Shown one piece after another: positions 1-34,688 of a stretch of DNA of 34,688 nucleotides. A program made the translations under genes and the position numbers. Source of the stretch: Bacteriovoracaceae bacterium (GTDB lineage: Bacteria > Bdellovibrionota > Bacteriovoracia > Bacteriovoracales > Bacteriovoracaceae). Each line of letters opens with the position of its first letter. Positions within the stretch are counted from its first letter, which is position 1. The notes below the pieces were generated by a model. The model was given only the letters and a program-made list of their open reading frames with translations, had not been told where the DNA came from and made no database searches. The stretch is from the NCBI GenBank assembly GCA_049599895.1, contig JBMYPC010000014.1:1-34688 (forward strand). Reading direction: 5' to 3'.

Positions 1-512
1 GTAAAGCCGCTAAAGAGACCATCAATTTTCTTTCTTCTTAAATCTTTTTCGATAAGTTTCTCGTACTCGTCAGGAGAGTAAGCATTGGCCTTAAGAACAG
101 ACTTGTAGCGATTTAAATCAAATTGCTTGTTCGTTTGAAAGTATTCTTGAGACTTAATTTCTTTTTTAATCTCATCACCAGCAGGAGTTGCACCAAGACT
201 TTCAGAGAGCTCTACAGCGAGTAGTCTCTGAACAAGGTTGTTGAGAGTATTTTCTTTGATTTTAAATTGCTCAATCTGCTTTCGAGTGAGGGCCTTTCCG
301 CCCATAAACTGAGAGTAAAACTGAAGCTGGCGATTATACTCAGTTTGGAATTCTTTCATTCGAATATTTGTGTCACCAACCTTTGCCAATGTATCTGCTG
401 TGGTTTGCATTCCACCAACACCCATATCACCAATCATGAAACTGATGATAATGAGCCCAATAAAAAGTGAAAGAAAAATTACACTACCAGTTTTTCGATT
501 TGGGTTACTCAT
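1..512 (-). CDS. SurA N-terminal domain / PpiD-like periplasmic chaperone (runs off the window edge)
   Basis: Not in the ORF track. Manual translation from ATG at 512 (AGAGG RBS upstream): MSNPNRKTGSVIFLSLFIGLIIISFMIGDMGVGGMQTTADTLAKVGDTNIRMKEFQTEYNRQL...YFQTNKQFDLNRYKSVLKANAYSPDEYE. N-terminal TM anchor plus AKV-G-x-x-I and F-x-x-x-x-x-FD-x-x-x-Y patterns typical of PpiD/SurA_N. Confidence 0.8.
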   Translation of the reverse strand, partial: MSNPNRKTGSVIFLSLFIGLIIISFMIGDMGVGGMQTTADTLAKVGDTNIRMKEFQTEYNRQLQFYSQFMGGKALTRKQIEQFKIKENTLNNLVQRLLAVELSESLGATPAGDEIKKEIKSQEYFQTNKQFDLNRYKSVLKANAYSPDEYEKLIEKDLRRKKIDGLFSGF

Positions 513-705
513 GATCCTCTATATCCTTTTGAGCTTTTAATTTAGGAGCATTGCGTTTAACTACGGGTACTCTCGAGCCAATAACTTGATGTTTGGCTTA
601 ATATTCTAGTCACGATTGGAGAATTTCGCTATCCTTATCTTTAGTAATGTATCTAAAATTTTCGAATAACTTAGTTCGAAATAAGGTTTAAGAGGACAAG
701 TTCCT

Positions 706-1578
706 ATGCGTTTTTTGGAGACAGGGCAGCAAAAATGGAAGTTGGTGGTCAACTTTCTCGTTTTAGTCTTAGCACTTACCAGTATAACTCAGCGTTCCTT
801 AGAAGTTGATCGAGGGTCATTTTTTGAAAGGGTATTAATTGATACTTTTGGTCCGATTCAAAAAATGGTGACGAGTTTTCATCAATCAGTTGGTGATGTG
901 TTCGATCATTATGTGATGAATGTGAATGCGAGTAAAAACAATACTAGGCTTAGCCAAGAAATCGAAAAATTAAATTACCAATTATTTGAACTTGAAGAAA
1001 CTCGAAGAGAAAACGCAAGACTCAAAGATCTTTTGGCCTTTGGTCGTGAAGTTGATGCTAAAAAAGTTTTGGCCCAAGTGGTTTCATGGGATGCCACTAG
1101 CGATCTTAAATCAATTCGAATTAATAAAGGGGCATCTGATGGAGTAAAGCTCCAATCAGTTGTGGTAACGGCCCAGGGTCTAGTGGGTTATATCTATAGA
1201 TTGACCAACCACTTTTCAGATGTTCTTACAATTCTCGATCCCAAAAACCGTGTGGATGGAATCATTGGAAGAATTCGAACGCATGGGATTGTTGAAGGTG
1301 ATTCTGTTGATAGAGCAATTATGAAATACGTTCGAAGAACGGAGGTCATTGAACTTAATGATGATGTCCTTACATCCGGCTTAGGAAACATTTATCCAAA
1401 AGGTGTGAGAATCGGAAAGGTTTCAAAAATTGAAAGAGAAAGTTATGGGGTGGTTCAATATGTTGAGATCGCTCCAAGTGTCGATTTTAGTCGTCTCGAA
1501 GAAGTTGCCGTTTTAGTGCTTGATGATGAAGAGATGAGAAGAAAAGAGTGGCAAGCACTCGATAATGTCGAAGAGTAG
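706..1578 (+). CDS. mreC: Rod shape-determining protein MreC
   Basis: TM segment, coiled coil (ENARLKDLL), INKG, GLVG and TSGLGNIYPKG motifs; operon context. Confidence 0.96.
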   Translation: MRFLETGQQKWKLVVNFLVLVLALTSITQRSLEVDRGSFFERVLIDTFGPIQKMVTSFHQSVGDVFDHYVMNVNASKNNTRLSQEIEKLNYQLFELEETRRENARLKDLLAFGREVDAKKVLAQVVSWDATSDLKSIRINKGASDGVKLQSVVVTAQGLVGYIYRLTNHFSDVLTILDPKNRVDGIIGRIRTHGIVEGDSVDRAIMKYVRRTEVIELNDDVLTSGLGNIYPKGVRIGKVSKIERESYGVVQYVEIAPSVDFSRLEEVAVLVLDDEEMRRKEWQALDNVEE

Positions 1579-2118
1579 GTGGGCATGAATTGGTATTTAA
1601 AAAGAGACGTTGTTCCACTATTGTTATGTACGATTGTGATGATTCTGTTTGAAATTTTCTCAACGGCTTTTATGCCTCTTTTAGGAATAGAAAACTATCG
1701 AATCCCCTTTCATATTCTTGTGGTTCTTTATTTAGGTTTTAAACTCGAGACACCACTTCTTGCGGTTTATATTTTTTCTATTCAATTTGTTCATTCTTTC
1801 TTCACTATTGAGGGTTGGGAAATGGGAACAATTGCTGGAATCATTACCTGCACAACAATTTCTTATCTTCGAGACCTTATTCATCTTTCCAGTGGTGCAT
1901 TGACAATGCTTATGACCCAAGTTTTTCAGATTCTTTGGTTTGTCATTATCTCGATTTTTCTTTTTATAAAGCTTGATAGCTCTGCTTATATCGTCAATAA
2001 GTTTTGGCGCTTCATTCCTGAGAGTTTATTTTTATCTCTTTTAGCTCCTGTGGTTTTCTCTGTGTTTGATCGTCTATGGAAAGGTGGAGAAAACTCTGCC
2101 ATTGGAGATAACGTTTAG
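1579..2118 (+). CDS. mreD: MreD-like membrane protein (start GTG 1579 or ATG 1585)
   Basis: Hydrophobic 179-aa protein between mreC and mrdA. Confidence 0.8.
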   Translation: MGMNWYLKRDVVPLLLCTIVMILFEIFSTAFMPLLGIENYRIPFHILVVLYLGFKLETPLLAVYIFSIQFVHSFFTIEGWEMGTIAGIITCTTISYLRDLIHLSSGALTMLMTQVFQILWFVIISIFLFIKLDSSAYIVNKFWRFIPESLFLSLLAPVVFSVFDRLWKGGENSAIGDNV

Positions 2119-4139
2119 TGTTTTCTGAAGAAGACGTCGTTCGCTCACATAAGAGACGACTCGATGCCATTTTGAACATCGTTATTTTAAGCTTTGTGAT
2201 TGTCTTGGCTCAGCTTTGGTATCTTCAAATCTATAGAGGAGAGGAGTTCTATCAATACTCTTTAAGAAACCGTCTTCGAAAAGAAGTTGTGAAAGCTCCA
2301 AGAGGGATGATCTTTAGTCGAAACAATGAACTTATGGTTCACAATATTCCTCGTTTTGATGCTGTTGTGACTCCTCAGTATCTTAAAAATAAAAATGAAA
2401 CTCTTAATAAGCTTTCTCAAATTCTTGAAATGGAGAGAAAGGCCATTGATCGAATCATTTCAAAAAATAGAGGACAAGCTTCTTATCGCCCTATTGTGAT
2501 TAAGAAAAATCTCTCTTTAAAAGAAGTTGCCGTTATTGAAACTGAGAACTCGAAAGTTCCTGGAGTCTCAGTCCAGACTTTTATAAGCCGTGAATATAAA
2601 GATAGAGAAGTGGGTGGTCATCTTTTTGGCTACATCGGAGAGATTACAAAAAGAGAGCTTCCAAAGTACCGCGAAAGAGATAAGAAAAATTATTCCCAAG
2701 GAGACTTCATTGGAAAGGCCGGAATTGAACAAGAGTTTGATAACTATCTGAGAGGTGAAGATGGCTTTCAGTTTATGGAGGTCGATGCCCGTGGGAGAAT
2801 GAGGCGAGTTGTTCGTTCGAACAATCTTTTTGCCGGAATTGAAAATAAAGAGTCTGTGCCGGGTAACAATATTCGACTGACCATTGATCGAGATATGCAA
2901 TTGACTGCCTATAAAGCCTTAGAAGGTAAGGTTGGAAGTGTTGTGGCCGTTGATGTTGAAACAGGAGAAATCCTGACGATGGTTTCAAGACCTTCATTTG
3001 ATCCCACAAAGTTTTCAAAAGGTTTAACTCCTGAGTATTGGTCATCTCTCGTTAATAATGAGAATAATCCCTTAAGAGACCGATCGATCCAAGAGCATTA
3101 TTCTCCAGGGTCAACCTTTAAAACGATTTCAGCAATTGCAGCACTTGAAGAAAATATTGTAACGCCTAATCAGATAATTCAATGTGGTCCAACTTTTCGT
3201 TTAGGGAGAAGGGTCTATCATGATTGGAAGCGAAGCGGTCATGGCCCTACAGATGTTTATAAGTCACTCAAGCAATCAGTTGATGTTTATTATTATAAGA
3301 TAGCGACTCAACTTGATATTGATGTTTTATCAAGCTATGCCAAGCGTTTTGGTCTTGGTCAGAAAACAGGAATTCGACTTCCTCGAGAAATTACAGGTCT
3401 CATGCCTACTAGGGAATGGAAGAAAAAAAGAAATGGTGAAGACTGGCAAAAAGGGGAAACCGTTTCTTGTATTATTGGTCAATCTTATGTTCTTGCGACT
3501 CCTCTGCAACTGGCCATGGCCTACGCTGCAATTGCCAATGGGGGAAAAGTTTTAAGACCCAATATCATTCGAGAGGTTTTTTCAAACTCTGGAGAGATTA
3601 TCAAAAAATCTGAACCAGAGGTTGTCTCTGAGGCAAACATCTCAAAAGAAACTCTAGCCGCTGTTTCCGAAGGACTTAACCAAGTTGTGAATGCCAAAGG
3701 GGGAACAGCTTGGTGGTATCGAGGTGAGGGGATTCGAATGGTTGGAAAAACTGGGACCTCTCAGGTTCGAAGTATGACTTCAAAAGAGCTTTTTTCAAAA
3801 TGTAAGGATATGCCTTACCGAAGTCGTCACCATGGACTTTTTGTGGGTTATGCTCCTTATAAGAATCCAAGAATTGCTGTCGCAGCTGTGGTTGAACATG
3901 GTTGTAGTGGTTCATCTGCTGCCGCTCCTGTAGCCCGTGATGTCGTGACGACTTATATGAAAAAGTACGAAAAAGAGCGTCACGAAAAATATGCTCTTGA
4001 AGATAAAGAAAAAAATAAAAAGATTTGGCTTCAAATGAAAAAAGCACGTGAGGCCAAAAAGAAAAAAGAACAACAAAAGCGAGAGCAAGAAGATCAGCGC
4101 TTGAATGAAGAAGCACAAGATCTAAGCGGGCAAACATGA
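2118..4139 (+). CDS. mrdA: Penicillin-binding protein 2
   Basis: APRG dimerisation motif, STFK (SxxK), SVD (SxN variant) and KTGT motifs; charged C-terminal tail. Confidence 0.97.
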   Translation: MFSEEDVVRSHKRRLDAILNIVILSFVIVLAQLWYLQIYRGEEFYQYSLRNRLRKEVVKAPRGMIFSRNNELMVHNIPRFDAVVTPQYLKNKNETLNKLSQILEMERKAIDRIISKNRGQASYRPIVIKKNLSLKEVAVIETENSKVPGVSVQTFISREYKDREVGGHLFGYIGEITKRELPKYRERDKKNYSQGDFIGKAGIEQEFDNYLRGEDGFQFMEVDARGRMRRVVRSNNLFAGIENKESVPGNNIRLTIDRDMQLTAYKALEGKVGSVVAVDVETGEILTMVSRPSFDPTKFSKGLTPEYWSSLVNNENNPLRDRSIQEHYSPGSTFKTISAIAALEENIVTPNQIIQCGPTFRLGRRVYHDWKRSGHGPTDVYKSLKQSVDVYYYKIATQLDIDVLSSYAKRFGLGQKTGIRLPREITGLMPTREWKKKRNGEDWQKGETVSCIIGQSYVLATPLQLAMAYAAIANGGKVLRPNIIREVFSNSGEIIKKSEPEVVSEANISKETLAAVSEGLNQVVNAKGGTAWWYRGEGIRMVGKTGTSQVRSMTSKELFSKCKDMPYRSRHHGLFVGYAPYKNPRIAVAAVVEHGCSGSSAAAPVARDVVTTYMKKYEKERHEKYALEDKEKNKKIWLQMKKAREAKKKKEQQKREQEDQRLNEEAQDLSGQT

Positions 4140-5254
4140 GAATTAAGGCATCAAGCTTAATCGATACTTTAAAAAAGTACGACTACAGTTTTTTTGGAAT
4201 TTCTATTGCGATTTTCATTATGGGTGTGATCAACCTCCATTCGGCGACCCACGCATCAACCTCTCAGCGTATGGCCAATCTCTATTTAAGCCAAATTGGT
4301 TGGTTCTCGATAAGTCTTTTTGCAGGAATCATCCTGAGTTTCATTCACCCAAAAAACTTTTTTAGATTTTCTTGGGCGATTTACGCTTTCAATATTCTCT
4401 TGTTGGTTCTTGTTTTGATTCTCGGTGATAAAGGGATGGGGGCACAAAGATGGCTTGTGATTGGACCTGTTCGAATTCAGCCTTCAGAGTTAACCAAAGT
4501 CTGTGTGATTCTCGCTCTTGCAAGATACTTTGCCAAACATGAAGCCGAGAGGGCGTTGGGCTTATTTCAATTAATAAAACCTTTCATCATCGCCATTATT
4601 CCAGCAGTTCTCATCATTGTTGAACCTGATCTTGGGACAGGGCTTTTAGTTCTCTTAATTTTCTTTTTTATCGCCTTCTATAGAAAGCTTCGCTGGAAAA
4701 CCATTGGTGTCTTAATGATCTTAGGGGTGATTAGCGGTATAGGAATGTATAATTTTGGTCTTAAGGAATATCAAAAAAGAAGAGTTGAAAGTTTCTTTAA
4801 CCCTGGACAAGATCTCCGAGGATCCGACTATAACCGGAATCAATCAAGAATTGCCATTGGATCAGGAAAATTTAGAGGAAAGGGATTTAAGAAGTCTTCA
4901 CAAGCTTCACTTAACTTTCTTCCTGAAAACCACACCGACTTTGTCTTTTCCATCTTTAACGAAGAGCATGGGTTTATCGGCTCGCTTTTTCTTCTTGGCC
5001 TTTATTTAGTTCTCTTTATACGATTCATCGTTTTGGCGGGCACTGTGAACCGGATGTTTGAAAGCATTGTGGTGGTGGGCCTACTTTCGGTCTTTTTCTG
5101 GCATACGATAATCAATATGGGGATGGTCATGGGAATGCTTCCCGTTGTGGGCCTTCCCTTGCCCTTAATGTCCTATGGGGGTTCCAGCCTTTTAACTTTT
5201 GGAATCATCTGTGGGATTGCAACTTCCATAAGTAATTACCGAAACTTCTTCTAA
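4136..5254 (+). CDS. rodA: Rod shape-determining protein RodA (SEDS family)
   Basis: GAQRW, IQPSE, PDLGT, LPENHTDF and SYGGSS motifs. Confidence 0.97.
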   Translation: MRIKASSLIDTLKKYDYSFFGISIAIFIMGVINLHSATHASTSQRMANLYLSQIGWFSISLFAGIILSFIHPKNFFRFSWAIYAFNILLLVLVLILGDKGMGAQRWLVIGPVRIQPSELTKVCVILALARYFAKHEAERALGLFQLIKPFIIAIIPAVLIIVEPDLGTGLLVLLIFFFIAFYRKLRWKTIGVLMILGVISGIGMYNFGLKEYQKRRVESFFNPGQDLRGSDYNRNQSRIAIGSGKFRGKGFKKSSQASLNFLPENHTDFVFSIFNEEHGFIGSLFLLGLYLVLFIRFIVLAGTVNRMFESIVVVGLLSVFFWHTIINMGMVMGMLPVVGLPLPLMSYGGSSLLTFGIICGIATSISNYRNFF

Positions 5255-5379
5255 CTGCTTGATATTAAAGAAGTGTTGGATTCTTAACAGGGCTATATCT
5301 TTTATAGCTTTTACCCTTTCAAAATCTATTTTTGCTAAGATTGAAGGGCTATCAACTGAATTTTTTGTTTAGGATTTTT

Positions 5380-6003
5380 ATGAAGCCCTTACTGTTTCTT
5401 CTTTGTTTTATCTTTAGCTCTACTGTTTTTTCCGAGACCAAGCTCGTTTTTGACGATAGAACTCAAGACCCATTTTTTAATCCTGAAGCAGTTATTAATG
5501 ATCAATTCAGAGACACATTTGTTAATGCTCTTGTTCAAAGTCAAGAAGAGCAGCTTGAATCTAATGCAAATTCATTTGGTATGGTTGTTTCATTCAATGC
5601 GAGGTTACCGATTAGCTCATTGAGATATGTTAATCTCACTCAAATGGAGAGATACCTTAACTATCGGTTTAAAAAAATCTCTGCTGATCAGGCAAGTAAT
5701 GGCGATATTGTGGTCTATACAGCAAAAAAGAAAGCAGTGGATGTCTTTGAAAGTCACGGAAGAGCAAGAAAAGAGGTTCGTCCTTATCAGGCAGTTGTCC
5801 ATACTGCTGTCTTAGTCGACTCTCAAAAAGGAATAATCTTTCAAAAAGATTCATCATCTGATGATTCTGTTTATTATTTCTCATCGATTGCTGATGAAAT
5901 TGAAACTCAAGAGTCTCTTAACACAAATCCTGGTGTTGATTGGGTTGTTCCTAATGGAATAACTGTTCAGTACTACCGAGATCAGCATCCTAATAGAAGA
6001 TAG
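5380..6003 (+). CDS. Secreted hypothetical protein, possibly papain/NlpC-P60-like fold
   Basis: ATG 5380 follows AGGA; signal-peptide-like N-terminus; GDIVVY...HTAV...IFQK pattern; stop lies 5 nt before the next gene. Confidence 0.6.
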   Translation: MKPLLFLLCFIFSSTVFSETKLVFDDRTQDPFFNPEAVINDQFRDTFVNALVQSQEEQLESNANSFGMVVSFNARLPISSLRYVNLTQMERYLNYRFKKISADQASNGDIVVYTAKKKAVDVFESHGRARKEVRPYQAVVHTAVLVDSQKGIIFQKDSSSDDSVYYFSSIADEIETQESLNTNPGVDWVVPNGITVQYYRDQHPNRR

Positions 6004-6008
6004 TTAAG

Positions 6009-7355
6009 ATGAGCAAAGATTTCCTAATTATTGAAGATGACGAACTATCGAGAGTGACTCTCGTCACCAAACTTTCAAATTATGGAAGCGTCCTTGAGGC
6101 CAAAGATTTAAAATCAGCTTTAGAATGTGCAAAAGACTTCAATGGCAAAATTGCCTTTGTGGATCTTGACCTTGATTCACCACTGGCGGGTTTAGAGCTT
6201 ATCGCTCCTTTAAAGAAAGCTGGAGCCTACGTCGTCGTTTTAAGTGGAAGAGAAGATGATGATTCAGTTCTTTCTGCTTACGAGCGAGGCTGTAATGATT
6301 TTATCGCTAAGCCTTTTTCCCCAATGGCCTTAAGCCTTGTTCTTCAAAAGTTTAATATTGGCCAAAAGTCTTCTGAGCTTGAAAAGTTCTTTAAGGAGAA
6401 CTTTTTAACTATGGATCAGGACTTAATTCTTCAAATCTCAAAACTTAAAGAAACTCTTTATGCCAATCGCCCAATATTAATCCAAGGTGAAACGGGGACA
6501 GGGAAAAGTCTTCTGGCAAAACTGATTCATGACTTCTTTTTAGAGAAGAAAGGACCATTTGTTCACTTGAATGTCTCAGAGATCCCAGAGAATTTGATTG
6601 AATCAGAACTTTTTGGTCATAAAAAAGGCGCTTTTACTGGGGCGACCAACGATAAGCTTGGAAAGTTTAAACTTGCTGATGGTGGAGTTCTTTTTCTTGA
6701 TGAAATAGGAACTCTTTCAAAGACCATGCAAAATAAGCTTTTAAGAGTCATTGAAGAGAAATCTTTTTATCCTGTTGGCAGTGATCAATTGGAAAGCAGT
6801 GACTTTCGACTCTTAAGTGCGACATGTGAACCTCTTCAAAGTTATATTACAGAGGGAACGTTTCGAGAGGATCTCTATTTTAGGCTTTCAGGGCAGCTCA
6901 TAACGATTAAGTCATTAAGAGAGCGGTCTTTAGATATTGAAAAACTCATCCAGCATTTTCTCAAAGCAGGAAAGAGACGAGTGGTCTTTGAGAAGACTAC
7001 AAAAGATGCTCTTTTTTCTCATGATTGGCCTGGAAATGTAAGAGAGCTAGAGAATCTCATTCGTCTTCTTCAAACGAAGTCTGAGGGGATTATAAAGTTA
7101 GAGGATCTCCCTTTCACGGCAAAAGCTTCAAAAGCGAAACAGATCGTTATGGAGAGTCAACCTGATGTTGATCTTGTTAAGGAAGTGGGTCTTAAGGCCT
7201 ATATCGAATCAATTGAGGACCAGGTCGTAAAATCCATTTATGAATTAAATGAAAAAAAGGTCAGAAAAACTTTGGATGATCTTAAAATCTCATCCAATGC
7301 CTTTTATCGAGTAATGAAAAGAGTCGACGATCAAACAAAGGAAATCACTTCATGA
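6009..7355 (+). CDS. Sigma-54-dependent response regulator (NtrC/LuxO-type: REC-AAA+-HTH)
   Basis: REC (IIEDD, FVDLDL, LSG, FIAKP); Walker A GETGTGKS, ESELFGHKKGAFTGA, LFLDEIG, FREDLYFRL, WPGNVREL; C-terminal HTH. Confidence 0.95.
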   Translation: MSKDFLIIEDDELSRVTLVTKLSNYGSVLEAKDLKSALECAKDFNGKIAFVDLDLDSPLAGLELIAPLKKAGAYVVVLSGREDDDSVLSAYERGCNDFIAKPFSPMALSLVLQKFNIGQKSSELEKFFKENFLTMDQDLILQISKLKETLYANRPILIQGETGTGKSLLAKLIHDFFLEKKGPFVHLNVSEIPENLIESELFGHKKGAFTGATNDKLGKFKLADGGVLFLDEIGTLSKTMQNKLLRVIEEKSFYPVGSDQLESSDFRLLSATCEPLQSYITEGTFREDLYFRLSGQLITIKSLRERSLDIEKLIQHFLKAGKRRVVFEKTTKDALFSHDWPGNVRELENLIRLLQTKSEGIIKLEDLPFTAKASKAKQIVMESQPDVDLVKEVGLKAYIESIEDQVVKSIYELNEKKVRKTLDDLKISSNAFYRVMKRVDDQTKEITS

Positions 7356-7573
7356 GTTCAAACACAGACGAGATTAATTCAGAGGTTCTTTCCACTATTA
7401 TCCACGACATGAACTCAGGACTTTCGTCTTTGTCCCAGGCCATTGAGATTGTGAAAGAGAATATTGACTCTGATCCAGAGCTTTGTAAGCAACTCCTTAA
7501 TCTCATGCACGATAAGTCTCATAAGGTGATGGACACTTGGAATTCAGCGAAGGGTCTTCTGCAAAAGCATTAA
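7352..7573 (+). CDS. Stand-alone HisKA/DHp-like small protein (putative phosphotransfer protein)
   Basis: ATGA overlap with the regulator; H-box-like LSTIIHDMNSGLSSL followed by a second helix; no ATPase domain. Confidence 0.75.
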   Translation: MSSNTDEINSEVLSTIIHDMNSGLSSLSQAIEIVKENIDSDPELCKQLLNLMHDKSHKVMDTWNSAKGLLQKH

Positions 7574-7584
7574 GATTTCTTAAA

Positions 7585-7617
7585 CTGAAACAGCCGTTCA
7601 ATTTTGAAACAAACATT
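7585..7617. promoter_or_regulatory. Putative activator-binding sites (TGAAACA x2) upstream of sigma-54 promoter P1
   Basis: ctgaaacagccgttcaattttgaaacaaacatt; the same motif recurs upstream of P2. Confidence 0.5.
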
Positions 7618-7652
7618 TATAGCTAATTTCAAGCTTTTAGCCCTGAAAAAAT

Positions 7653-7668
7653 TGGTACGTGTCTTGCT
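7653..7668 (+). promoter_or_regulatory. Sigma-54 (-24/-12) promoter P1
   Basis: TGGTAC-GTGTC-TTGCT versus consensus TGGCAC-N5-TTGCW; GG at 7654-55 and GC at 7666-67 (GG-N10-GC). Confidence 0.8.
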
Positions 7669-7679
7669 CATGTCTCTTT

Positions 7680-7820
7680 ATGACATAACGGAAGTCATTT
7701 CGAAGGGCGCCTCAAACAACCCCCATAACAAAAAGCTTGGGGCGTCCTTTGAAGAACTTTTAGTCACTAAATTTATTTTAGGAGAATTTACAATTTTCAG
7801 GCAGCAAATCCTGAAATTCG
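7680..7820 (+). ncRNA. Putative sigma-54-driven structured sRNA or 5' leader
   Basis: Starts at the predicted +1 of P1; hairpins ATGAC/GTCAT, a 17-bp stem 7699-7715/7737-7753 with three G-U pairs, and TTTCAGG/CCTGAAA at about 7795-7816. Confidence 0.55.
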
Positions 7821-7855
7821 ATAGATTAATATTGGTTCAACCACCGGAGACAACT

Positions 7856-8113
7856 ATGCTTAGATTAATTGATGTATCTTCATTTTTAGATTTTATTTTG
7901 GATTCAAAGAAAAAAGAATCTCTCAAAAAGGAAGTCGCTGTAGAGAAGGAAGCCGTAAAAAAAGTTGAAAGCAAGAAAAGTGAAAGGTATTTCTGTCCCA
8001 CTTCAAATGCGATGGCCTTTTATGAGGGTTGTTTCATTGGAAGTTCTGATCTAAGAGAGGGATTCTCTGAGTTTGATCGCAGAATGGACTTTAACCACCA
8101 AGAGGGGCGATAG
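7856..8113 (+). CDS. Hypothetical 85-aa protein
   Basis: GGAGA RBS before ATG 7856; C-terminal part of track ORF 7604..8113, whose 5' half overlaps promoter P1. Confidence 0.55.
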   Translation: MLRLIDVSSFLDFILDSKKKESLKKEVAVEKEAVKKVESKKSERYFCPTSNAMAFYEGCFIGSSDLREGFSEFDRRMDFNHQEGR

Positions 8114-8170
8114 TCGGCCGTATACGCAACGCTCCTGGATGTCTCTATAAATCTCAAATAGAATACTTTT

Positions 8171-9040
8171 ATGTTTAAAAAAGTCGCAATTGTGGGCGGT
8201 ACCCACGGAAATGAATATACCGGAGTCTATCTTGTTAAGCATCTCGAGAAACATCCTGAGAAGCTTAATAAGTTTTCCTATGAAATCCAAACCTATATTG
8301 GAAACCCAGAAGCTTACAAAGCGAATAAAAGGTTCTTAGAAGAAGATCTCAATCGGTCTTTTGTGGATAAGAACTTAAAGGATCAACCAGAGAGTCTTGA
8401 GGGCAAGCGCGCCCGAGAAATGCAAGAGATTCTAAGGGATAAGGAAGCCGTGGACTTTCTTATTGATCTTCATACAACAACTTCAAACATGGGAAAGACA
8501 GTGGTTCTTTCAAAGACGGATGTTCTGACTCATGCCTGTTGCCAATATTTAAGCGAAAAGATGCCAGATATTAAGATTATTGATGATGAGCGGGTCAATG
8601 AGGAGTCTTATTTTGTGAATAAGATTGCCCCTGCTGGAATTTTGATTGAGGTTGGGCCAACTCCCCAGGGTGTGTTAAGAGCTGATGCTTATAATGGAAC
8701 AAGCGAGATCCTTGATCATATTCTAGATTTCCTTGAGCTTGTTAAAATTGGAAAGCTTGAGCTTAAGGAATCGATTTGCGAATATGATTTTGAGCGCTAC
8801 AAAGAGCTCGAGACAATTGAATATCCTGTGGATGAAAACGGTGAGCTTGCGGGTATCATCCATTCTGAGCTCCAAGATAAGGACTTCGAACTCATTAAAT
8901 CTGGAGATCCTCTGTTTCAGCTTTTTAGTGGAGAAGTTATTCGCTATGATGGTGAGCCTTTCTACCCAATATTCGTAAACGAGGGTGCCTACTATCCAAA
9001 GAAGCTTGCCTTCACCAAGACCATAATCAAAAAAGACTAA
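8171..9040 (+). CDS. Aspartoacylase (AstE/AspA family Zn deacylase)
   Basis: GGTHGNE, DLNRSF, DLHTTTSNMG, IEVGP and FVNEGAYY motifs. Confidence 0.92.
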   Translation: MFKKVAIVGGTHGNEYTGVYLVKHLEKHPEKLNKFSYEIQTYIGNPEAYKANKRFLEEDLNRSFVDKNLKDQPESLEGKRAREMQEILRDKEAVDFLIDLHTTTSNMGKTVVLSKTDVLTHACCQYLSEKMPDIKIIDDERVNEESYFVNKIAPAGILIEVGPTPQGVLRADAYNGTSEILDHILDFLELVKIGKLELKESICEYDFERYKELETIEYPVDENGELAGIIHSELQDKDFELIKSGDPLFQLFSGEVIRYDGEPFYPIFVNEGAYYPKKLAFTKTIIKKD

Positions 9041-9049
9041 TTTTCACTT

Positions 9050-9075
9050 CTGAAACAACATTTGAAACAACATTC
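9050..9075. promoter_or_regulatory. Tandem repeat TGAAACAACATT x2, putative activator sites upstream of P2
   Basis: ctgaaacaacatttgaaacaacattc; matches the motif upstream of P1. Confidence 0.5.
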
Positions 9076-9127
9076 TCCTTCAAAAACGAAAAAGTCTCGT
9101 AACTATTCAATTTCCTGTCCTCAAACT

Positions 9128-9143
9128 TGGTCACCCCCATGCA
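9128..9143 (+). promoter_or_regulatory. Sigma-54 (-24/-12) promoter P2
   Basis: TGGTCACCCCCATGCA: GG at 9129-30 and GC at 9141-42 (GG-N10-GC). Confidence 0.6.
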
Positions 9144-9185
9144 TAACTCCCCACCATGCATTGAAACTCAAAAAGGGGAGAAAAA

Positions 9186-9269
9186 ATGAAACAAGTTCAA
9201 ATCGCTGCATTCATCGCCGTCTCATTCGGCTTTCCACTGGCCATCATCTCAATCGCTTTTGCCAGCTAA
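9186..9269 (+). CDS. 27-aa hydrophobic small protein MKQVQIAAFIAVSFGFPLAIISIAFAS
   Basis: Not in the ORF track; strong GGGGAG RBS directly upstream; single TM-like helix; first ORF after P2. Confidence 0.7.
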   Translation: MKQVQIAAFIAVSFGFPLAIISIAFAS

Positions 9270-9287
9270 CAATTCGGGGGTTTTGTT

Positions 9288-9527
9288 ATGTCAAAAGCTA
9301 CAAGGTGGCCCAGACTCGATATGGGCCACCATATTTCAAAAAATACCAACAAAGCAAAGTTGAACCTCATCACAGGCGCAGCTTTCGTAAACCTACTACT
9401 CGTGATGAGCCTTTATCTCACGAACGGATTCACTGAGCTTGCAGGCTTTGCTTTTATTGTTTCGATTTCGACGATTCTGATTGTGATTGCGAGGAGGGGG
9501 CTTTGTTTTAGGAGGGTGGTCGCATGA
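9288..9527 (+). CDS. 79-aa small membrane protein (two TM helices); its 3' half is duplicated at 16044
   Basis: GGGGG RBS; hydrophobic segments; the duplicated 3' end keeps the RRGLCF translation. Confidence 0.7.
   Translation: MSKATRWPRLDMGHHISKNTNKAKLNLITGAAFVNLLLVMSLYLTNGFTELAGFAFIVSISTILIVIARRGLCFRRVVA
9398..9499 (+). repeat. 102-bp direct repeat, copy 1 (left border of the halogenase cassette)
   Basis: Identical to 16044-16145 by direct comparison. Confidence 0.97.
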
Positions 9528-9627
9528 AGGTTGTTGGTTTTTTTTACAGGGGTGTAATTAATCCTCCGAGGCAAATAGAGACAAAAGTCATATGTTAAAA
9601 TTAAAATGAAAAAATAGGAGATTAAAC

Positions 9628-11067
9628 TTGAATTTTGATGCAATCGTAATCGGTGGGGGGCCTGCAGGCACAAGTGCAGCAACTTTACTAAAAAAAAATG
9701 GATTGAGAACTCTTTTATTGGAAAAAGAAGTATCAACTCCATATAAAGTTGGAGAGTCATTACTTCCCTCAGCTTTAGCATTTTTTGATATTTTAGGAGT
9801 TCGAGAGAAAGTTGAAAGTCATGGGTTTACCAAGAAGAATGGTGCATTTCTGAGATGGGGAAGAGACCCTGAGCCATGGAGTATAAACTTTGGCGAGTTA
9901 AGTGGAAATGAAACTTATAGCTACCAAGTCGTTCGTTCTGAATTTGATGAACTTTTATTGTCTCATGCAGAATCTGTAGGAGTTGAAGTCATACGGGGCG
10001 CTATGGTTAATGATGTTTCTTTTAGCGACAAAGGCATTAAAGCAATTACTTATGTGCAATCAGGAAGAGAGTATTCGGTAGAGGTGAATTATTTAATCGA
10101 TGCAACGGGGCAAAGAGGTTTATTATCTAATAGATATTTAAACTCCAGAGTACAAAATGAATCATTTCAAAATATTGCGATCTGGTCTTATTGGGAGGAG
10201 TATGAACCACTGCCAGGAGATGCTTCTGGAAATATAATAACAGCGGCATTTCGGGACGGATGGATCTGGGGAATACCTCTCCATGATGGGAGGTTGAGTG
10301 TTGGTGTTGTTCAGCATAAAGACCTATTTATGGAAAAGAGGACAAGGTCATCCATTGAAGAAATTTATGAAACTGCAATAAGTTGTTGTAAGGTCGTTTC
10401 GAGTCGTCTCGTAAATGCTCGTCAATGCGATCGGATTAGAACTGCAAAAGATTATTCTTATAAATCCAATGTTCTGGCAAGAGATAACTATTTTCTTGCT
10501 GGTGATGCTGCTTGTTTTCTAGATCCCGTTTTGTCCTCTGGTGTTCACCTCGCGATGCTGTCTGGAACCTTAGCCGCATGCTCGATAACAGGAATCTTGA
10601 ATAATGTTGTATCCGCCAAAGAGGCCATTGATTTTTATTCTAGTACTTATTCAAGTGCATATCTAAGATTTATGCATTTTTTAAGTGCGTTCTACAATCA
10701 AAACGATGATCAGAATTCATACTTTTGGAAAGCTCAGAGTATAGCTTCTAGTGATTCAATTAACCAGGATTTAAAGTCCGCATTTTTGAATCTCGTAACC
10801 GGTGTTAAAGATCTCGATGAAGTAGAGCTTCACTCTCGAATTAATAAGTTTATGAAAAATAAAGTAAATGAAAACTTAAATTGGAGAAAACAGAAAAAAA
10901 GCCTTAAAAATTTTTCGAATGCTTTGGAAAGAAAAAGACTTAAAGAAAACGAAGACATTTTTAATCTAATTGAAGGCTTTGATCCTAGTAAAATCAAAGA
11001 TGAGCGACTTGGTATTTCTATGAAATTCCTGGATGGTAAACTTTCACTTTTCAAAGGTTTTGCATAA
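9628..11067 (+). CDS. Flavin-dependent halogenase (phenolic/tyrosine type)
   Basis: GGGPAG, KVGESL (catalytic Lys), WIWGIP (WxWxIP) and GDAACFLDPVLSSGVHLA motifs; TTG start after GGAG. Confidence 0.92.
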   Translation: MNFDAIVIGGGPAGTSAATLLKKNGLRTLLLEKEVSTPYKVGESLLPSALAFFDILGVREKVESHGFTKKNGAFLRWGRDPEPWSINFGELSGNETYSYQVVRSEFDELLLSHAESVGVEVIRGAMVNDVSFSDKGIKAITYVQSGREYSVEVNYLIDATGQRGLLSNRYLNSRVQNESFQNIAIWSYWEEYEPLPGDASGNIITAAFRDGWIWGIPLHDGRLSVGVVQHKDLFMEKRTRSSIEEIYETAISCCKVVSSRLVNARQCDRIRTAKDYSYKSNVLARDNYFLAGDAACFLDPVLSSGVHLAMLSGTLAACSITGILNNVVSAKEAIDFYSSTYSSAYLRFMHFLSAFYNQNDDQNSYFWKAQSIASSDSINQDLKSAFLNLVTGVKDLDEVELHSRINKFMKNKVNENLNWRKQKKSLKNFSNALERKRLKENEDIFNLIEGFDPSKIKDERLGISMKFLDGKLSLFKGFA

Positions 11068-11085
11068 TTATTATTTGGAGGAAAT

Positions 11086-11973
11086 ATTAGCAACACGGGA
11101 CACTGGTATGCATTCATAGCCTTTTTTAGCTGGGGGATCTTACCTTTATATTGGAAAAGTATTGATTTTCTAGAAGCAGATGTAATTCTTGCTTATCGTA
11201 TAATTTTGTCTGCCATATCGATGTGCCTTTTTTATTTGTTGATTAAAAAAGGCAGAATGATTTTCGATATCCATCAAGTGTTAAAACATTTCCTTCCCTC
11301 TTTCTTTCTAGCGTCGAATTGGTTGATTTTTATTTATGCTGTGAATGAAGGACATCTTTTGGAGGTTGGATTAGGGTATTATCTCGCTCCAATCCTCAGT
11401 TGTGGAGTTGGGTTATTCCTATTTCATGAAAAAGTTAATTTGTTTAAGGGTCTTGCTATCTTTCTCGCGTGTGTAGGTGTTTTTTACTACTCTTTTTCTA
11501 TTGGTAGATTTCCAACCCTAGCAGTTTCTCTCGCTGTGACTTTTGTCCTTTATGGTGCTTCAAAAAAAATGGTAAAAACAAACCCTACAGAATCTTTGCT
11601 CTATGAATCTCTTGCGCTATTCCCCATTGCTCTTGCTTATGCTTTCCTTAAAGAGAAAAATATCAGTATGGTTGAATTGACATGGTCACAGGAAACCTTA
11701 GTTGCGATATCTGGTATTGTTACAGTTGTTCCTTTGATTTGGTTTTCTAGGGCGGCAAAACTATTGGAGTTCAATGTTCTTGGCTTTTTTCAATATATTG
11801 GGCCGACTACAAATTTTTTCTTAGCTTTATTTGTATTTAAAGAGAATTGCTCATCTGAGAAAATGGTAACTTTCATATTTGTTTGGTCGGCAGTTCTTAT
11901 TTTTATTTTTAGTCACAAACTTTCTTTTAGACTCGATGAATGGCGTAGTAACTTTCTCGAAAAAGTGAGCTGA
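11086..11973 (+). CDS. rarD: RarD-like EamA/DMT transporter (probable ATT start at 11086)
   Basis: The frame upstream of the track start gives ISNTGHWYAFIAFFSWGILPLYWK; NWLIFIYAVN, LGYY and GFFQYIGPT are RarD motifs. Confidence 0.85.
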   Translation: MSNTGHWYAFIAFFSWGILPLYWKSIDFLEADVILAYRIILSAISMCLFYLLIKKGRMIFDIHQVLKHFLPSFFLASNWLIFIYAVNEGHLLEVGLGYYLAPILSCGVGLFLFHEKVNLFKGLAIFLACVGVFYYSFSIGRFPTLAVSLAVTFVLYGASKKMVKTNPTESLLYESLALFPIALAYAFLKEKNISMVELTWSQETLVAISGIVTVVPLIWFSRAAKLLEFNVLGFFQYIGPTTNFFLALFVFKENCSSEKMVTFIFVWSAVLIFIFSHKLSFRLDEWRSNFLEKVS

Positions 11974-11975
11974 CG

Positions 11976-12962
11976 ATGAAAGAATCTGACATTCTAGTAA
12001 AGAAAATTTATGGTTACTATATTACACAATGTATAGGAGTGGCGGCTGAACTGGGTTTAGCTGATATACTTGGAGATAAAACACTTTCCGTTAAAGAGCT
12101 TGCTTCTGAAAGTATTGTAAATGAGGATGCGCTATATAGGATGCTAAGGTTGCTTTGTTCTGAGGATATTTTTGTCGAGGTGAAGGATAGGCATTTTTCA
12201 AATTCAAATATTTCGAAATATCTCAAGAAAGATCATGAAACAAGTTTAAATGGTCTTGCAAGGCTTCATTGTGACAAGCTTTGGTGGAACTCTTGGGGAG
12301 AACTTAGATTTTCGATTAAAGAGAACAAGCCTTCAACAGATTTTGTATTCAAGAAAGGTGCATTTCAGGTTATGAAGGAAAACAAGGAGATAAATGATAT
12401 TTTTAATTTTGCAATGACAAACTTATCTTCTCGTGATGCTCGCGCAGTAACAAAGGTGTTTGATTTTACGAAGTTTAAAAATGTAATTGATATTGGAGGT
12501 GGAGAAGGAGCTTTAATAAATGGAATTAAGAACCAACTAAGTGGGTTTAAGATAGACTTTGCTCTATTTGATCAAGGGCATGTCATAAAAAAAGTAACAT
12601 TAACTGATATTAATCTTGAGTTTGGCGACTTCTTTCAATCAGTACCTAAAGGTTATGACTGCTATATATTGAGACATATCTTGCATGACTGGAGTGATGA
12701 ACGTTGTGAAACAATTCTAAAAAATTGCGTAGAGGGAATGAAGCCAAACTCTACTTTATTGGTGATAGAACTCCTTTTAGAGAAAGGGAAGGAGTCGAGC
12801 ATTGCGAAGTACCGTGATATGAATATGTTGGTATCAATGCATGGAGGGAAGGAAAGATATATTAGCGAATATGAAAAATTGTTTTTGAGTGCAGGAGTAA
12901 AGTTAGTTGAAGTAATACCGCTCCCTGGTCAAATGAACATTCTTGTTGGAAAACGTTTATGA
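11976..12962 (+). CDS. SAM-dependent O-methyltransferase (methyltransf_2 with dimerisation domain)
   Basis: AAELGLAD dimerisation region; DIGGGEG, GDFF, ILHDWSD and GKER motifs. Confidence 0.93.
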   Translation: MKESDILVKKIYGYYITQCIGVAAELGLADILGDKTLSVKELASESIVNEDALYRMLRLLCSEDIFVEVKDRHFSNSNISKYLKKDHETSLNGLARLHCDKLWWNSWGELRFSIKENKPSTDFVFKKGAFQVMKENKEINDIFNFAMTNLSSRDARAVTKVFDFTKFKNVIDIGGGEGALINGIKNQLSGFKIDFALFDQGHVIKKVTLTDINLEFGDFFQSVPKGYDCYILRHILHDWSDERCETILKNCVEGMKPNSTLLVIELLLEKGKESSIAKYRDMNMLVSMHGGKERYISEYEKLFLSAGVKLVEVIPLPGQMNILVGKRL

Positions 12963-14059
12963 GATTAATTATTTATACTTTCCTTATTTTTTCTTGCTTC
13001 ATTAACAGGCTCAACTCCGCAACAATTGGCTATGGATATTCTTATGTGATGACTGATAGACAAGAGTTTGTATATATGGGTTTCCTAATGGGGCTAAAGC
13101 AACATTTAAATCGCCCCTTGGGGGAGAACTCTCTATTTTTAAAAAAGTCTACCGCTAAGAATATGATGAAACCATTTCATATCGCTATGGAACTTCAAAA
13201 AAATGCCGATCCTTTCATCGTTGGGTTCGCAACTAGTCACGAGGCCTTAATGGCAGCGAAAGCCATTAAGGGAAAGAAGAAGATCTTTATTTCAGCAGTT
13301 GCTAAAAGTTCAGAGCTTTCTAAATTTGGAGAAAATGTCTTTAGCATTAATAGTTCAAATGAAGATACAACTCTTGTCGCATTGAATTTAGTTAAAAAGA
13401 AACTAAATCTAAATAATGGAATAATGATTACTAATCCACACAATGCTTTCAGTAGTAACTTGGATTCACTATACCGAAAGGAGCTAAAAGCACTTGAAGG
13501 ATTAAATGTTCAGACACTGTTTACAGATCAAATGGGTAATGTCGATATCAAACAACTTAAATATATTGTGGAGCAAGGGGCTCAGTTTATTATTGTTAAC
13601 ACTTATATCAGGAGAAGTTTTGGTATTTTAGAGGGATTGAGAAAAATCAATAAAAATTTGCCATTAATTACAAATAGTTCATGGGTTATTGATGACATAG
13701 AGGAGGTGAAAAGACTTGTAACAGATAAATCACTCGATATTTATAGCTTTGAAGTTATTGATAGAACAACCAAAGAGTACTCACATCTAAGCAAGTTGGC
13801 TAAGTCTGAATATGGAACAACTCCTGTTCCTCACATGGTATATGGCTATGATTTAGGTGTCGTTGTTGCAGACTTAATTAACCGAACAAAAGGAAAACTT
13901 AGCTATGAAAATATCTTAATGGAAATTAAAAAAAATAGCTGTTTTAAAATGACAAGCTCTGGAGGCTTGTGTCTGCCAAAAGAGGGAGGAAATGCAATTC
14001 GTGAGGTTTTTATCGTAAAATTCTCTAAGGGGAAAGGCTTCATTAAGGTCTCTGAATGA
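12959..14059 (+). CDS. Periplasmic binding protein, LivJ/branched-chain amino acid type; no permease nearby
   Basis: Signal peptide; FIVGFATS, IFIS-A-SSEL-NVFS and YGYD motifs; overlaps the kinase start. Confidence 0.75.
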   Translation: MRLIIYTFLIFSCFINRLNSATIGYGYSYVMTDRQEFVYMGFLMGLKQHLNRPLGENSLFLKKSTAKNMMKPFHIAMELQKNADPFIVGFATSHEALMAAKAIKGKKKIFISAVAKSSELSKFGENVFSINSSNEDTTLVALNLVKKKLNLNNGIMITNPHNAFSSNLDSLYRKELKALEGLNVQTLFTDQMGNVDIKQLKYIVEQGAQFIIVNTYIRRSFGILEGLRKINKNLPLITNSSWVIDDIEEVKRLVTDKSLDIYSFEVIDRTTKEYSHLSKLAKSEYGTTPVPHMVYGYDLGVVVADLINRTKGKLSYENILMEIKKNSCFKMTSSGGLCLPKEGGNAIREVFIVKFSKGKGFIKVSE

Positions 14060-16026
14060 AATCTAGAAGCATTCTGAAAAAGATTCTTGTTTTACAGTAT
14101 TCTACAATGTTTGTAATTGCAACAATCGCCTTTCTTTTAAACTTGTTCGCATTAACAAAAAGATCTGAGGGGCAAATCAAAACAGTTCTTTTAGAATTAA
14201 AGGAGTCAATCTCTGTTAAGAAAGAAGAACTTCAGTCGTATGATTTACTTGGGTTGAACGATGCGATTTTGATGACAATTAAAGAGATCGAGCTTCAGGG
14301 GAATAGTAGCCCTTTAATGGTTTTGTCTAAAGAGGAGATAAAGCAAGGGGAACATGTTGTGCTTGAATTAAGTCAAAATAAAGTTATTGCGACTGATTTA
14401 TCTAACCTGGAGTTCTCTGTTTGGGGATATTTAACCAATGAATTAACTGTAATTATTTTCGCAACAACCTTAGTGTTTTTTATTATTAGTGCTTTTACTT
14501 ACAGAATCTTAAAGAAAGACATACTGAATCCAATAAAAGAAGCTATAAAACTGATGCATGTTGCACAGTTCTCTGGACTGGATAAAGTTACTGCTCATGG
14601 AGAGATTCGTTTTCTTCTTGATAATATTAAAAATTATCACCGCTCAGCCTTGGCAAAAGAAAGTGAGAAGCAAATGTTCGACATGGCAAAGAAGGTTGCC
14701 CATGATATTCGTTCACCTGCTGCAGTTCTCGATATTGCTGTAGCTGAAACGAGTGGTATAGACCCTGCCCAAAAAAGAGTTTTGAGAGAGTCTGTTTTAC
14801 GAATACAAGATATTGCAAATAATTTACTAGAGAATAATCGTAAGTTCGAAAGCAACAACATCAATGAAGCAATTCTTGTTCTGCCACTAATTAACAAAAT
14901 TATTAGTGAAAAACGGTTACAGTTTAGAAGTAATTCAAACGTGAATATTCATGTTCTTGTTAAGAAGAACTCATACTTTGCTCATGCAGAGATAAATCCC
15001 AATGAGCTTAAGCGTGTCATATCTAACATTGTTAACAATTCTGTTGAAGCCATAGGAAAAGATTTAGGAGAAGTCTGTATCTGTCTTGAACAGACTGAGA
15101 AACAAGTTAAAGTTCAAGTGATTGACAATGGTCCAGGAATTCATCGTTCAGTTGTAGAGGCTGTAAATCACAAAAAACCCATTAGTTATGGAAAGTCAAA
15201 TGGAAATGGACTTGGCCTATTATCCGCCAAATCGTTTGTTGAGCATATGGGTGGAAGTTTTAATTTAAACTTAAATTCAGAGGGAGGAACGACAGTTGAA
15301 ATGGTATTCCTTAGAGGTAGACCTCCATTGGGTTATGTCTCGTCTTTAAAAATTGCTCAAGATTATTGCCTTGTCTTTTTGGATGATGAAAAATCGATTC
15401 ATGAGATGTGGAAAGAAAAGTTTAAAAATATAAAAAACAAAAAAATTCACATATATAGCTCTTCTGAGCTTAGGTCCTTCGTAAAGGATTATAAAGGAAA
15501 GTTCATATTATTTAGCGATTTTGATTTAAATTCCGAATGTAATGAGTCTGGCCTTGATTTAATCTCAGAATTAGAATTAGAGAATGATTCAATTTTAGTA
15601 ACGTCATACTATGATGATCCCGAGATTCGTGAGCGATCGAGGAATGCAGGAGTTTCTATTGTTCCTAAAGCACTTGCTTTGCATCTGCCAATTGAAACAC
15701 AAAATGACCTTAAAACTGTTGTTCATATTGACGATGATCTACTGGTCAGAAACATATGGAAGGCAGGACTAGAAAAGAAAGGTATTAAATATGTCTCCTT
15801 TGACTCACCAAATGAGTTATTAGGTAGTTTACAGAGTTTGTCAAAGGATTGGAGTTTTTATATCGATTATGACTTGTCTAGTGAGATAAGTGGTGTGGAG
15901 TTGTCAGAGGTTCTTTTTAGCAAAGGTTTTAAGAATCTTTATCTCTCAACCGGCTTTGAAGCCTCGGAGTTTCATAATGTTTCTTATCTTAAGGGGGTTG
16001 TTGGAAAAGAATTACCTGTGCACTAA
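14056..16026 (+). CDS. Hybrid sensor histidine kinase A (TM-HisKA-HATPase-REC-REC)
   Basis: KVAHDIRSP, SNIVNNSVEA, DNGPGI and GNGLGL motifs; two receiver domains (LDDE..SDF..TS..K; IDDD..ID..STG..K). Confidence 0.93.
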   Translation: MKSRSILKKILVLQYSTMFVIATIAFLLNLFALTKRSEGQIKTVLLELKESISVKKEELQSYDLLGLNDAILMTIKEIELQGNSSPLMVLSKEEIKQGEHVVLELSQNKVIATDLSNLEFSVWGYLTNELTVIIFATTLVFFIISAFTYRILKKDILNPIKEAIKLMHVAQFSGLDKVTAHGEIRFLLDNIKNYHRSALAKESEKQMFDMAKKVAHDIRSPAAVLDIAVAETSGIDPAQKRVLRESVLRIQDIANNLLENNRKFESNNINEAILVLPLINKIISEKRLQFRSNSNVNIHVLVKKNSYFAHAEINPNELKRVISNIVNNSVEAIGKDLGEVCICLEQTEKQVKVQVIDNGPGIHRSVVEAVNHKKPISYGKSNGNGLGLLSAKSFVEHMGGSFNLNLNSEGGTTVEMVFLRGRPPLGYVSSLKIAQDYCLVFLDDEKSIHEMWKEKFKNIKNKKIHIYSSSELRSFVKDYKGKFILFSDFDLNSECNESGLDLISELELENDSILVTSYYDDPEIRERSRNAGVSIVPKALALHLPIETQNDLKTVVHIDDDLLVRNIWKAGLEKKGIKYVSFDSPNELLGSLQSLSKDWSFYIDYDLSSEISGVELSEVLFSKGFKNLYLSTGFEASEFHNVSYLKGVVGKELPVH

Positions 16027-16043
16027 CGACTTAGATAATTGAA

Positions 16044-16145
16044 ACTCGTGATGAGCCTTTATCTCACGAACGGATTCACTGAGCTTGCAGGCTTTGCTTT
16101 TATTGTTTCGATTTCGACGATTCTGATTGTGATTGCGAGGAGGGG
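16044..16145 (+). repeat. 102-bp direct repeat, copy 2 (orphan 3' end of the 79-aa gene; right border of the cassette)
   Basis: Identical to 9398-9499; starts 17 nt after the kinase stop; the frame continues RRGLCFKGCFLSC-stop. Confidence 0.97.
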
Positions 16146-16189
16146 ATTGTGTTTTAAGGGATGTTTTCTTTCGTGTTAAGATTAGAGTT

Positions 16190-16795
16190 ATGAAGATATT
16201 AAATATCCTAGAAACAACTTTAGAGGCTGAAGGGGAAACCTACTTCTTTAGAAAGGGCAAAAGAGAAGATATTCCAAAAGCTACGGAATGCATAAATCTT
16301 GCATACGATATGTGGCTCGAAGATGGCTTCAAGCAAAGAGATAAGACAGAGGATGAAGTCTCAAAATATTTTCAGAAAGATGGATACATTTTAGAGAACA
16401 AGGACCATGAAATCATTTCTGTTGGATGCGTCAGTAAAGTGTATCCCATTTTTGAAGACAAAAAGATTACTCTTCAATGTTCTCACCAATGTTACTCGGC
16501 TGGCCTTAACGAACTTGGAGAAAAACTATCTCTGCAAAGTGATACCTCAGGACTTTTCTTTTATGGGCTTGCGGTCTTACCAAAGTATGCGAAAAAAGGA
16601 ATTGGAGAAGTTTTTTTGCGAAAAGGTTTCGATGTTGCTAGAGAAATGAAAGTTTCTTTTTGTTATCTTGAAACTGGTCTTGAGACTTGGTTGGTGGATT
16701 GGTATCGACGCTTTGGGTTTGAAGTAGTTGGGAGCGAGAGAGTTGAGGGGATTGGGAAGAGTACGGTTGTGATGGTTCAGAAATTTGAAAATTAA
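16190..16795 (+). CDS. GNAT family N-acetyltransferase
   Basis: LAVLPKYAKKGIG (motif A) and LVDWYRRFGFE; the track start at 16133 lies inside the repeat, so ATG 16190 is preferred. Confidence 0.88.
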   Translation: MKILNILETTLEAEGETYFFRKGKREDIPKATECINLAYDMWLEDGFKQRDKTEDEVSKYFQKDGYILENKDHEIISVGCVSKVYPIFEDKKITLQCSHQCYSAGLNELGEKLSLQSDTSGLFFYGLAVLPKYAKKGIGEVFLRKGFDVAREMKVSFCYLETGLETWLVDWYRRFGFEVVGSERVEGIGKSTVVMVQKFEN

Positions 16796-16816
16796 CCTAC
16801 TGATAGAGAGTTACAT

Positions 16817-17134
16817 ATGGAAAGCATAATTAGTATTTACAGAATTAAAAACAGTGGAAAGAAGCATGTTGAGGATTTAGTCCAAACTCTAACAGAAAGG
16901 TTTGAGGATTCTTTAGAAACATTGGATGAAGCTGGAGTAAAAATTGAAAGCATTTTCATAAAAAATGATCGATTATATACCTACAAACTTGTTAGAAATA
17001 TAGAAGAGATGAGGAAAATTCAAAAGAGCTCAAATAAAGCAATTCATTCAATCATTAGGCCAATTGTTCAAGAATATCTAGAGTTTGAAGAAGAGATAAT
17101 TGCAGAAATAAACTTTATTGTTTCTTCTTTATAA
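16817..17134 (+). CDS. Small hypothetical protein (DUF6176-like, dimeric alpha/beta barrel)
   Basis: ETL-EAGVKIESIF pattern; 105 aa; GAGAG RBS. Confidence 0.6.
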   Translation: MESIISIYRIKNSGKKHVEDLVQTLTERFEDSLETLDEAGVKIESIFIKNDRLYTYKLVRNIEEMRKIQKSSNKAIHSIIRPIVQEYLEFEEEIIAEINFIVSSL

Positions 17135-18410
17135 CCCCAGGATAATACTTCTCAAAGAAAACAGAAGTCTCTTTAGGATCAGCTCTTAAGAATGTCTTTA
17201 TATGTGGAATCAAAAGAAGTCCTGGAACAAGTAACAGAACCCCTGTGCCCATCATTTGTAAGGTGACTTTGGTATTATAAGATTCAATTATCAATCCAGC
17301 CAAAGCAATTCCAATAGGTTTTATACCTCTTGTAAAAAACTGCAAACTCGAAAAAATTCTAGAACGATAATGATCTGGAATTGATAGTGCCATTTGAGTT
17401 TTTATAGGAATATTTGTAATCGAGCATCCAATACCGAAGATTAATAAGAGAAATGGTAAAATATAAGAGTTCGATATCAAGGAAAAGAGAATAAATGATG
17501 ATGAGATAAGGAGTGTACCAAGTATTAATACTCCGTCAGCTTTAATTTTACGACAAAGGTATCCAATAAATAACCCGCCCAGAATTGCACCGATTCCTTG
17601 GCCAGCCTGTGTAAGCCCATATACCCAAGAATCATGATTAAGGTCAGACTTTATTAAAACAGGGAGAACTATAACGAGTGGCGAGATAGAAAAATTAATA
17701 AACATCGCAACTAAACTTAACCCAAATAGAGTCGGAAGTTTAAAGAGAACTCTCAGTCCATCAATAATTTCTTCTGCGAATGAGGAAATTTTAAAACTTT
17801 TCAAGACAGGCTTCTTAGACGCACTAGAGGTTGTCTTGACTTTCATAAAAGCAGCTAAGAGAGATGCAATAAAAAATGTTGATGCATCTAAAATAAAAGC
17901 CTCTCCGACACCAAGAAAGGCAACAATTAAACCCCCTGTAGCGCTTCCAATGATTGCTCCTAGGGAAGTGATAATTTGAGAGTGTCTCATTGCGTGAAAA
18001 AGATGTTTATCTGCAACTAATTGAGGAACAATGCTATTTTCAATACTAAGGAATAAAGCTGAGCCAATGCCATACAAAATAAAGATAATTATCACCAGCG
18101 GTAGATAGAAGATGTCCATAAAGACCATTATGCTAATAATAACAATGAGTGATCCTCTCCATATGTCACTAATAATGGCAATCCCTTTACGTGAAAACCG
18201 ATCACCTAATGGTCCAAGAATGGGTAAGAGAGCGTAATTGAAAAATGACAAAGGTGCAATAATAGAAGACATAACTGTCGCGGAACCTGTTTTCTCTAAA
18301 ATCCACCAGGCAATAGCAATTGTGTTTATGGAATCGCCGGCTCCTGAAATGAACTGACCAATTCTAAAAAGCCAGAAGCTTTTTCCAAGGGTTTTGATTT
18401 GGTTTAGCAT
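17115..18410 (-). CDS. MFS transporter (EntS/macrolide-efflux-like, about 12 TM)
   Basis: GQFISGAGD, GPLGDRFSRK and IPDHYRSRIFS motifs; ATG 18410 avoids overlap with the kinase (track start 18452). Confidence 0.9.
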   Translation of the reverse strand: MLNQIKTLGKSFWLFRIGQFISGAGDSINTIAIAWWILEKTGSATVMSSIIAPLSFFNYALLPILGPLGDRFSRKGIAIISDIWRGSLIVIISIMVFMDIFYLPLVIIIFILYGIGSALFLSIENSIVPQLVADKHLFHAMRHSQIITSLGAIIGSATGGLIVAFLGVGEAFILDASTFFIASLLAAFMKVKTTSSASKKPVLKSFKISSFAEEIIDGLRVLFKLPTLFGLSLVAMFINFSISPLVIVLPVLIKSDLNHDSWVYGLTQAGQGIGAILGGLFIGYLCRKIKADGVLILGTLLISSSFILFSLISNSYILPFLLLIFGIGCSITNIPIKTQMALSIPDHYRSRIFSSLQFFTRGIKPIGIALAGLIIESYNTKVTLQMMGTGVLLLVPGLLLIPHIKTFLRADPKETSVFFEKYYPGVIKKKQ

Positions 18411-18423
18411 AACTAAGGCCTTT

Positions 18424-20478
18424 TTAAGATTCCCAGGGAGGGGTTTTGCCAATGACCTTCTTTATAAATGGAGAATCTTTTAACTCCTTATCGATATGTC
18501 CTGTCGATAGTATTATGTGATGGTACCCTTTTCGAAAAAGCTGCTCCGCGATCTCAAGGCCTCTCGTATCATCACCAAGTTCCTGGTCGATATAGAAGAT
18601 ACTATCAAAAGGAATAGTCGAAAGTTTTGGTTCAAGCTCTTGAAAACGGGAGAAGCTTAAGAGATTGATGCTTTGTTTTTTTGCTTGAGCTTTCCATGTT
18701 AGTATGACTAGAGGATCATCATCTAAGTGGACTATAAGCTTATTTTTATGATTACTCAGGGGAACACTTTTCACGGAAACATCCATAATCATATTTTTGG
18801 GAATCATCTTCAATCCCATTTCTATACACTTTTTTTGAATTTCTTCGTCTTCAAAGTGGGATGTTACTAGGACTGATTTCTTTGCAACTTGAAACTTCTG
18901 AATAAGGTCAAGTCCTGATTCATTAAATCCATTTAATTCGAAATCTGAAAGGAGAAGGAAATTGTCAGATGTCAAGCTTAAGACTTTTTCAAGTTCTTCG
19001 GGGGTGGAAATATGTACTTTTTTATTTGAAATTGACTTAAGTTTTTCAGCCCAAACTTTATGAATCGTATTCTCGTCATCGAGAATAATGACTTGAGTAT
19101 CATTGTCTAACTTTAGAGACGAAATAAACCACTTGGGTGGAAGTGCTAAAGGCAATTGTATTCTTATAGAAGTGCCCCATTTTGGGCTTGAGTTGATAGT
19201 TAGCTTACCAGAAATAGAGTTAATGTATTGGCTTGCTGAAGATAAGCCGATACCATTTCCCATAGGTTTACCATAAGTTATTTCTTTACCCTCTTTGATT
19301 TTTGTTAAAACATCATATGGTATGCCATGACCATTATCTTGAACCTCAATAACTGCCCAAGGGGATTCTGAGTATGCTTTAATTTCAATTTGTCCGTCTT
19401 TTCCGGAGATAGCTTCTGCTGAATTGTTTATAATGTTAGAGAGGACTCTTTTAAATTCGATTGGATCTAGTTTTGCAAACAGATTGTAAGAATCTTTTTC
19501 TTGGTGCAATGAAATCGTTAGGTTTAGAAAGTTTCGAAATTGAATTCTTTTTTCTGTTAACAAGCTTTCAATAAGAGGTTTTAAAGCGACGGTTCCGTTT
19601 GTTTGGGGATGAGGCCTTTCATTTTCCAAAAGGTTGTTTGCGATATCTTGTATTCTTGTTGTTGCTTCGATTATGAGAGTTTTTTTATCTGATGTAATGC
19701 CTTCCAAATCTTTTGATACCATCTCTAGTGCCGATACTGGAGAGCGAATGTCATGAGCTACACGTTTCGCTATTGTAGTTAAAGCTTTATCTTCAGTTAT
19801 TTTGATGAGGTCCTTTTTGTAATGGTCAATTCTTTTTATTGCAGAGTCAAAACCATTGAATATCGAACTAACTTCAGAGTAAGAGGTATGATCTTTAAGC
19901 TTATATAAGTCGATGACTTCAATATCTGATTTTTCAAGGGTCTCAGCAAGATAAGTAATTGATTTTGAGACGTTCTTTCCGATCATCCTTATGAGCAGGA
20001 CTTGAACAATGGATAATATAATTAGCGAAAGAAATAATAAACTGATTATTTTTAATATAGCACTTTGGAAGAAACTTAGAGAGTAGGCAATTTCTATTCT
20101 CGCTGCAATGTTCTCTTTGTTTTCATCGAAGAAGATTTTAGATGAAATTCTGAATATATTGTCTGTGTCACCTGTTTTTGAGAAATTGCATATTATAGTA
20201 CCATCCTCTCTTAGGATGTTTACTAAAAGAATGTCGCTATCTTGAAAAACGGCTTTGCATTTTCTGTAAACTTCGCTGTCCCTCCCAATTAACACATCAT
20301 TTAAAACACTTTCTTGAAAAAGGTTGTGAAAGTTTTGAAGTTGAGATCTGAAATGAGATTGAATCTGATTGTTGAGTATTAAATAACAAAGTAATGAAAA
20401 AAGAATGAATACCAAAATGTTCACAAGGTAAGTTGGAATTAGGAATGCTTGCCGGATACTAAGCTTTTTAATTTTCAA
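18424..20478 (-). CDS. Hybrid sensor histidine kinase B (paralog of kinase A)
   Basis: RVAHDIRSP, SNIINNSAEA, DNGHGI and GNGIGL motifs; two REC domains; probable TTG start 20478 after AAGGAAG (track start 20523). Confidence 0.93.
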   Translation of the reverse strand: MKIKKLSIRQAFLIPTYLVNILVFILFSLLCYLILNNQIQSHFRSQLQNFHNLFQESVLNDVLIGRDSEVYRKCKAVFQDSDILLVNILREDGTIICNFSKTGDTDNIFRISSKIFFDENKENIAARIEIAYSLSFFQSAILKIISLLFLSLIILSIVQVLLIRMIGKNVSKSITYLAETLEKSDIEVIDLYKLKDHTSYSEVSSIFNGFDSAIKRIDHYKKDLIKITEDKALTTIAKRVAHDIRSPVSALEMVSKDLEGITSDKKTLIIEATTRIQDIANNLLENERPHPQTNGTVALKPLIESLLTEKRIQFRNFLNLTISLHQEKDSYNLFAKLDPIEFKRVLSNIINNSAEAISGKDGQIEIKAYSESPWAVIEVQDNGHGIPYDVLTKIKEGKEITYGKPMGNGIGLSSASQYINSISGKLTINSSPKWGTSIRIQLPLALPPKWFISSLKLDNDTQVIILDDENTIHKVWAEKLKSISNKKVHISTPEELEKVLSLTSDNFLLLSDFELNGFNESGLDLIQKFQVAKKSVLVTSHFEDEEIQKKCIEMGLKMIPKNMIMDVSVKSVPLSNHKNKLIVHLDDDPLVILTWKAQAKKQSINLLSFSRFQELEPKLSTIPFDSIFYIDQELGDDTRGLEIAEQLFRKGYHHIILSTGHIDKELKDSPFIKKVIGKTPPWES

Positions 20479-22003
20479 CTTCCTTTTTAGTAGACCACAA
20501 TATTTTCCATAATTCACTTTCATATCGAAAATTCGTTTCAGGAATTGTTATTGCTTTTCTATGTATAACAGGAACGTTTATTCGATAAAGAGGGATAATA
20601 AACCATTGATCTTCAAATTCTCTAAACGCTGAGGAGTAAAGGTTAAGTCTCATTGACTGATCAGTGGTAAATCGAATGTCGTTGATCTTTTCAAAAAAAT
20701 GATTGTTAGGAAAAACTCCATATCTTAGTGGCGATGTTGGTTTTATAATGTCAATAAAGCCATCAGGGTCGGGGAAGTTCCCAAAGTATCGACCACCTAT
20801 AATATCATAGTTGTTATTAGCCATATGCTTTACTAGTGTGTTTGGGGTCGCTTTTATCAAATTGATTTCAGCCCCAAGTTTATGAAAAATTTCTGTGATA
20901 GAATCAAAGAAAGAGTCAGTGAAAACGCTCTTCATCAATACGATGTTGATTTTCTTATGGCTGAGGGATCGACCCCACCTCTTTTTTACCTCATTAATTG
21001 ATGTGACGTACTTTTCTCTTTTATAGTATTTTAATGGCATCACTCCTTTTGGAAGAAAAGTGGGGGAGATTTCGTGCAGAAACGACTTATTGCTAGAGAA
21101 TCTTGCTTCTTGCATTATTAAGGAGGCAATATCTTTGCGAATTTCTTTTTTCAAGAACAGTTTTGAGGTGGCGTTGAAGTACATGTGAGCGATCGCTAAA
21201 GAGCGAGATTTTGTGATCAAGGTGTTTTTGGGGAGGGAGAGATTTTCCAATTCAGACAAAGGTAGTCCGAGAGCAATATCTAACAGACCTTTTTTGAATA
21301 GTTGAAATGCTTTTCTTGTTGTTTCAATAGACCTAACTGATATTGAATTCAGTTCTGGCAAGTTGCCTTTATAAAGTTCATTTTTATTGAATTCCCACCG
21401 CTTTGATTTTGAGTTGAAGTTGTTTGTCATTGGTCCTGAGAAACGATGATCTTCCTTTGATAAAATAGCAAAACCAGGCATAGATAGAACATGTAAAAAA
21501 GGGGGGTATGGTTTGATTAGTTTAATACTTAATTTTGTAGGAGAAAGAACTTGAATAGATTTGTGAATTTTACCCTTTTTAATGGTTTTATCTTCTGCAA
21601 GTAATGGTTTTAGATAACCAGCGACCATAGAGTTATGCCAGAAGTGTCTAGAAATACTGATTGCGACATCTTTAGCTGTCACTCTTTTTTTTAGATGATG
21701 AAAGAAGGCATCTTTTACGATTTCGAACTCGTAGACTGAGCCATTTTCTTTAATCTTCCATTTCTTCGCGAGATCTCCAACAATTGTACCTTTTTCAGAG
21801 ATTCGAACAAGTGTTTGGCTGGTGCATTGAAGTAGTAAAAAGTGTTCCATAAAGGCAAGTTTTGTGGGATCTAACGTTTTTGGTAGATGGGTGATTCCAA
21901 CTTCAAGCATAGAGTTTTCTTTTCTGAGGTTAACTTTTTCAAGTGCCTGAAGAGAAGTGAAACCAAAAAGTACAAACATAATGATAAAATTATAGAAGCT
22001 CAT
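20468..22003 (-). CDS. Family-5 (OppA/DppA-like) peptide-binding protein; no permease nearby
   Basis: Signal peptide; TLDP, TLVR, GDLAKKW, VTAKDV and IIPLY motifs. Confidence 0.88.
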   Translation of the reverse strand: MSFYNFIIMFVLFGFTSLQALEKVNLRKENSMLEVGITHLPKTLDPTKLAFMEHFLLLQCTSQTLVRISEKGTIVGDLAKKWKIKENGSVYEFEIVKDAFFHHLKKRVTAKDVAISISRHFWHNSMVAGYLKPLLAEDKTIKKGKIHKSIQVLSPTKLSIKLIKPYPPFLHVLSMPGFAILSKEDHRFSGPMTNNFNSKSKRWEFNKNELYKGNLPELNSISVRSIETTRKAFQLFKKGLLDIALGLPLSELENLSLPKNTLITKSRSLAIAHMYFNATSKLFLKKEIRKDIASLIMQEARFSSNKSFLHEISPTFLPKGVMPLKYYKREKYVTSINEVKKRWGRSLSHKKINIVLMKSVFTDSFFDSITEIFHKLGAEINLIKATPNTLVKHMANNNYDIIGGRYFGNFPDPDGFIDIIKPTSPLRYGVFPNNHFFEKINDIRFTTDQSMRLNLYSSAFREFEDQWFIIPLYRINVPVIHRKAITIPETNFRYESELWKILWSTKKEVEN

Positions 22004-23152
22004 TATAATATCTTTTTTCCTAGAGGATTCTTATTATTATATGTGGTTATTAGGATATCTCTATCCAGATAAACCTTAGTAGCTTTATACTTAGAAGAGG
22101 ATAAATAGCTTAATGCTTTAGAAGGAATCAATGACAGGAGTTGAATTACCCCATGAGATCTAAGTTTTGCAAGTCTTTCAACTCGAGATGTGTTGCAAGT
22201 GAAAAAAGTATCTTTCTTAAAGTTTTCTGGAAATATAAGTGACAAATTGCTTATGTCTGAAACTTCTTTCTTAGTTTTGAAATCTGGTGTTTCAAATTGA
22301 TAAACTTTTTTATCTCTTAAAAAACGAAAAAAAATAGGGAATATCTCCTCGAGACAGTTGTTCAACCTCAAAAGGCATAAATGTTGAAAAGTTATTGTTA
22401 AGAACTGCATCTCTATAGCTCTTTGTTTCTCGAATAATTACCCTAATTGGACAATTCTCAATATCTTGAAGGCTGTTTAAAGTTTGGTATATCTGCAATT
22501 CATAATCATTTAAAGTTTCAATACTTGATACGTAACCATGAGTCATTGCACATACAGCCTCAGTAGTGAAATCTAAGTCTGAAATTTCGTTGAGGCACTG
22601 AAGCCCGAAATTATTAAAGGTTTTTTGGGAGTCGGGGATCAAGCGTGTTTGAGACGGTAAGATGTAATCATTGAAAATCGATTCTATATCGAGAGGAAAA
22701 ACTACTAATGAATCTTTTGAGTTTGAAATAATAATATTTTCAAGGTGAAGGTCTCCAATTCCGAACCACGACAACAAAGCAACGATAGCGCCGAGGGATT
22801 CGTATTGGCTTAAAGGAACATCAGTAGAAAAAGTAGATTCGAGAGGTAAATATGTTAATGACCCTGAATAGATTTCATCCCCTGAGAAGGTGACTTCCAA
22901 ATCTGGGATAGATTGAAATGGAGAGGTTTTATTAGAATTTTTAAATATTTCGTTTATGTAGATTCGAAGTGGGCTTTTACCAGAAAGAAAAAGATATTCC
23001 CAGAAAACTGATCTCGGCTTTAAAATTTGATCAGGTCCTTGTCTAGTTACTTGGCGACCGAAGTTGTGACGGTCGCCAAAAGTTTTTTGCAAATTGTTAG
23101 GCAGCTTAGATTGTATCAACTCCAACAACCTCTTCTTTTTCAACTTCTTCAA
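22003..23152 (-). pseudogene. Stand-alone LanM-type dehydratase domain (DUF4135), split by a 1-nt frameshift (or sequencing error) at A8 22327-22334
   Basis: GDRHNFGRQV, LKPRS, GIGDLHLENII, PLDIESIF, RVIIRETKSY and QLSRGDIPYFF motifs; removing one base joins ORF 22003..22410. No LanC cyclase domain. Confidence 0.82.
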
Positions 23153-23174
23153 TTTCTACAATTGTTACGTTCAT
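23106..23174 (-). CDS. 22-aa putative RiPP precursor MNVTIVEIEEVEKEEVVGVDTI
   Basis: Not in the ORF track; AAGGAGA RBS; first ORF of the operon, overlapping the DUF4135 start; acidic leader-like stretch followed by GVDTI. Confidence 0.65.
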   Translation of the reverse strand: MNVTIVEIEEVEKEEVVGVDTI

Positions 23175-23226
23175 GATACATTCTCCTTGATGTGATTATT
23201 TGGACTAATAAAAGCCAAGTGATGTC

Positions 23227-23254
23227 ATTTTATGTAAAGCAAGATGATAGTCAA
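23227..23254 (-). promoter_or_regulatory. Putative sigma-70 promoter of cassette B
   Basis: Minus strand TTGACT-N16-TAAAAT upstream of the peptide RBS. Confidence 0.45.
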
Positions 23255-23343
23255 GGTAAATATAATTAATTGAAATTTTTAGTGTTTTGTTAATGAAACG
23301 ATAGTGTTTTAGAACTGAAACGGGGATAGGAAAACAACACGTT

Positions 23344-24501
23344 ATGAAAGCGTATTTAAACAATTTTTCTCTTCAAGTAATAATATCCACGCTACCAAAT
23401 AGTATTATCGTAGTGTTCATCCCTCTCTTCCTTGAACACTTAGGCATTCAAGGGGTTTATCTTGGGTTAGCCTTTACGAGTGTTAGATTATTGTCAATTC
23501 TAGGGGGGCTCTCAACTCCATACTTCTTAAGGCGATTTCCTCCAAGTTCGGTTTCATTTGGAGCAGAAGTCCTTAATTTTGGACTCATTGTTGTTGCGAT
23601 TCTGGCACTTCATAATACTTTCGGTGCTCTTTTTTTTATTGCAATAATATTAAAGGGATCTTCAATAGGGTTAATTAATACTACTAGGTTCTATTGGCTG
23701 AAGAATCTCGAAGATAAAACCTTATCTAAAAGAATTTTCATTGCAGTGAACTCAATCTATCAGTCTACATATGGCCTTGCTGGAGTTCTTTATCTTTATC
23801 TAAGTGAATGCGAAAATATTCTTTATTATCTCTTGTATATCGATGCTTTTTCGTCACTTTTAGGAGCTTTTCTATTTTATTCCTTAAGATCATTTAACGT
23901 AAGAGAACAAGAAGTTAACTCTAGCGTTTCAAAGTTTTTTGAAATTTTTCGATTTCCATTTGCCTACCTTACTTTAATGGATTTTACCTTTGCCCTGGCA
24001 ATGGGAGGGATTAATGTGTTGTTAGTGAAATATGGGAGCGTTTATCTTGAAAACTTTGGAGGGTATGGAGGAGCCCTCTTAATTTATGGGATATTTTATT
24101 TTCTTGGAGGTGTTTTTATTAATAAAAATAAAAATGATCAATTCTATGACCGGTTATTCAGGTCCCCATATATATCTTTAGGACTATTGTTAGGGTTTTC
24201 TCTTCTTGCAATTGGTAGTGATAGAGTCTTCTTTTCTATTTTGGGGTTAGTATTAATCTTTTTTTTAGGGCCAGTTTATTCTCTTGTAATTCAATCGAAA
24301 TGGTTGGACTTGAGCCCAGGGGCGGAGGCTTCCCAATATTTTGCTTCGAGGACATTTTTAGTTCAAGTTGTAATGGCTGTTGGTGAATCTTTGTATGCTG
24401 CTTTAAGCAAAGACATATATATAAGAATTTTACTTGTTGTGATTTTCTTTCTTTTGAATGTTTTTGTTTCAAAGAAAATAGCATCAACAGAAAGGTCTTA
24501 A
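23344..24501 (+). CDS. Divergent MFS-like transporter
   Basis: 385 aa with about 12 hydrophobic segments in two halves; divergent from the peptide operon. Confidence 0.75.
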   Translation: MKAYLNNFSLQVIISTLPNSIIVVFIPLFLEHLGIQGVYLGLAFTSVRLLSILGGLSTPYFLRRFPPSSVSFGAEVLNFGLIVVAILALHNTFGALFFIAIILKGSSIGLINTTRFYWLKNLEDKTLSKRIFIAVNSIYQSTYGLAGVLYLYLSECENILYYLLYIDAFSSLLGAFLFYSLRSFNVREQEVNSSVSKFFEIFRFPFAYLTLMDFTFALAMGGINVLLVKYGSVYLENFGGYGGALLIYGIFYFLGGVFINKNKNDQFYDRLFRSPYISLGLLLGFSLLAIGSDRVFFSILGLVLIFFLGPVYSLVIQSKWLDLSPGAEASQYFASRTFLVQVVMAVGESLYAALSKDIYIRILLVVIFFLLNVFVSKKIASTERS

Positions 24502-24558
24502 TCATTCTTGTTATTAGAATTAGAAGAGGACGTTTGTTGAATTTGAGTCAAACTTCTA

Positions 24559-26235
24559 TCAAATCAATATTCTATAAGTCATCGATCCTGCTTTCCCAAA
24601 TTTCATATAGATATCTCCCAACCCTTTACCTTGGAGAACCCAAGACAATTTGACCTCATTCGAGTTGGCATCAATAACATTAAACATATTGTTAGAAATG
24701 ATATAGTTTTGAGTTCTGCCTTCGAGATGAGGAATTTCTCTTTTTTGAGGAGAGTTCACAATTTTTAAAGTCTCACTTTCGAATACAACAAAAGGTTGGT
24801 TTCCGACTTTGTTTTTTAGAGAGACCTGGGATCCATAAGTCGGTAGAGCTCCCTTATTTTCTACAATGATATCTAATCTATGTAAGTCCTCATTTATAGC
24901 TTCAACCTTTGTCTCTTTTATATTTAAGATTGGTAATGACAGGGCCAGCTCTATTGTGGAATTTGCATTTTTCTCAACTACTTCTTCTAAGAATTCAGTG
25001 GGAGGATTTGTAAAGATTTTTAAAAACCTCCAGCCTCCGATTTCTACTTCACCAAACTGTGGATGATTAAATTTTGTCCATTCCTTAAAGTATTTTTTGA
25101 TGATTGACTTCTGATCTAGGAATTTCCATATAGCTTGTTGATCACTCTCGCTATATCCATGGAATGCATCCTTTAAGTAATCTTTCTTTTCTAGACCAAC
25201 GACATCCTTTATATTCCATAATTCTGTGCAAAAGGTAAATATTCCTCTATCGCTATAGGCCCACTCTAGAAATGATCCAGTCATTTTGATATTTGGGTGA
25301 TATTTGAAATCATGATTAATGCTTACACAGTCATAGTTGGTGATCTGTTTTGAGATATCTCCCAGTTTTTTGTAAACGAATAAGTCATGTGGGTCCATCT
25401 CTGAGTCAGGTAAGTTCGCAAAGGGCCTGAGGGTGACTCCTGAGAAAGTGTGAAAGGATTGGAGTGTAAAGATATTTTTGCGTTCAACAATTGCTTCAAC
25501 AACAGTTCTTGTTTCAATTTGATCTAATGGGAACATTCCTGCTCCTGCTGTTTGAGCATCTCCACGCCAATCAGCTGGAAAGTTTCGATTGAAGTCTAGG
25601 CCATGCTGATTACCCTCAGTTATCTTGTGGCCATCATAATTTTCTACTAAACCTTCATTAAGAAGGTTGTAGTAATCTTGATCGTCCTCAAAATCATTTA
25701 AACCTCTGGGCACCATAAGGTTCGGGTTTTGAGTGCTGATCTTCCATCTTCCGTTTGGATCCTTAATCCTCATGGTTAAGGCTTCATTGTCTCCATCTAA
25801 ATCTTTTTCATGAAATCCACTAGGAAAAGGGACGTCAGGGTAGCCTTTTGGAGATGAACGGATGTACCTTCCAGATTTTAAAACATGCTCCGTCCCGTCT
25901 GGAGAGATTCGAGGAAGTATATAGACTGTATAGTTTGATAAAATAAAGTCGACCTTTTTAGAGCTATTGGGATTTTCGAGTAGCAGGTGTGCTGTATGTA
26001 CTGCTGCTTGTGTCGTTGCAAGTTCCATTGCATGGGTACCTCCATCAATCCATAGGGCGGGTCTCTCATTATGTGGCTTTTTAGACTTATCGTAGATGGT
26101 GAGAAGAAATATCTCTCTCCCTTCTTCTGTTTTTGCTAGAGTTTCAAGGTCGCACTTTTCAGAATATTTTTCATGTAAGTAAGATAGAAGGCTTTTGAGC
26201 TCAGAAAAGTTTAAATACTTATTTGGACAATACAT
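24559..26235 (-). CDS. M14 family zinc carboxypeptidase
   Basis: DGGTHAMEL (HxxE), DFNRNFP, SFHTFSG and FTFCTELW motifs; ATG 26235 after AGGAG (track start 26265). Confidence 0.92.
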   Translation of the reverse strand: MYCPNKYLNFSELKSLLSYLHEKYSEKCDLETLAKTEEGREIFLLTIYDKSKKPHNERPALWIDGGTHAMELATTQAAVHTAHLLLENPNSSKKVDFILSNYTVYILPRISPDGTEHVLKSGRYIRSSPKGYPDVPFPSGFHEKDLDGDNEALTMRIKDPNGRWKISTQNPNLMVPRGLNDFEDDQDYYNLLNEGLVENYDGHKITEGNQHGLDFNRNFPADWRGDAQTAGAGMFPLDQIETRTVVEAIVERKNIFTLQSFHTFSGVTLRPFANLPDSEMDPHDLFVYKKLGDISKQITNYDCVSINHDFKYHPNIKMTGSFLEWAYSDRGIFTFCTELWNIKDVVGLEKKDYLKDAFHGYSESDQQAIWKFLDQKSIIKKYFKEWTKFNHPQFGEVEIGGWRFLKIFTNPPTEFLEEVVEKNANSTIELALSLPILNIKETKVEAINEDLHRLDIIVENKGALPTYGSQVSLKNKVGNQPFVVFESETLKIVNSPQKREIPHLEGRTQNYIISNNMFNVIDANSNEVKLSWVLQGKGLGDIYMKFGKAGSMTYRILI

Positions 26236-26478
26236 AAAAGAAAAGACTCCTGAAAAAGGCGACAATTGATTTTAAGTTGCTGGCACATGAGACTATCGGT
26301 TCTTTGCAATTGGACTTTATTTAACTGCAAGAATAGTTGTTACAAGCAATCTTGAGGAACTAAGTGGCCGAAATTAAAGAGGTCATCTCTCAAATGGTTT
26401 AGATAAGCAATTTCAACAATATAAAGAAATACCCAACCCTGCCGATAAGATAAACACAAGAAATATTAAGGACCATAG

Positions 26479-27243
26479 ATGAAAGTACTTACTCTTATAT
26501 TTGGATTGTTTTTATCACTTAGCACTCAGGCTCAGAATGATCTCGCATACAACTCTGACCCATCTCAAGTTCATGTTGGAGGCAACTGTCCTGAGTGCTT
26601 GCGCCAAAGACAAGAGAACCAAACCCCAGACCAAGGAAATCAACTAGGAAGTCTTTTGGCTGCTGTTTCAGATATTGGTGACAATGCGGGGGTTGCACCT
26701 AAAAGAGATCCTGCCCAGGTTGATGCTGGAAGCAACTCTTCAATTTGCATTCAATTTGAAGCTGATAATCCTGAGAAGTTTCTTGAAAAGGTTAAGGAGA
26801 CGGGACTACCTATTGAGGAGGCTTATTTTGAGATTGGTTGCCAATACAGCAACTATGCGTTGAACTATGAACTCATTCGCCTTGCGATTATGGAAATTAA
26901 TCACATGTTTGATTCTCTCGTCGCTCTCTTAAAAGAATTTAGAAGAGAATTGAATAATGACAGAAGCGTAGATACCCCAAAAGAAAAAGAAATTAGAACC
27001 ATTTTATCTTGCGCTCTTACTCAAGTAATGAGAGCTAACGGAAGCATTATGCAAGAACTGGATGAAACCATTAGGCTCCAAAAAAGAATCTTAAGTGATC
27101 CAGATTACTATGATGAAGATGGAGCAGGGGCAAAAGCCCTTGATAGAATGGAAAAGCTCAAGAGAGTCTTTCACAAGCATACAAGCACTTACCCTGTAAC
27201 TGAACCAGCAAGCTGTCCAAAGCATTTTGCTGGAGCAAACTAG
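26479..27243 (+). CDS. Secreted hypothetical protein with CPEC motif and several Cys
   Basis: AAGGA RBS; signal peptide ending TQA; 254 aa. Confidence 0.75.
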   Translation: MKVLTLIFGLFLSLSTQAQNDLAYNSDPSQVHVGGNCPECLRQRQENQTPDQGNQLGSLLAAVSDIGDNAGVAPKRDPAQVDAGSNSSICIQFEADNPEKFLEKVKETGLPIEEAYFEIGCQYSNYALNYELIRLAIMEINHMFDSLVALLKEFRRELNNDRSVDTPKEKEIRTILSCALTQVMRANGSIMQELDETIRLQKRILSDPDYYDEDGAGAKALDRMEKLKRVFHKHTSTYPVTEPASCPKHFAGAN

Positions 27244-27285
27244 GCTTTATTAAGACCACATTTTATCTCTGCCAAGCTAATGGGG

Positions 27286-27300
27286 CACGTACCTATTTTC
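27286..27300. repeat. 15-bp repeat CACGTACCTATTTTC (REP-like), also at 30201-30215
   Basis: Exact match between two intergenic sites. Confidence 0.7.
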
Positions 27301-27383
27301 TTAGGTATGGGAATGGACAAAAGAGCATGTCACTTTTATTTTACTTTTATTAAGACCCGATAACTTTTCGCGCGGAGGTTCGG

Positions 27384-28388
27384 TTAATACTGACCTACGA
27401 GGTTAATTCCATATTGCCTCGAGGTTTGTGTATGAAAGTCATCATATGCACGTTCAAAAGTAAAAAGGGATATAGTAAAGAACCTAGTGTTAAGCTTTGC
27501 CAGAGTTCCAAGCAGAAATTCATCTTCAAAGAAAATATCAATCATAAAGAAGTCATTAAACTCTAATCCGACTCCACCCTTAATTGTGCGTGAAACATCA
27601 TAGTTCCCAACATATAAGGGAGAATATGAGAGGTACGCATCAAGCTTTTTAATGTCAAGGCCAAAGTAATTGTTTAGATTTTTGGATTTTACTCCTAGAT
27701 TAGTATCCCAGTAGTCAAAATCATTGGCAGAGATAGGCAATGAATTTAACTCGAAGACTAAATCAAGGTAATTCATTCGGTACTTGCTATTAAAGCTTAG
27801 TTCAACAAATGTTTTCCATGGTCTATTTTTTATTTTTGTATCAGGTTTCTTGTCTGCAAGTTGAGCTGCCGTAAATGATGAGTCTAGAACTCTTCTGCGT
27901 CCATAGATGATTCTTGGAATAAGAGTGAGCTTCTTCCCATAATTGAAAATATAAGATGAGGTCATCGTATAGTCTTGAAAAAGCATTCCTTGTAGTTCTG
28001 GAAATACAGGGTCATTAACAACCGCAATCGTACCTGCATTTGATGCAAAAGTTTGTGAAAAATTCTGGTAGCGATAACCAATTAATACTTTTGCAGAGGC
28101 ATCATAGGGTTGTCCAAAACTATTATCAAGTCTCGTTTGAATCCTATCTTGGTCTTTAGAGTCGATATCATCAATTACATCTGGAACTTCTGGATGAGTG
28201 GATGCAAATATATTGAATTTGAATTGCGGAAATGAGCGTTTATGATAGCGATAGAATGGTATTACCCATTCATTAGGTCTTTCATGCCCTGAAAGACGAA
28301 ACAGCCTTGACTCAATATAATTTAATTCTCTGGCATTGAGGCTCAAAGAAGCGAGTAATACAAAAAAACTCCCAATAACCTTTATCAT
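27384..28388 (-). CDS. Putative outer-membrane beta-barrel protein
   Basis: Signal peptide, alternating aromatic beta-strands, C-terminal YGINLVGQY. Confidence 0.65.
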   Translation of the reverse strand: MIKVIGSFFVLLASLSLNARELNYIESRLFRLSGHERPNEWVIPFYRYHKRSFPQFKFNIFASTHPEVPDVIDDIDSKDQDRIQTRLDNSFGQPYDASAKVLIGYRYQNFSQTFASNAGTIAVVNDPVFPELQGMLFQDYTMTSSYIFNYGKKLTLIPRIIYGRRRVLDSSFTAAQLADKKPDTKIKNRPWKTFVELSFNSKYRMNYLDLVFELNSLPISANDFDYWDTNLGVKSKNLNNYFGLDIKKLDAYLSYSPLYVGNYDVSRTIKGGVGLEFNDFFMIDIFFEDEFLLGTLAKLNTRFFTISLFTFERAYDDFHTQTSRQYGINLVGQY

Positions 28389-28428
28389 ATTGGGAGTTTA
28401 TCATTATACAGATTAATTTAGTAGGTGA

Positions 28429-29949
28429 TTATTCTTGCTCTATGTACTCTCTGACATTATCAATTATTTCTGGAGCTTTTTCTTCCATCTCTTTATCTTC
28501 TATTTCAAATGCTTCTTCAACCTCATCAGTATAAGGCTTAACATCAGCTTCAAGTTCTTCTGCATCTTTCCTGAGCATATCATTTAGCTTTTCATCGCTT
28601 GCAGTAGAGTTCACTTTCTTTTGAATATCCTCAAGGCCATCTTCTGTAATCTCTTCGATTTCTTTAGTTGCCTTTTCAGCTCTCTCTTTTAACCTTTTAG
28701 CTTCCTCTTTATCAATGTAGCTAAGTAGGGCCTTAACATCAGGCTCAGCAATTTTTTGTATTTGAGAGTTTTCGTACTCTGAAGATAATATCTTCCAAGC
28801 ATCTACTATAGTTTCAATGTTTGACTCTTTACTTTCAAGAAAGTCTTTAATGGGGCTAAAGTGTTTCTCCTGCATGGCTAAATCAATCGCTGATTCAGCT
28901 TCATTTCTTAAGTCTTCATCAAAGATTCTTTTTAGCTTTTCACTTTCCTGTGGATATTTTAAAACAACATTATCTAGAAAAAGTCTAGCAAGGATTTCAA
29001 GTCTTTCTAATCTTGCATCGACATCTTTTTTATTATCCTTAAAGCCTTTTACAATCGTGTTAACACTCTTTTTCGCATCAACTTCACCTTCGATTAGAAT
29101 AGAGGTTCTTTTGATACTATCTTCAAGGTTAAGAAGATCAACTTTGTCACTGACTTTAGCGATGGCAGTGGAAATGATCTCTTTGTTGTCTCGAATAATA
29201 TCTTTAACAAATTGTCGGTAATTCTTTGCTTTGCTCTCAATTTTAAGTTCAAACTCATCACTCTCAACGGTGTTTTTTATAAGGTTTTCAACTTTGCTTG
29301 TAACCGCTTTCAGCTTATCAAATGAGTTCTTAAATAACTGGTATGATTTGTAGAAGTCCTTAGCAAACAAATCACCCTTTACAATAAAGAATTTCTGAAT
29401 TTCATCTTCAGTATAACGTGTTCTATCTTCAACGATCTCTCGAATGAATGTAACACTTTCTTTAACGGTAACAAGTAATCTATAAGTATGGAGAACACCC
29501 CATTTGAAATTATTTTCACCAGAAGTTGAATAGGGATCAAAGCCTAGGTCTGTATAGAGAGTAATTGCCTGATCAAGTCTTGTTTTTTGTCTATTGCTTA
29601 GCTGTGGTACTTTTGACAGTGCATTTTCAATCTTTGCCAATAGTTCTCCTACCTTTCCCTGAAGCTTTGTCTTCTCAAGTTCTTTTATAAGACGACCAAA
29701 CTTAATGGCTTCAAATCCACCAGCACCTGCGTAAGCGTGGGCTAATTTAATTTTGATTTCTTTTCGCTCTAGATATTTTTCAATGGCCGACTCAAGGATT
29801 TCGATGGCCTTCTCATATTCTTTTGCATTTAAGTATGAATTGGCGACACTCATCTCTTGAACTTGCTGATCTTTAGTATTCTTTCCACATGAAACTAATG
29901 TGGTCGTTACAAGTCCAATTGTTAGTAAGGTTAAAATAAGCCTCTTCAT
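28429..29949 (-). CDS. TPR-containing helical lipoprotein
   Basis: Lipobox LVSC; TPR-like YEKAIEILE...LAHAYAG; acidic coiled tail; ATG 29949 after GGAG. Confidence 0.8.
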   Translation of the reverse strand: MKRLILTLLTIGLVTTTLVSCGKNTKDQQVQEMSVANSYLNAKEYEKAIEILESAIEKYLERKEIKIKLAHAYAGAGGFEAIKFGRLIKELEKTKLQGKVGELLAKIENALSKVPQLSNRQKTRLDQAITLYTDLGFDPYSTSGENNFKWGVLHTYRLLVTVKESVTFIREIVEDRTRYTEDEIQKFFIVKGDLFAKDFYKSYQLFKNSFDKLKAVTSKVENLIKNTVESDEFELKIESKAKNYRQFVKDIIRDNKEIISTAIAKVSDKVDLLNLEDSIKRTSILIEGEVDAKKSVNTIVKGFKDNKKDVDARLERLEILARLFLDNVVLKYPQESEKLKRIFDEDLRNEAESAIDLAMQEKHFSPIKDFLESKESNIETIVDAWKILSSEYENSQIQKIAEPDVKALLSYIDKEEAKRLKERAEKATKEIEEITEDGLEDIQKKVNSTASDEKLNDMLRKDAEELEADVKPYTDEVEEAFEIEDKEMEEKAPEIIDNVREYIEQE

Positions 29950-30144
29950 AGGTGTCTCCAAAGTCCAAATTAATTCTTTTTAGCGGCTGTGACATGCTGC
30001 GCAAAGAAAACATAGTGATTTCGAAAGGTTATGTAAGAATTACATGTCAAAACTATTGACGGTCTCTTATAGTTTCAAACCGAAATTACGAGAGCACGCC
30101 AAATCAATACCAAAAATCAAGGATCAAATCTTTGAAGCGAAGAA

Positions 30145-30207
30145 GTACGTGGTTACCTTTGGGACCACGTGCATCCAACGCGACAAGTCCCACAAGTAAC
30201 CACGTAC
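30145..30207. repeat. REP-like long palindrome
   Basis: GTACGTGGTTAC (30145-56) and GTAACCACGTAC (30196-207) form a perfect 12-bp inverted repeat with inner TGGGAC/GTCCCA arms. Confidence 0.8.
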
Positions 30208-30214
30208 CTATTTT

Positions 30215-30321
30215 CAATTCATAGAGGTCTTGATAACCGTAATAAGATTTCTAAAGAATTGGGCCTAAGTTATTCAAATGTTTGGTCTGTTTTCAATGAT
30301 TTTAAGTTAGTTGAGAAATTT
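30215..30321 (+). pseudogene. 3' fragment of a paralog of gene 32549..33202
   Basis: IHRGLDNRNKISKELGLSYSNVWSVFNDFKLVEKF versus IHRGLDNPNKISKDLGLSYSNVCSVFKDFKLVKQF (33075-33181). Confidence 0.88.
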
Positions 30322-30511
30322 GTGATCAAAAATAAATCAGAGGCGTGCCAGAGGCCCAACTAACGATACATATCTCTTTTAACTGCTTGAAACTGCGACC
30401 TTTCTTTCTTGAGACTTAAACTGTCTATCCAGTTGATTTCACGGAGAATTGATCCACACTCTAAAACATGATATAATTTACATGATTTATTAATCATGTT
30501 TTGGAGAACAA

Positions 30512-30970
30512 GTGCCGATACCTAGATTAGAAGCTAACGGAGAACTACCAGAAGGTATCTATGATGCAACAATAGAAGAAGTTAGAAAAGCCTTTGGGCA
30601 ATCCTCTGATAGAAGGAAATTGTTAATGGGAGGGCTTGAAAGGGCCATAGACCAGTTTCAGAAAGTTAATGTGAGTGCGATCTATTTAGATGGGAGCTTC
30701 ACTACAGATAAGAACAAGCCTAATGATATTGATGGCTGCTGGAGTTCAATAGGCGTAGATGAGAGCAAGCTGCACTTGTTGGATAATGATTTTTGGAAAT
30801 TTAATTCTGCCAAAGATGCACAAGTAGGTAGGGATAATATAAAGAAAAAGTTTGGATTAGATTTTTTTATAGCTGAAGAAATTGAAGGTGCTTCGGGAAA
30901 ACCTTTTCCTGAGTTCTTTCAAACAAATAGAGATGGATTTAAAAAAGGTATTATTCGCATCAATTTATAA
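30512..30970 (+). CDS. DUF6932-like nucleotidyltransferase-fold protein
   Basis: GELPEGIY, YLDGSFTTDKNKPNDID and C-terminal KGIIRI motifs. Confidence 0.82.
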   Translation: MPIPRLEANGELPEGIYDATIEEVRKAFGQSSDRRKLLMGGLERAIDQFQKVNVSAIYLDGSFTTDKNKPNDIDGCWSSIGVDESKLHLLDNDFWKFNSAKDAQVGRDNIKKKFGLDFFIAEEIEGASGKPFPEFFQTNRDGFKKGIIRINL

Positions 30971-30982
30971 GAGAGGTGTTTT

Positions 30983-31411
30983 ATGATAACAAGCACACAA
31001 CAATTAAATGCTACAAAAAAGCAAATTTCTATGCTTCAAGAATCTTTGCTAGAAAAGAAAGAAAGTAGCAACTCTATTTTAGCTAGGTCAGCAATGTTTC
31101 AAGTTGAGGCTCAAATTACGGAGCTAGAGAATGAAGTTGAAGAGTATGAAAATCTTAAGAGAAAAGGAATTGAAGCAATTGATGTTGATTCTCTTGAGTT
31201 TGAGGACCTATTATTAATCCCAATAAAATATAGGATTGCTACTAATCAAAGTTGCGAGGAGTTTGGAAGAGAAGTACAAGTTGCAGGCAGGGCTATTCTA
31301 AAGTATGAACTAGAAGAGTATGCTAACGTAAATGTTGCAACTCTAAAAAAGATTTTTAGCAAGATTCCTTTGAAATTAAATATAGGCTTAAAGGAAGCTG
31401 AACGAGCTTGA
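30983..31411 (+). CDS. Coiled-coil plus XRE-HTH protein (putative antitoxin)
   Basis: MITSTQQL N-terminus, LENEVEEYE and degenerate XRE HTH (YRIA..YELEEY); typical partner of DUF6932. Confidence 0.72.
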   Translation: MITSTQQLNATKKQISMLQESLLEKKESSNSILARSAMFQVEAQITELENEVEEYENLKRKGIEAIDVDSLEFEDLLLIPIKYRIATNQSCEEFGREVQVAGRAILKYELEEYANVNVATLKKIFSKIPLKLNIGLKEAERA

Positions 31412-31479
31412 GGGGATAAAAATTTAAATAAACACAAGTTTGAAGCTGAAATATTTTTCCAAAAATACGGATCAATAAA

Positions 31480-31755
31480 ATGACCACAAATAAAAGCAAT
31501 TACACAGAAGCAGAAAGAACCATTCAAATATCTCCAGGAGAAATGGTTAAACACCTTAGAGAAGCAAAAGAATGGACGCAAGATGATCTCTCGAGTTATA
31601 CGGGCATTGCAAAAATAGAAATCAATGCAATTGAGAATGATGAAATTGAAGTTGAGAAGCAACTCTCAATACAACTGGCCAAAGCTTTAAATGTTCATCC
31701 AGCATCTATTATGTATGCAGACTATTTTGAACAAATCTTGAATGATTTAGAATGA
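31480..31755 (+). CDS. XRE family HTH regulator
   Basis: SPGEMVKHLREAKEWTQDDLS...LAKALNVHP. Confidence 0.88.
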   Translation: MTTNKSNYTEAERTIQISPGEMVKHLREAKEWTQDDLSSYTGIAKIEINAIENDEIEVEKQLSIQLAKALNVHPASIMYADYFEQILNDLE

Positions 31756-31891
31756 GAAAAAACCTAATAATTCAGTGTCAGATTGTCTCGCTGGTTGAAT
31801 TTTAAAAACCTAGCTTGTAACTAGCCGAAAAGACTTTGCACTAAGTTCACAATATCTTGAAATCAAACAATTTGAGTGGCATAAAGAATTC

Positions 31892-31949
31892 AACTAGTTT
31901 CGCGTAAGCGACTAGGAATCTCCTTCATTCATGTGGGAGAGGACGTCAA
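31892..31949 (+). mobile_element. IS200/IS605-family right-end (omega-RNA-like) remnant
   Basis: CTAGT-TCGC-GTAA-GCGA-CTAG hairpin, then GAATCTCC...GGGAGAGGACGTCAA, resembling IS605 ends (GAATCCCC...GGGGAGGATGTCAA); no tnpA or tnpB present. Confidence 0.65.
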
Positions 31950-32016
31950 CAAGTCTAAAATTAAAAAGGTTGCCAAAAGGGTAGTGAGGTATCATATATT
32001 ATGATATCATATATAC

Positions 32017-32556
32017 ATGAATATCTCTGATGTGATTAATGAATTTGACGTGTTCCTTTCCAAGAAAAACATCTCTTTTGAGGCTGTGATTATAGGTGGA
32101 GCTGCTTTAAATCTTATGAATATCACTTCTAGAGTAACAAGAGACGTAGATTTTTTAGATCCATCAATTCCAGAAAACATAAAAAAAGCATCTATAGAAT
32201 TTAAGAATCATATTAAAAACAAGCTTTCATTAGATCATGACTGGATTAACAATGGCCCAGAGTCTCTAAAAAATGACCTTCCAAAAGGCTGGAGAGACAG
32301 GTGTGTGGAAGTCTTCAATGGAAAATGCTTAATCCTATTCACTCTTGGAAGATTAGACCTTTTAAAAACAAAGCTATACGCATACTGTGATCGTGACACA
32401 GATTTCGACGACTGTATTAAACTAAATCCAACACTCGAAGAGATAAATCAATGTTTACCTTGGGTGCTTGAGGGTGACGCATCCGAATTATGGGAATCGA
32501 GAGTTAATGAATCAATATTGAGACTTAAGGTAGAACTAGGCTTAACAGATGAGTAA
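32017..32556 (+). CDS. DUF6036-like nucleotidyltransferase
   Basis: IIGGAAL, TRDVD, WINNG and KL-A-DRDTDFDD motifs. Confidence 0.82.
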   Translation: MNISDVINEFDVFLSKKNISFEAVIIGGAALNLMNITSRVTRDVDFLDPSIPENIKKASIEFKNHIKNKLSLDHDWINNGPESLKNDLPKGWRDRCVEVFNGKCLILFTLGRLDLLKTKLYAYCDRDTDFDDCIKLNPTLEEINQCLPWVLEGDASELWESRVNESILRLKVELGLTDE

Positions 32557-33202
32557 TCTTTATTCAAAATTATCTTCTATTGGTTTTTTAGTGTCATCTT
32601 CAAAAAGAGAAAGTGAAACAAACGACATTGAAAATGTGTTATTAGATGCTCTTTATGAGGTAGATAACGACTCAAGAATGCTTTCACTCATATTTTCTTG
32701 GGCAAGCATCCACGGGGATTACATTATCGCTGACAAGTTTTTTAGAGCATATAAAGAACGAGTTAAATACTTGGGTGAATGTCCTTGGTTTAATGCCCTT
32801 TGTGCCTTTTTGGTTCATTCTAAAAATCATAAATTTAAAAAAGGTTTAATTAAACAAAAAAAAGAAACCTGGGTAGGTGATAGAGTATCTGAATCATCTA
32901 GAAAACTACATGGCACCATAGATTACTTAGAAGCTCTAAACATAATAGTTCCAAAGAAATTCATTCGAATTAGAGAGTCTGACTGCTTATCAAGGGAAGA
33001 TTTAATCAATCAAAATATTCAGTATCGATATCGGTATCTATATGGCGTTAATTGGAGATCTGAAATTATTTATGCAATTCATAGAGGACTGGATAACCCT
33101 AACAAAATATCTAAAGATTTAGGACTAAGCTATTCTAATGTGTGCTCTGTATTCAAGGACTTCAAGCTTGTTAAACAGTTTACTGAAAATGAATTTTATT
33201 AA
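32549..33202 (+). CDS. Hypothetical partner protein with C-terminal HTH
   Basis: 8-nt overlap with the nucleotidyltransferase; NPNKISKDLGLSYSNV HTH. Confidence 0.75.
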   Translation: MSNLYSKLSSIGFLVSSSKRESETNDIENVLLDALYEVDNDSRMLSLIFSWASIHGDYIIADKFFRAYKERVKYLGECPWFNALCAFLVHSKNHKFKKGLIKQKKETWVGDRVSESSRKLHGTIDYLEALNIIVPKKFIRIRESDCLSREDLINQNIQYRYRYLYGVNWRSEIIYAIHRGLDNPNKISKDLGLSYSNVCSVFKDFKLVKQFTENEFY

Positions 33203-33258
33203 CTTCCAAAGGTGCGCCACCGCAACTTCCTGCAAAATAACTAGGTGACCAAAGTGCA

Positions 33259-33999
33259 TTGCCCCAATTCTGGTTTGAAGATATTTGGGGAATCGGGTCA
33301 GCATCATCAGCTAAATTAAAAGCACTCGGTATCAAGACGGCTAAGCAATTTAGAGACTATGAAAATGGTCGCCAAATTAAGAGAATCTTTACAAAAGTAG
33401 GTCTTCAAACAAAAGAAGAGCTCAAAGGTCATCCAAGATTCAAGTTAGAACTCAAACCTGCAAAGAAAAAAGAAATTATGTGCTCAAGAACATTTGGAAG
33501 TTCTCAGTACGATATCGAGGCCCTTAAAGAATCCATAGCTAATTATACTTTCGATGCCATGGAGAAACTTCGTAATCAAGAATCAGTTTGTAACAAAATT
33601 GATATTTTCTTTAGAACAAGCCCCTTTAAGAATACCCCACAACATTACGCTTATAAGCAAATTAAGGTTTCAGGGGATACTGGTAACAGCTTAAGGGTTA
33701 TAAAATACGCCCTTTCAGCAGTTGAAGAAATCTTTAGATATGGCTTTGAATACAAAAAAGCTGGTGTAAGGATAGGGGGGATTAAAGACGAAAACTTTTC
33801 TCAGTTAAGCCTAATCGAAGAAAATGACACTAGTGAATCAAAAGAACTAATGAAGGTTATAGACAAGATTAATCGAATCTATGGCCCAAGAACCATCAAA
33901 TCCCTTTCTTGCGGAGTAAATAATGAGGCCTGGAAGATGAACCGTGAGTTTAAATCTCCAAGCTATCTGACTGGTTATGGAGATCTCCCCAAAGTCTAA
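33259..33999 (+). pseudogene. umuC: N-terminally truncated Y-family DNA polymerase V subunit
   Basis: Homology starts at EDIWGIG (HhH); SRTFG, YKKAGV and C-terminal WKMNREFKSPSY are present; the catalytic N-terminal domain is missing. Confidence 0.88.
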
Positions 34000-34020
34000 A
34001 TGACATGTTAAGATTAATGC

Positions 34021-34596
34021 ATGAACAAATACTACATATTATTGATAACTATACTTTGCTCATGTGGTCTTGTTGAACCAGAAAAGAAAGAGAATAAACA
34101 AGAATCGAGTGAGCCACAATCGACTTACAGGCACAGAAACTTGAATGAACTTGATCGGAATTGGAAGGCAAGGGCCTTGCAAGCAGAGGAGTTCTTAGAA
34201 ACTATCACTAAACGTCTAGATAATAACGAATTATCTGATTATGAAGAGTGTAAATACATGCTGGAGTCTGCATTTTATCAACGCATAAACCCAAATAATG
34301 AAGCTCCCCTAAAATATGAAAGTAATGATGGAGTCTCGTATGCACTTACATTACTTCCATATTCTCTAGAAAAAAATCAGGATACATCAATGGCAGTAGT
34401 TGCATTTCACTATGATAAAAATGGAAACTATTATGCTTCATCATTTAAAACTGATGGTACATACTGGGAACAAAGAAAGGTGCTCAAAATACAATGGGGA
34501 TACTTTCTAATAAGCAATGGCTGTTCGTATTTTATAGACGAGCAAGAACCATTTAGAATTAAAGCCATAGAAAGAAAAGAAATGCCAATAATCTAA
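34021..34596 (+). CDS. Hypothetical lipoprotein
   Basis: Lipobox-like ILCSC after a hydrophobic N-terminus. Confidence 0.72.
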   Translation: MNKYYILLITILCSCGLVEPEKKENKQESSEPQSTYRHRNLNELDRNWKARALQAEEFLETITKRLDNNELSDYEECKYMLESAFYQRINPNNEAPLKYESNDGVSYALTLLPYSLEKNQDTSMAVVAFHYDKNGNYYASSFKTDGTYWEQRKVLKIQWGYFLISNGCSYFIDEQEPFRIKAIERKEMPII

Positions 34597-34688
34597 ATCT
34601 ATTTTCTCTTAGATTTATGAAAGTTTATTAAATTGAAAAAATTTTGATCTGATCGGACATTCCGAGAAATCTGGTAGGTTTATTTCTT

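Follow-up and report, generated by a model that had tools for sequence, protein, structure and literature searches.

The window analysed here is the whole stretch of 34,688 nucleotides taken from contig JBMYPC010000014.1 of a Bacteriovoracaceae bacterium. It contains a sigma-54-dependent response regulator (RR), a tiny histidine protein designated p73, and two cassettes, each with enzyme, exporter-type transporter, orphan binding protein, and paralogous kinase genes (Table 1). This anatomy, described in an earlier note on the same DNA, was confirmed, as was the claim that the cassettes have neither an RR nor an ABC permease of their own: the window ORFs scanned include no second RR and neither a permease nor an ATPase of the ABC type. 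The source bacterium is marine, and its family is predatory by name.

Table 1. Features of the locus (coordinates are those of the window).
Feature	Position	Strand	Description
RR	6009..7355	+	NtrC-type sigma-54-dependent response regulator, REC + AAA+ (Pfam, NCBIfam)
p73	7352..7573	+	73-aa DHp-like helical hairpin, His18; proposed His-phosphotransfer protein
Upstream motif pair of P1	7585..7612	+	CTGAAACAG / TTGAAACAA, 68 and 49 nt before P1
P1	7653..7668	+	Sigma-54 promoter-like site TGGTACGTGTCTTGCT
Hairpin	7698..7754	+	18 bp, 3' of P1 (leader or small RNA)
85-aa ORF	7856..8113	+	GGAG ribosome site, family-less
Aspartoacylase	8171..9040	+	AstE/AspA family (NF002601, 300 bits vs cut-off 180)
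Upstream motif pair of P2	9050..9070	+	CTGAAACAA / TTGAAACAA, 78 and 66 nt before P2
P2	9128..9143	+	Weak sigma-54-like site TGGTCACCCCCATGCA, GG/GC core and correct spacing only
27-aa ORF	9186..9269	+	Hydrophobic, with ribosome site
79-aa ORF	9288..9527	+	Membrane protein; 3' part duplicated past cassette 1
Repeat, left copy	9398..9510		113-nt direct repeat
Halogenase (cassette 1)	9628..11067	+	Flavin-dependent; GxGxxG, K40, WxWxIP (Trp_halogenase, 2.4e-44)
Transporter (cassette 1)	11206..11973	+	RarD/EamA
O-methyltransferase (cassette 1)	11976..12962	+	Methyltransf_2 + dimerisation domain
Binding protein (cassette 1)	12959..14059	+	Orphan periplasmic Peripla_BP_6, signal peptide; overlaps HK1 start
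HK1 (cassette 1)	14056..16026	+	2 TM, ~97-aa periplasmic loop, DHp (HDIRSP), CA, REC, REC
Repeat, right copy	16044..16156		113-nt direct repeat
Transporter (cassette 2)	17115..18452	-	MFS exporter type (MFS_1 / MFS_3)
HK2 (cassette 2)	18424..20523	-	HK1 paralogue, different sensor part
Binding protein (cassette 2)	20468..22003	-	Orphan SBP_bac_5 (peptide/nickel/opine type), signal peptide
DUF4135 protein (cassette 2)	22003..23152	-	Stand-alone, like kinase-like part of LanM N-terminal domain
22-aa ORF	23105..23173	-	Acidic, AAGGAG ribosome site, ahead of DUF4135 gene
385-aa membrane protein	23344..24501	+	At least 10 hydrophobic segments, family-less

The RR matches Sigma54_activat (1.3e-57) with the GAFTGA motif present in the alignment; its C-terminal Fis-like helix-turn-helix was read by eye only. 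Twelve orthologues all keep E9, D10, D11, D52, S79, and K101, along with most of GAFTGA. The source genome has rpoN. The stop codon of the RR gene overlaps the start of p73 (ATGA), and of 20 further loci inspected, 19 have an RR immediately 5' of p73.

The H-box of p73 is IIHDMNSGLSSL. The p73 family comprises 21 representatives of 60–80 aa, or spans 57–80 aa when the operon-type proteins described below are included, and H18 is the sole invariant column across 22 members. The AF2 model of p73 is a confident hairpin of two helices (pLDDT 92.6), and in a Foldseek search kinase DHp-CA structures occupied six of the top eight rows, all with E of at least 0.19. In the complex model, p73 is placed on the RR receiver in the manner of a kinase DHp, with an ipSAE of 0.64 against 0.01 for the best of three controls; among 157 solved complexes 116 attain the mark applied, versus 2 of 215 mismatched pairs. 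Contact agreement between runs was at least 96%, partner pLDDT was at least 85, and the modelled interface joins receiver residues 11–21, 54, 79–83, and 100–105 to p73 residues 14–33, including H18, and 44–55. The pass in this model may be an echo of solved kinase–regulator complexes that the model remembers.

Docking geometry would be identical for the phosphatase and transfer reactions, and p73 could also be imagined as a DHp-only phosphatase or inhibitor that sets the threshold of the RR, through faster dephosphorylation or kinase block. With an acid at +1 and N or S at +3/+4, the p73 H-box resembles the phosphatase motif of HisKA kinases, and the isolated EnvZ DHp domain reportedly dephosphorylates OmpR~P. 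Such a role seems improbable to us, given that two-receiver kinases without Hpt need a His carrier, for which the operons offer exactly one candidate, and that the only residue kept throughout p73 is the histidine.

A phosphotransfer role of p73 is consistent with the kinases themselves. Compared across 469 aa of their cytoplasmic parts, HK1 and HK2 are 39% identical (E 5e-106), and their sensor parts are unalignable; TorS and VirA-like models match HK2 weakly. The source genome encodes four HK-REC-REC paralogues, one p73, and no p73b; its seven Hpt domains all lie within open frames of 339–907 aa, and no small stand-alone Hpt was found in it. All 27 kinases compared show little or no variation in the H-box, in the N, G1, and G2 boxes, and at the D, T/S, and K positions of the two receivers. 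Of 23 kinase homologues at 20 loci, 15 have a binding-protein gene upstream in the same orientation, as do all three assessable kinases of the source genome; YcaO, radical-SAM, GNAT, and methyltransferase genes are frequent nearby. This recurrent yet variable design of enzyme, binding protein, and kinase supports the idea of swappable cassettes, as do the 113-nt direct repeats, 97% identical, that bracket cassette 1.

Kinases and relay genes occur together in nine Bacteriovoracaceae loci of other genera (L084, L087, L110, L111, L113, L114, L115, L117, and L118). In these operon-type loci, a sigma-54 RR, a His protein of 57–68 aa, one to three further genes, and an HK-REC-REC kinase follow one another on one strand. 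The RR and small genes overlap in seven of them; the intervening genes include an enzyme in all nine, and in five a methyltransferase lies between relay and kinase. The small protein of L115 links the two groups, with a match to p73 (3e-5) as well as to the operon-type subfamily (1.2e-7). RRs directly followed by a p73-family protein form a clade (FastTree support 0.98), which nests in a 100/100 clade separate from six other EBPs of the source genome. The phosphorelay logic proposed earlier is supported by these nine loci and this clade, together with the docking model and the presence in the source genome of four such kinases, one p73, and no small stand-alone Hpt.

The synteny of the RR/p73 pair is not uniform. 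Sixteen other loci were read with sufficient flanking sequence (±20 kb in 10 genomes, less at two sets of 2 and 4 loci). None of them has a kinase of this family near the pair, which is surrounded there by housekeeping genes. Of 150 genomes, 43 have a p73 profile match and 57 have the kinase family; 12 have both, with no excess over the ~16 expected if independent (genome lists compared by eye). G027 has an RR-SBP-HK operon; in its genus the p73 profile has no match in three genomes, and an unrelated ORF of 47–48 aa stands in its place. The absence of kinases and the lack of excess would fit a chance neighbourhood, in which RR/p73 serves as a conserved core relay fed by different inputs and the cassettes are accessory islands signalling elsewhere, most likely to a second paralogous RR of the clade on contig C82 of the source genome. 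The C82 RR branches as sister (97/90) to those of L075 and L079, which lie next to kinases, and it has sigma-54 promoters of its own, plus ones for a neighbouring operon of an enzyme and an MFS gene. The repeats around cassette 1 and the lower G+C of the cassette region (0.33–0.37 versus 0.37–0.41) point the same way. Nevertheless, we regard a chance neighbourhood as unlikely. A p73-family protein accompanies kinases of this family in the nine operon-type loci, the sole p73 of the genome adjoins the window RR, no small p73-family ORF follows the C82 RR, and the C82 promoters carry the same upstream motif as P1 at the same distance. What is unsupported is the claim of one shared regulator, because the C82 paralogue is the nearer relative of two kinase-adjacent RRs.

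In the window, only P1 lies within one mismatch of the sigma-54 consensus. The count of such sites is near chance (1 versus 0.80 expected; at least one in 47 of 100 shuffles), and P1 is accepted as real because its upstream motif is shared, not because of the site count. Genome-wide, YTGAAACAA, counted at 30–140 nt upstream in the same orientation, precedes 3 of 92 sigma-54-like sites (0.44 expected), and all three adjoin the two RRs of the p73-associated clade, those of the window and of C82. The motif is spaced alike at P1 and the C82 promoters (49 and 50 nt), which probably means that the targets of the two RRs overlap rather than that the circuits are separate. Of the promoters claimed in the earlier note, P1 can thus be retained, whereas P2 shows only a GG/GC core; no sigma-54 site lies directly ahead of either cassette operon. 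The structured RNA also claimed there is present as a hairpin (z -2.99 for the 183-nt stretch 7678–7860), but an Rfam search with it gave no match, Qrr included, and no relatives were found for assessing conservation. Since the 85-aa ORF and the aspartoacylase gene lie 3' of it, the hairpin may be a 5' leader, and the aspartoacylase gene is likely to be part of the P1 transcript.

On balance, we lean towards reading the locus as a His-Asp-His-Asp phosphorelay, with RR and p73 as its core and the two cassettes as input modules. Each cassette kinase is a membrane-bound HK-REC-REC protein whose periplasmic loop is short, and its ligand would probably be presented by the orphan binding protein that is co-translated with it. 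The kinase would autophosphorylate on the HDIRSP histidine and pass the phosphoryl group to one of its two receivers; His18 of p73, as a DHp-only hairpin, would accept it and transfer it to Asp52 of the RR, and the phosphorylated RR would activate sigma-54 promoters with an upstream YTGAAACAA, namely P1 and probably P2. We infer every phosphotransfer step, the use of this p73 and RR by the window kinases, and the dependence on binding proteins.

As for the ligands, we tentatively propose that they might be made by the enzymes of the cassettes themselves and leave the cell through the transporters encoded there, in an autoinducer-like manner. The halogenase scores 293 bits with the CmlS model, below the cut-off, and the profile match of the RarD/EamA transporter begins at position 61–66, so its N terminus is possibly short. 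The predicted modified-peptide enzyme proved to resemble LanM in its DUF4135 domain, but it is stand-alone and was rejected as a LanM, and its gene is broken by a frameshift near 22320–22340; that the 22-aa acidic ORF is the precursor of the cassette 2 product is speculative. It is similarly conceivable, with equal reserve, that the relay is real and the cassettes do not serve quorum sensing: the binding proteins would sense compounds of foreign origin (aromatic compounds, fragments of cell wall, or peptides from prey or the environment), and the neighbouring enzymes and transporters would modify, detoxify, or import these, or would produce an antibiotic from a cluster that has its own sensor. 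Cell-wall-type enzymes near some kinases (Amidase_3 and GNAT at L077; D-Ala-D-Ala dipeptidase and a class IV aminotransferase at L091), the peptide, nickel, or opine binding of SBP_bac_5 proteins, the predatory name of the family, enzyme types too diverse for a single signal chemistry, and the DUF4135 frameshift favour foreign ligands. Self-made signals are favoured by the transporters, which are of exporter rather than importer type (MFS_3, EamA), by the biosynthetic nature of the YcaO, radical-SAM, nitroreductase, and halogenase genes, and by the small signal-peptide ORFs ahead of several cassettes. Two-component quorum sensing systems also typically encode a synthase-type enzyme next to the receptor kinase, e.g., the methyltransferase PhcB with the kinase PhcS. 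Quorum sensing by this locus is plausible but unproven, and the kin recognition also suggested in the earlier note finds no support here. The location of kinases in one operon with the RR/His-protein pair in related genomes indicates a multi-input signalling relay, undescribed so far, which might have a role in cell-to-cell signalling.

TorT–TorS and ChvE–VirA are binding-protein-dependent sensor kinases for nutrients or host cues. In them, too, the hybrid kinase gene has a gene for an orphan periplasmic binding protein as its neighbour and a transporter is lacking, but they are not known to be surrounded by tailoring enzymes and exporters. Lantibiotic autoinduction is exemplified by NisK/NisR (named in PMC8895600). 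There a peptide-modification cluster encodes a kinase for its own product; the system differs in having a classical HK with an OmpR-type RR, no known binding protein, and full LanB/C or LanM, whereas here only the stand-alone, frameshifted DUF4135 protein is present. The Ralstonia PhcB–PhcS–PhcR(Q) system also encodes a signal-making SAM-dependent methyltransferase with the sensing kinase; it differs in its kinase and regulator families and its LysR-type output regulator PhcA, and it is not known to involve a binding protein or sigma-54 (PMC11960443, PMC8578825).

The Vibrio LuxPQ/LuxN/CqsS–LuxU–LuxO–Qrr relay is similar in that several hybrid kinases all signal to a single sigma-54 RR by way of a small His carrier, one kinase is aided by a periplasmic binding protein, and synthase genes adjoin receptor genes (PMC8895600). 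There the phosphorylated form is the low-density state; the polarity of the present locus could be the same or the opposite. The likeness does not extend to family membership, as LuxO, LuxU, LuxP/Q, and Qrr were all tested and none was matched; the RR was ruled out as a LuxO equivalog (195 bits versus a cut-off of 800). Here the carrier is a DHp-type hairpin of 73 aa instead of an Hpt domain, the binding proteins belong to the Peripla_BP_6 and SBP_bac_5 types, and each kinase carries two receivers and lacks a LuxQ-type sensor.

TacA of Caulobacter is an NtrC-type sigma-54 activator. In the ShkA–ShpA–TacA pathway, a DHp-CA-Rec1-Rec2 hybrid kinase acts through a separate phosphotransferase on this transcription factor (PMC6969517, PMC7010744). 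ShkA is described there as soluble, with Rec1 a c-di-GMP-binding pseudoreceiver, and ShpA as an Hpt protein (PMC6969517), whereas the kinases here are membrane sensors, acceptor residues are kept in both receivers, and the carrier is DHp-like. Spo0B, ChpT, and PhyT, which are DHp-type histidine phosphotransferases, are helical hairpins with a phosphorylatable His on helix 1 that work between two receivers and dock on receiver helix alpha-1 and the beta5–alpha5 loop. These proteins have ~200–250 aa and a degenerate CA-like domain, while the p73 family consists of the hairpin alone.

The window represents the whole of contig C14 in an assembly of 3.27 Mb (266 contigs, 97% complete) from an uncultured marine bacterium. 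The sequencing runs found to contain its DNA are labelled as seawater or marine metagenome, and there was no RNA run among them. The sigma-54 response regulator (RR), the 73-aa histidine protein (p73) and both cassettes described in the earlier note were borne out by Pfam and NCBIfam searches, and neither an ABC permease or ATPase nor a second regulator was seen among the scanned ORFs of the window. The features of the window and of the related loci (designated L) are collected in the table.

Features of the window, of contig C82 of the same genome and of related loci
Feature	Location	Strand	Remarks
mreC, unnamed 179-aa ORF, PBP2-type transpeptidase gene, FtsW/RodA-family gene	window, upstream		
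Sigma-54 RR	window, 6009-7355		
p73 ORF, 73 aa	window, 7352-7573		ATG overlaps the RR stop
P1, sigma-54 site	window, 7653-7668		one mismatch to TGGCACN5TTGCW; YTGAAACAA at distance 49
P2, sigma-54-like site	window, 9128-9143		TGG...TGC only, 4 mismatches; two YTGAAACAA-type copies 78 and 66 nt upstream
113-nt direct repeat	window, 9398-9510 and 16044-16156		110/113 identical (97%); exact brackets of cassette 1
Cassette 1	window	+	halogenase, RarD/EamA, O-methyltransferase, Peripla_BP_6, HK1
RarD/EamA ORF	window, 11206-11973	+	profile match from position 61-66 on; 139 nt spacer upstream
HK1	window, 14056-16026	+	HK-REC-REC kinase of cassette 1
GNAT gene, DUF6176 gene	window, between cassettes		one of each
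Cassette 2	window	-	DUF4135 protein, SBP_bac_5, HK2, MFS
HK2	window, 18424-20523	-	HK-REC-REC kinase of cassette 2
DUF4135 gene	window, 22003-23152	-	280-aa and 135-aa ORFs as a single gene; frameshift near 22320-22340, T-rich run
Accessory-type genes	window, 30512-34596 (far contig end)		DUF6932, HTH_3 protein, DUF6036 nucleotidyltransferase; ORF with UmuC/ImpB-type polymerase C-terminal domains only (IMS_C and DUF4113)
Sigma-54 site (TGGCACAGGCCTTGCT)	C82:3623 (within L102 3573-9370)		YTGAAACAA at distance 50; before spermine-synthase-like gene, two DUF6445, MFS
Sigma-54 site, consensus-like	C82:9259 (within L102 3573-9370)		YTGAAACAA at distance 89; before the C82 RR gene itself
C82 RR	C82 (L102), 7852-9219	-	sigma-54 RR, same clade as the window RR
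Intervening gene, SAM methyltransferase	L087 (operon 313-3187), L113, L117, L118, also cut L112		
Intervening gene, SDR	L114		
Intervening gene, Cupin_5	L084, L111		
Broken RR gene	L084:4932-6322		frameshift and in-frame stop, Walker A region
Intervening genes, PNP_UDP_1 phosphorylase and Peripla_BP_6 protein	L110:4513-6266		
Intervening genes, CMD-family protein and two unknowns	L115		
47-48-aa ORF	L075, about 11440-11590	-	between RR and SBP_bac_5 gene
47-48-aa ORF	L079, about 4767-4910	+	between RR and SBP_bac_5 gene
Signal-peptide small ORFs, 72-136 aa	L073:4534-4923; L090:11862-12218; L074:11538-11819; L082:12955-13173; L089:2438-2848		open cassettes

The cytoplasmic parts of the kinases HK1 and HK2 are 39% identical over 469 residues (E 5e-106), and their sensor parts are unrelated; in each of the two kinases, two membrane segments flank a loop of about 100 aa. 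No sensor-domain match of any kind, the LuxQ type included, was obtained for the kinases in the Pfam scan. The genome encodes four kinase paralogues in total. The gene of the third, on contig C94, is overlapped at its upstream end by an SBP_bac_5 gene, as is that of HK2, and the gene of the fourth, on contig C220, reaches the contig end. In the alignment of 27 members, comprising these four and 23 kinases from relatives, the H-box HDIRSP is identical in all 27 and the N, G1 and G2 boxes are conserved, while both C-terminal receivers keep the acidic pair, the acceptor Asp (27/27), the Thr/Ser and the Lys (27/27). Since the boxes and receiver residues that mark HisKA-type hybrid kinases are retained, the proteins can be described as DHp-CA-REC-REC kinases with two competent-looking receivers and without an Hpt domain. 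The family is present in 57 of the 150 compared genomes and in 37 of the 58 genera, with 1 to 9 copies per genome.

The RR is an NtrC-type sigma-54 enhancer-binding regulator according to Pfam and to an alignment of 12 orthologues. The receiver and AAA+ features E9, D10, D11, D52, S79, K101, the Walker A sequence GETGTGK and GAFTGA are conserved throughout this alignment. The C-terminus gives no HTH_8 match, and a conserved segment, KVRKTL..LKIS...FYR, is visible there. The score of the RR on the LuxO model NF041946 is 195.1 bits against an equivalog cut-off of 800; NtrC, RtcR and other models outscore LuxO, yet all of them stay below their own cut-offs.

A word-based search with p73 returned the protein itself as the sole match. 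The exhaustive search revealed 21 representatives with E <= 1e-3, none of which reached 1e-10, and their lengths are 60-80 aa; with the members from the operon-type loci discussed below, the family spans 57-80 aa throughout. The relatives include proteins of Bacteriovorax sp. DB6_IX and of a Bacteriovoracaceae MAG. One p73-like match, in genome G052, was dropped, as a fragment of an EF-G gene and not an RR precedes it. The only invariant column of the 22-row alignment is His18, and D19, N21, Q29, L51, W63 and K67 are nearly invariant. AlphaFold2 predicts a confident two-helix hairpin (helices 2-37 and 42-71, pLDDT 92.6). A Foldseek search with this model gave no significant match (every E >= 0.19), and six of the eight top entries were histidine-kinase DHp-CA structures with about 20% identity. 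The PDB search with the sequence profile yielded just chance coiled-coil-like rows, and no match to Hpt (Pfam PF01627) was found at E <= 0.01. Given the invariant His18, the hairpin model and the DHp-CA entries, p73 is best described as a DHp-like hairpin without a catalytic domain. As in Spo0B/ChpT-type proteins, the first helix of its hairpin carries a conserved His; a CA-like (pseudo-ATPase) C-terminal domain is absent, and p73 ends after helix 2.

In 19 of 20 other loci, the gene directly upstream of the p73 homologue encodes an RR orthologue (E 1e-106 to 1e-137 against the window RR). This arrangement was noted in 10 of 11 loci of the first set, where L009 has no RR match and L006 has a partial RR at a contig end, in all 10 genomes covered to +-20 kb (seven being shared with the first set), in 2/2 loci of named genomes and in 4/4 metagenome loci. 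A common gene order surrounds the pair in most of these 10 genomes. In genome G012, for which the genes were assigned by Pfam, the pair is preceded by an SLT/TPR protein, a MiaB-like enzyme and a 1666-aa protein with an Ig-like domain and is followed by a 260-aa protein of no family, a truncated class II tRNA-synthetase-like protein, FtsY, ZapA, 5-formyl-THF cyclo-ligase and RNase Y. The synteny search that the earlier note had proposed thus confirmed the pair itself, but not its linkage to the kinases, no family member being found within the flanks read around the pair in these loci.

The p73 profile matched 43 of the 150 genomes (18 of the 58 genera), and p73 and the kinase family occur together in 12 genomes versus about 16 expected under independence, as counted by comparing the lists by eye. 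In genus g7, p73 was found in 18 of the 19 genomes and the kinase in three. Genome G027 contains an RR-SBP-HK operon, yet the p73 profile matched none of the three genomes of its genus. These data, together with the position of a second RR of this genome (on contig C82) in the regulator tree described below, speak against a dedicated link between pair and kinases in this genome, and they indicate that p73 is neither needed by every family kinase nor confined to genomes with such kinases. The 14.3-kb contig C82 showed neither a kinase gene nor a p73-like gene.

The result that shifts the odds most is the existence of single-strand operons elsewhere. A sigma-54 RR adjoins the kinase genes in 4 of 20 kinase neighbourhoods (L075, L079, L084 and L087), and in L084 and L087 it is followed by a 65-aa ORF with an H-box of the form HDLK(S/R)D(I/V)HN. 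The L084 protein scores 17 bits on the p73 profile, and the small protein of L087, used as a query, matched 14 of the 150 genomes. Nine of these regions were read, seven being complete and two (L112, L116) cut by contig ends. All seven complete regions encode an RR of 443-463 aa, then a small His protein of 57-68 aa whose gene overlaps that of the RR and, after one to three further genes, an HK-REC-REC kinase of 667-837 aa. Counting L084 and L087, the operon-type loci number nine. For the small protein of L115, matches were obtained to p73 (3e-5) as well as to the operon subfamily (1.2e-7). MTA/SAH nucleosidases belong to the PNP_UDP_1 phosphorylase superfamily, to which one intervening gene of L110 is assigned. 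The short ORFs of L075 and L079 are mutually conserved, have a ribosome site and follow the pattern ..KH(E/K)(I/V)ENLI.KISLGWK.YK..; no relation to p73 could be detected, and they could encode a further-diverged His carrier. The operon of L087 adjoins genes for type IV secretion (a TraG/VirB4-like ATPase and TrbC pilin), a heavy-metal P-type ATPase and an AcrB pump, which suggests its location on a conjugative element.

The phylogeny of the regulators was analyzed with two trees. In the careful tree, the window RR, 11 orthologues, the kinase-adjacent RRs and the C82 RR form one clade with support of 100/100, which stands on a long branch apart from six other enhancer-binding proteins of this genome; the C82 RR is nearer than the window RR to two kinase-adjacent RRs. 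In a FastTree phylogeny with 12 further sequences, the clade splits three ways, into stand-alone RRs paired with p73 (16 rows, monophyly unsupported at 0.13), operon-type RRs (9 rows, support 0.98) and the C82 RR with those of L075 and L079. All RRs with a p73-family protein directly downstream, stand-alone and operon-type, have a joint support of 0.98. A 56-aa ORF after the C82 RR was considered as a p73 homologue and rejected as not p73-like.

The RR receiver (residues 1-125) was folded together with two copies of p73. The ipSAE value was 0.64, the best of three controls giving 0.01; in calibration, 116 of 157 solved complexes and 2 of 215 mismatched pairs scored as high. The runs agreed in at least 96% of contacts, with a partner pLDDT of at least 85. 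The modelled interface comprises residues 11-21 (helix alpha-1), 54, 79-83 and 100-105 of the receiver and residues 14-33, including His18, and 44-55 of p73. In the model, p73 docks on helix alpha-1 and the beta5-alpha5 loop with its His beside the acceptor Asp, as expected of a carrier of the Spo0B/ChpT kind. The same geometry is that of kinase DHp-receiver complexes. This outcome may echo solved complexes of that type and speaks for likeness to them rather than for binding.

A relay through p73 is the best reading, to which we give slightly better than an even chance, because of the operon-type loci, the RR clade and the inventory of this genome. The latter holds four HK-REC-REC kinases and one p73-family protein, and its seven Hpt domains are each part of an open frame of 339-907 aa.

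The genome encodes rpoN and nine enhancer-binding proteins. The number of consensus sites in the window is at chance level (1 found versus 0.80 expected). Genome-wide, there are 92 NGGYAY-N5-NTGCW sites, 33 of them outside long ORFs, the non-ORF share of the genome being 17.5% under a similar, not identical, mask. The motif YTGAAACAA precedes only three of the 92 sites at 30-140 nt in the same orientation (0.44 expected), namely P1 and the two sites on C82. Of the two sigma-54 promoters proposed earlier, P1 is taken as real given the upstream motif common to the C82 promoters, and P2, with its four mismatches, is considered plausible. Transcription from P2 would run through two small membrane ORFs and perhaps on into cassette 1, no terminator-like site having been found in between. 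Neither cassette operon has a sigma-54 site immediately before it. At a distance of 6.5 kb from its RR/p73 pair, Bacteriovorax sp. DB6_IX has a good sigma-54 site that is accompanied by TTGAAAC copies at -98 and -68; no sigma-54 site after p73 was found in 10 relatives, and the sites near the operon-type loci lack YTGAAACAA. On its own, the 7-mer CTGAAAC shows no enrichment in the window (10 occurrences versus 6.7 expected). Three other pairs of the motif with GG/GC (contigs C4, C7 and C248) were rejected, as they lie inside called ORFs of 60-110 aa.

The structured RNA that had been noticed after P1 is borne out as a predicted fold, but not as a Qrr. The 183 nt after P1 have a z-score of -2.99 and are built around an 18-bp stem; no notable folding was found after P2 (z +0.33). 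The Rfam search of the window at E <= 1 gave a sole match, to an unrelated lncRNA model at 93-291, and no Qrr. Downstream of the stem lie an 85-aa ORF with a GGAG site and an aspartoacylase gene, and a 5' leader is no less probable than a small RNA of the Qrr kind.

The cassettes were surveyed around 23 kinase homologues in 20 loci. A binding-protein gene on the same strand within two genes upstream was found for 15 homologues (13 SBP_bac_5, one Peripla_BP_6 and one weak SBP_bac_5, E 5e-4) and was absent for eight. A tailoring-enzyme gene often lies between or just upstream, being YcaO-like in six loci (one weak), GNAT in three, a methyltransferase in two and radical SAM in two. One locus has a nitroreductase-type protein beside YcaO, another encodes an SDR, a haem-oxygenase-like protein and an amino-acid permease, and in two loci MFS genes are included in the gene run. 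Some neighbourhoods contain cell-wall-type enzymes instead, either Amidase_3 or a D-Ala-D-Ala dipeptidase with a class IV aminotransferase. This recurrence indicates that the combination of enzyme, binding protein and kinase is a real, variable module. The small ORFs with signal peptides that open five cassettes are candidates for secreted pro-peptides; the C-terminal tails of the L073 and L090 proteins resemble each other and contain a Cys (..YA(K/R)P....C....).

Flavin-dependent halogenases are marked by GxGxxG, a catalytic Lys and WxWxIP. The halogenase of cassette 1 contains GGGPAG at 9, KVGES at 40 and WIWGIP at 212 and matches Trp_halogenase at 2.4e-44. The RarD/EamA transporter may be devoid of its first membrane helices, given where its profile match begins. 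In cassette 2, the alignment of the DUF4135 protein crosses frames at ...DIPYFF. Its homologues, one of them named from Silvanigrella paludirubra, are stand-alone single proteins of 317-381 aa. The frameshift is also present in the contigs of the source run, and those of a second sample do not include this part of the gene; either an assembly error or a genuine disruption may account for the frameshift. The enzyme is not a class II lanthipeptide synthetase (LanM): it scores 39.6 bits on TIGR03897 against a cut-off of 304, over residues 116-165 only, and has no cyclase domain.

The O-methyltransferase, Peripla_BP_6 and HK1 genes of cassette 1 overlap by 4 nt each, and the cassette region has a lower G+C content. 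The repeat bracketing cassette 1 was found nowhere else in this genome and copies the 3' end of a membrane ORF of 79 aa. The contigs of the probable source run break off at the repeat, whose node has a depth of 23.7 versus 8.9-9.7 for the flanks and the cassette. This pattern fits cassette 1 integrated between two repeat copies and is also compatible with a circular form; a repeat of this kind marks an inserted or perhaps excisable island, and no integrase gene lies within it. A search of metagenome contigs for an exact 27-nt segment of the repeat gave 0 matches, hence neither an empty site nor an alternative cassette was obtained. The 79-aa ORF has no convincing relative in 149 other genomes, with one weak match containing internal stops. 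The second sample, also marine, contains pieces of the RR, p73 and both cassettes, without differences in the pieces listed.

A quorum-sensing layer above the relay is a tentative proposal, suggested by the gene layout, in which enzymes and exporter-type transporters accompany a receptor. The complete picture is rather unlikely as a whole: each of a family of mobile mix-and-match communication cassettes would make and export its own small molecule or modified peptide and sense it by means of an HK-REC-REC kinase coupled to a binding protein, and all would feed one relay made of a 57-80-aa DHp-only carrier, a new phosphotransferase class replacing Hpt, and a dedicated clade of sigma-54 RRs. If the cassette reading is true, predatory bacteria, after which the family Bacteriovoracaceae is named, would have multi-channel quorum or kin sensing extendable by cassette gain; if the ligands are self-made, this would be peptide or small-molecule quorum sensing in a Gram-negative predator that grows by cassette acquisition. 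Multi-step phosphorelays use Hpt proteins or Spo0B/ChpT-type carriers of about 200 aa. If p73 is a carrier, a bare DHp hairpin of 57-80 aa would be smaller than any relay component known so far and well suited to studies of specificity. The kinases set among binding proteins and YcaO, radical SAM, GNAT, methyltransferase or halogenase genes represent a catalogue of candidate signal/receptor pairs. In the open-access literature searched, no description was found of a DHp-only carrier, of binding protein-YcaO-kinase cassettes or of quorum sensing in Halobacteriovorax or this group.

Membership in the Lux families suggested by the earlier note was tested for LuxO, LuxU/Hpt, LuxP/LuxQ and Qrr, and none held; the binding proteins of the window match Peripla_BP_6 and SBP_bac_5, not the LuxP type. 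The circuit would therefore be Lux-like in its working, yet not a Lux system. The cassette layout resembles PhcB/PhcS (PMC11960443, PMC8578825) and Lux systems (PMC8895600). For the carrier, the nearest architectural relative is Spo0B/ChpT, although carriers of this kind have a C-terminal CA-like domain and the p73 family (57-80 aa) does not. For the chain of kinase, carrier and regulator, it is Caulobacter ShkA-ShpA-TacA (PMC6969517).

Follow-up and report, generated by a model that had tools for sequence, protein, structure and literature searches.

In LuxP-LuxQ, TorT-TorS, XylFII-LytS and HptA-HptS, a periplasmic binding protein (SBP) is described as presenting its ligand to the periplasmic domain of a kinase encoded by the adjoining gene, and in Vibrio LuxPQ reads AI-2, a self-made autoinducer (PMC8050422). 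The locus described here lies in a 34,688-nt stretch of DNA (the window) from an uncultured marine bacterium, the habitat being taken from run labels. It resembles LuxPQ and TorTS in that an SBP gene lies beside a membrane kinase gene, and the kinase is a hybrid in LuxQ, TorS and the window alike. LuxP belongs to Peripla_BP_4, whereas the window's SBP is of a divergent Peripla_BP_6/LivJ type; LuxQ and TorS have dCache-like or four-helix-bundle domains, whereas the periplasmic part of the window's kinase is of uncertain fold and about 95 aa long; and luxS lies outside the luxPQ operon, whereas the window's enzymes and exporter would share an operon with the receptor. No sequence relation was detectable between LuxPQ-type systems and the window's SBP or kinase.

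In Ralstonia, phcB and phcS lie in one locus. The signal, methyl 3-hydroxymyristate, is made by a SAM-dependent methyltransferase and perceived by a sensor histidine kinase (PMC8578825, PMC11960443), a pairing of signal-making methyltransferase and kinase that resembles the window. The Phc signal, however, is a fatty-acid methyl ester, and the abstracts of PMC8578825 and PMC11960443 describe no binding protein for it. The system has neither a halogenase nor a dedicated exporter, and its methyltransferase differs in class from the window's O-methyltransferase (OMT). In Dictyostelium, the flavin halogenase ChlA and the O-methyltransferase DmtA finish the chlorinated signal DIF-1, so that halogenase and OMT decorate a phenolic ring into a diffusible halogenated signal. 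The DIF-1 system is eukaryotic, builds on a PKS-made polyketide scaffold and is not known to have a clustered receptor, whereas the genome of the window has a single PP-binding domain as its only PKS-type carrier. The 3-chloro-O-methyl-tyrosine unit of cryptophycin is made by the halogenase CrpH and an O-methyltransferase, a pair of tailoring reactions on a tyrosine ring that matches the one proposed for the window, as does the product class; that unit is built into an NRPS/PKS product, whereas a free exported molecule is proposed here.

Gene content of the five-gene unit

The first-pass annotation had placed five tightly linked genes at 9628-16026, and all five calls hold, each on the + strand. 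The features of the locus are as follows.

9398..9510, + strand: 113-nt direct repeat, left copy, ending 117 nt upstream of the halogenase start
9524..9598, + strand: small ORF of 24 codons, with AGGAGGG 7 nt upstream of its ATG
9628..11067, + strand: flavin-dependent halogenase of the phenol/CndH-CmlS type, 479 aa (PF04820, PDB matches, motifs)
11086..11973, + strand: RarD-type EamA (DMT) transporter, presumed exporter, 295 aa from ATT (TIGR00688)
11976..12962, + strand: SAM-dependent OMT of the COMT-like small-molecule (Methyltransf_2) class, 328 aa (PF00891, PF08100)
12959..14059, + strand: secreted type I LivJ-fold SBP, 366 aa, presumed ligand-binding half of the receptor (AF2, Foldseek, Pfam)
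14056..16026, + strand: hybrid histidine kinase, 656 aa, with HATPase_c and two receiver-like domains (Pfam, NCBIfam)
16044..16156, + strand: 113-nt direct repeat, right copy, beginning 17 nt past the kinase stop

The genes abut or overlap. The transporter frame is open immediately after the halogenase stop (TAA, 11065-11067) and ends at 11973, the OMT begins with ATG at 11976, and ATGA overlaps join OMT to SBP (12959-12962) and SBP to kinase (14056-14059). This spacing suggests that the five genes are co-transcribed; promoter and terminator scans gave results below shuffle expectation. The two repeat copies, 97% identical, flank exactly the five-gene unit, and blastn against the whole 3.27-Mb assembly found no third copy.

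The halogenase matches PF04820 at 152 bits (cut-off 21). Its top matches are CndH from chondrochloren (3e1t, 9.1e-77), CmlS from chloramphenicol (3i3l, 2.3e-74) and the RadH/DklH enzymes (RadH, 3.5e-57), and tryptophan halogenases match at about 1e-8 only in the PDB search. The FAD, Lys and WxWxIP motifs of these enzymes are all present, with GGGPAG (9-14), E43, K70, GWIWGIP (211-217) and GDAACFLDP (292-300) intact. CndH and CmlS are found in large PKS/NRPS-type clusters, whereas the window's halogenase lies beside a sensor. The CndH-like DklH is reported to halogenate free flavonoids ortho to a hydroxyl group (PMC8539768). The absence of PKS, NRPS, carrier protein and flavin reductase noted in the first-pass annotation holds within the window, where no PKS/NRPS domains were found, but not for the 97%-complete genome, which has one PP-binding match (a 75-aa frame) and two Flavin_Reduct genes, both on other contigs. 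On the strength of the single PP-binding match, the lack of PKS/NRPS domains in the window, the location of the flavin reductases elsewhere and the free substrates of DklH, the halogenase substrate is likely to be a free molecule.

This is the only halogenase gene in the genome, and no orthologue was found among 40 relatives, in which the best match is 30% identical. The enzyme falls in an orphan clade whose proteins, about 490 aa long, share a conserved extension at the C-terminus (R420, E449, L472); most members of the clade come from Chloroflexota, cyanobacteria, Acidobacteriota and actinomycetes. Among 80 loci of relatives that are 36-48% identical, neither the SBP nor the RarD was found, four had an OMT homologue and two had weak kinase-like matches; the halogenase family in general is not linked to such SBP-kinase sensors elsewhere. 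A contig of 9,541 nt, probably one and the same, is the source of both the best halogenase match (P0002, 57%) and the only SBP match by word search (P0122, 50%), which would make a second co-occurrence. No match from a 9,541-nt contig was among the 70 kinase matches listed, and the kinase of this second instance may therefore be missing or truncated. Coupling of a halogenase to this sensor was seen in the window and probably on this one other contig, and nowhere else.

The RarD/EamA identity given to the transporter at first was correct, but the TTG start listed for it (11206) leaves out the first helix. The gene actually starts with a non-canonical ATT (11086), behind GGAGGA at 11077-11082; from there the protein scores 171.5 bits against TIGR00688 (cut-off 130.15) over profile positions 3-255, and from the TTG 143.6 bits, starting only at profile position 61. 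A hydropathy script found seven TM-like segments. Export is assumed; characterised members of the EamA, LysE and MFS families are exporters, and small metabolites are the cargo of EamA/RarD transporters. The OMT matches PF00891 at 132 bits (1.8e-38), has the dimerisation domain PF08100, and contains the SAM motif DIGGGEG (172-178) and the His motif LHDWSD (236-241). Its PDB matches comprise LaPhzM (6c5b, 2.2e-48), AlpH, CalO6, MmcR and plant phenol OMTs, and it is closest to small-molecule OMTs of the phenol type.

The SBP-kinase pair and its sister cassettes

The SBP begins with a hydrophobic, signal-like helix (residues 2-18) and is barely at the threshold of Peripla_BP_6 (31.8 bits, cut-off 31.7). 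In Foldseek, its AF2 model (pLDDT 94.3) matches Leu-binding and 4-hydroxybenzoate-binding SBPs with TM 0.72-0.76 and has vanillate-binding SBPs among its neighbours, but at 12-16% identity an amino acid and an aromatic acid ligand cannot be told apart by fold alone. The amino-acid-like ligand guessed in the first-pass annotation is not discriminated by the fold; it gains indirect support from a related locus (L150, below) with an OMT and an aromatic amino-acid hydroxylase.

The SBP family is small and distinct: a search of 1.84 billion representatives gave 80 at E<=1e-10, and the family includes an SBP(1-200)+kinase fusion protein and an MFS-SBP fusion. Usable related loci, defined as distinct loci with room downstream of the SBP gene, numbered 24; a homologous kinase directly follows the SBP gene in 22 of them, and these homologues align from residue 6 on. 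An exporter or polytopic membrane protein (EamA, MFS, LysE or unannotated) is present in two thirds of the loci (16/24), and the flanking ORFs scanned included no ABC importer. Alongside SBP and kinase, the family's loci carry variable amino-acid-tailoring enzymes of anabolic type.

L100, L101, L102, L133, L147, L158: radical SAM enzyme and ATP-grasp
L148, L157: ATP-grasp
L135, L136: TPP enzyme
L143-L146: cupin proteins, with an aminotransferase also in L143, L144 and L146
L151: PLP enzyme
L134: OMT, EamA and 2OG oxygenase
L150: in order, OMT, biopterin-dependent aromatic amino-acid hydroxylase, LysE exporter, SBP, kinase

Judged by gene content, the window's unit represents one form of a broader family of cassettes that would make, export and sense a product. 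No description of such a family was found in the literature searched.

The kinase has TM segments at 9-31 and 125-152 around its periplasmic stretch, and an H box at H216. By gene order and homology, it forms a conserved pair with the SBP, and modelling supports contact between the two. Over three runs (0.68, 0.62 and 0.00), the model of the complex reached a median score of 0.62 against 0.00 for the best control, with contact agreement of at least 33% and partner pLDDT of at least 44, values for which the tool calibration is approximate, the alignments being author-made and that of the kinase having 9 rows only. To the modelled interface the SBP contributes its family-conserved TSHEAL helix and the kinase loop a conserved LGL stretch (residues 57-74). 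The unit itself contains neither a response regulator nor an Hpt gene; the seven Hpt domains of the genome are all on other contigs.

Possible function of the unit

The reading favoured here, which stands about an even chance, is that the unit makes and exports a halogenated methoxy-aromatic compound, probably derived from tyrosine, that is sensed by its own SBP-kinase receptor pair. The halogenase would take FADH2 from a reductase encoded elsewhere and chlorinate or brominate a free phenolic ring at the position ortho to its hydroxyl group, the ring being most likely that of tyrosine or a tyrosine-derived metabolite. The OMT would then cap the phenol, and the RarD/EamA transporter would move the product out. 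In the periplasm, the LivJ-fold SBP would bind the product and dock on the short periplasmic loop of the kinase, altering phosphorelay output via Hpt proteins and response regulators from other loci. With receptor and enzyme genes in one operon, such a loop would be of autocrine or quorum type.

Possible, though unlikely, is a small secondary-metabolite cassette whose product is an antibiotic or allelochemical, with the transporter serving export and self-protection and the SBP-kinase pair reading some other external cue (prey, host or nutrient) that induces production. Halogenated methoxy-aromatics are frequently bioactive, many biosynthetic clusters share this layout of enzyme, exporter and regulator, and the marine habitat is in keeping with such a role. 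The usual ligands of the SBP-dependent kinases covered in PMC8050422 are also nutrients, e.g. TMAO, xylose and chitin oligosaccharides. Against this, the genes for the receptor are embedded in the enzyme operon, their start and stop codons overlapping, and SBP clades follow the type of linked enzyme across families, as they should if it is the product that the receptor reads and not a shared external cue, although this agreement overstates independence because kin share labels. In the SBP tree, the TPP, cupin (L143-L145) and '460-aa' types are each supported at 100/100, the SBPs of L134 and L150 pair (95/81) despite different families, and the window's SBP groups with P0122 on a long branch (1.68).

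It is considered improbable that the SBP-kinase pair serves to detect a phenolic or aromatic amino acid of external origin, which is imported or expelled by the transporter and detoxified or converted, e.g. from phenol to anisole, by halogenase and OMT. O-methylation is a known detoxification route for halophenols, and the 4-hydroxybenzoate- and vanillate-binding neighbours of the SBP would suit such a role. However, halogenation is no detoxifying step, the sister cassettes carry anabolic ligases, radical SAM enzymes and hydroxylases together with EamA, LysE and MFS proteins from exporter families, and no catabolic genes were found adjoining the unit.

There is little to suggest that a generic SBP-kinase module merely adjoins three unrelated metabolic genes. 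The genome does encode four paralogous hybrid kinases, two others of which come after family 5 SBPs, and on C94 the assembled side shows no enzyme genes. In the window, however, stop and start codons overlap between genes and the repeats enclose exactly these five genes; the halogenase and SBP probably occur together on a second contig, and enzymes recur beside the SBP family, as does a transporter in 16 of the 24 loci. The enzyme-exporter-SBP-kinase coupling claimed in the first-pass annotation is borne out in part, by the adjoining kinases, the variable biosynthetic-type enzymes, the membrane proteins and the complex model, but does not extend to the halogenase-family loci (SBP in 0/80).

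It is scarcely credible that a ribosomal peptide from the 9524-9598 ORF, or from a small ORF within the repeat, is halogenated and O-methylated into a peptide signal, even with a Tyr-containing product encoded directly upstream of the halogenase behind a strong ribosome-binding site and with flavin halogenases known to act on ribosomal peptides, given that the SBP has a LivJ fold and not the peptide-binding family 5 fold of the neighbouring cassette B, that EamA/RarD cargo consists of small metabolites, and that protease, leader-recognition and cyclase genes are absent. The ORF may encode a leader or precursor peptide, or nothing at all, and its membership of the unit is uncertain. The repeat copies are identical over their first 102 nt, with the mismatches at the 3' end, and a 102-nt unitig at the left repeat has a depth of 23.7, whereas the flanks and the cassette stand at about 9 (run X1).

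Gene layout and predicted proteins of the halogenase cassette

The first-pass annotation had placed five abutting or overlapping, co-oriented genes at positions 9628 to 16026, and this is borne out by the coordinates and junctions read from the sequence. All five genes of this cassette (cassette A) are encoded on the + strand, virtually without gaps, and some of them overlap:

9628-11067, + strand, predicted flavin-dependent halogenase
11086-11973, + strand, RarD-type transporter of the EamA family
11976-12962, + strand, O-methyltransferase (OMT)
12959-14059, + strand, solute-binding protein (SBP) of LivJ fold
14056-16026, + strand, hybrid histidine kinase

Judged by its sequence, the first gene product is a flavin-dependent halogenase of the phenol, or variant-B, type, with activity, halide and substrate all as predictions. 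It scores 152.4 bits against PF04820 (cut-off 21), and its best solved relatives in a PDB search are CndH (chondrochloren, 3e1t, 9.1e-77) and CmlS (chloramphenicol, 3i3l, 2.3e-74), followed by an unnamed halogenase (8zop, 1.5e-65) and fungal RadH (3.5e-57); pyrrolyl-carrier halogenases match at about 1e-41 and tryptophan halogenases at about 1e-8. The FAD motifs (GGGPAG, residues 9-14), E43, K70 and GWIWGIP (residues 211-217, the WxWxIP motif) are intact. K70 is invariant in all 20 aligned relatives and aligns with the second lysine of the "VKKP" stretch of CmlS, which we take to be the catalytic lysine of that enzyme. A CndH-like enzyme, DklH, halogenates free phenolics ortho to the hydroxyl (PMC8539768).

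Reading RarD from an ATT codon at 11086 yields a match of 171.5 bits to the TIGR00688 equivalog (cut-off 130.15) over profile positions 3-255; the mechanical open reading frame (ORF), which begins at a TTG at 11206, is without the first helix. Upstream of 11206, as far back as the halogenase stop, the frame holds no canonical start (ATG, GTG or TTG), the ATT sits behind GGAGGA, and the frame is open from the first base past the halogenase stop. The apparent ATT start lies 19 nt past that stop and shares its frame with the halogenase (11065-11088).

The third gene product carries the methyltransferase domain PF00891 (132.4 bits) and the dimerisation domain PF08100 (40.2 bits), a SAM-binding DIGGGEG motif (residues 172-178) and an LHDWSD motif (residues 236-241) whose histidine is presumably the catalytic base. 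Its nearest solved relatives are 6c5b (2.2e-48), identified as LaPhzM (PMC10477347), AlpH, CalO6, MmcR and plant phenol OMTs. On domain and motif evidence it is a COMT-like small-molecule O-methyltransferase.

The SBP scores just at the threshold for Peripla_BP_6, and a search of its profile against PDB sequences returned a single match at E 0.93. Its AlphaFold model (pLDDT 94.3) has the two-lobe LivJ/LivK fold and superposes on solved LivK/LivJ-type SBPs with TM 0.72-0.76 at 12-16% identity. A hydrophobic helix at residues 2-18 resembles a secretion signal. Neither an ABC permease nor an ATPase gene turned up in the window or among the flanking ORFs scanned in related loci. Two membrane segments of the kinase enclose a periplasmic part of about 95 residues. 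The protein also has an H box (residues 215-221) and an ATPase domain, and the acidic, Thr and Lys positions are retained in both of its receiver-like domains. Its nearest named homologues among the matches listed come from metagenome-assembled genomes labelled Deltaproteobacteria, Elusimicrobia, Bdellovibrionota, Oligoflexia, Halobacteriovoraceae, Gammaproteobacteria and Neisseriaceae. Seven Hpt domains are encoded in the genome and none within the window.

Domain searches found no PKS, NRPS or ABC transporter genes in the window. An earlier claim that PKS, NRPS, carrier protein and flavin reductase are all missing holds for the window but not for the genome, which encodes one PP-binding domain, within a frame of 75 aa, and two flavin reductases (PF01613, on contigs C59 and C24), none of the latter in cassette A. 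A carrier-tethered substrate is unlikely, since there is only this one PP-binding domain genome-wide and no PKS or NRPS in the window, and a supply of FADH2 in trans is plausible because two reductase genes lie on other contigs. The genome is 97% complete, and the halogenase gene of cassette A is its only one.

A conserved binding protein-kinase pair with varying enzymes

The halogenase belongs to a large orphan clade of proteins of about 490 aa (1623 matches at E<=1e-30) hosted by Chloroflexota, cyanobacteria, Acidobacteriota and actinomycetes. It was rejected as a conserved cassette anchor: at 80 genome loci around its relatives no cassette is shared, with no SBP, no RarD, an OMT homologue at four loci and weak kinase-like matches at two. 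The SBP was therefore used as the anchor instead. No halogenase orthologue was found in 40 sampled relatives, where the best match has 30% identity.

A profile search of 1.84 billion representative proteins places 141 members in the SBP family at E<=1e-3, 80 at E<=1e-10 and 44 at E<=1e-30. True members occur in four other genomes of the organism's own taxonomic family (237 searched) and in 15 of 401 genomes sampled across the phylum, its own included; six metagenome loci were found with a 12-row SBP alignment. Twenty-four loci are usable after exclusion of one duplicate (L142, the same as metagenome locus L101) and two metagenome loci cut right after the SBP. At 22 of these 24, a kinase homologous to that of cassette A from the N-terminus on starts a few bases past the SBP stop or overlaps the SBP. 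One exception, L151, has its kinase one gene away. The other, L157 (8093-10114, G402:C11), has a family SBP truncated to 247 aa, followed by an IS integrase (rve) and no kinase, and looks like a decayed cassette. The adjoining of SBP and kinase genes is thus kept across taxa, as in pairs of the LuxPQ and TorTS kind. Two library proteins are unusual in their architecture: P0211 (792 aa) joins an MFS transporter to a family SBP, and P0263 (666 aa), in which a match to the first 200 SBP positions is followed by kinase and receiver, may be either a genuine fusion or a gene call with a frameshift.

The neighbours of the pair on the same strand are small sets of anabolic-type enzymes, often with a transporter, and they differ from locus to locus as follows.

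Enzymes and transporters beside the SBP-kinase pair at sister loci
Radical SAM and ATP-grasp proteins: L100, L101, L102, L133, L147, L158
ATP-grasp protein: L148, L157
TPP enzyme: L135, L136
Cupin-domain proteins: L143-L146, with a class I/II aminotransferase in L143, L144 and L146
PLP enzyme: L151
Histidine-methyltransferase-like protein: L099
OMT, biopterin-dependent aromatic amino-acid hydroxylase, LysE exporter, SBP and kinase, overlapping on one strand: L150, 5077-10511 (G284:C4)
SBP and kinase beside OMT, EamA transporter and 2OG-Fe(II) oxygenase: L134

A transporter or polytopic membrane protein is present at 16 of the 24 loci (six EamA, one MFS, one LysE and eight unannotated proteins with 5-9 hydrophobic segments). 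The gene sets of L150 and L134 are close to cassette A in their logic, and L150 is the clearest sister system for the idea of an aromatic amino-acid scaffold. The oxygenase of L134 was considered as a WelO5-type second halogenase and rejected; it keeps His-Val-Asp, the hydroxylase form.

A maximum-likelihood tree of 27 family SBPs and two generic outgroups, without the duplicate L142 and the broken L157, groups the proteins by enzyme type, with a backbone that is unresolved and an agreement that relatedness inflates. The TPP pair, three cupin loci and the "460-aa" loci each group at 100/100, and the SBPs of L134 and L150, which come from different families, pair at 95/81. The cassette A SBP stands with P0122 alone on a long branch (1.68).

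P0122 is the sole SBP relative returned by a word-indexed search of 5.8 billion proteins; it has 50% identity and comes from a single 9,541-nt contig. The best halogenase match, P0002 (57% identity), likewise comes from a single 9,541-nt contig. The two very probably lie on the same contig and represent a second coupling of halogenase and SBP. No kinase from a 9,541-nt contig appears among the 70 kinase matches listed. So far the halogenase version of the cassette is known only from this organism, seen in two marine sequencing runs, and probably from that one other contig.

Contact between the two partners was modelled with mature SBP residues 21-366 (64-row alignment) and kinase residues 30-132 (9-row alignment). 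Three runs scored 0.68, 0.62 and 0.00 (median 0.62), with the partner pLDDT falling to 44 in one run, and three controls scored 0.00. In the calibration of the method, 116 of 157 solved complexes attain this mark, as do 2 of 215 mismatched pairs; for runs with their own alignments these counts are approximate. The runs share at least 33% of their contacts. The modelled interface joins the TSHEAL helix of the SBP, which is invariant in the family, and its NPxxxFS loop to a conserved LGL stretch of the kinase (residues 57-74). A kinase contact at these SBP residues would explain why they are kept across cassettes whose enzymes differ. Other SBP positions vary by clade; for example, H, D/E and H in the family correspond to K/S, R/K and N/T in cassette A/P0122. 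Taken together, the modelling supports a putative binding of the SBP to the periplasmic part of the kinase.

A possible make-export-sense loop and its rivals

The most economical reading of cassette A is a self-contained loop in which a product is made, exported and sensed. The halogenase and OMT would decorate a free phenolic metabolite; their types suggest halogenation ortho to the phenol and then O-methylation. RarD would export the decorated product, and outside the cell the SBP-kinase pair would read it. A scaffold derived from an aromatic amino acid is suggested by the LivJ fold of the SBP, by the L150 cassette and by the exporter families, members of which export amino acids. In seawater, the halide would be bromide or chloride.

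Known systems offer analogues of this logic. They include LuxPQ and other SBP-dependent kinases (PMC8050422) and the pairing of the methyltransferase PhcB with the kinase PhcS in Ralstonia (PMC8578825; PMC11960443). It is possible, short of probable, that the family forms a modular "private language", where the SBP-kinase pair co-diversifies with swappable tailoring enzymes and where cassette A, as a mobile repeat-bounded block, specifies a halo-O-methyl-tyrosine-type signal. The tailoring types included here are radical SAM/ATP-grasp, TPP, cupin/aminotransferase, hydroxylase/OMT and halogenase/OMT, with an exporter in two thirds of loci.

Four other explanations can be weighed against the loop. 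A cluster for an allelochemical, with the SBP-kinase pair sensing an external cue, is rather unlikely; it would keep the enzymes and RarD in their predicted roles and give the receptor a different ligand. Were it correct, a rare free-standing halogenase of an uncultured marine bacterium would still be tied to an explicit sensory input. Sensing and modification of a phenolic from outside, by the pair and the enzymes together, is improbable; in its favour, the solved structural neighbours of the SBP include 4-hydroxybenzoate-binding as well as leucine-binding proteins. Mere adjacency with no functional coupling is more doubtful still, as the putative signal-making enzymes and the receptor are encoded together in overlapping genes and the same logic is found in sister cassettes. 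A ribosomal peptide as the substrate of the predicted small-molecule OMT and the halogenase is very improbable.

If the private-language reading is correct, a chlorinated or brominated O-methyl-tyrosine-type signal would be the first bacterial autoinducer known to be both halogenated and served by a receptor of its own, and halogenation would be a new route to a private signal. Bacterial signalling would also gain a modular chemical family of modified amino acids read through binding-protein-dependent kinases. A full-text literature search, with subscription journals largely outside its reach, turned up no account of this family of cassettes and none of an autoinducer that is halogenated and has a receptor. 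Full-text searches joining radical SAM, ATP-grasp, EamA and histidine kinase found no account, and those for solute-binding protein, hybrid histidine kinase, autoinducer and biosynthetic gene cluster found none either; a search on flavin-dependent halogenase, quorum sensing and autoinducer returned no such system by title or abstract. Because cassette A is small and each part can be expressed alone, the loop can be tested directly. The SBP-kinase pair could serve as an orthogonal sensor, and the wider family, present also in metagenomes, provides naturally occurring exchanges of enzymes in which the co-evolution of synthase and receptor specificity could be studied.

Flanking repeats and neighbouring genes

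Cassette A is bracketed by two copies of a 113-nt direct repeat, which agree at 97% of positions overall and completely over their first 102 nt:

9398-9510, left copy, 117 nt before the halogenase start
16044-16156, right copy, 17 nt past the kinase stop

The repeats may be the scar left by insertion of the five genes as a block, and there is no recombinase in cassette A. The assembly holds no third copy, 200 other genomes of the family gave two short partial matches only (E 2e-4 and 9e-4), and none of the 24 sister loci has flanking repeats that bracket its cassette. In the probable source run, the unitig depths are 9.7 and 9.4 for the flanks, 8.9 for cassette A and 23.7 for the 102-nt repeat, all as separate unitigs, and no joint among the run unitigs supports an empty site or a circular form. 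A second marine run from a different study contains pieces of the flanks and of cassette A at identities of at least 99%, and no RNA run was among those listed as containing the sequence. The GC content of cassette A is 35.3% against 37.7 +/- 1.4% for the genome; a foreign origin was considered on this basis and set aside, the 5th percentile being too weak to call.

Folding of both strands of both repeat copies gave z scores of -0.98 to +0.24 against shuffles, and therefore no signal of RNA structure. Each copy carries a small ORF (9405-9527 and 16051-16179), some 40-42 codons long, that encodes a hydrophobic core and lacks a clear ribosome-binding site; the two are identical over 35 residues and diverge after, and tblastn found no other copy in the genome. 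The sigma-54 pattern matched 11 times (11.8 expected), with no match upstream of the operon. Scans for sigma-70 (22 against 32.8 expected) and terminators (4 against 7.0 expected) were uninformative, and Rfam gave zero matches in the window.

Two further ORFs lie ahead of the halogenase. A 124-aa ORF with a TTG start (9062-9436) in the spacer after the aspartoacylase gene matches no family, is oddly basic in composition, enters the repeat and is probably not a gene. A 24-codon ORF just before the halogenase (9524-9598), with AGGAGGG 7 nt upstream, one Tyr and a terminal Cys, could be a leader peptide, a precursor peptide or meaningless. Outside the repeats, the flanking genes (8171-9040 and 16190-17134) encode an aspartoacylase-family deacylase (NF002601, 300 bits) and a GNAT acetyltransferase with DUF6176. 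In two relatives (L137 and L138), an aspartoacylase is likewise found close to a generic LivJ-type SBP, and a connection with N-acyl amino-acid metabolism is conceivable.

Convergent with cassette A lies a second gene group on the - strand, cassette B (17115-23152). It encodes a 280-aa protein in which a short stretch is LanM/DUF4135-like, an ORF of 135 aa, a family 5 SBP, a hybrid kinase and an MFS transporter, a make, export and sense layout like that of cassette A but with a peptide-type SBP. Its kinase is a paralogue of the cassette A kinase, with 39% identity over residues 191-654. Two further hybrid-kinase paralogues on contigs C94 (L091, 8071-11509) and C220 (L092, 1551-3686) make four in the genome; the former is preceded by a family 5 SBP, and contig C220 ends at its kinase start. 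Towards the end of the window, the region 30140-34600 looks mobile or defence-like. It contains DUF6932, a DUF6036 nucleotidyltransferase and a C-terminal-only ImpB/MucB-type fragment (IMS_C and DUF4113). Two copies of a 107-nt direct repeat lie there (30215-30321 and 33075-33181) with 79% identity, as does a 26-nt inverted repeat (30140-30212).

Follow-up and report, generated by a model that had tools for sequence, protein, structure and literature searches.

Organization of the cassette

The window, meaning the whole 34,688-nucleotide stretch of contig JBMYPC010000014.1 (Bacteriovoracaceae bacterium, assembly GCA_049599895.1) that was analysed, contains a tightly packed minus-strand operon encoding a short peptide, a DUF4135 protein, a family-5 solute-binding protein (SBP), a sensor kinase and an MFS transporter, with a further MFS-like gene transcribed divergently (Table 1). 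A preliminary description of this DNA had proposed this arrangement, and all of the genes are where it placed them. The sequence AAGGAG is located 7 nt upstream of the peptide ATG, the peptide stop codon is separated by 14 nt from the TTG start of the DUF4135 gene (at 23092, the start as in gene call P0001), and the SBP ATG overlaps the DUF4135 stop codon (TAATG). In relatives the peptide stop and the enzyme start abut or overlap.

The sigma70-like promoter in Table 1 is a weak candidate, as 28 promoter-like sites were found in the region against 26.4 expected in shuffled sequences, and the counts from sigma70 and terminator scans of the region are at chance level. A search for sigma54 promoters gave 127 matches with up to three mismatches (111 expected), none of them convincing upstream of the peptide. 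A 52-aa ORF (23205–23363, minus strand) was considered as the peptide gene and rejected; its product contains Cys, it extends over the beginning of the divergent gene, and it has no counterpart elsewhere.

Table 1. Features of the peptide cassette, with positions in the window.
Feature	Coordinates	Strand	Basis
Precursor peptide gene, 22 aa (MNVTIVEIEEVEKEEVVGVDTI)	23106..23174	-	ORF translation, peptide family membership
Putative stand-alone minimal LanM-type kinase/lyase (DUF4135), frameshifted by one base	22003..23092	-	Pfam, homologue alignment
T8 homopolymer, reading-frame break in the DUF4135 gene	22327..22334	-	Alignment with homologues
SBP_bac_5, periplasmic family-5 solute-binding protein	20468..22003	-	Pfam, E 4.4e-28
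Hybrid sensor histidine kinase	18424..20523	-	HATPase_c, E 9e-17
MFS transporter, final operon gene	17115..18452	-	Pfam MFS_1 1e-32, MFS_3 1e-29
Divergent 385-aa MFS-like membrane protein	23344..24501	+	BLASTP to Fluviispira MFS_1 protein
Sigma70-like promoter candidate TTGACT-16-TAAAAT	23227..23254	-	~50 nt upstream of peptide ATG

A LanM-type dehydratase domain without a cyclase

The window enzyme, ~360 aa long if read through its frameshift, matches Pfam DUF4135 with an E-value of 1.5e-13, and the enzyme profile matches the lanthipeptide synthetases LicM2 and CylM. Phosphorylation by CylM involves residues D347, H349, N352, D364 and K274, and elimination involves D252, H254, R506 and T512, as given in the available part of the CylM paper; all nine are aligned and present in the window copy. 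An AF2 model of the enzyme (pLDDT 86) has CylM as its closest fold (Foldseek E 5e-7; VIA Z 14.6, rmsd 3.5, 276 residues aligned), with LicM2 scoring similarly (VIA Z 13.8, Foldseek E 5e-6), and comparison of the model with solved structures places it in the lipid-kinase fold. The score against NCBIfam TIGR03897 is 38.3 bits, which is below the cut-off of 304.

The enzyme had been described as carrying LanM dehydratase motifs and no cyclase domain, and this holds, as all of the catalytic residues are present, neither ORF piece matches LANC_like, and a Pfam scan found no LanC domain anywhere in the cassette. The best 150 family representatives are 260–407 aa long, and no fused or longer form (at least 645 aa) was found at E ≤ 1e-3 among 5702 candidates in a search with P0002 as the query, which is weak evidence. 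Sequence and model together thus support the assignment of the window enzyme as a putative stand-alone LanM-type dehydratase domain lacking the cyclase, and the occurrence of a DUF4135-type domain alone beside a Cys-free precursor gene is as in PoyF- and EmbM-type enzymes.

A frameshift in the window enzyme gene

The DUF4135 gene occupies two reading frames (ORFs 22310–23152 and 22003–22410). The frameshift had been recognized in the preliminary description and can be located to one extra T in the T8 run, within a conserved motif that reads DIPYFFRF without interruption in the homologues and is split here as GDIPYFF in one frame and RFLRDKK in the next. Alignment with 15 homologues shows both ORF pieces to be colinear with intact proteins of 320–381 aa, and the break falls 3' of every catalytic residue. 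A contig from a second assembler, from the probable source sample, reproduces the frameshift (0 differences, depth 9.4), and is not independent data because it derives from the same read set. With its enzyme gene split by the extra T, the strain may produce the peptide without modification, or may only listen, unless slippage corrects the T8 run. Two related loci of the short-peptide kind, L030 and L037, likewise have a broken enzyme gene. In the window, in G005 and in L037 the enzyme gene alone is disrupted and the receptor genes are intact.

Related loci in the Bdellovibrionota

A collection of 145 related loci, mostly from metagenome-assembled genomes, was reduced to 115 enzyme clusters at 90% identity and classed using home-made HMMs. 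In 41 of the 115 the enzyme is linked to SBP_bac_5, histidine kinase or MFS genes, and these are referred to as signalling-type; the CylM-equivalent residues are kept in 35–41 of the 41. The preliminary description had tied its reading to a small upstream ORF and to SBP/kinase linkage in homologous loci, and had proposed a search for DUF4135-only genes beside SBP_bac_5 and kinase genes; such genes are these signalling-type clusters, and 33 of the 40 that are assessable have a small ORF with a shared motif immediately upstream of the enzyme. The small ORF and the linkage both occur, which is in favour of that reading. A Pfam search of 130 ORFs from 17 genome loci shows SBP_bac_5 adjoining the enzyme in 13 and a HATPase_c kinase within two genes of it in 11. 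Ten genomes have a full circuit on one strand (sigma54 response regulator, MFS_1, SBP_bac_5, kinase, short peptide and enzyme), and an intact locus (L016) is present in the cultured Fluviispira multicolorata. The peptide, enzyme, SBP and kinase genes stay together through at least three gene orders and in many families, and because the arrangement recurs in dozens of distant genomes it is far beyond chance. The description of the module as minimal calls for one correction: in other genomes a sigma54 response regulator is added, and many precursors are 70–126 aa long with a Sec-type signal at the N-terminus (judged by eye) in place of dependence on an MFS exporter.

The enzyme family as a whole comprises 387 representatives at 50% identity (E ≤ 1e-30); among 401 genomes sampled from the phylum, 32 contain it. 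A quick IQ-TREE phylogeny was built after 38 rows shorter than 300 aa, three broken genes, the 261-aa piece from the window and two duplicates had been left out. The largest clade of the family is DTW-linked (55 clusters) and retains every catalytic residue. No shared small peptide was found upstream of the DTW-linked enzymes, which are preceded by varying genes. None of 47 assessable DTW-linked loci has the motif ORF, compared with one of 18 unassigned loci. The family is therefore not strictly dependent on this type of substrate. Some of the genes upstream of DTW-linked enzymes resemble an HRDC domain by eye.

The precursor peptide and its relationship to the enzyme

Translation of the 22-aa ORF bears out the earlier statement that the peptide lacks Cys. 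It contains VEIEEVE as its leader motif, followed by the tail KEEVVGVDTI, with a single Thr two residues from the C-terminus; this tail is unusually acidic, and both features count against a signalling role. The family leader motif is amphipathic and acidic, corresponding to hydrophobic-D/E/N-hydrophobic-x-x-hydrophobic-E/D, and is followed by tails of 9–24 aa that are mostly Cys-free and have a Ser or Thr close to the C-terminus. The short precursors are 22–28 aa long. Seven of the long precursors (L002, L004, L006, L010, L012, L013 and L017) have no Pfam family match and no NHLP- or Nif11-type leader. The motif regex failed in seven of the 40 assessable signalling-type loci, of which four (L006, L009, L036 and L142) have variant motifs by eye, and no convincing peptide was found in the other three (L014, L149 and L150). 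Two precursors (L029 and L135) have a Cys/Thr-rich core, and a stand-alone LanC gene lies beside the enzyme in two other loci (L018 and L028). On account of these four split-LanM variants we argue that the enzyme family acts on peptides.

The small ORF might instead not be the substrate. The enzyme would then phosphorylate a lipid, a nucleotide or a protein (the SBP or kinase, for example), with the peptide acting as an unmodified signal or a regulatory leader ORF. Such a role would suit the lipid-kinase fold, the lack of the first ~245 residues of CylM, and the DTW-linked clade with its identical catalytic residues and no such peptide. However, the peptide and enzyme genes are within 14 nt of each other here and abut or overlap in relatives, the peptides conserve a Ser or Thr near their C-terminus, the enzymes retain R and T for elimination, and the LanC-linked and Cys-core variants exist, so that we consider this reading quite improbable and favor the peptide as substrate.

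The same variants bear on a second alternative, that the main role of the peptide is as an antimicrobial or predation-related RiPP, with the SBP and kinase serving only to autoinduce its production. Nisin-type lantibiotic production is autoinduced by two-component systems, an enzyme with precursor, exporter and two-component genes is the usual content of a bacteriocin cluster, LanC-bearing and Cys-rich-core variants occur within this enzyme family, and the hosts belong, by name, to predatory lineages. Nonetheless, a Pfam scan of the cassette found neither an immunity gene nor an ABC exporter, the partners that constantly recur are genes for sensing and not for immunity, and short, linear peptides that are strongly acidic and free of Cys are unlike typical membrane-active lantibiotics. 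We regard an antimicrobial role as unlikely and a signalling role as the better account of the peptide.

The solute-binding protein, kinase and transporters

A signal peptide is recognizable by eye at the N-terminus of the SBP, which is very distant from every characterised member of family 5. Comparison with PDB sequences identifies AapF (6.7e-12) and PrgZ (3.8e-4), and also NikA and OppA, while NikA-like NCBIfam matches are below cut-off. A Pfam scan of the window found no ABC permease or ATPase genes adjoining the SBP gene, which instead adjoins the sensor kinase gene; the order SBP then kinase recurs in other loci, where orthologous kinases adjoin the SBP.

The kinase has two transmembrane segments around a periplasmic domain of ~100 aa with invariant residues D76, G80, C89 and C112, and then a DHp domain (His257), HATPase_c and two receiver-like domains, the first scoring 31.5 bits against Response_reg (cut-off 30.2) with the second receiver-like stretch next to it. 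A predicted complex of the SBP with the kinase periplasmic domain has an ipSAE of 0.59 (best control 0.00), a weak pass, as are all passing scores up to 0.60, and so gives weak support to docking; the mark is reached by 116 of 157 solved complexes and by 2 of 215 mismatched pairs. The partners have a pLDDT of 84 or higher, and 90% or more of the contacts are shared between runs.

The final gene of the operon is of the EntS/Mef (DHA3-like) type (NCBIfam TIGR00900, 202 bits, below the cut-off of 319.6) and is a candidate peptide exporter. The divergent 385-aa protein has no Pfam match of its own. Its earlier designation as an MFS protein is upheld by a full-length BLASTP alignment (29% identity, E 1e-39) to a Fluviispira MFS_1 protein encoded in the same place (L016, 6570–7739); it corresponds to a ~390-aa MFS_1 gene that both Fluviispira and the ten six-gene loci have as part of the module, and related ~392-aa genes score as MFS_1. 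In two loci the MFS and SBP are fused as one ORF.

The SBP and kinase could also sense an unrelated external cue such as prey oligopeptides or metal-chelate complexes, with the peptide and enzyme as a co-regulated output. The nearest solved relatives of the SBP bind nickel/opine and oligopeptides, and the same genome contains other pairs of SBP and hybrid-kinase genes with no peptide gene beside them; upstream of the third SBP-kinase pair of this genome (contig C94) no motif peptide was found in the 412 nt before the contig end. The MFS-SBP fusions, however, tie binding to export, and the retention of peptide, enzyme, SBP and kinase through different gene orders likewise speaks against an external cue, to which we assign a low probability; the encoded peptide is preferred as the ligand.

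A proposed peptide signalling circuit

From the gene content and its recurrence we think it probable that the cassette is a signalling circuit based on a modified ribosomal peptide, and that it is one member of a family distributed through the Bdellovibrionota. Most likely, a peptide dehydrated (or phosphorylated) on Ser/Thr would be exported and then bound by the SBP, with the kinase reporting it. In this scheme the ~350-aa enzyme would recognise the leader motif in the cytoplasm and use ATP to phosphorylate the Ser or Thr of the tail, and would most likely then eliminate the phosphate to give dehydroalanine or dehydrobutyrine, the alternative being that phospho-Ser/Thr is retained. The peptide would exit the cell via the MFS proteins, and in other lineages we propose that it leaves by the Sec pathway, because the precursors there carry signal peptides. 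Some protease would trim the leader, although no protease is linked consistently to the module across the related loci. The periplasmic OppA-like protein is envisaged to bind the tail and to dock on the small periplasmic domain of the kinase with its disulfide. The kinase would signal via its own receiver domains, or, in the ten other genomes, to the sigma54 response regulator encoded in the operon, with probable feedback on the operon.

The recurrence of the same kit across Bdellovibrio-like bacteria makes this look like an undescribed Gram-negative peptide-pheromone system, and a literature search found no description of it and no linkage of DUF4135-only genes to SBP_bac_5, to kinase genes or to the Bdellovibrionota. 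To our knowledge, peptide pheromones, which are textbook in Gram-positive bacteria, are almost unknown in Gram-negative ones, and cell-cell signalling in Bdellovibrio-like predators is largely uncharted. More tentatively, the circuit may represent a new type of peptide quorum sensing across the phylum, combining a peptide modified on Ser/Thr by a minimal LanM, OppA-like capture and a kinase/sigma54 readout, with enzyme-only breaks marking listener or phase-variable strains. If correct, these proposals would give the phylum a testable peptide signalling circuit, and would provide the smallest known LanM-type Ser/Thr kinase/lyase, of use for leader-recognition studies and peptide engineering, together with a new family of RiPP precursors that share a 7-residue recognition motif, and a new ligand class for kinase-coupled family-5 binding proteins.

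Comparison with known systems

The enzyme resembles the LanM proteins CylM and LicM2 in its fold, the P-loop GDxH, the Lys, the DxHxxN loop, the Mg-binding Asp and the R-x5-T pair. It differs in that the family is ~350 aa rather than ~990 aa and has no LanC cyclase domain, it is without the N-terminal ~245 residues and part of the 373–472 insert of CylM, and sequence comparison gave no alignment for its own C-terminal part, which consists of a helix and then four beta strands; the window precursor also has no Cys for thioether rings.

EmbM, which makes phospeptin in 'Ca. Eudoremicrobium malaspinii', is similar in being LanM-like without a cyclase and in yielding a linear modified peptide from a precursor that lacks Cys, and its cluster includes kinase and response-regulator ORFs, according to the available part of its published description. 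As described there, the elimination residues are absent from EmbM, which goes no further than di-phospho-Thr, whereas the enzyme family described here keeps those residues; EmbA combines a Nif11 leader with a Gly-Gly site, in place of the 7-residue acidic leader motif seen here, and the available part reports no SBP partner. EmbM is set apart by description. PoyF of the polytheonamide pathway is, in what is available of its account, also a stand-alone LanM-type dehydratase domain and dehydrates a single Thr, but its cluster is a large one of the proteusin type, with an NHLP leader, many other enzymes and no sensing genes, a comparison likewise made by description.

On the sensing side, LuxP-LuxQ and TorT-TorS are SBP-dependent sensor kinases. 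The cassette resembles such systems in that a periplasmic binding-protein gene adjoins a kinase gene without transporter genes, and differs in that the ligand would be a modified ribosomal peptide from the same operon. SBP genes adjoining the kinases that they activate are described in the available part of PMC11113362. The pheromone-binding OppA homologue PrgZ has weak sequence similarity to the window SBP (E 3.8e-4).

Phr, PapR and NprX are secreted pro-peptide pheromones of Gram-positive bacteria. As with these, many of the precursors here appear by eye to be Sec-signalled, the active-looking part is at the extreme C-terminus, and the presumed receptor is an OppA-type protein. In contrast, the hosts are Gram-negative, the OppA-like protein is coupled to a kinase rather than to an importer, a dedicated ATP-dependent modifying enzyme is predicted, and the short form in the window, presumably exported by an MFS protein, has no signal peptide.

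Organization of cassette B

Cassette B quite probably encodes an autoinducing modified-peptide circuit of the kind proposed in the preliminary description, made up of a minimal LanM-type enzyme, a member of a precursor peptide family, an OppA-like receptor, and a kinase. ORF and Pfam analyses bear out the reported gene content, a compact row on the minus strand at 17115-24501 with genes for a peptide, a DUF4135 enzyme, an SBP_bac_5 protein, a kinase, and an MFS transporter, together with a divergent MFS-like gene (see table). The peptide stop codon is 14 bases from the TTG start of the enzyme gene, and the SBP_bac_5 ATG overlaps the enzyme stop codon. The divergent membrane protein has no Pfam matches; its similarity is to a Fluviispira MFS_1 protein encoded at the equivalent place (29% identity, E 1e-39). 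Neither a LanC domain nor an ABC transporter gene is present in the row. Promoter evidence for the cassette is at chance level and counts against the circuit.

A 52-aa intergenic ORF (23205-23363) was considered as the peptide gene and rejected; it contains Cys and lacks a counterpart in the other loci, and the Cys-free peptide noted previously is therefore the 22-aa ORF. An M14 zinc carboxypeptidase gene adjoins the cassette, and no recurring link between such a gene and the module was seen in other loci.

Coordinates of cassette B and related features (window positions unless a comparison locus, L followed by a number, is named)
Feature	Coordinates	Strand	Remarks
Precursor peptide, 22-aa ORF, MNVTIVEIEEVEKEEVVGVDTI	23106-23174	-	AAGGAG 7 nt 5' of ATG
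DUF4135 enzyme gene, split	TTG 23092 down to 22003	-	start as in gene call P0001
SBP_bac_5 protein, 511 aa	20468-22003	-	E 4e-28
Hybrid histidine kinase, 699 aa	18424-20523	-	HATPase_c; Response_reg 31.5 bits vs cut-off 30.2; second receiver-like stretch
MFS_1/MFS_3 transporter, final gene of row	17115-18452	-	
Membrane protein, 385 aa, divergent	23344-24501	+	full-length match to Fluviispira MFS_1
M14 zinc carboxypeptidase	24559-26265	-	E 2e-34
Cassette A	11206-16026	+	EamA transporter, O-methyltransferase (Methyltransf_2 E 2e-38), Peripla_BP_6, hybrid kinase
Paralogous-kinase region C94, same genome	L156:6072-9510		
Paralogous-kinase region C220, same genome	L155:1551-3686		
MFS_1-SBP_bac_5 fusion, genome G005	L030:5284-7932		
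MFS-SBP fusion	L082:6037-8661		
Fluviispira precursor	L016:7761-7979		
LANC_like gene, Pseudobacteriovorax	L018:6664-7791		
LANC_like gene, genome G006	L028:8860-10035		
59-aa ORF with ~590-aa enzyme, genome G010	L029:1225-3116		
Radical SAM gene, genome G278	L153:1341-2159		

A predicted minimal LanM dehydratase core

A word-indexed search with a 280-aa piece of the enzyme returned 20 relatives (317-381 aa, 30-39% identity, one of them from Silvanigrella paludirubra), all annotated as DUF4135 only. A word search for relatives of at least 645 aa found none, which is weak evidence. A profile constructed from the 20 was run against 1.84 billion representatives and matched 387 proteins at E <=1e-30, 601 at <=1e-10, and 2483 at <=1e-3, and the best 150 of these are without exception 260-407 aa long. 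The only solved structures matched by the profile are LicM2 and CylM. The family motifs GDxH, DLHxEN, and IRVIxRxT align with CylM D252/H254, D347/H349/N352, and R506/T512 respectively, and the K of KPR and the D of DIE align with K274 and D364. By mutagenesis of CylM, D347, H349, N352, D364, and K274 are assigned to phosphorylation and D252, H254, R506, and T512 to phosphate elimination. Each of these nine positions is conserved in 35-41 of 41 signalling-type enzymes (those encoded near SBP, kinase, or MFS genes), and the window enzyme has all nine.

An AlphaFold model of P0002, a homologue 39% identical (pLDDT 86.3, pTM 0.90), matches CylM residues 243-685 (Foldseek E 5e-7; VIA Z 14.6, rmsd 3.5, 276 residues aligned) and LicM2 (Z 13.8), followed by PI3K/PI4K lipid kinases (Z 10-11). 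As judged from the profile, residue, and fold matches, the enzyme is predicted to be a LanM dehydratase domain pared down to its catalytic core, without the first ~245 residues of CylM and, as originally described, without a cyclase.

A conserved neighborhood in Bdellovibrionota

Scanning named genomes, one per species, yielded 19 loci, 17 of them strong, distributed among the Bdellovibrionota (Bdellovibrionales, Pseudobdellovibrionaceae, Oligoflexus, Fluviispira, Pseudobacteriovorax) and Myxococcota. Of the 17, 13 have SBP_bac_5 adjoining the enzyme by Pfam analysis of 130 neighboring ORFs, and in 11 one of the next two genes encodes a HATPase_c kinase; at the three Myxococcota loci a DTW-domain gene takes the place of the SBP and kinase. 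A match was found in 32 of 401 sampled Bdellovibrionota genomes (30 of the 337 of high quality), representing 27 of 204 genera. The phylum assignment of this sample comes from two of its loci, which share a 90%-identity cluster with Pseudobdellovibrionaceae and Bdellovibrionales loci. With the best 80 of 136 metagenome relatives retained, and with HMMs built from Pfam-checked seeds, 145 loci were grouped into 115 enzyme clusters at 90% identity: 55 are followed by a DTW gene, 41 have SBP, kinase, or MFS genes no more than 6.5 kb away, a single cluster has LanC only, and 18, mostly on short contigs, have no assigned neighbor. The predicted linkage of DUF4135-only genes to SBP_bac_5 and kinase genes thus recurs in both the named-genome and clustered sets.

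At least three gene orders are seen: enzyme, SBP, and kinase as in the window; a divergent SBP with the kinase ~1 kb downstream (L008, L017); and, in ten genomes (L138-L146 and L154), a single-strand order of sigma54 response regulator, MFS_1 (~392 aa), SBP_bac_5, kinase, short peptide, and enzyme. The regulator is a REC-AAA+ protein, with HTH_8 scored in L143. Pfam confirms both regulator and MFS in seven of the ten (L138, L139, L140, L142, L143, L146, L154) and the regulator alone in L141, L144, and L145, where the MFS was assigned by HMMs; the MFS ORFs of L144 (itself one of the HMM seeds) and L145 were scanned with Pfam and have no match at E 1e-4. At two loci, in G005 and L082, MFS and SBP are fused in a single ORF of ~880 aa, which would tie exporter to receptor. 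Retention of the parts while their order shuffles is expected of parts that work together.

A precursor peptide family

Directly 5' of signalling-type enzymes is a small ORF with a C-terminal motif, hydrophobic-(D/E/N)-hydrophobic-x-x-hydrophobic-(E/D), followed by a tail of 9-24 aa, as in IDLKTLEYEARGPATGITSG, IDLDALEKEMSHSGVTVSSG, VDVDAVEASAATAPSTFPTVTQ, and IDMDSLESEMKTVHTTDF; the window peptide (VEIEEVE-KEEVVGVDTI) matches this pattern. A regular expression for the motif, applied to ORFs ending from 45 nt inside to 130 nt before the enzyme start, was positive in 33 of the 40 signalling clusters that could be assessed, in 1 of the 18 without an assigned neighbor, and not in the one LanC-only cluster, so the small upstream ORF is common to signalling-type loci as anticipated. 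Among the seven misses, four show variants of the motif on inspection by eye (L006, L009, L036, L142), and neither approach revealed a convincing motif peptide in L014, L149, or L150. Nearly all tails have Ser or Thr in the last five residues, as read by eye from the lists, without statistics.

The long form of the precursor (70-126 aa) has a Sec-like signal peptide by eye (K/R-rich start, hydrophobic stretch, AxA-like site). The short form (22-28 aa; MENVEIIIDLANLEASANTNQSETGF, MEIVYIDLEALEAEAESHNAGLSSAG, and MNENTIIELSEIEEVQSAPTSW are complete examples) has none and co-occurs with MFS genes, in the window, Fluviispira, G005, L037, L082, and the ten six-gene loci; this pairing is the best argument for the MFS proteins as predicted peptide exporters. 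The Fluviispira multicolorata precursor has six tandem leader-motif copies (five MDLDKLEC and a final MDLDKLE) and then the tail IKSFKFFGTVL.

The DTW-linked enzymes form a tight clade (SH-aLRT 99, 34 rows, in a quick tree with midpoint root only). They are ~350-420 aa, are always followed by the DTW-domain gene (Pfam E 1e-38 to 1e-41 in L005 and L007), occur in Myxococcota (L005, L007, L011) and ~55 clusters among L039-L110, and are dominant on metagenome contigs. They retain all of the catalytic residues yet lack an upstream motif peptide (0 of 47 assessable clusters), which counts against the circuit.

Receptor and kinase

Within family 5 the SBP is a distant member, and its best solved relatives are AapF (6.7e-12), NikA, OppA, and, weakly, PrgZ (3.8e-4); all of its NCBIfam matches are far under cut-offs. 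The kinases adjoining the SBP are orthologous over their whole length and share a ~100-aa periplasmic domain in which D76, G80, C89, and C112 are invariant. Complex prediction with mature SBP and kinase residues 50-152 gave an ipSAE of 0.59 (runs 0.60, 0.55, 0.59; best control 0.00), with passes at or below 0.60 rated weak; partner pLDDT is at least 84 and at least 90% of contacts agree between runs. Of solved complexes, 116 of 157 reach the mark, compared with 2 of 215 mismatched pairs, in a calibration that does not extend to home-made alignments. The prediction lends weak support to docking of the SBP on the periplasmic domain.

Four hybrid kinases of this type, paralogous to one another, are encoded in the genome, and in region C94 a 475-aa SBP_bac_5 gene precedes one of them, the contig ending 412 nt upstream. 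The cassette A kinase is a paralogue of the cassette B kinase (38% identity, residues 212-696) but differs from it in the periplasmic part, and cassette A is possibly a small-molecule equivalent of cassette B. In L014 an S9 prolyl oligopeptidase gene follows the SBP where others have the kinase.

A frameshift in the enzyme gene

The first enzyme frame stops just past ...GDIPYFF and a second resumes at RFLRDKK..., continuing to 22003; the break is at a T8 run (22327-22334), and intact relatives have an uninterrupted DIPYFFRF. It lies beyond all catalytic residues and removes the last ~105, which form a helix and four strands in the structure model. Another assembler's contig from the probable source sample, a seawater metagenome, is identical over 21800-23400 (depth 9.4); since it derives from the same read set, all it establishes is that the additional T is no single-assembler quirk. 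The window has nine A/T runs of at least 8; besides the T8 run, five (11562, 13928, 21685, 23630, 24259) are in frames that stay open and three are in unannotated regions. Directly after the T8 run the zero frame reads TCG. Together with TCC this is the least used Ser codon in the region, which would suit a +1 shift. Our rough judgement is that the break is somewhat likely to be a real inactivating mutation; an error is rather improbable, and slippage-corrected expression more so.

The enzyme genes of G005 (a frameshift among A/T homopolymers at about 8500-8530) and L037 (an in-frame TAG at 2066-2068) are also broken, and the three breaks weigh against the circuit. An apparent break in L015 is a scaffold gap (a run of N). 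Among the five loci pairing a small signal-peptide-less precursor with MFS outside the six-gene order, the enzyme alone is broken in three (the window, L030 of G005, and L037), their receptor genes remaining open, and is intact in L082 and Fluviispira.

Dehydration or phosphorylation

Stand-alone LANC_like genes precede the peptide and enzyme genes in Pseudobacteriovorax, where SBP and kinase are also present, and directly follow the enzyme gene in G006. In G010 and G310 (L135) a ~590-aa enzyme, with a C-terminal extension of no known family, is preceded by a 59-aa ORF ending SAFAAAESVACMTTFMCGPLTTLCTT, a Cys/Thr-rich, lanthipeptide-like core; in G010 a family-2 glycosyltransferase gene follows. 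These loci resemble class II lanthipeptide systems in split or variant form, an argument that enzymes of this family generally dehydrate Ser/Thr in peptides. A radical SAM gene is directly 5' of a family enzyme in G278, with SBP and kinase absent nearby, and may represent another RiPP context.

The alternative is a phosphopeptide product. EmbM halts at phospho-Thr, having lost the elimination residues, and retention of the elimination R and T here favors dehydration. On the other side, salivaricin 10 retains phospho-Thr although its LanM has both residues. Provided that the peptide is the substrate, a dehydrated product is likely.

Relationship to known systems

The reading of cassette B as a peptide-signalling module withstands the comparison with its relatives, which share both the small upstream ORF and the SBP/kinase linkage. 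The precursor family is new, as such a modified-peptide circuit in a Gram-negative phylum would be. Among open-access papers and preprints, none was found to connect DUF4135-only genes with SBP_bac_5 or kinase genes, or to place them in Bdellovibrionota. In the dehydrazole pathway, a DUF4135 domain is fused to a class III cyclase and works with YcaO (PMC10676384). The closest described systems are EmbM/phospeptin and PoyF, and EmbM differs in lacking the elimination residues that the cassette B enzyme family retains.

Follow-up and report, generated by a model that had tools for sequence, protein, structure and literature searches.

Modified-peptide signaling through histidine kinases is described mainly in Gram-positive bacteria, in which peptide quorum sensing includes the agr AIP-AgrC, ComX-ComP, nisin-NisK, Phr/Opp, and PrgZ systems. 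These systems have a small variable peptide, a maturase, an exporter, a cognate histidine kinase, and links to mobile elements, and the gene cassette described here resembles them in these respects; the co-encoded precursor, maturase, exporter, and histidine kinase by which such a system is recognized were all found in it. In contrast to them, the cassette has a Gram-negative host, a chemistry predicted to yield dehydro-amino acids, predicted export by an MFS transporter or by Sec, and sensing that apparently proceeds via an orphan family-5 solute-binding protein (SBP) docked on the histidine kinase (HK). Periplasmic binding proteins serve as co-receptors of membrane kinases in LuxP-LuxQ, TorT-TorS, and HptA-HptS, but these pairs use other binding-protein families, respond to small metabolites, and have no co-encoded RiPP.

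With respect to the enzyme, CylM (5DZT) and LicM2 (6ST5) have a lipid-kinase fold, and in CylM, residues K274, D347, H349, N352, and D364 are assigned to phosphorylation and D252, H254, R506, and T512 to elimination in the available part of the structural report (PMC4550811). The cassette enzyme has a predicted fold of the same type and all nine catalytic positions, but at about 350 aa, compared with 980 to 990 aa for CylM and LicM2, it covers only CylM residues 246 to 684, lacks a cyclase, and is paired with cores mostly without Cys. Phospeptin (EmbA/EmbM of 'Ca. Eudoremicrobium malaspinii'), as outlined in PMC9259500 and PMC9505594, likewise involves one precursor and a sole cyclase-less LanM-type enzyme, needs no Cys, and is linear, with a sensor kinase reported in its cluster. 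However, the leader of EmbA is described as Nif11-type with a Gly-Gly site, and the elimination residues of EmbM as mutated, whereas the cassette precursors are either 22 to 31 aa or Sec-signal bearing, have a motif of their own, and accompany an enzyme with intact elimination residues and conserved SBP, HK, and MFS genes. In the phospeptin case, prediction from conserved residues went astray within this enzyme family (PMC9259500, as excerpted), which counts against the mechanism favored here. PoyF of the polytheonamides, in the portion of PMC9505594 available, is also a dehydratase domain without a cyclase that acts on Thr, but there it is joined by numerous other tailoring enzymes that modify a long proteusin with an NHLP leader, whereas the cassette enzyme is the sole maturase and its precursor has no NHLP leader. 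Bufferins (PMC11626156) provide a precedent for RiPP precursors with Sec signal peptides, although they differ in MNIO chemistry on Cys and copper binding, and no MFS-exported short form appears in the accessible part of that report. Four known identities do not fit: a lanthipeptide, by the missing cyclase and the absence of Cys from the peptide studied; a phospeptin, by the intact elimination residues and the absence of a Nif11 or Gly-Gly leader; a proteusin, by the absence of a Nif11/NHLP leader with a Gly-Gly site (the peptide has no Pfam match); and an Opp/Dpp/Nik ABC importer, by the absence of permease genes beside the SBP.

In the titles and abstract openings searched, no description of the cassette and no peptide signal for Bdellovibrionota were found, although the supplements of PMC9259500 (EmbM homologs) and PMC10676384 (DUF4135 network) may include the group. 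According to the parts of the reports available, a DUF4135 survey considered only proteins of at least 500 aa (PMC10676384), and a lanthipeptide survey took LanC domains as its anchor (PMC7268733); surveys of such design would leave the mini-dehydratase group out.

The window, i.e., the whole stretch of DNA analyzed, comprises 34,688 nucleotides of a Bacteriovoracaceae bacterium, and it contains the following features of the cassette.

23344..24501, plus strand: divergent cassette-type MFS transporter, 385 aa, no Pfam match
23227..23254, minus strand: sigma-70-like promoter candidate, TTGACT-16-TAAAAT, 10/12 positions, weak
23182..23188, minus strand: Shine-Dalgarno sequence AAGGAGA, 7 nt 5' of the precursor ATG
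23106..23174, minus strand: 22-aa RiPP-type precursor ORF, ATG at 23174, TAA at 23108-23106
23050..23080, minus strand: 11-bp RNA hairpin, directly 3' of the precursor stop and within the first enzyme codons
22310..23092, minus strand: N-terminal 260 aa of the mini LanM-type kinase/dehydratase (DUF4135), starting at TTG 23092 or TTG 23119
22327..22334, minus strand: T8 run at which the enzyme frame changes; the first frame stops at 22310
22003..22335, minus strand: remaining ~110 codons of the enzyme (C-terminal part), read in the following frame and contained in ORF 22003-22410
20468..22003, minus strand: family-5 solute-binding protein (OppA/DppA/NikA fold), start overlapping the upstream stop, no permease alongside
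18424..20523, minus strand: sensor histidine kinase with two TM helices, a periplasmic domain of ~105 aa, and a receiver-like C-terminal part
17115..18452, minus strand: additional MFS exporter (MFS_1/MFS_3) at the end of the same-strand gene run

The 22-codon ORF is very probably a genuine gene, encoding the precursor of a RiPP family that appears to be undescribed. The sequence-only reading had claimed a 22-aa ORF with a strong ribosome-binding site and a precursor-like character; the ORF and its AAGGAGA site were both found as claimed, and with a TAA in the same frame eight codons upstream, the peptide cannot begin earlier. The peptide consists of a 5-residue N-terminus, the family motif at residues 6 to 12, and a 10-residue tail, and it has no Cys, no double-Gly site, and no signal peptide. 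The earlier claim of a core with one Thr holds for the tail, in which the single Thr is penultimate, but another Thr occurs at position 4, in the N-terminal part of the peptide. Scored against a position-specific profile of 40 homologous upstream peptides, from which it had been left out, the window peptide reached 13.1; only 2 of the 24,085 ATG ORFs of 18 to 40 aa in the genome scored as high (it is itself included and ranks second), and among the 1,611 small ORFs with a Shine-Dalgarno-like site, the only one to do so was the window peptide itself. After shuffling, 178 of 20,000 versions scored as high as the original. None of the top 25 profile scores in the source genome was a convincing further orphan precursor. 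The exact peptide was absent from a 15-billion protein collection and had no match in Pfam, NCBIfam gave nothing meaningful for 43 precursor tails (none better than E 0.018), and the ESM Atlas gave no usable match for a long precursor; these blanks in Pfam, NCBIfam, and the ESM Atlas do not show novelty.

The promoter candidate is weak, with 4 such sites found against 2.1 expected. The hairpin (z = -3.4) could raise the precursor-to-enzyme mRNA ratio; across homologs, z was below -2 in 12 of 49 junctions compared with 4 of 49 control windows, a weak trend that is not generally conserved.

The sequence-only reading also proposed that the 3' end of the ORF overlaps a TTG start of the enzyme at 23119. 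This codon is in the DUF4135 frame, the overlap covers the last 14 nt of the ORF, and GAGG lies 9 nt upstream, making it a possible start, but TTG 23092, 5 codons before the GDxH motif, fits the homologs better and is most simply taken as the start of the window enzyme (the DUF4135 ORF as called spans 22310-23152 on the minus strand). A start codon within 8 codons of GDxH was present in 38 of 48 curated homologous loci, and among 20 database homologs of 317 to 381 aa, most begin a few residues before the GDxHNFG motif. The enzyme frame of the window is open for 26 codons upstream of GDxH, which might hint at a fusion, but such an open frame is ordinary because at least 20 codons are open in 15 of the 48 loci. 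A continuous ORF from the peptide into DUF4135 occurred in none of the 48 other curated loci.

To place the ORF in a family, we read the DNA upstream of each enzyme in loci drawn from genomes and metagenomes and curated 49 non-redundant loci with a cyclase-less LanM-type dehydratase (DUF4135) of 330 to 385 aa and a stop-terminated ORF just upstream. The set excludes the following: duplicates; five distant DUF4135/LanM matches; L130, L144, and L167; 64 loci of high GC content, almost all from a Myxococcota-type clade of ~390 aa with no adjacent precursor and no SBP seen; a side branch without SBP (L003-L006, L008, L011, L135, L137, and L141), some members of which have Cys-rich precursors; L025 and L048, in which no upstream peptide was convincing; and two loci with <200 nt upstream, L044 and L161. 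Since the 49 loci were selected for having a peptide, their count cannot show that every such enzyme has one. The alignment of homologous upstream regions gave a shared leader-like motif, a variable tail, and a conserved stop, and the acidic leader-like region and short, variable, Thr-containing tail first noticed in the window were seen across homologs, supporting the precursor-like reading. The motif Φ[D/N/E/S]ΦxxΦ[E/Q/K] was found in 41 of the 49 upstream ORFs, followed by a tail of 9 to 24 residues, and in its strict form it was missing from the other 8. In the last six positions, 109 of 294 residues were Ser or Thr, whereas these two accounted for 52 of 490 residues between positions -22 and -13; 48 precursors had at least one of them within the last five residues. 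The tails were small or acidic and highly variable, with Cys in the last 14 residues of only 5 precursors and a G-G/A/S site in 4. Four near-identical precursor pairs showed 7 synonymous codon differences and 1 non-synonymous difference over 17 codons each. Two further measures were set aside: column entropy of the motif is partly circular, as the motif had served to choose the columns, and a codon-usage comparison is biased by stops in the other frames. A separate small gene, a conserved candidate recognition motif, and a variable modifiable tail, by which a precursor-maturase pair is recognized, were therefore all present.

The precursors fell into two forms. Thirty have no signal (28 of 22 to 31 aa, one of 37 aa, and a 72-aa repeat form), and the peptide of L170, like that of the window, has 22 aa. 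The 19 long forms include 17 with a Sec-like N-terminus and 2 with an N-terminus missing from the data; those with Sec-like signals, which were assigned by length, hydrophobicity, and eye, have 64 to 126 aa. In Fluviispira multicolorata (L024), the precursor at 6764-6982 carries the motif as tandem 8-residue repeats with Cys.

The Bdellovibrionota cassette consists of a precursor, a mini-dehydratase, a permease-less family-5 SBP, and a membrane HK. In the window, the DUF4135 ORF, ORF 22003-22410, and the SBP, HK, and MFS genes follow the precursor on the same strand and are tightly coupled. Neighbors were named by Pfam for selected ORFs (64, 91, and 32) and then counted with profiles built from Pfam-confirmed members. 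Both SBP and HK genes lay within 6.5 kb in 41 of the 49 loci and in 33 of the 35 loci with at least 4.4 kb on both sides, and they were adjacent in 32 of 37 loci examined, although gene order varied (precursor-enzyme-SBP-HK, MFS-SBP-HK-precursor-enzyme, or divergent). Exceptions were L125, with a precursor and enzyme but without SBP, HK, and MFS; L159, without SBP and MFS; and L025, with an enzyme and SBP but no upstream peptide by the curation rule. DNA-binding regulators were seen near L021, L067, and L157 only, among the part of the neighbors scanned, and do not belong to the core. In L140, positions 4284-6932 hold an MFS transporter and a family-5 SBP in one 882-aa frame beside a split enzyme. 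No Dpp/Opp-type permease was matched in loci L001-L171 or the window (the control gave 9 in the source genome), which argues against import.

The export genes followed the form of the precursor. Among full-flank loci, an MFS gene was present in 20 of 22 with a no-signal precursor and in none of 13 with a signal peptide; among all loci, the counts were 24 of 30 no-signal and 0 of 19 long-form loci, where 2 of the 24 calls came from outside the cassette MFS profile (L046 from Pfam, L170 from size and 12 TM windows) and related loci are not independent, so that the counts overstate significance. The divergent window MFS scored 103 bits on that profile and was its only match in the genome; direct BLAST of the L170 membrane protein against it gave nothing. 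On a FastTree phylogeny of 61 enzymes, with three split enzymes left out and weak deep support, the short/long precursor label changed 5 times (shuffled mean, 14.9), and the window enzyme, with its short precursor, grouped with the long-form loci L015 and L145 (support 0.83). Enzyme and binding-protein identities were correlated (Spearman 0.66, 29 loci).

Of 401 genomes sampled from the phylum, 32 contained a match to the enzyme profile, as did 17 of 237 from the family; these counts include the source genome itself and the side branch. The cultured species Fluviispira multicolorata carries the cassette (L024), so the signaling idea is directly testable there, and Silvanigrella paludirubra has a close enzyme. 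TraG/TraC or TrwB genes adjoin the cassette in 6 of the 12 MFS-first loci (L151, L158, L160, L162, L164, and L165); none was found among the 32 larger window ORFs scanned, and plasmid records gave no match to the L150 enzyme.

Catalytic conservation points to dehydration as the chemistry. A PDB search with the enzyme profile matched only LicM2 and CylM, and all nine CylM catalytic positions are present in the window enzyme and nearly invariant among 46 cassette enzymes, with the elimination positions D252, H254, R506, and T512 kept in 42, 45, 46, and 43 of them, respectively. Because these phosphate-elimination residues are kept, dehydration is predicted, and the enzyme would dehydrate without forming rings; the window peptide would then yield one dehydrobutyrine, at its penultimate Thr. 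The AlphaFold model of the intact L015 enzyme, which is 33% identical to the window enzyme, had a pLDDT of 91.5 and matched CylM residues 246 to 684 (Z 15.8, rmsd 3.1, 273 aligned residues); the modeled protein comprises the kinase and elimination parts only, the first 245 residues of CylM and its cyclase being absent. No LANC_like match was found among 32 window ORFs, and among the neighbors scanned, a stand-alone LanC-like gene adjoined the mini-dehydratase, as in a split LanM, only at L029 (5670-6797; precursor without Cys) and L130 (4317-5438). In the side branch without SBP, to which L003-L005 (L132-L134), L137, and L138 belong, precursors of 57 to 63 aa containing Cys occur in L003-L005, some of the enzymes have 550 to 590 aa, and a glycosyltransferase neighbors L135 and L137. 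The Myxococcota-type ~390-aa members (L016 and most of L049-L117) are nested in the enzyme family, have no adjacent precursor or SBP, and share a neighboring gene in 39 of 57 cases, which in L016 encodes a DTW-domain protein.

The window enzyme itself is interrupted. Its frame changes directly after the IPYFF motif, and the C-terminal frame aligned with homolog profile positions 258 to 339 (hhalign probability 69.7, E 4e-5). Helix 310-329 of the L015 model, up to which the lipid-kinase domains align, falls within the ~110 residues lost, and judging from this model, the 260-aa product is probably inactive. A second DUF4135 gene was not found in the source genome (3.27-Mb assembly, 97% complete), which has only this one. 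Since the enzyme is frameshifted, the window copy probably makes little or no modified peptide and only listens, with its receptor and exporters intact. Interrupted enzymes occurred in 4 of 49 loci (the window, L140, L041, and L168) and interruptions in 1 of 108 SBP, HK, and MFS matches (Fisher p = 0.033), an only suggestive excess in which the two counts were made differently, assemblies can err, and loci are related.

The SBP and HK appear to form a sensor. The HK has two TM helices around the ~105-aa domain, for which no Pfam family and no solved sequence relative were found. A complex model of the window SBP and this domain gave a score of 0.61, whereas none of three controls scored above 0.00, and the runs had at least 87% of contacts in common, with a partner pLDDT of at least 83. 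The predicted interface includes SBP residues 43-46 and 137-141, numbered along the modeled mature chain, and kinase-domain residues 31-34 and 84-87. Among solved pairs, 116 of 157 attained the score mark, as did 2 of 215 mismatched ones, counts that hold only roughly with our own alignments. The model supports a predicted role of the SBP as co-receptor of the kinase and is silent on the ligand. Fold matches of the SBP include PrgZ and OppA. In the source genome, SBP and HK pairs of the same kinase type also occur without DUF4135, implying that the pair is a general sensor, for which the modified peptide is a putative ligand.

The mechanism that best accounts for these findings, with a probability of roughly 60%, is a dehydro-peptide signal that is made by the cassette, exported by MFS or Sec, and sensed by the SBP5-HK pair. 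In intact cassettes, the minimal LanM-type enzyme would recognize the conserved motif in the precursor, phosphorylate Ser/Thr residues of the tail, and eliminate the phosphate to give dehydroalanine or dehydrobutyrine without lanthionine rings. Short precursors of the window type would leave the cytoplasm via the cassette MFS transporter, and long signal-peptide precursors via Sec. The orphan family-5 SBP would bind the modified peptide in the periplasm and dock on the adjacent HK, which would relay to a regulator. A density- or element-sensing role may follow from this scheme; a point against it is the single Thr in the tail of the window peptide.

Four other accounts keep the precursor and enzyme. 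An unlikely one is that the peptide does not diffuse and acts within the periplasm or cytoplasm as an adaptor or reporter; the SBP and HK of the same cell would read its state of modification, which might reflect, e.g., ATP or the condition of the envelope. The 64- to 126-aa long forms with Sec-like signals would indeed remain periplasmic, and no conserved protease or outer-membrane channel was found in the cassette loci, but the variability of the tails and the conjugation genes at 6 of 12 loci of one arrangement fit identity or density signaling better. Candidate processing enzymes do occur singly: S9 peptidases lie beside L025 and L152, and erythromycin-esterase-family proteins beside L026 and L030. 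Also unlikely is an exported effector (antimicrobial, protease inhibitor, or prey-directed), with the SBP and HK providing autoregulation or protection in the manner of nisin. Bioactivity is common among LanM products, the cassette has an MFS exporter, and phospeptin, in the portion of PMC9505594 available, inhibits elastase and has a sensor kinase and regulator in its cluster; however, the tails of 9 to 24 residues are small or acidic and vary greatly, only 5 of 49 contain Cys, and the core has no cyclase, all of which argues against an effector, as does the finding that the receptor-type genes are the most conserved partners.

Improbable to a greater degree is a metallophore, in which the acidic modified peptide would chelate metal and the SBP, as a NikA/CntA-like receptor, would report metal status. 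The best NCBIfam match and several PDB matches of the SBP are nickel or metallophore binders, all far below the cut-off, and bufferins are Sec-exported RiPP metallophores in the account of PMC11626156 available, but no locus has a permease, the motif region holds most of the acidic residues, and the tails have no conserved His or Cys. Slightly less probable still is that the circuit is as in the dehydro-peptide mechanism but its final product is phosphorylated, as with phospeptin: the enzyme lacks the first 245 residues and the cyclase of CylM, and EmbM, of the same Pfam family, is described as stopping at phosphorylation (PMC9259500), whereas the elimination residues mutated in EmbM are all four kept here. 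Least probable by far, and already largely refuted, is the alternative raised by the sequence-only reading that the ORF is only the N-terminus of the enzyme, cut off from it by a single-base error or slippage in the A5 run (23140-23136): the open enzyme frame and the one-base shift at the T8 run of the same gene speak for it, but homologous enzymes begin close to GDxH without such an extension, the peptide tail and stop match a family of separate genes, and the sole contig covering the region, probably from the source sample and thus not independent, is base-for-base the same without a gap.

Beyond the dehydro-peptide mechanism itself, a more speculative and rather doubtful extension is a pheromone system of predatory Gram-negative Bdellovibrionota. 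In it, the smallest enzymes of the LanM type would produce dehydro-peptide pheromones whose tails are specific to the strain or element, and an orphan family-5 SBP docked on an HK would read them; export would have switched repeatedly between MFS and Sec, one branch would ride conjugative elements and may time their transfer, and recurrent loss of the enzyme with the receptor kept, of which the source genome would be an example, would give eavesdropping lineages. The cassette names a candidate signal, synthase, exporter, and receptor for Bdellovibrionota, and a LanM dehydratase of ~350 aa with a 7-residue candidate recognition motif would be useful for leader-recognition studies and peptide engineering.

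Further gene sets with related parts were observed in the source genome. Another SBP5-HK pair lies in L176 (2072-5510), and a further kinase of the same type in L177 (1551-3713), at a contig end. L173 (G000:C246:1-2478) contains an ATP-grasp protein immediately followed by a family-5 SBP, with contig ends on both sides, and is possibly another synthase-plus-sensor cassette. On the plus strand of the window, positions 9628-16795 encode a halogenase, an EamA exporter, an O-methyltransferase, a Peripla_BP_6 binding protein, an HK, and a GNAT protein, and this HK scored 343 bits on the cassette HK profile, indicating the same kinase type. The other SBP5-HK pair, the ATP-grasp and SBP5 genes, and the halogenase run imply that make-export-sense modules recur in this genome. 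Separately, a UmuC/DinB-like ORF at 33259-33999 of the window (plus strand), matching only C-terminal Pfam domains, is possibly a split gene.
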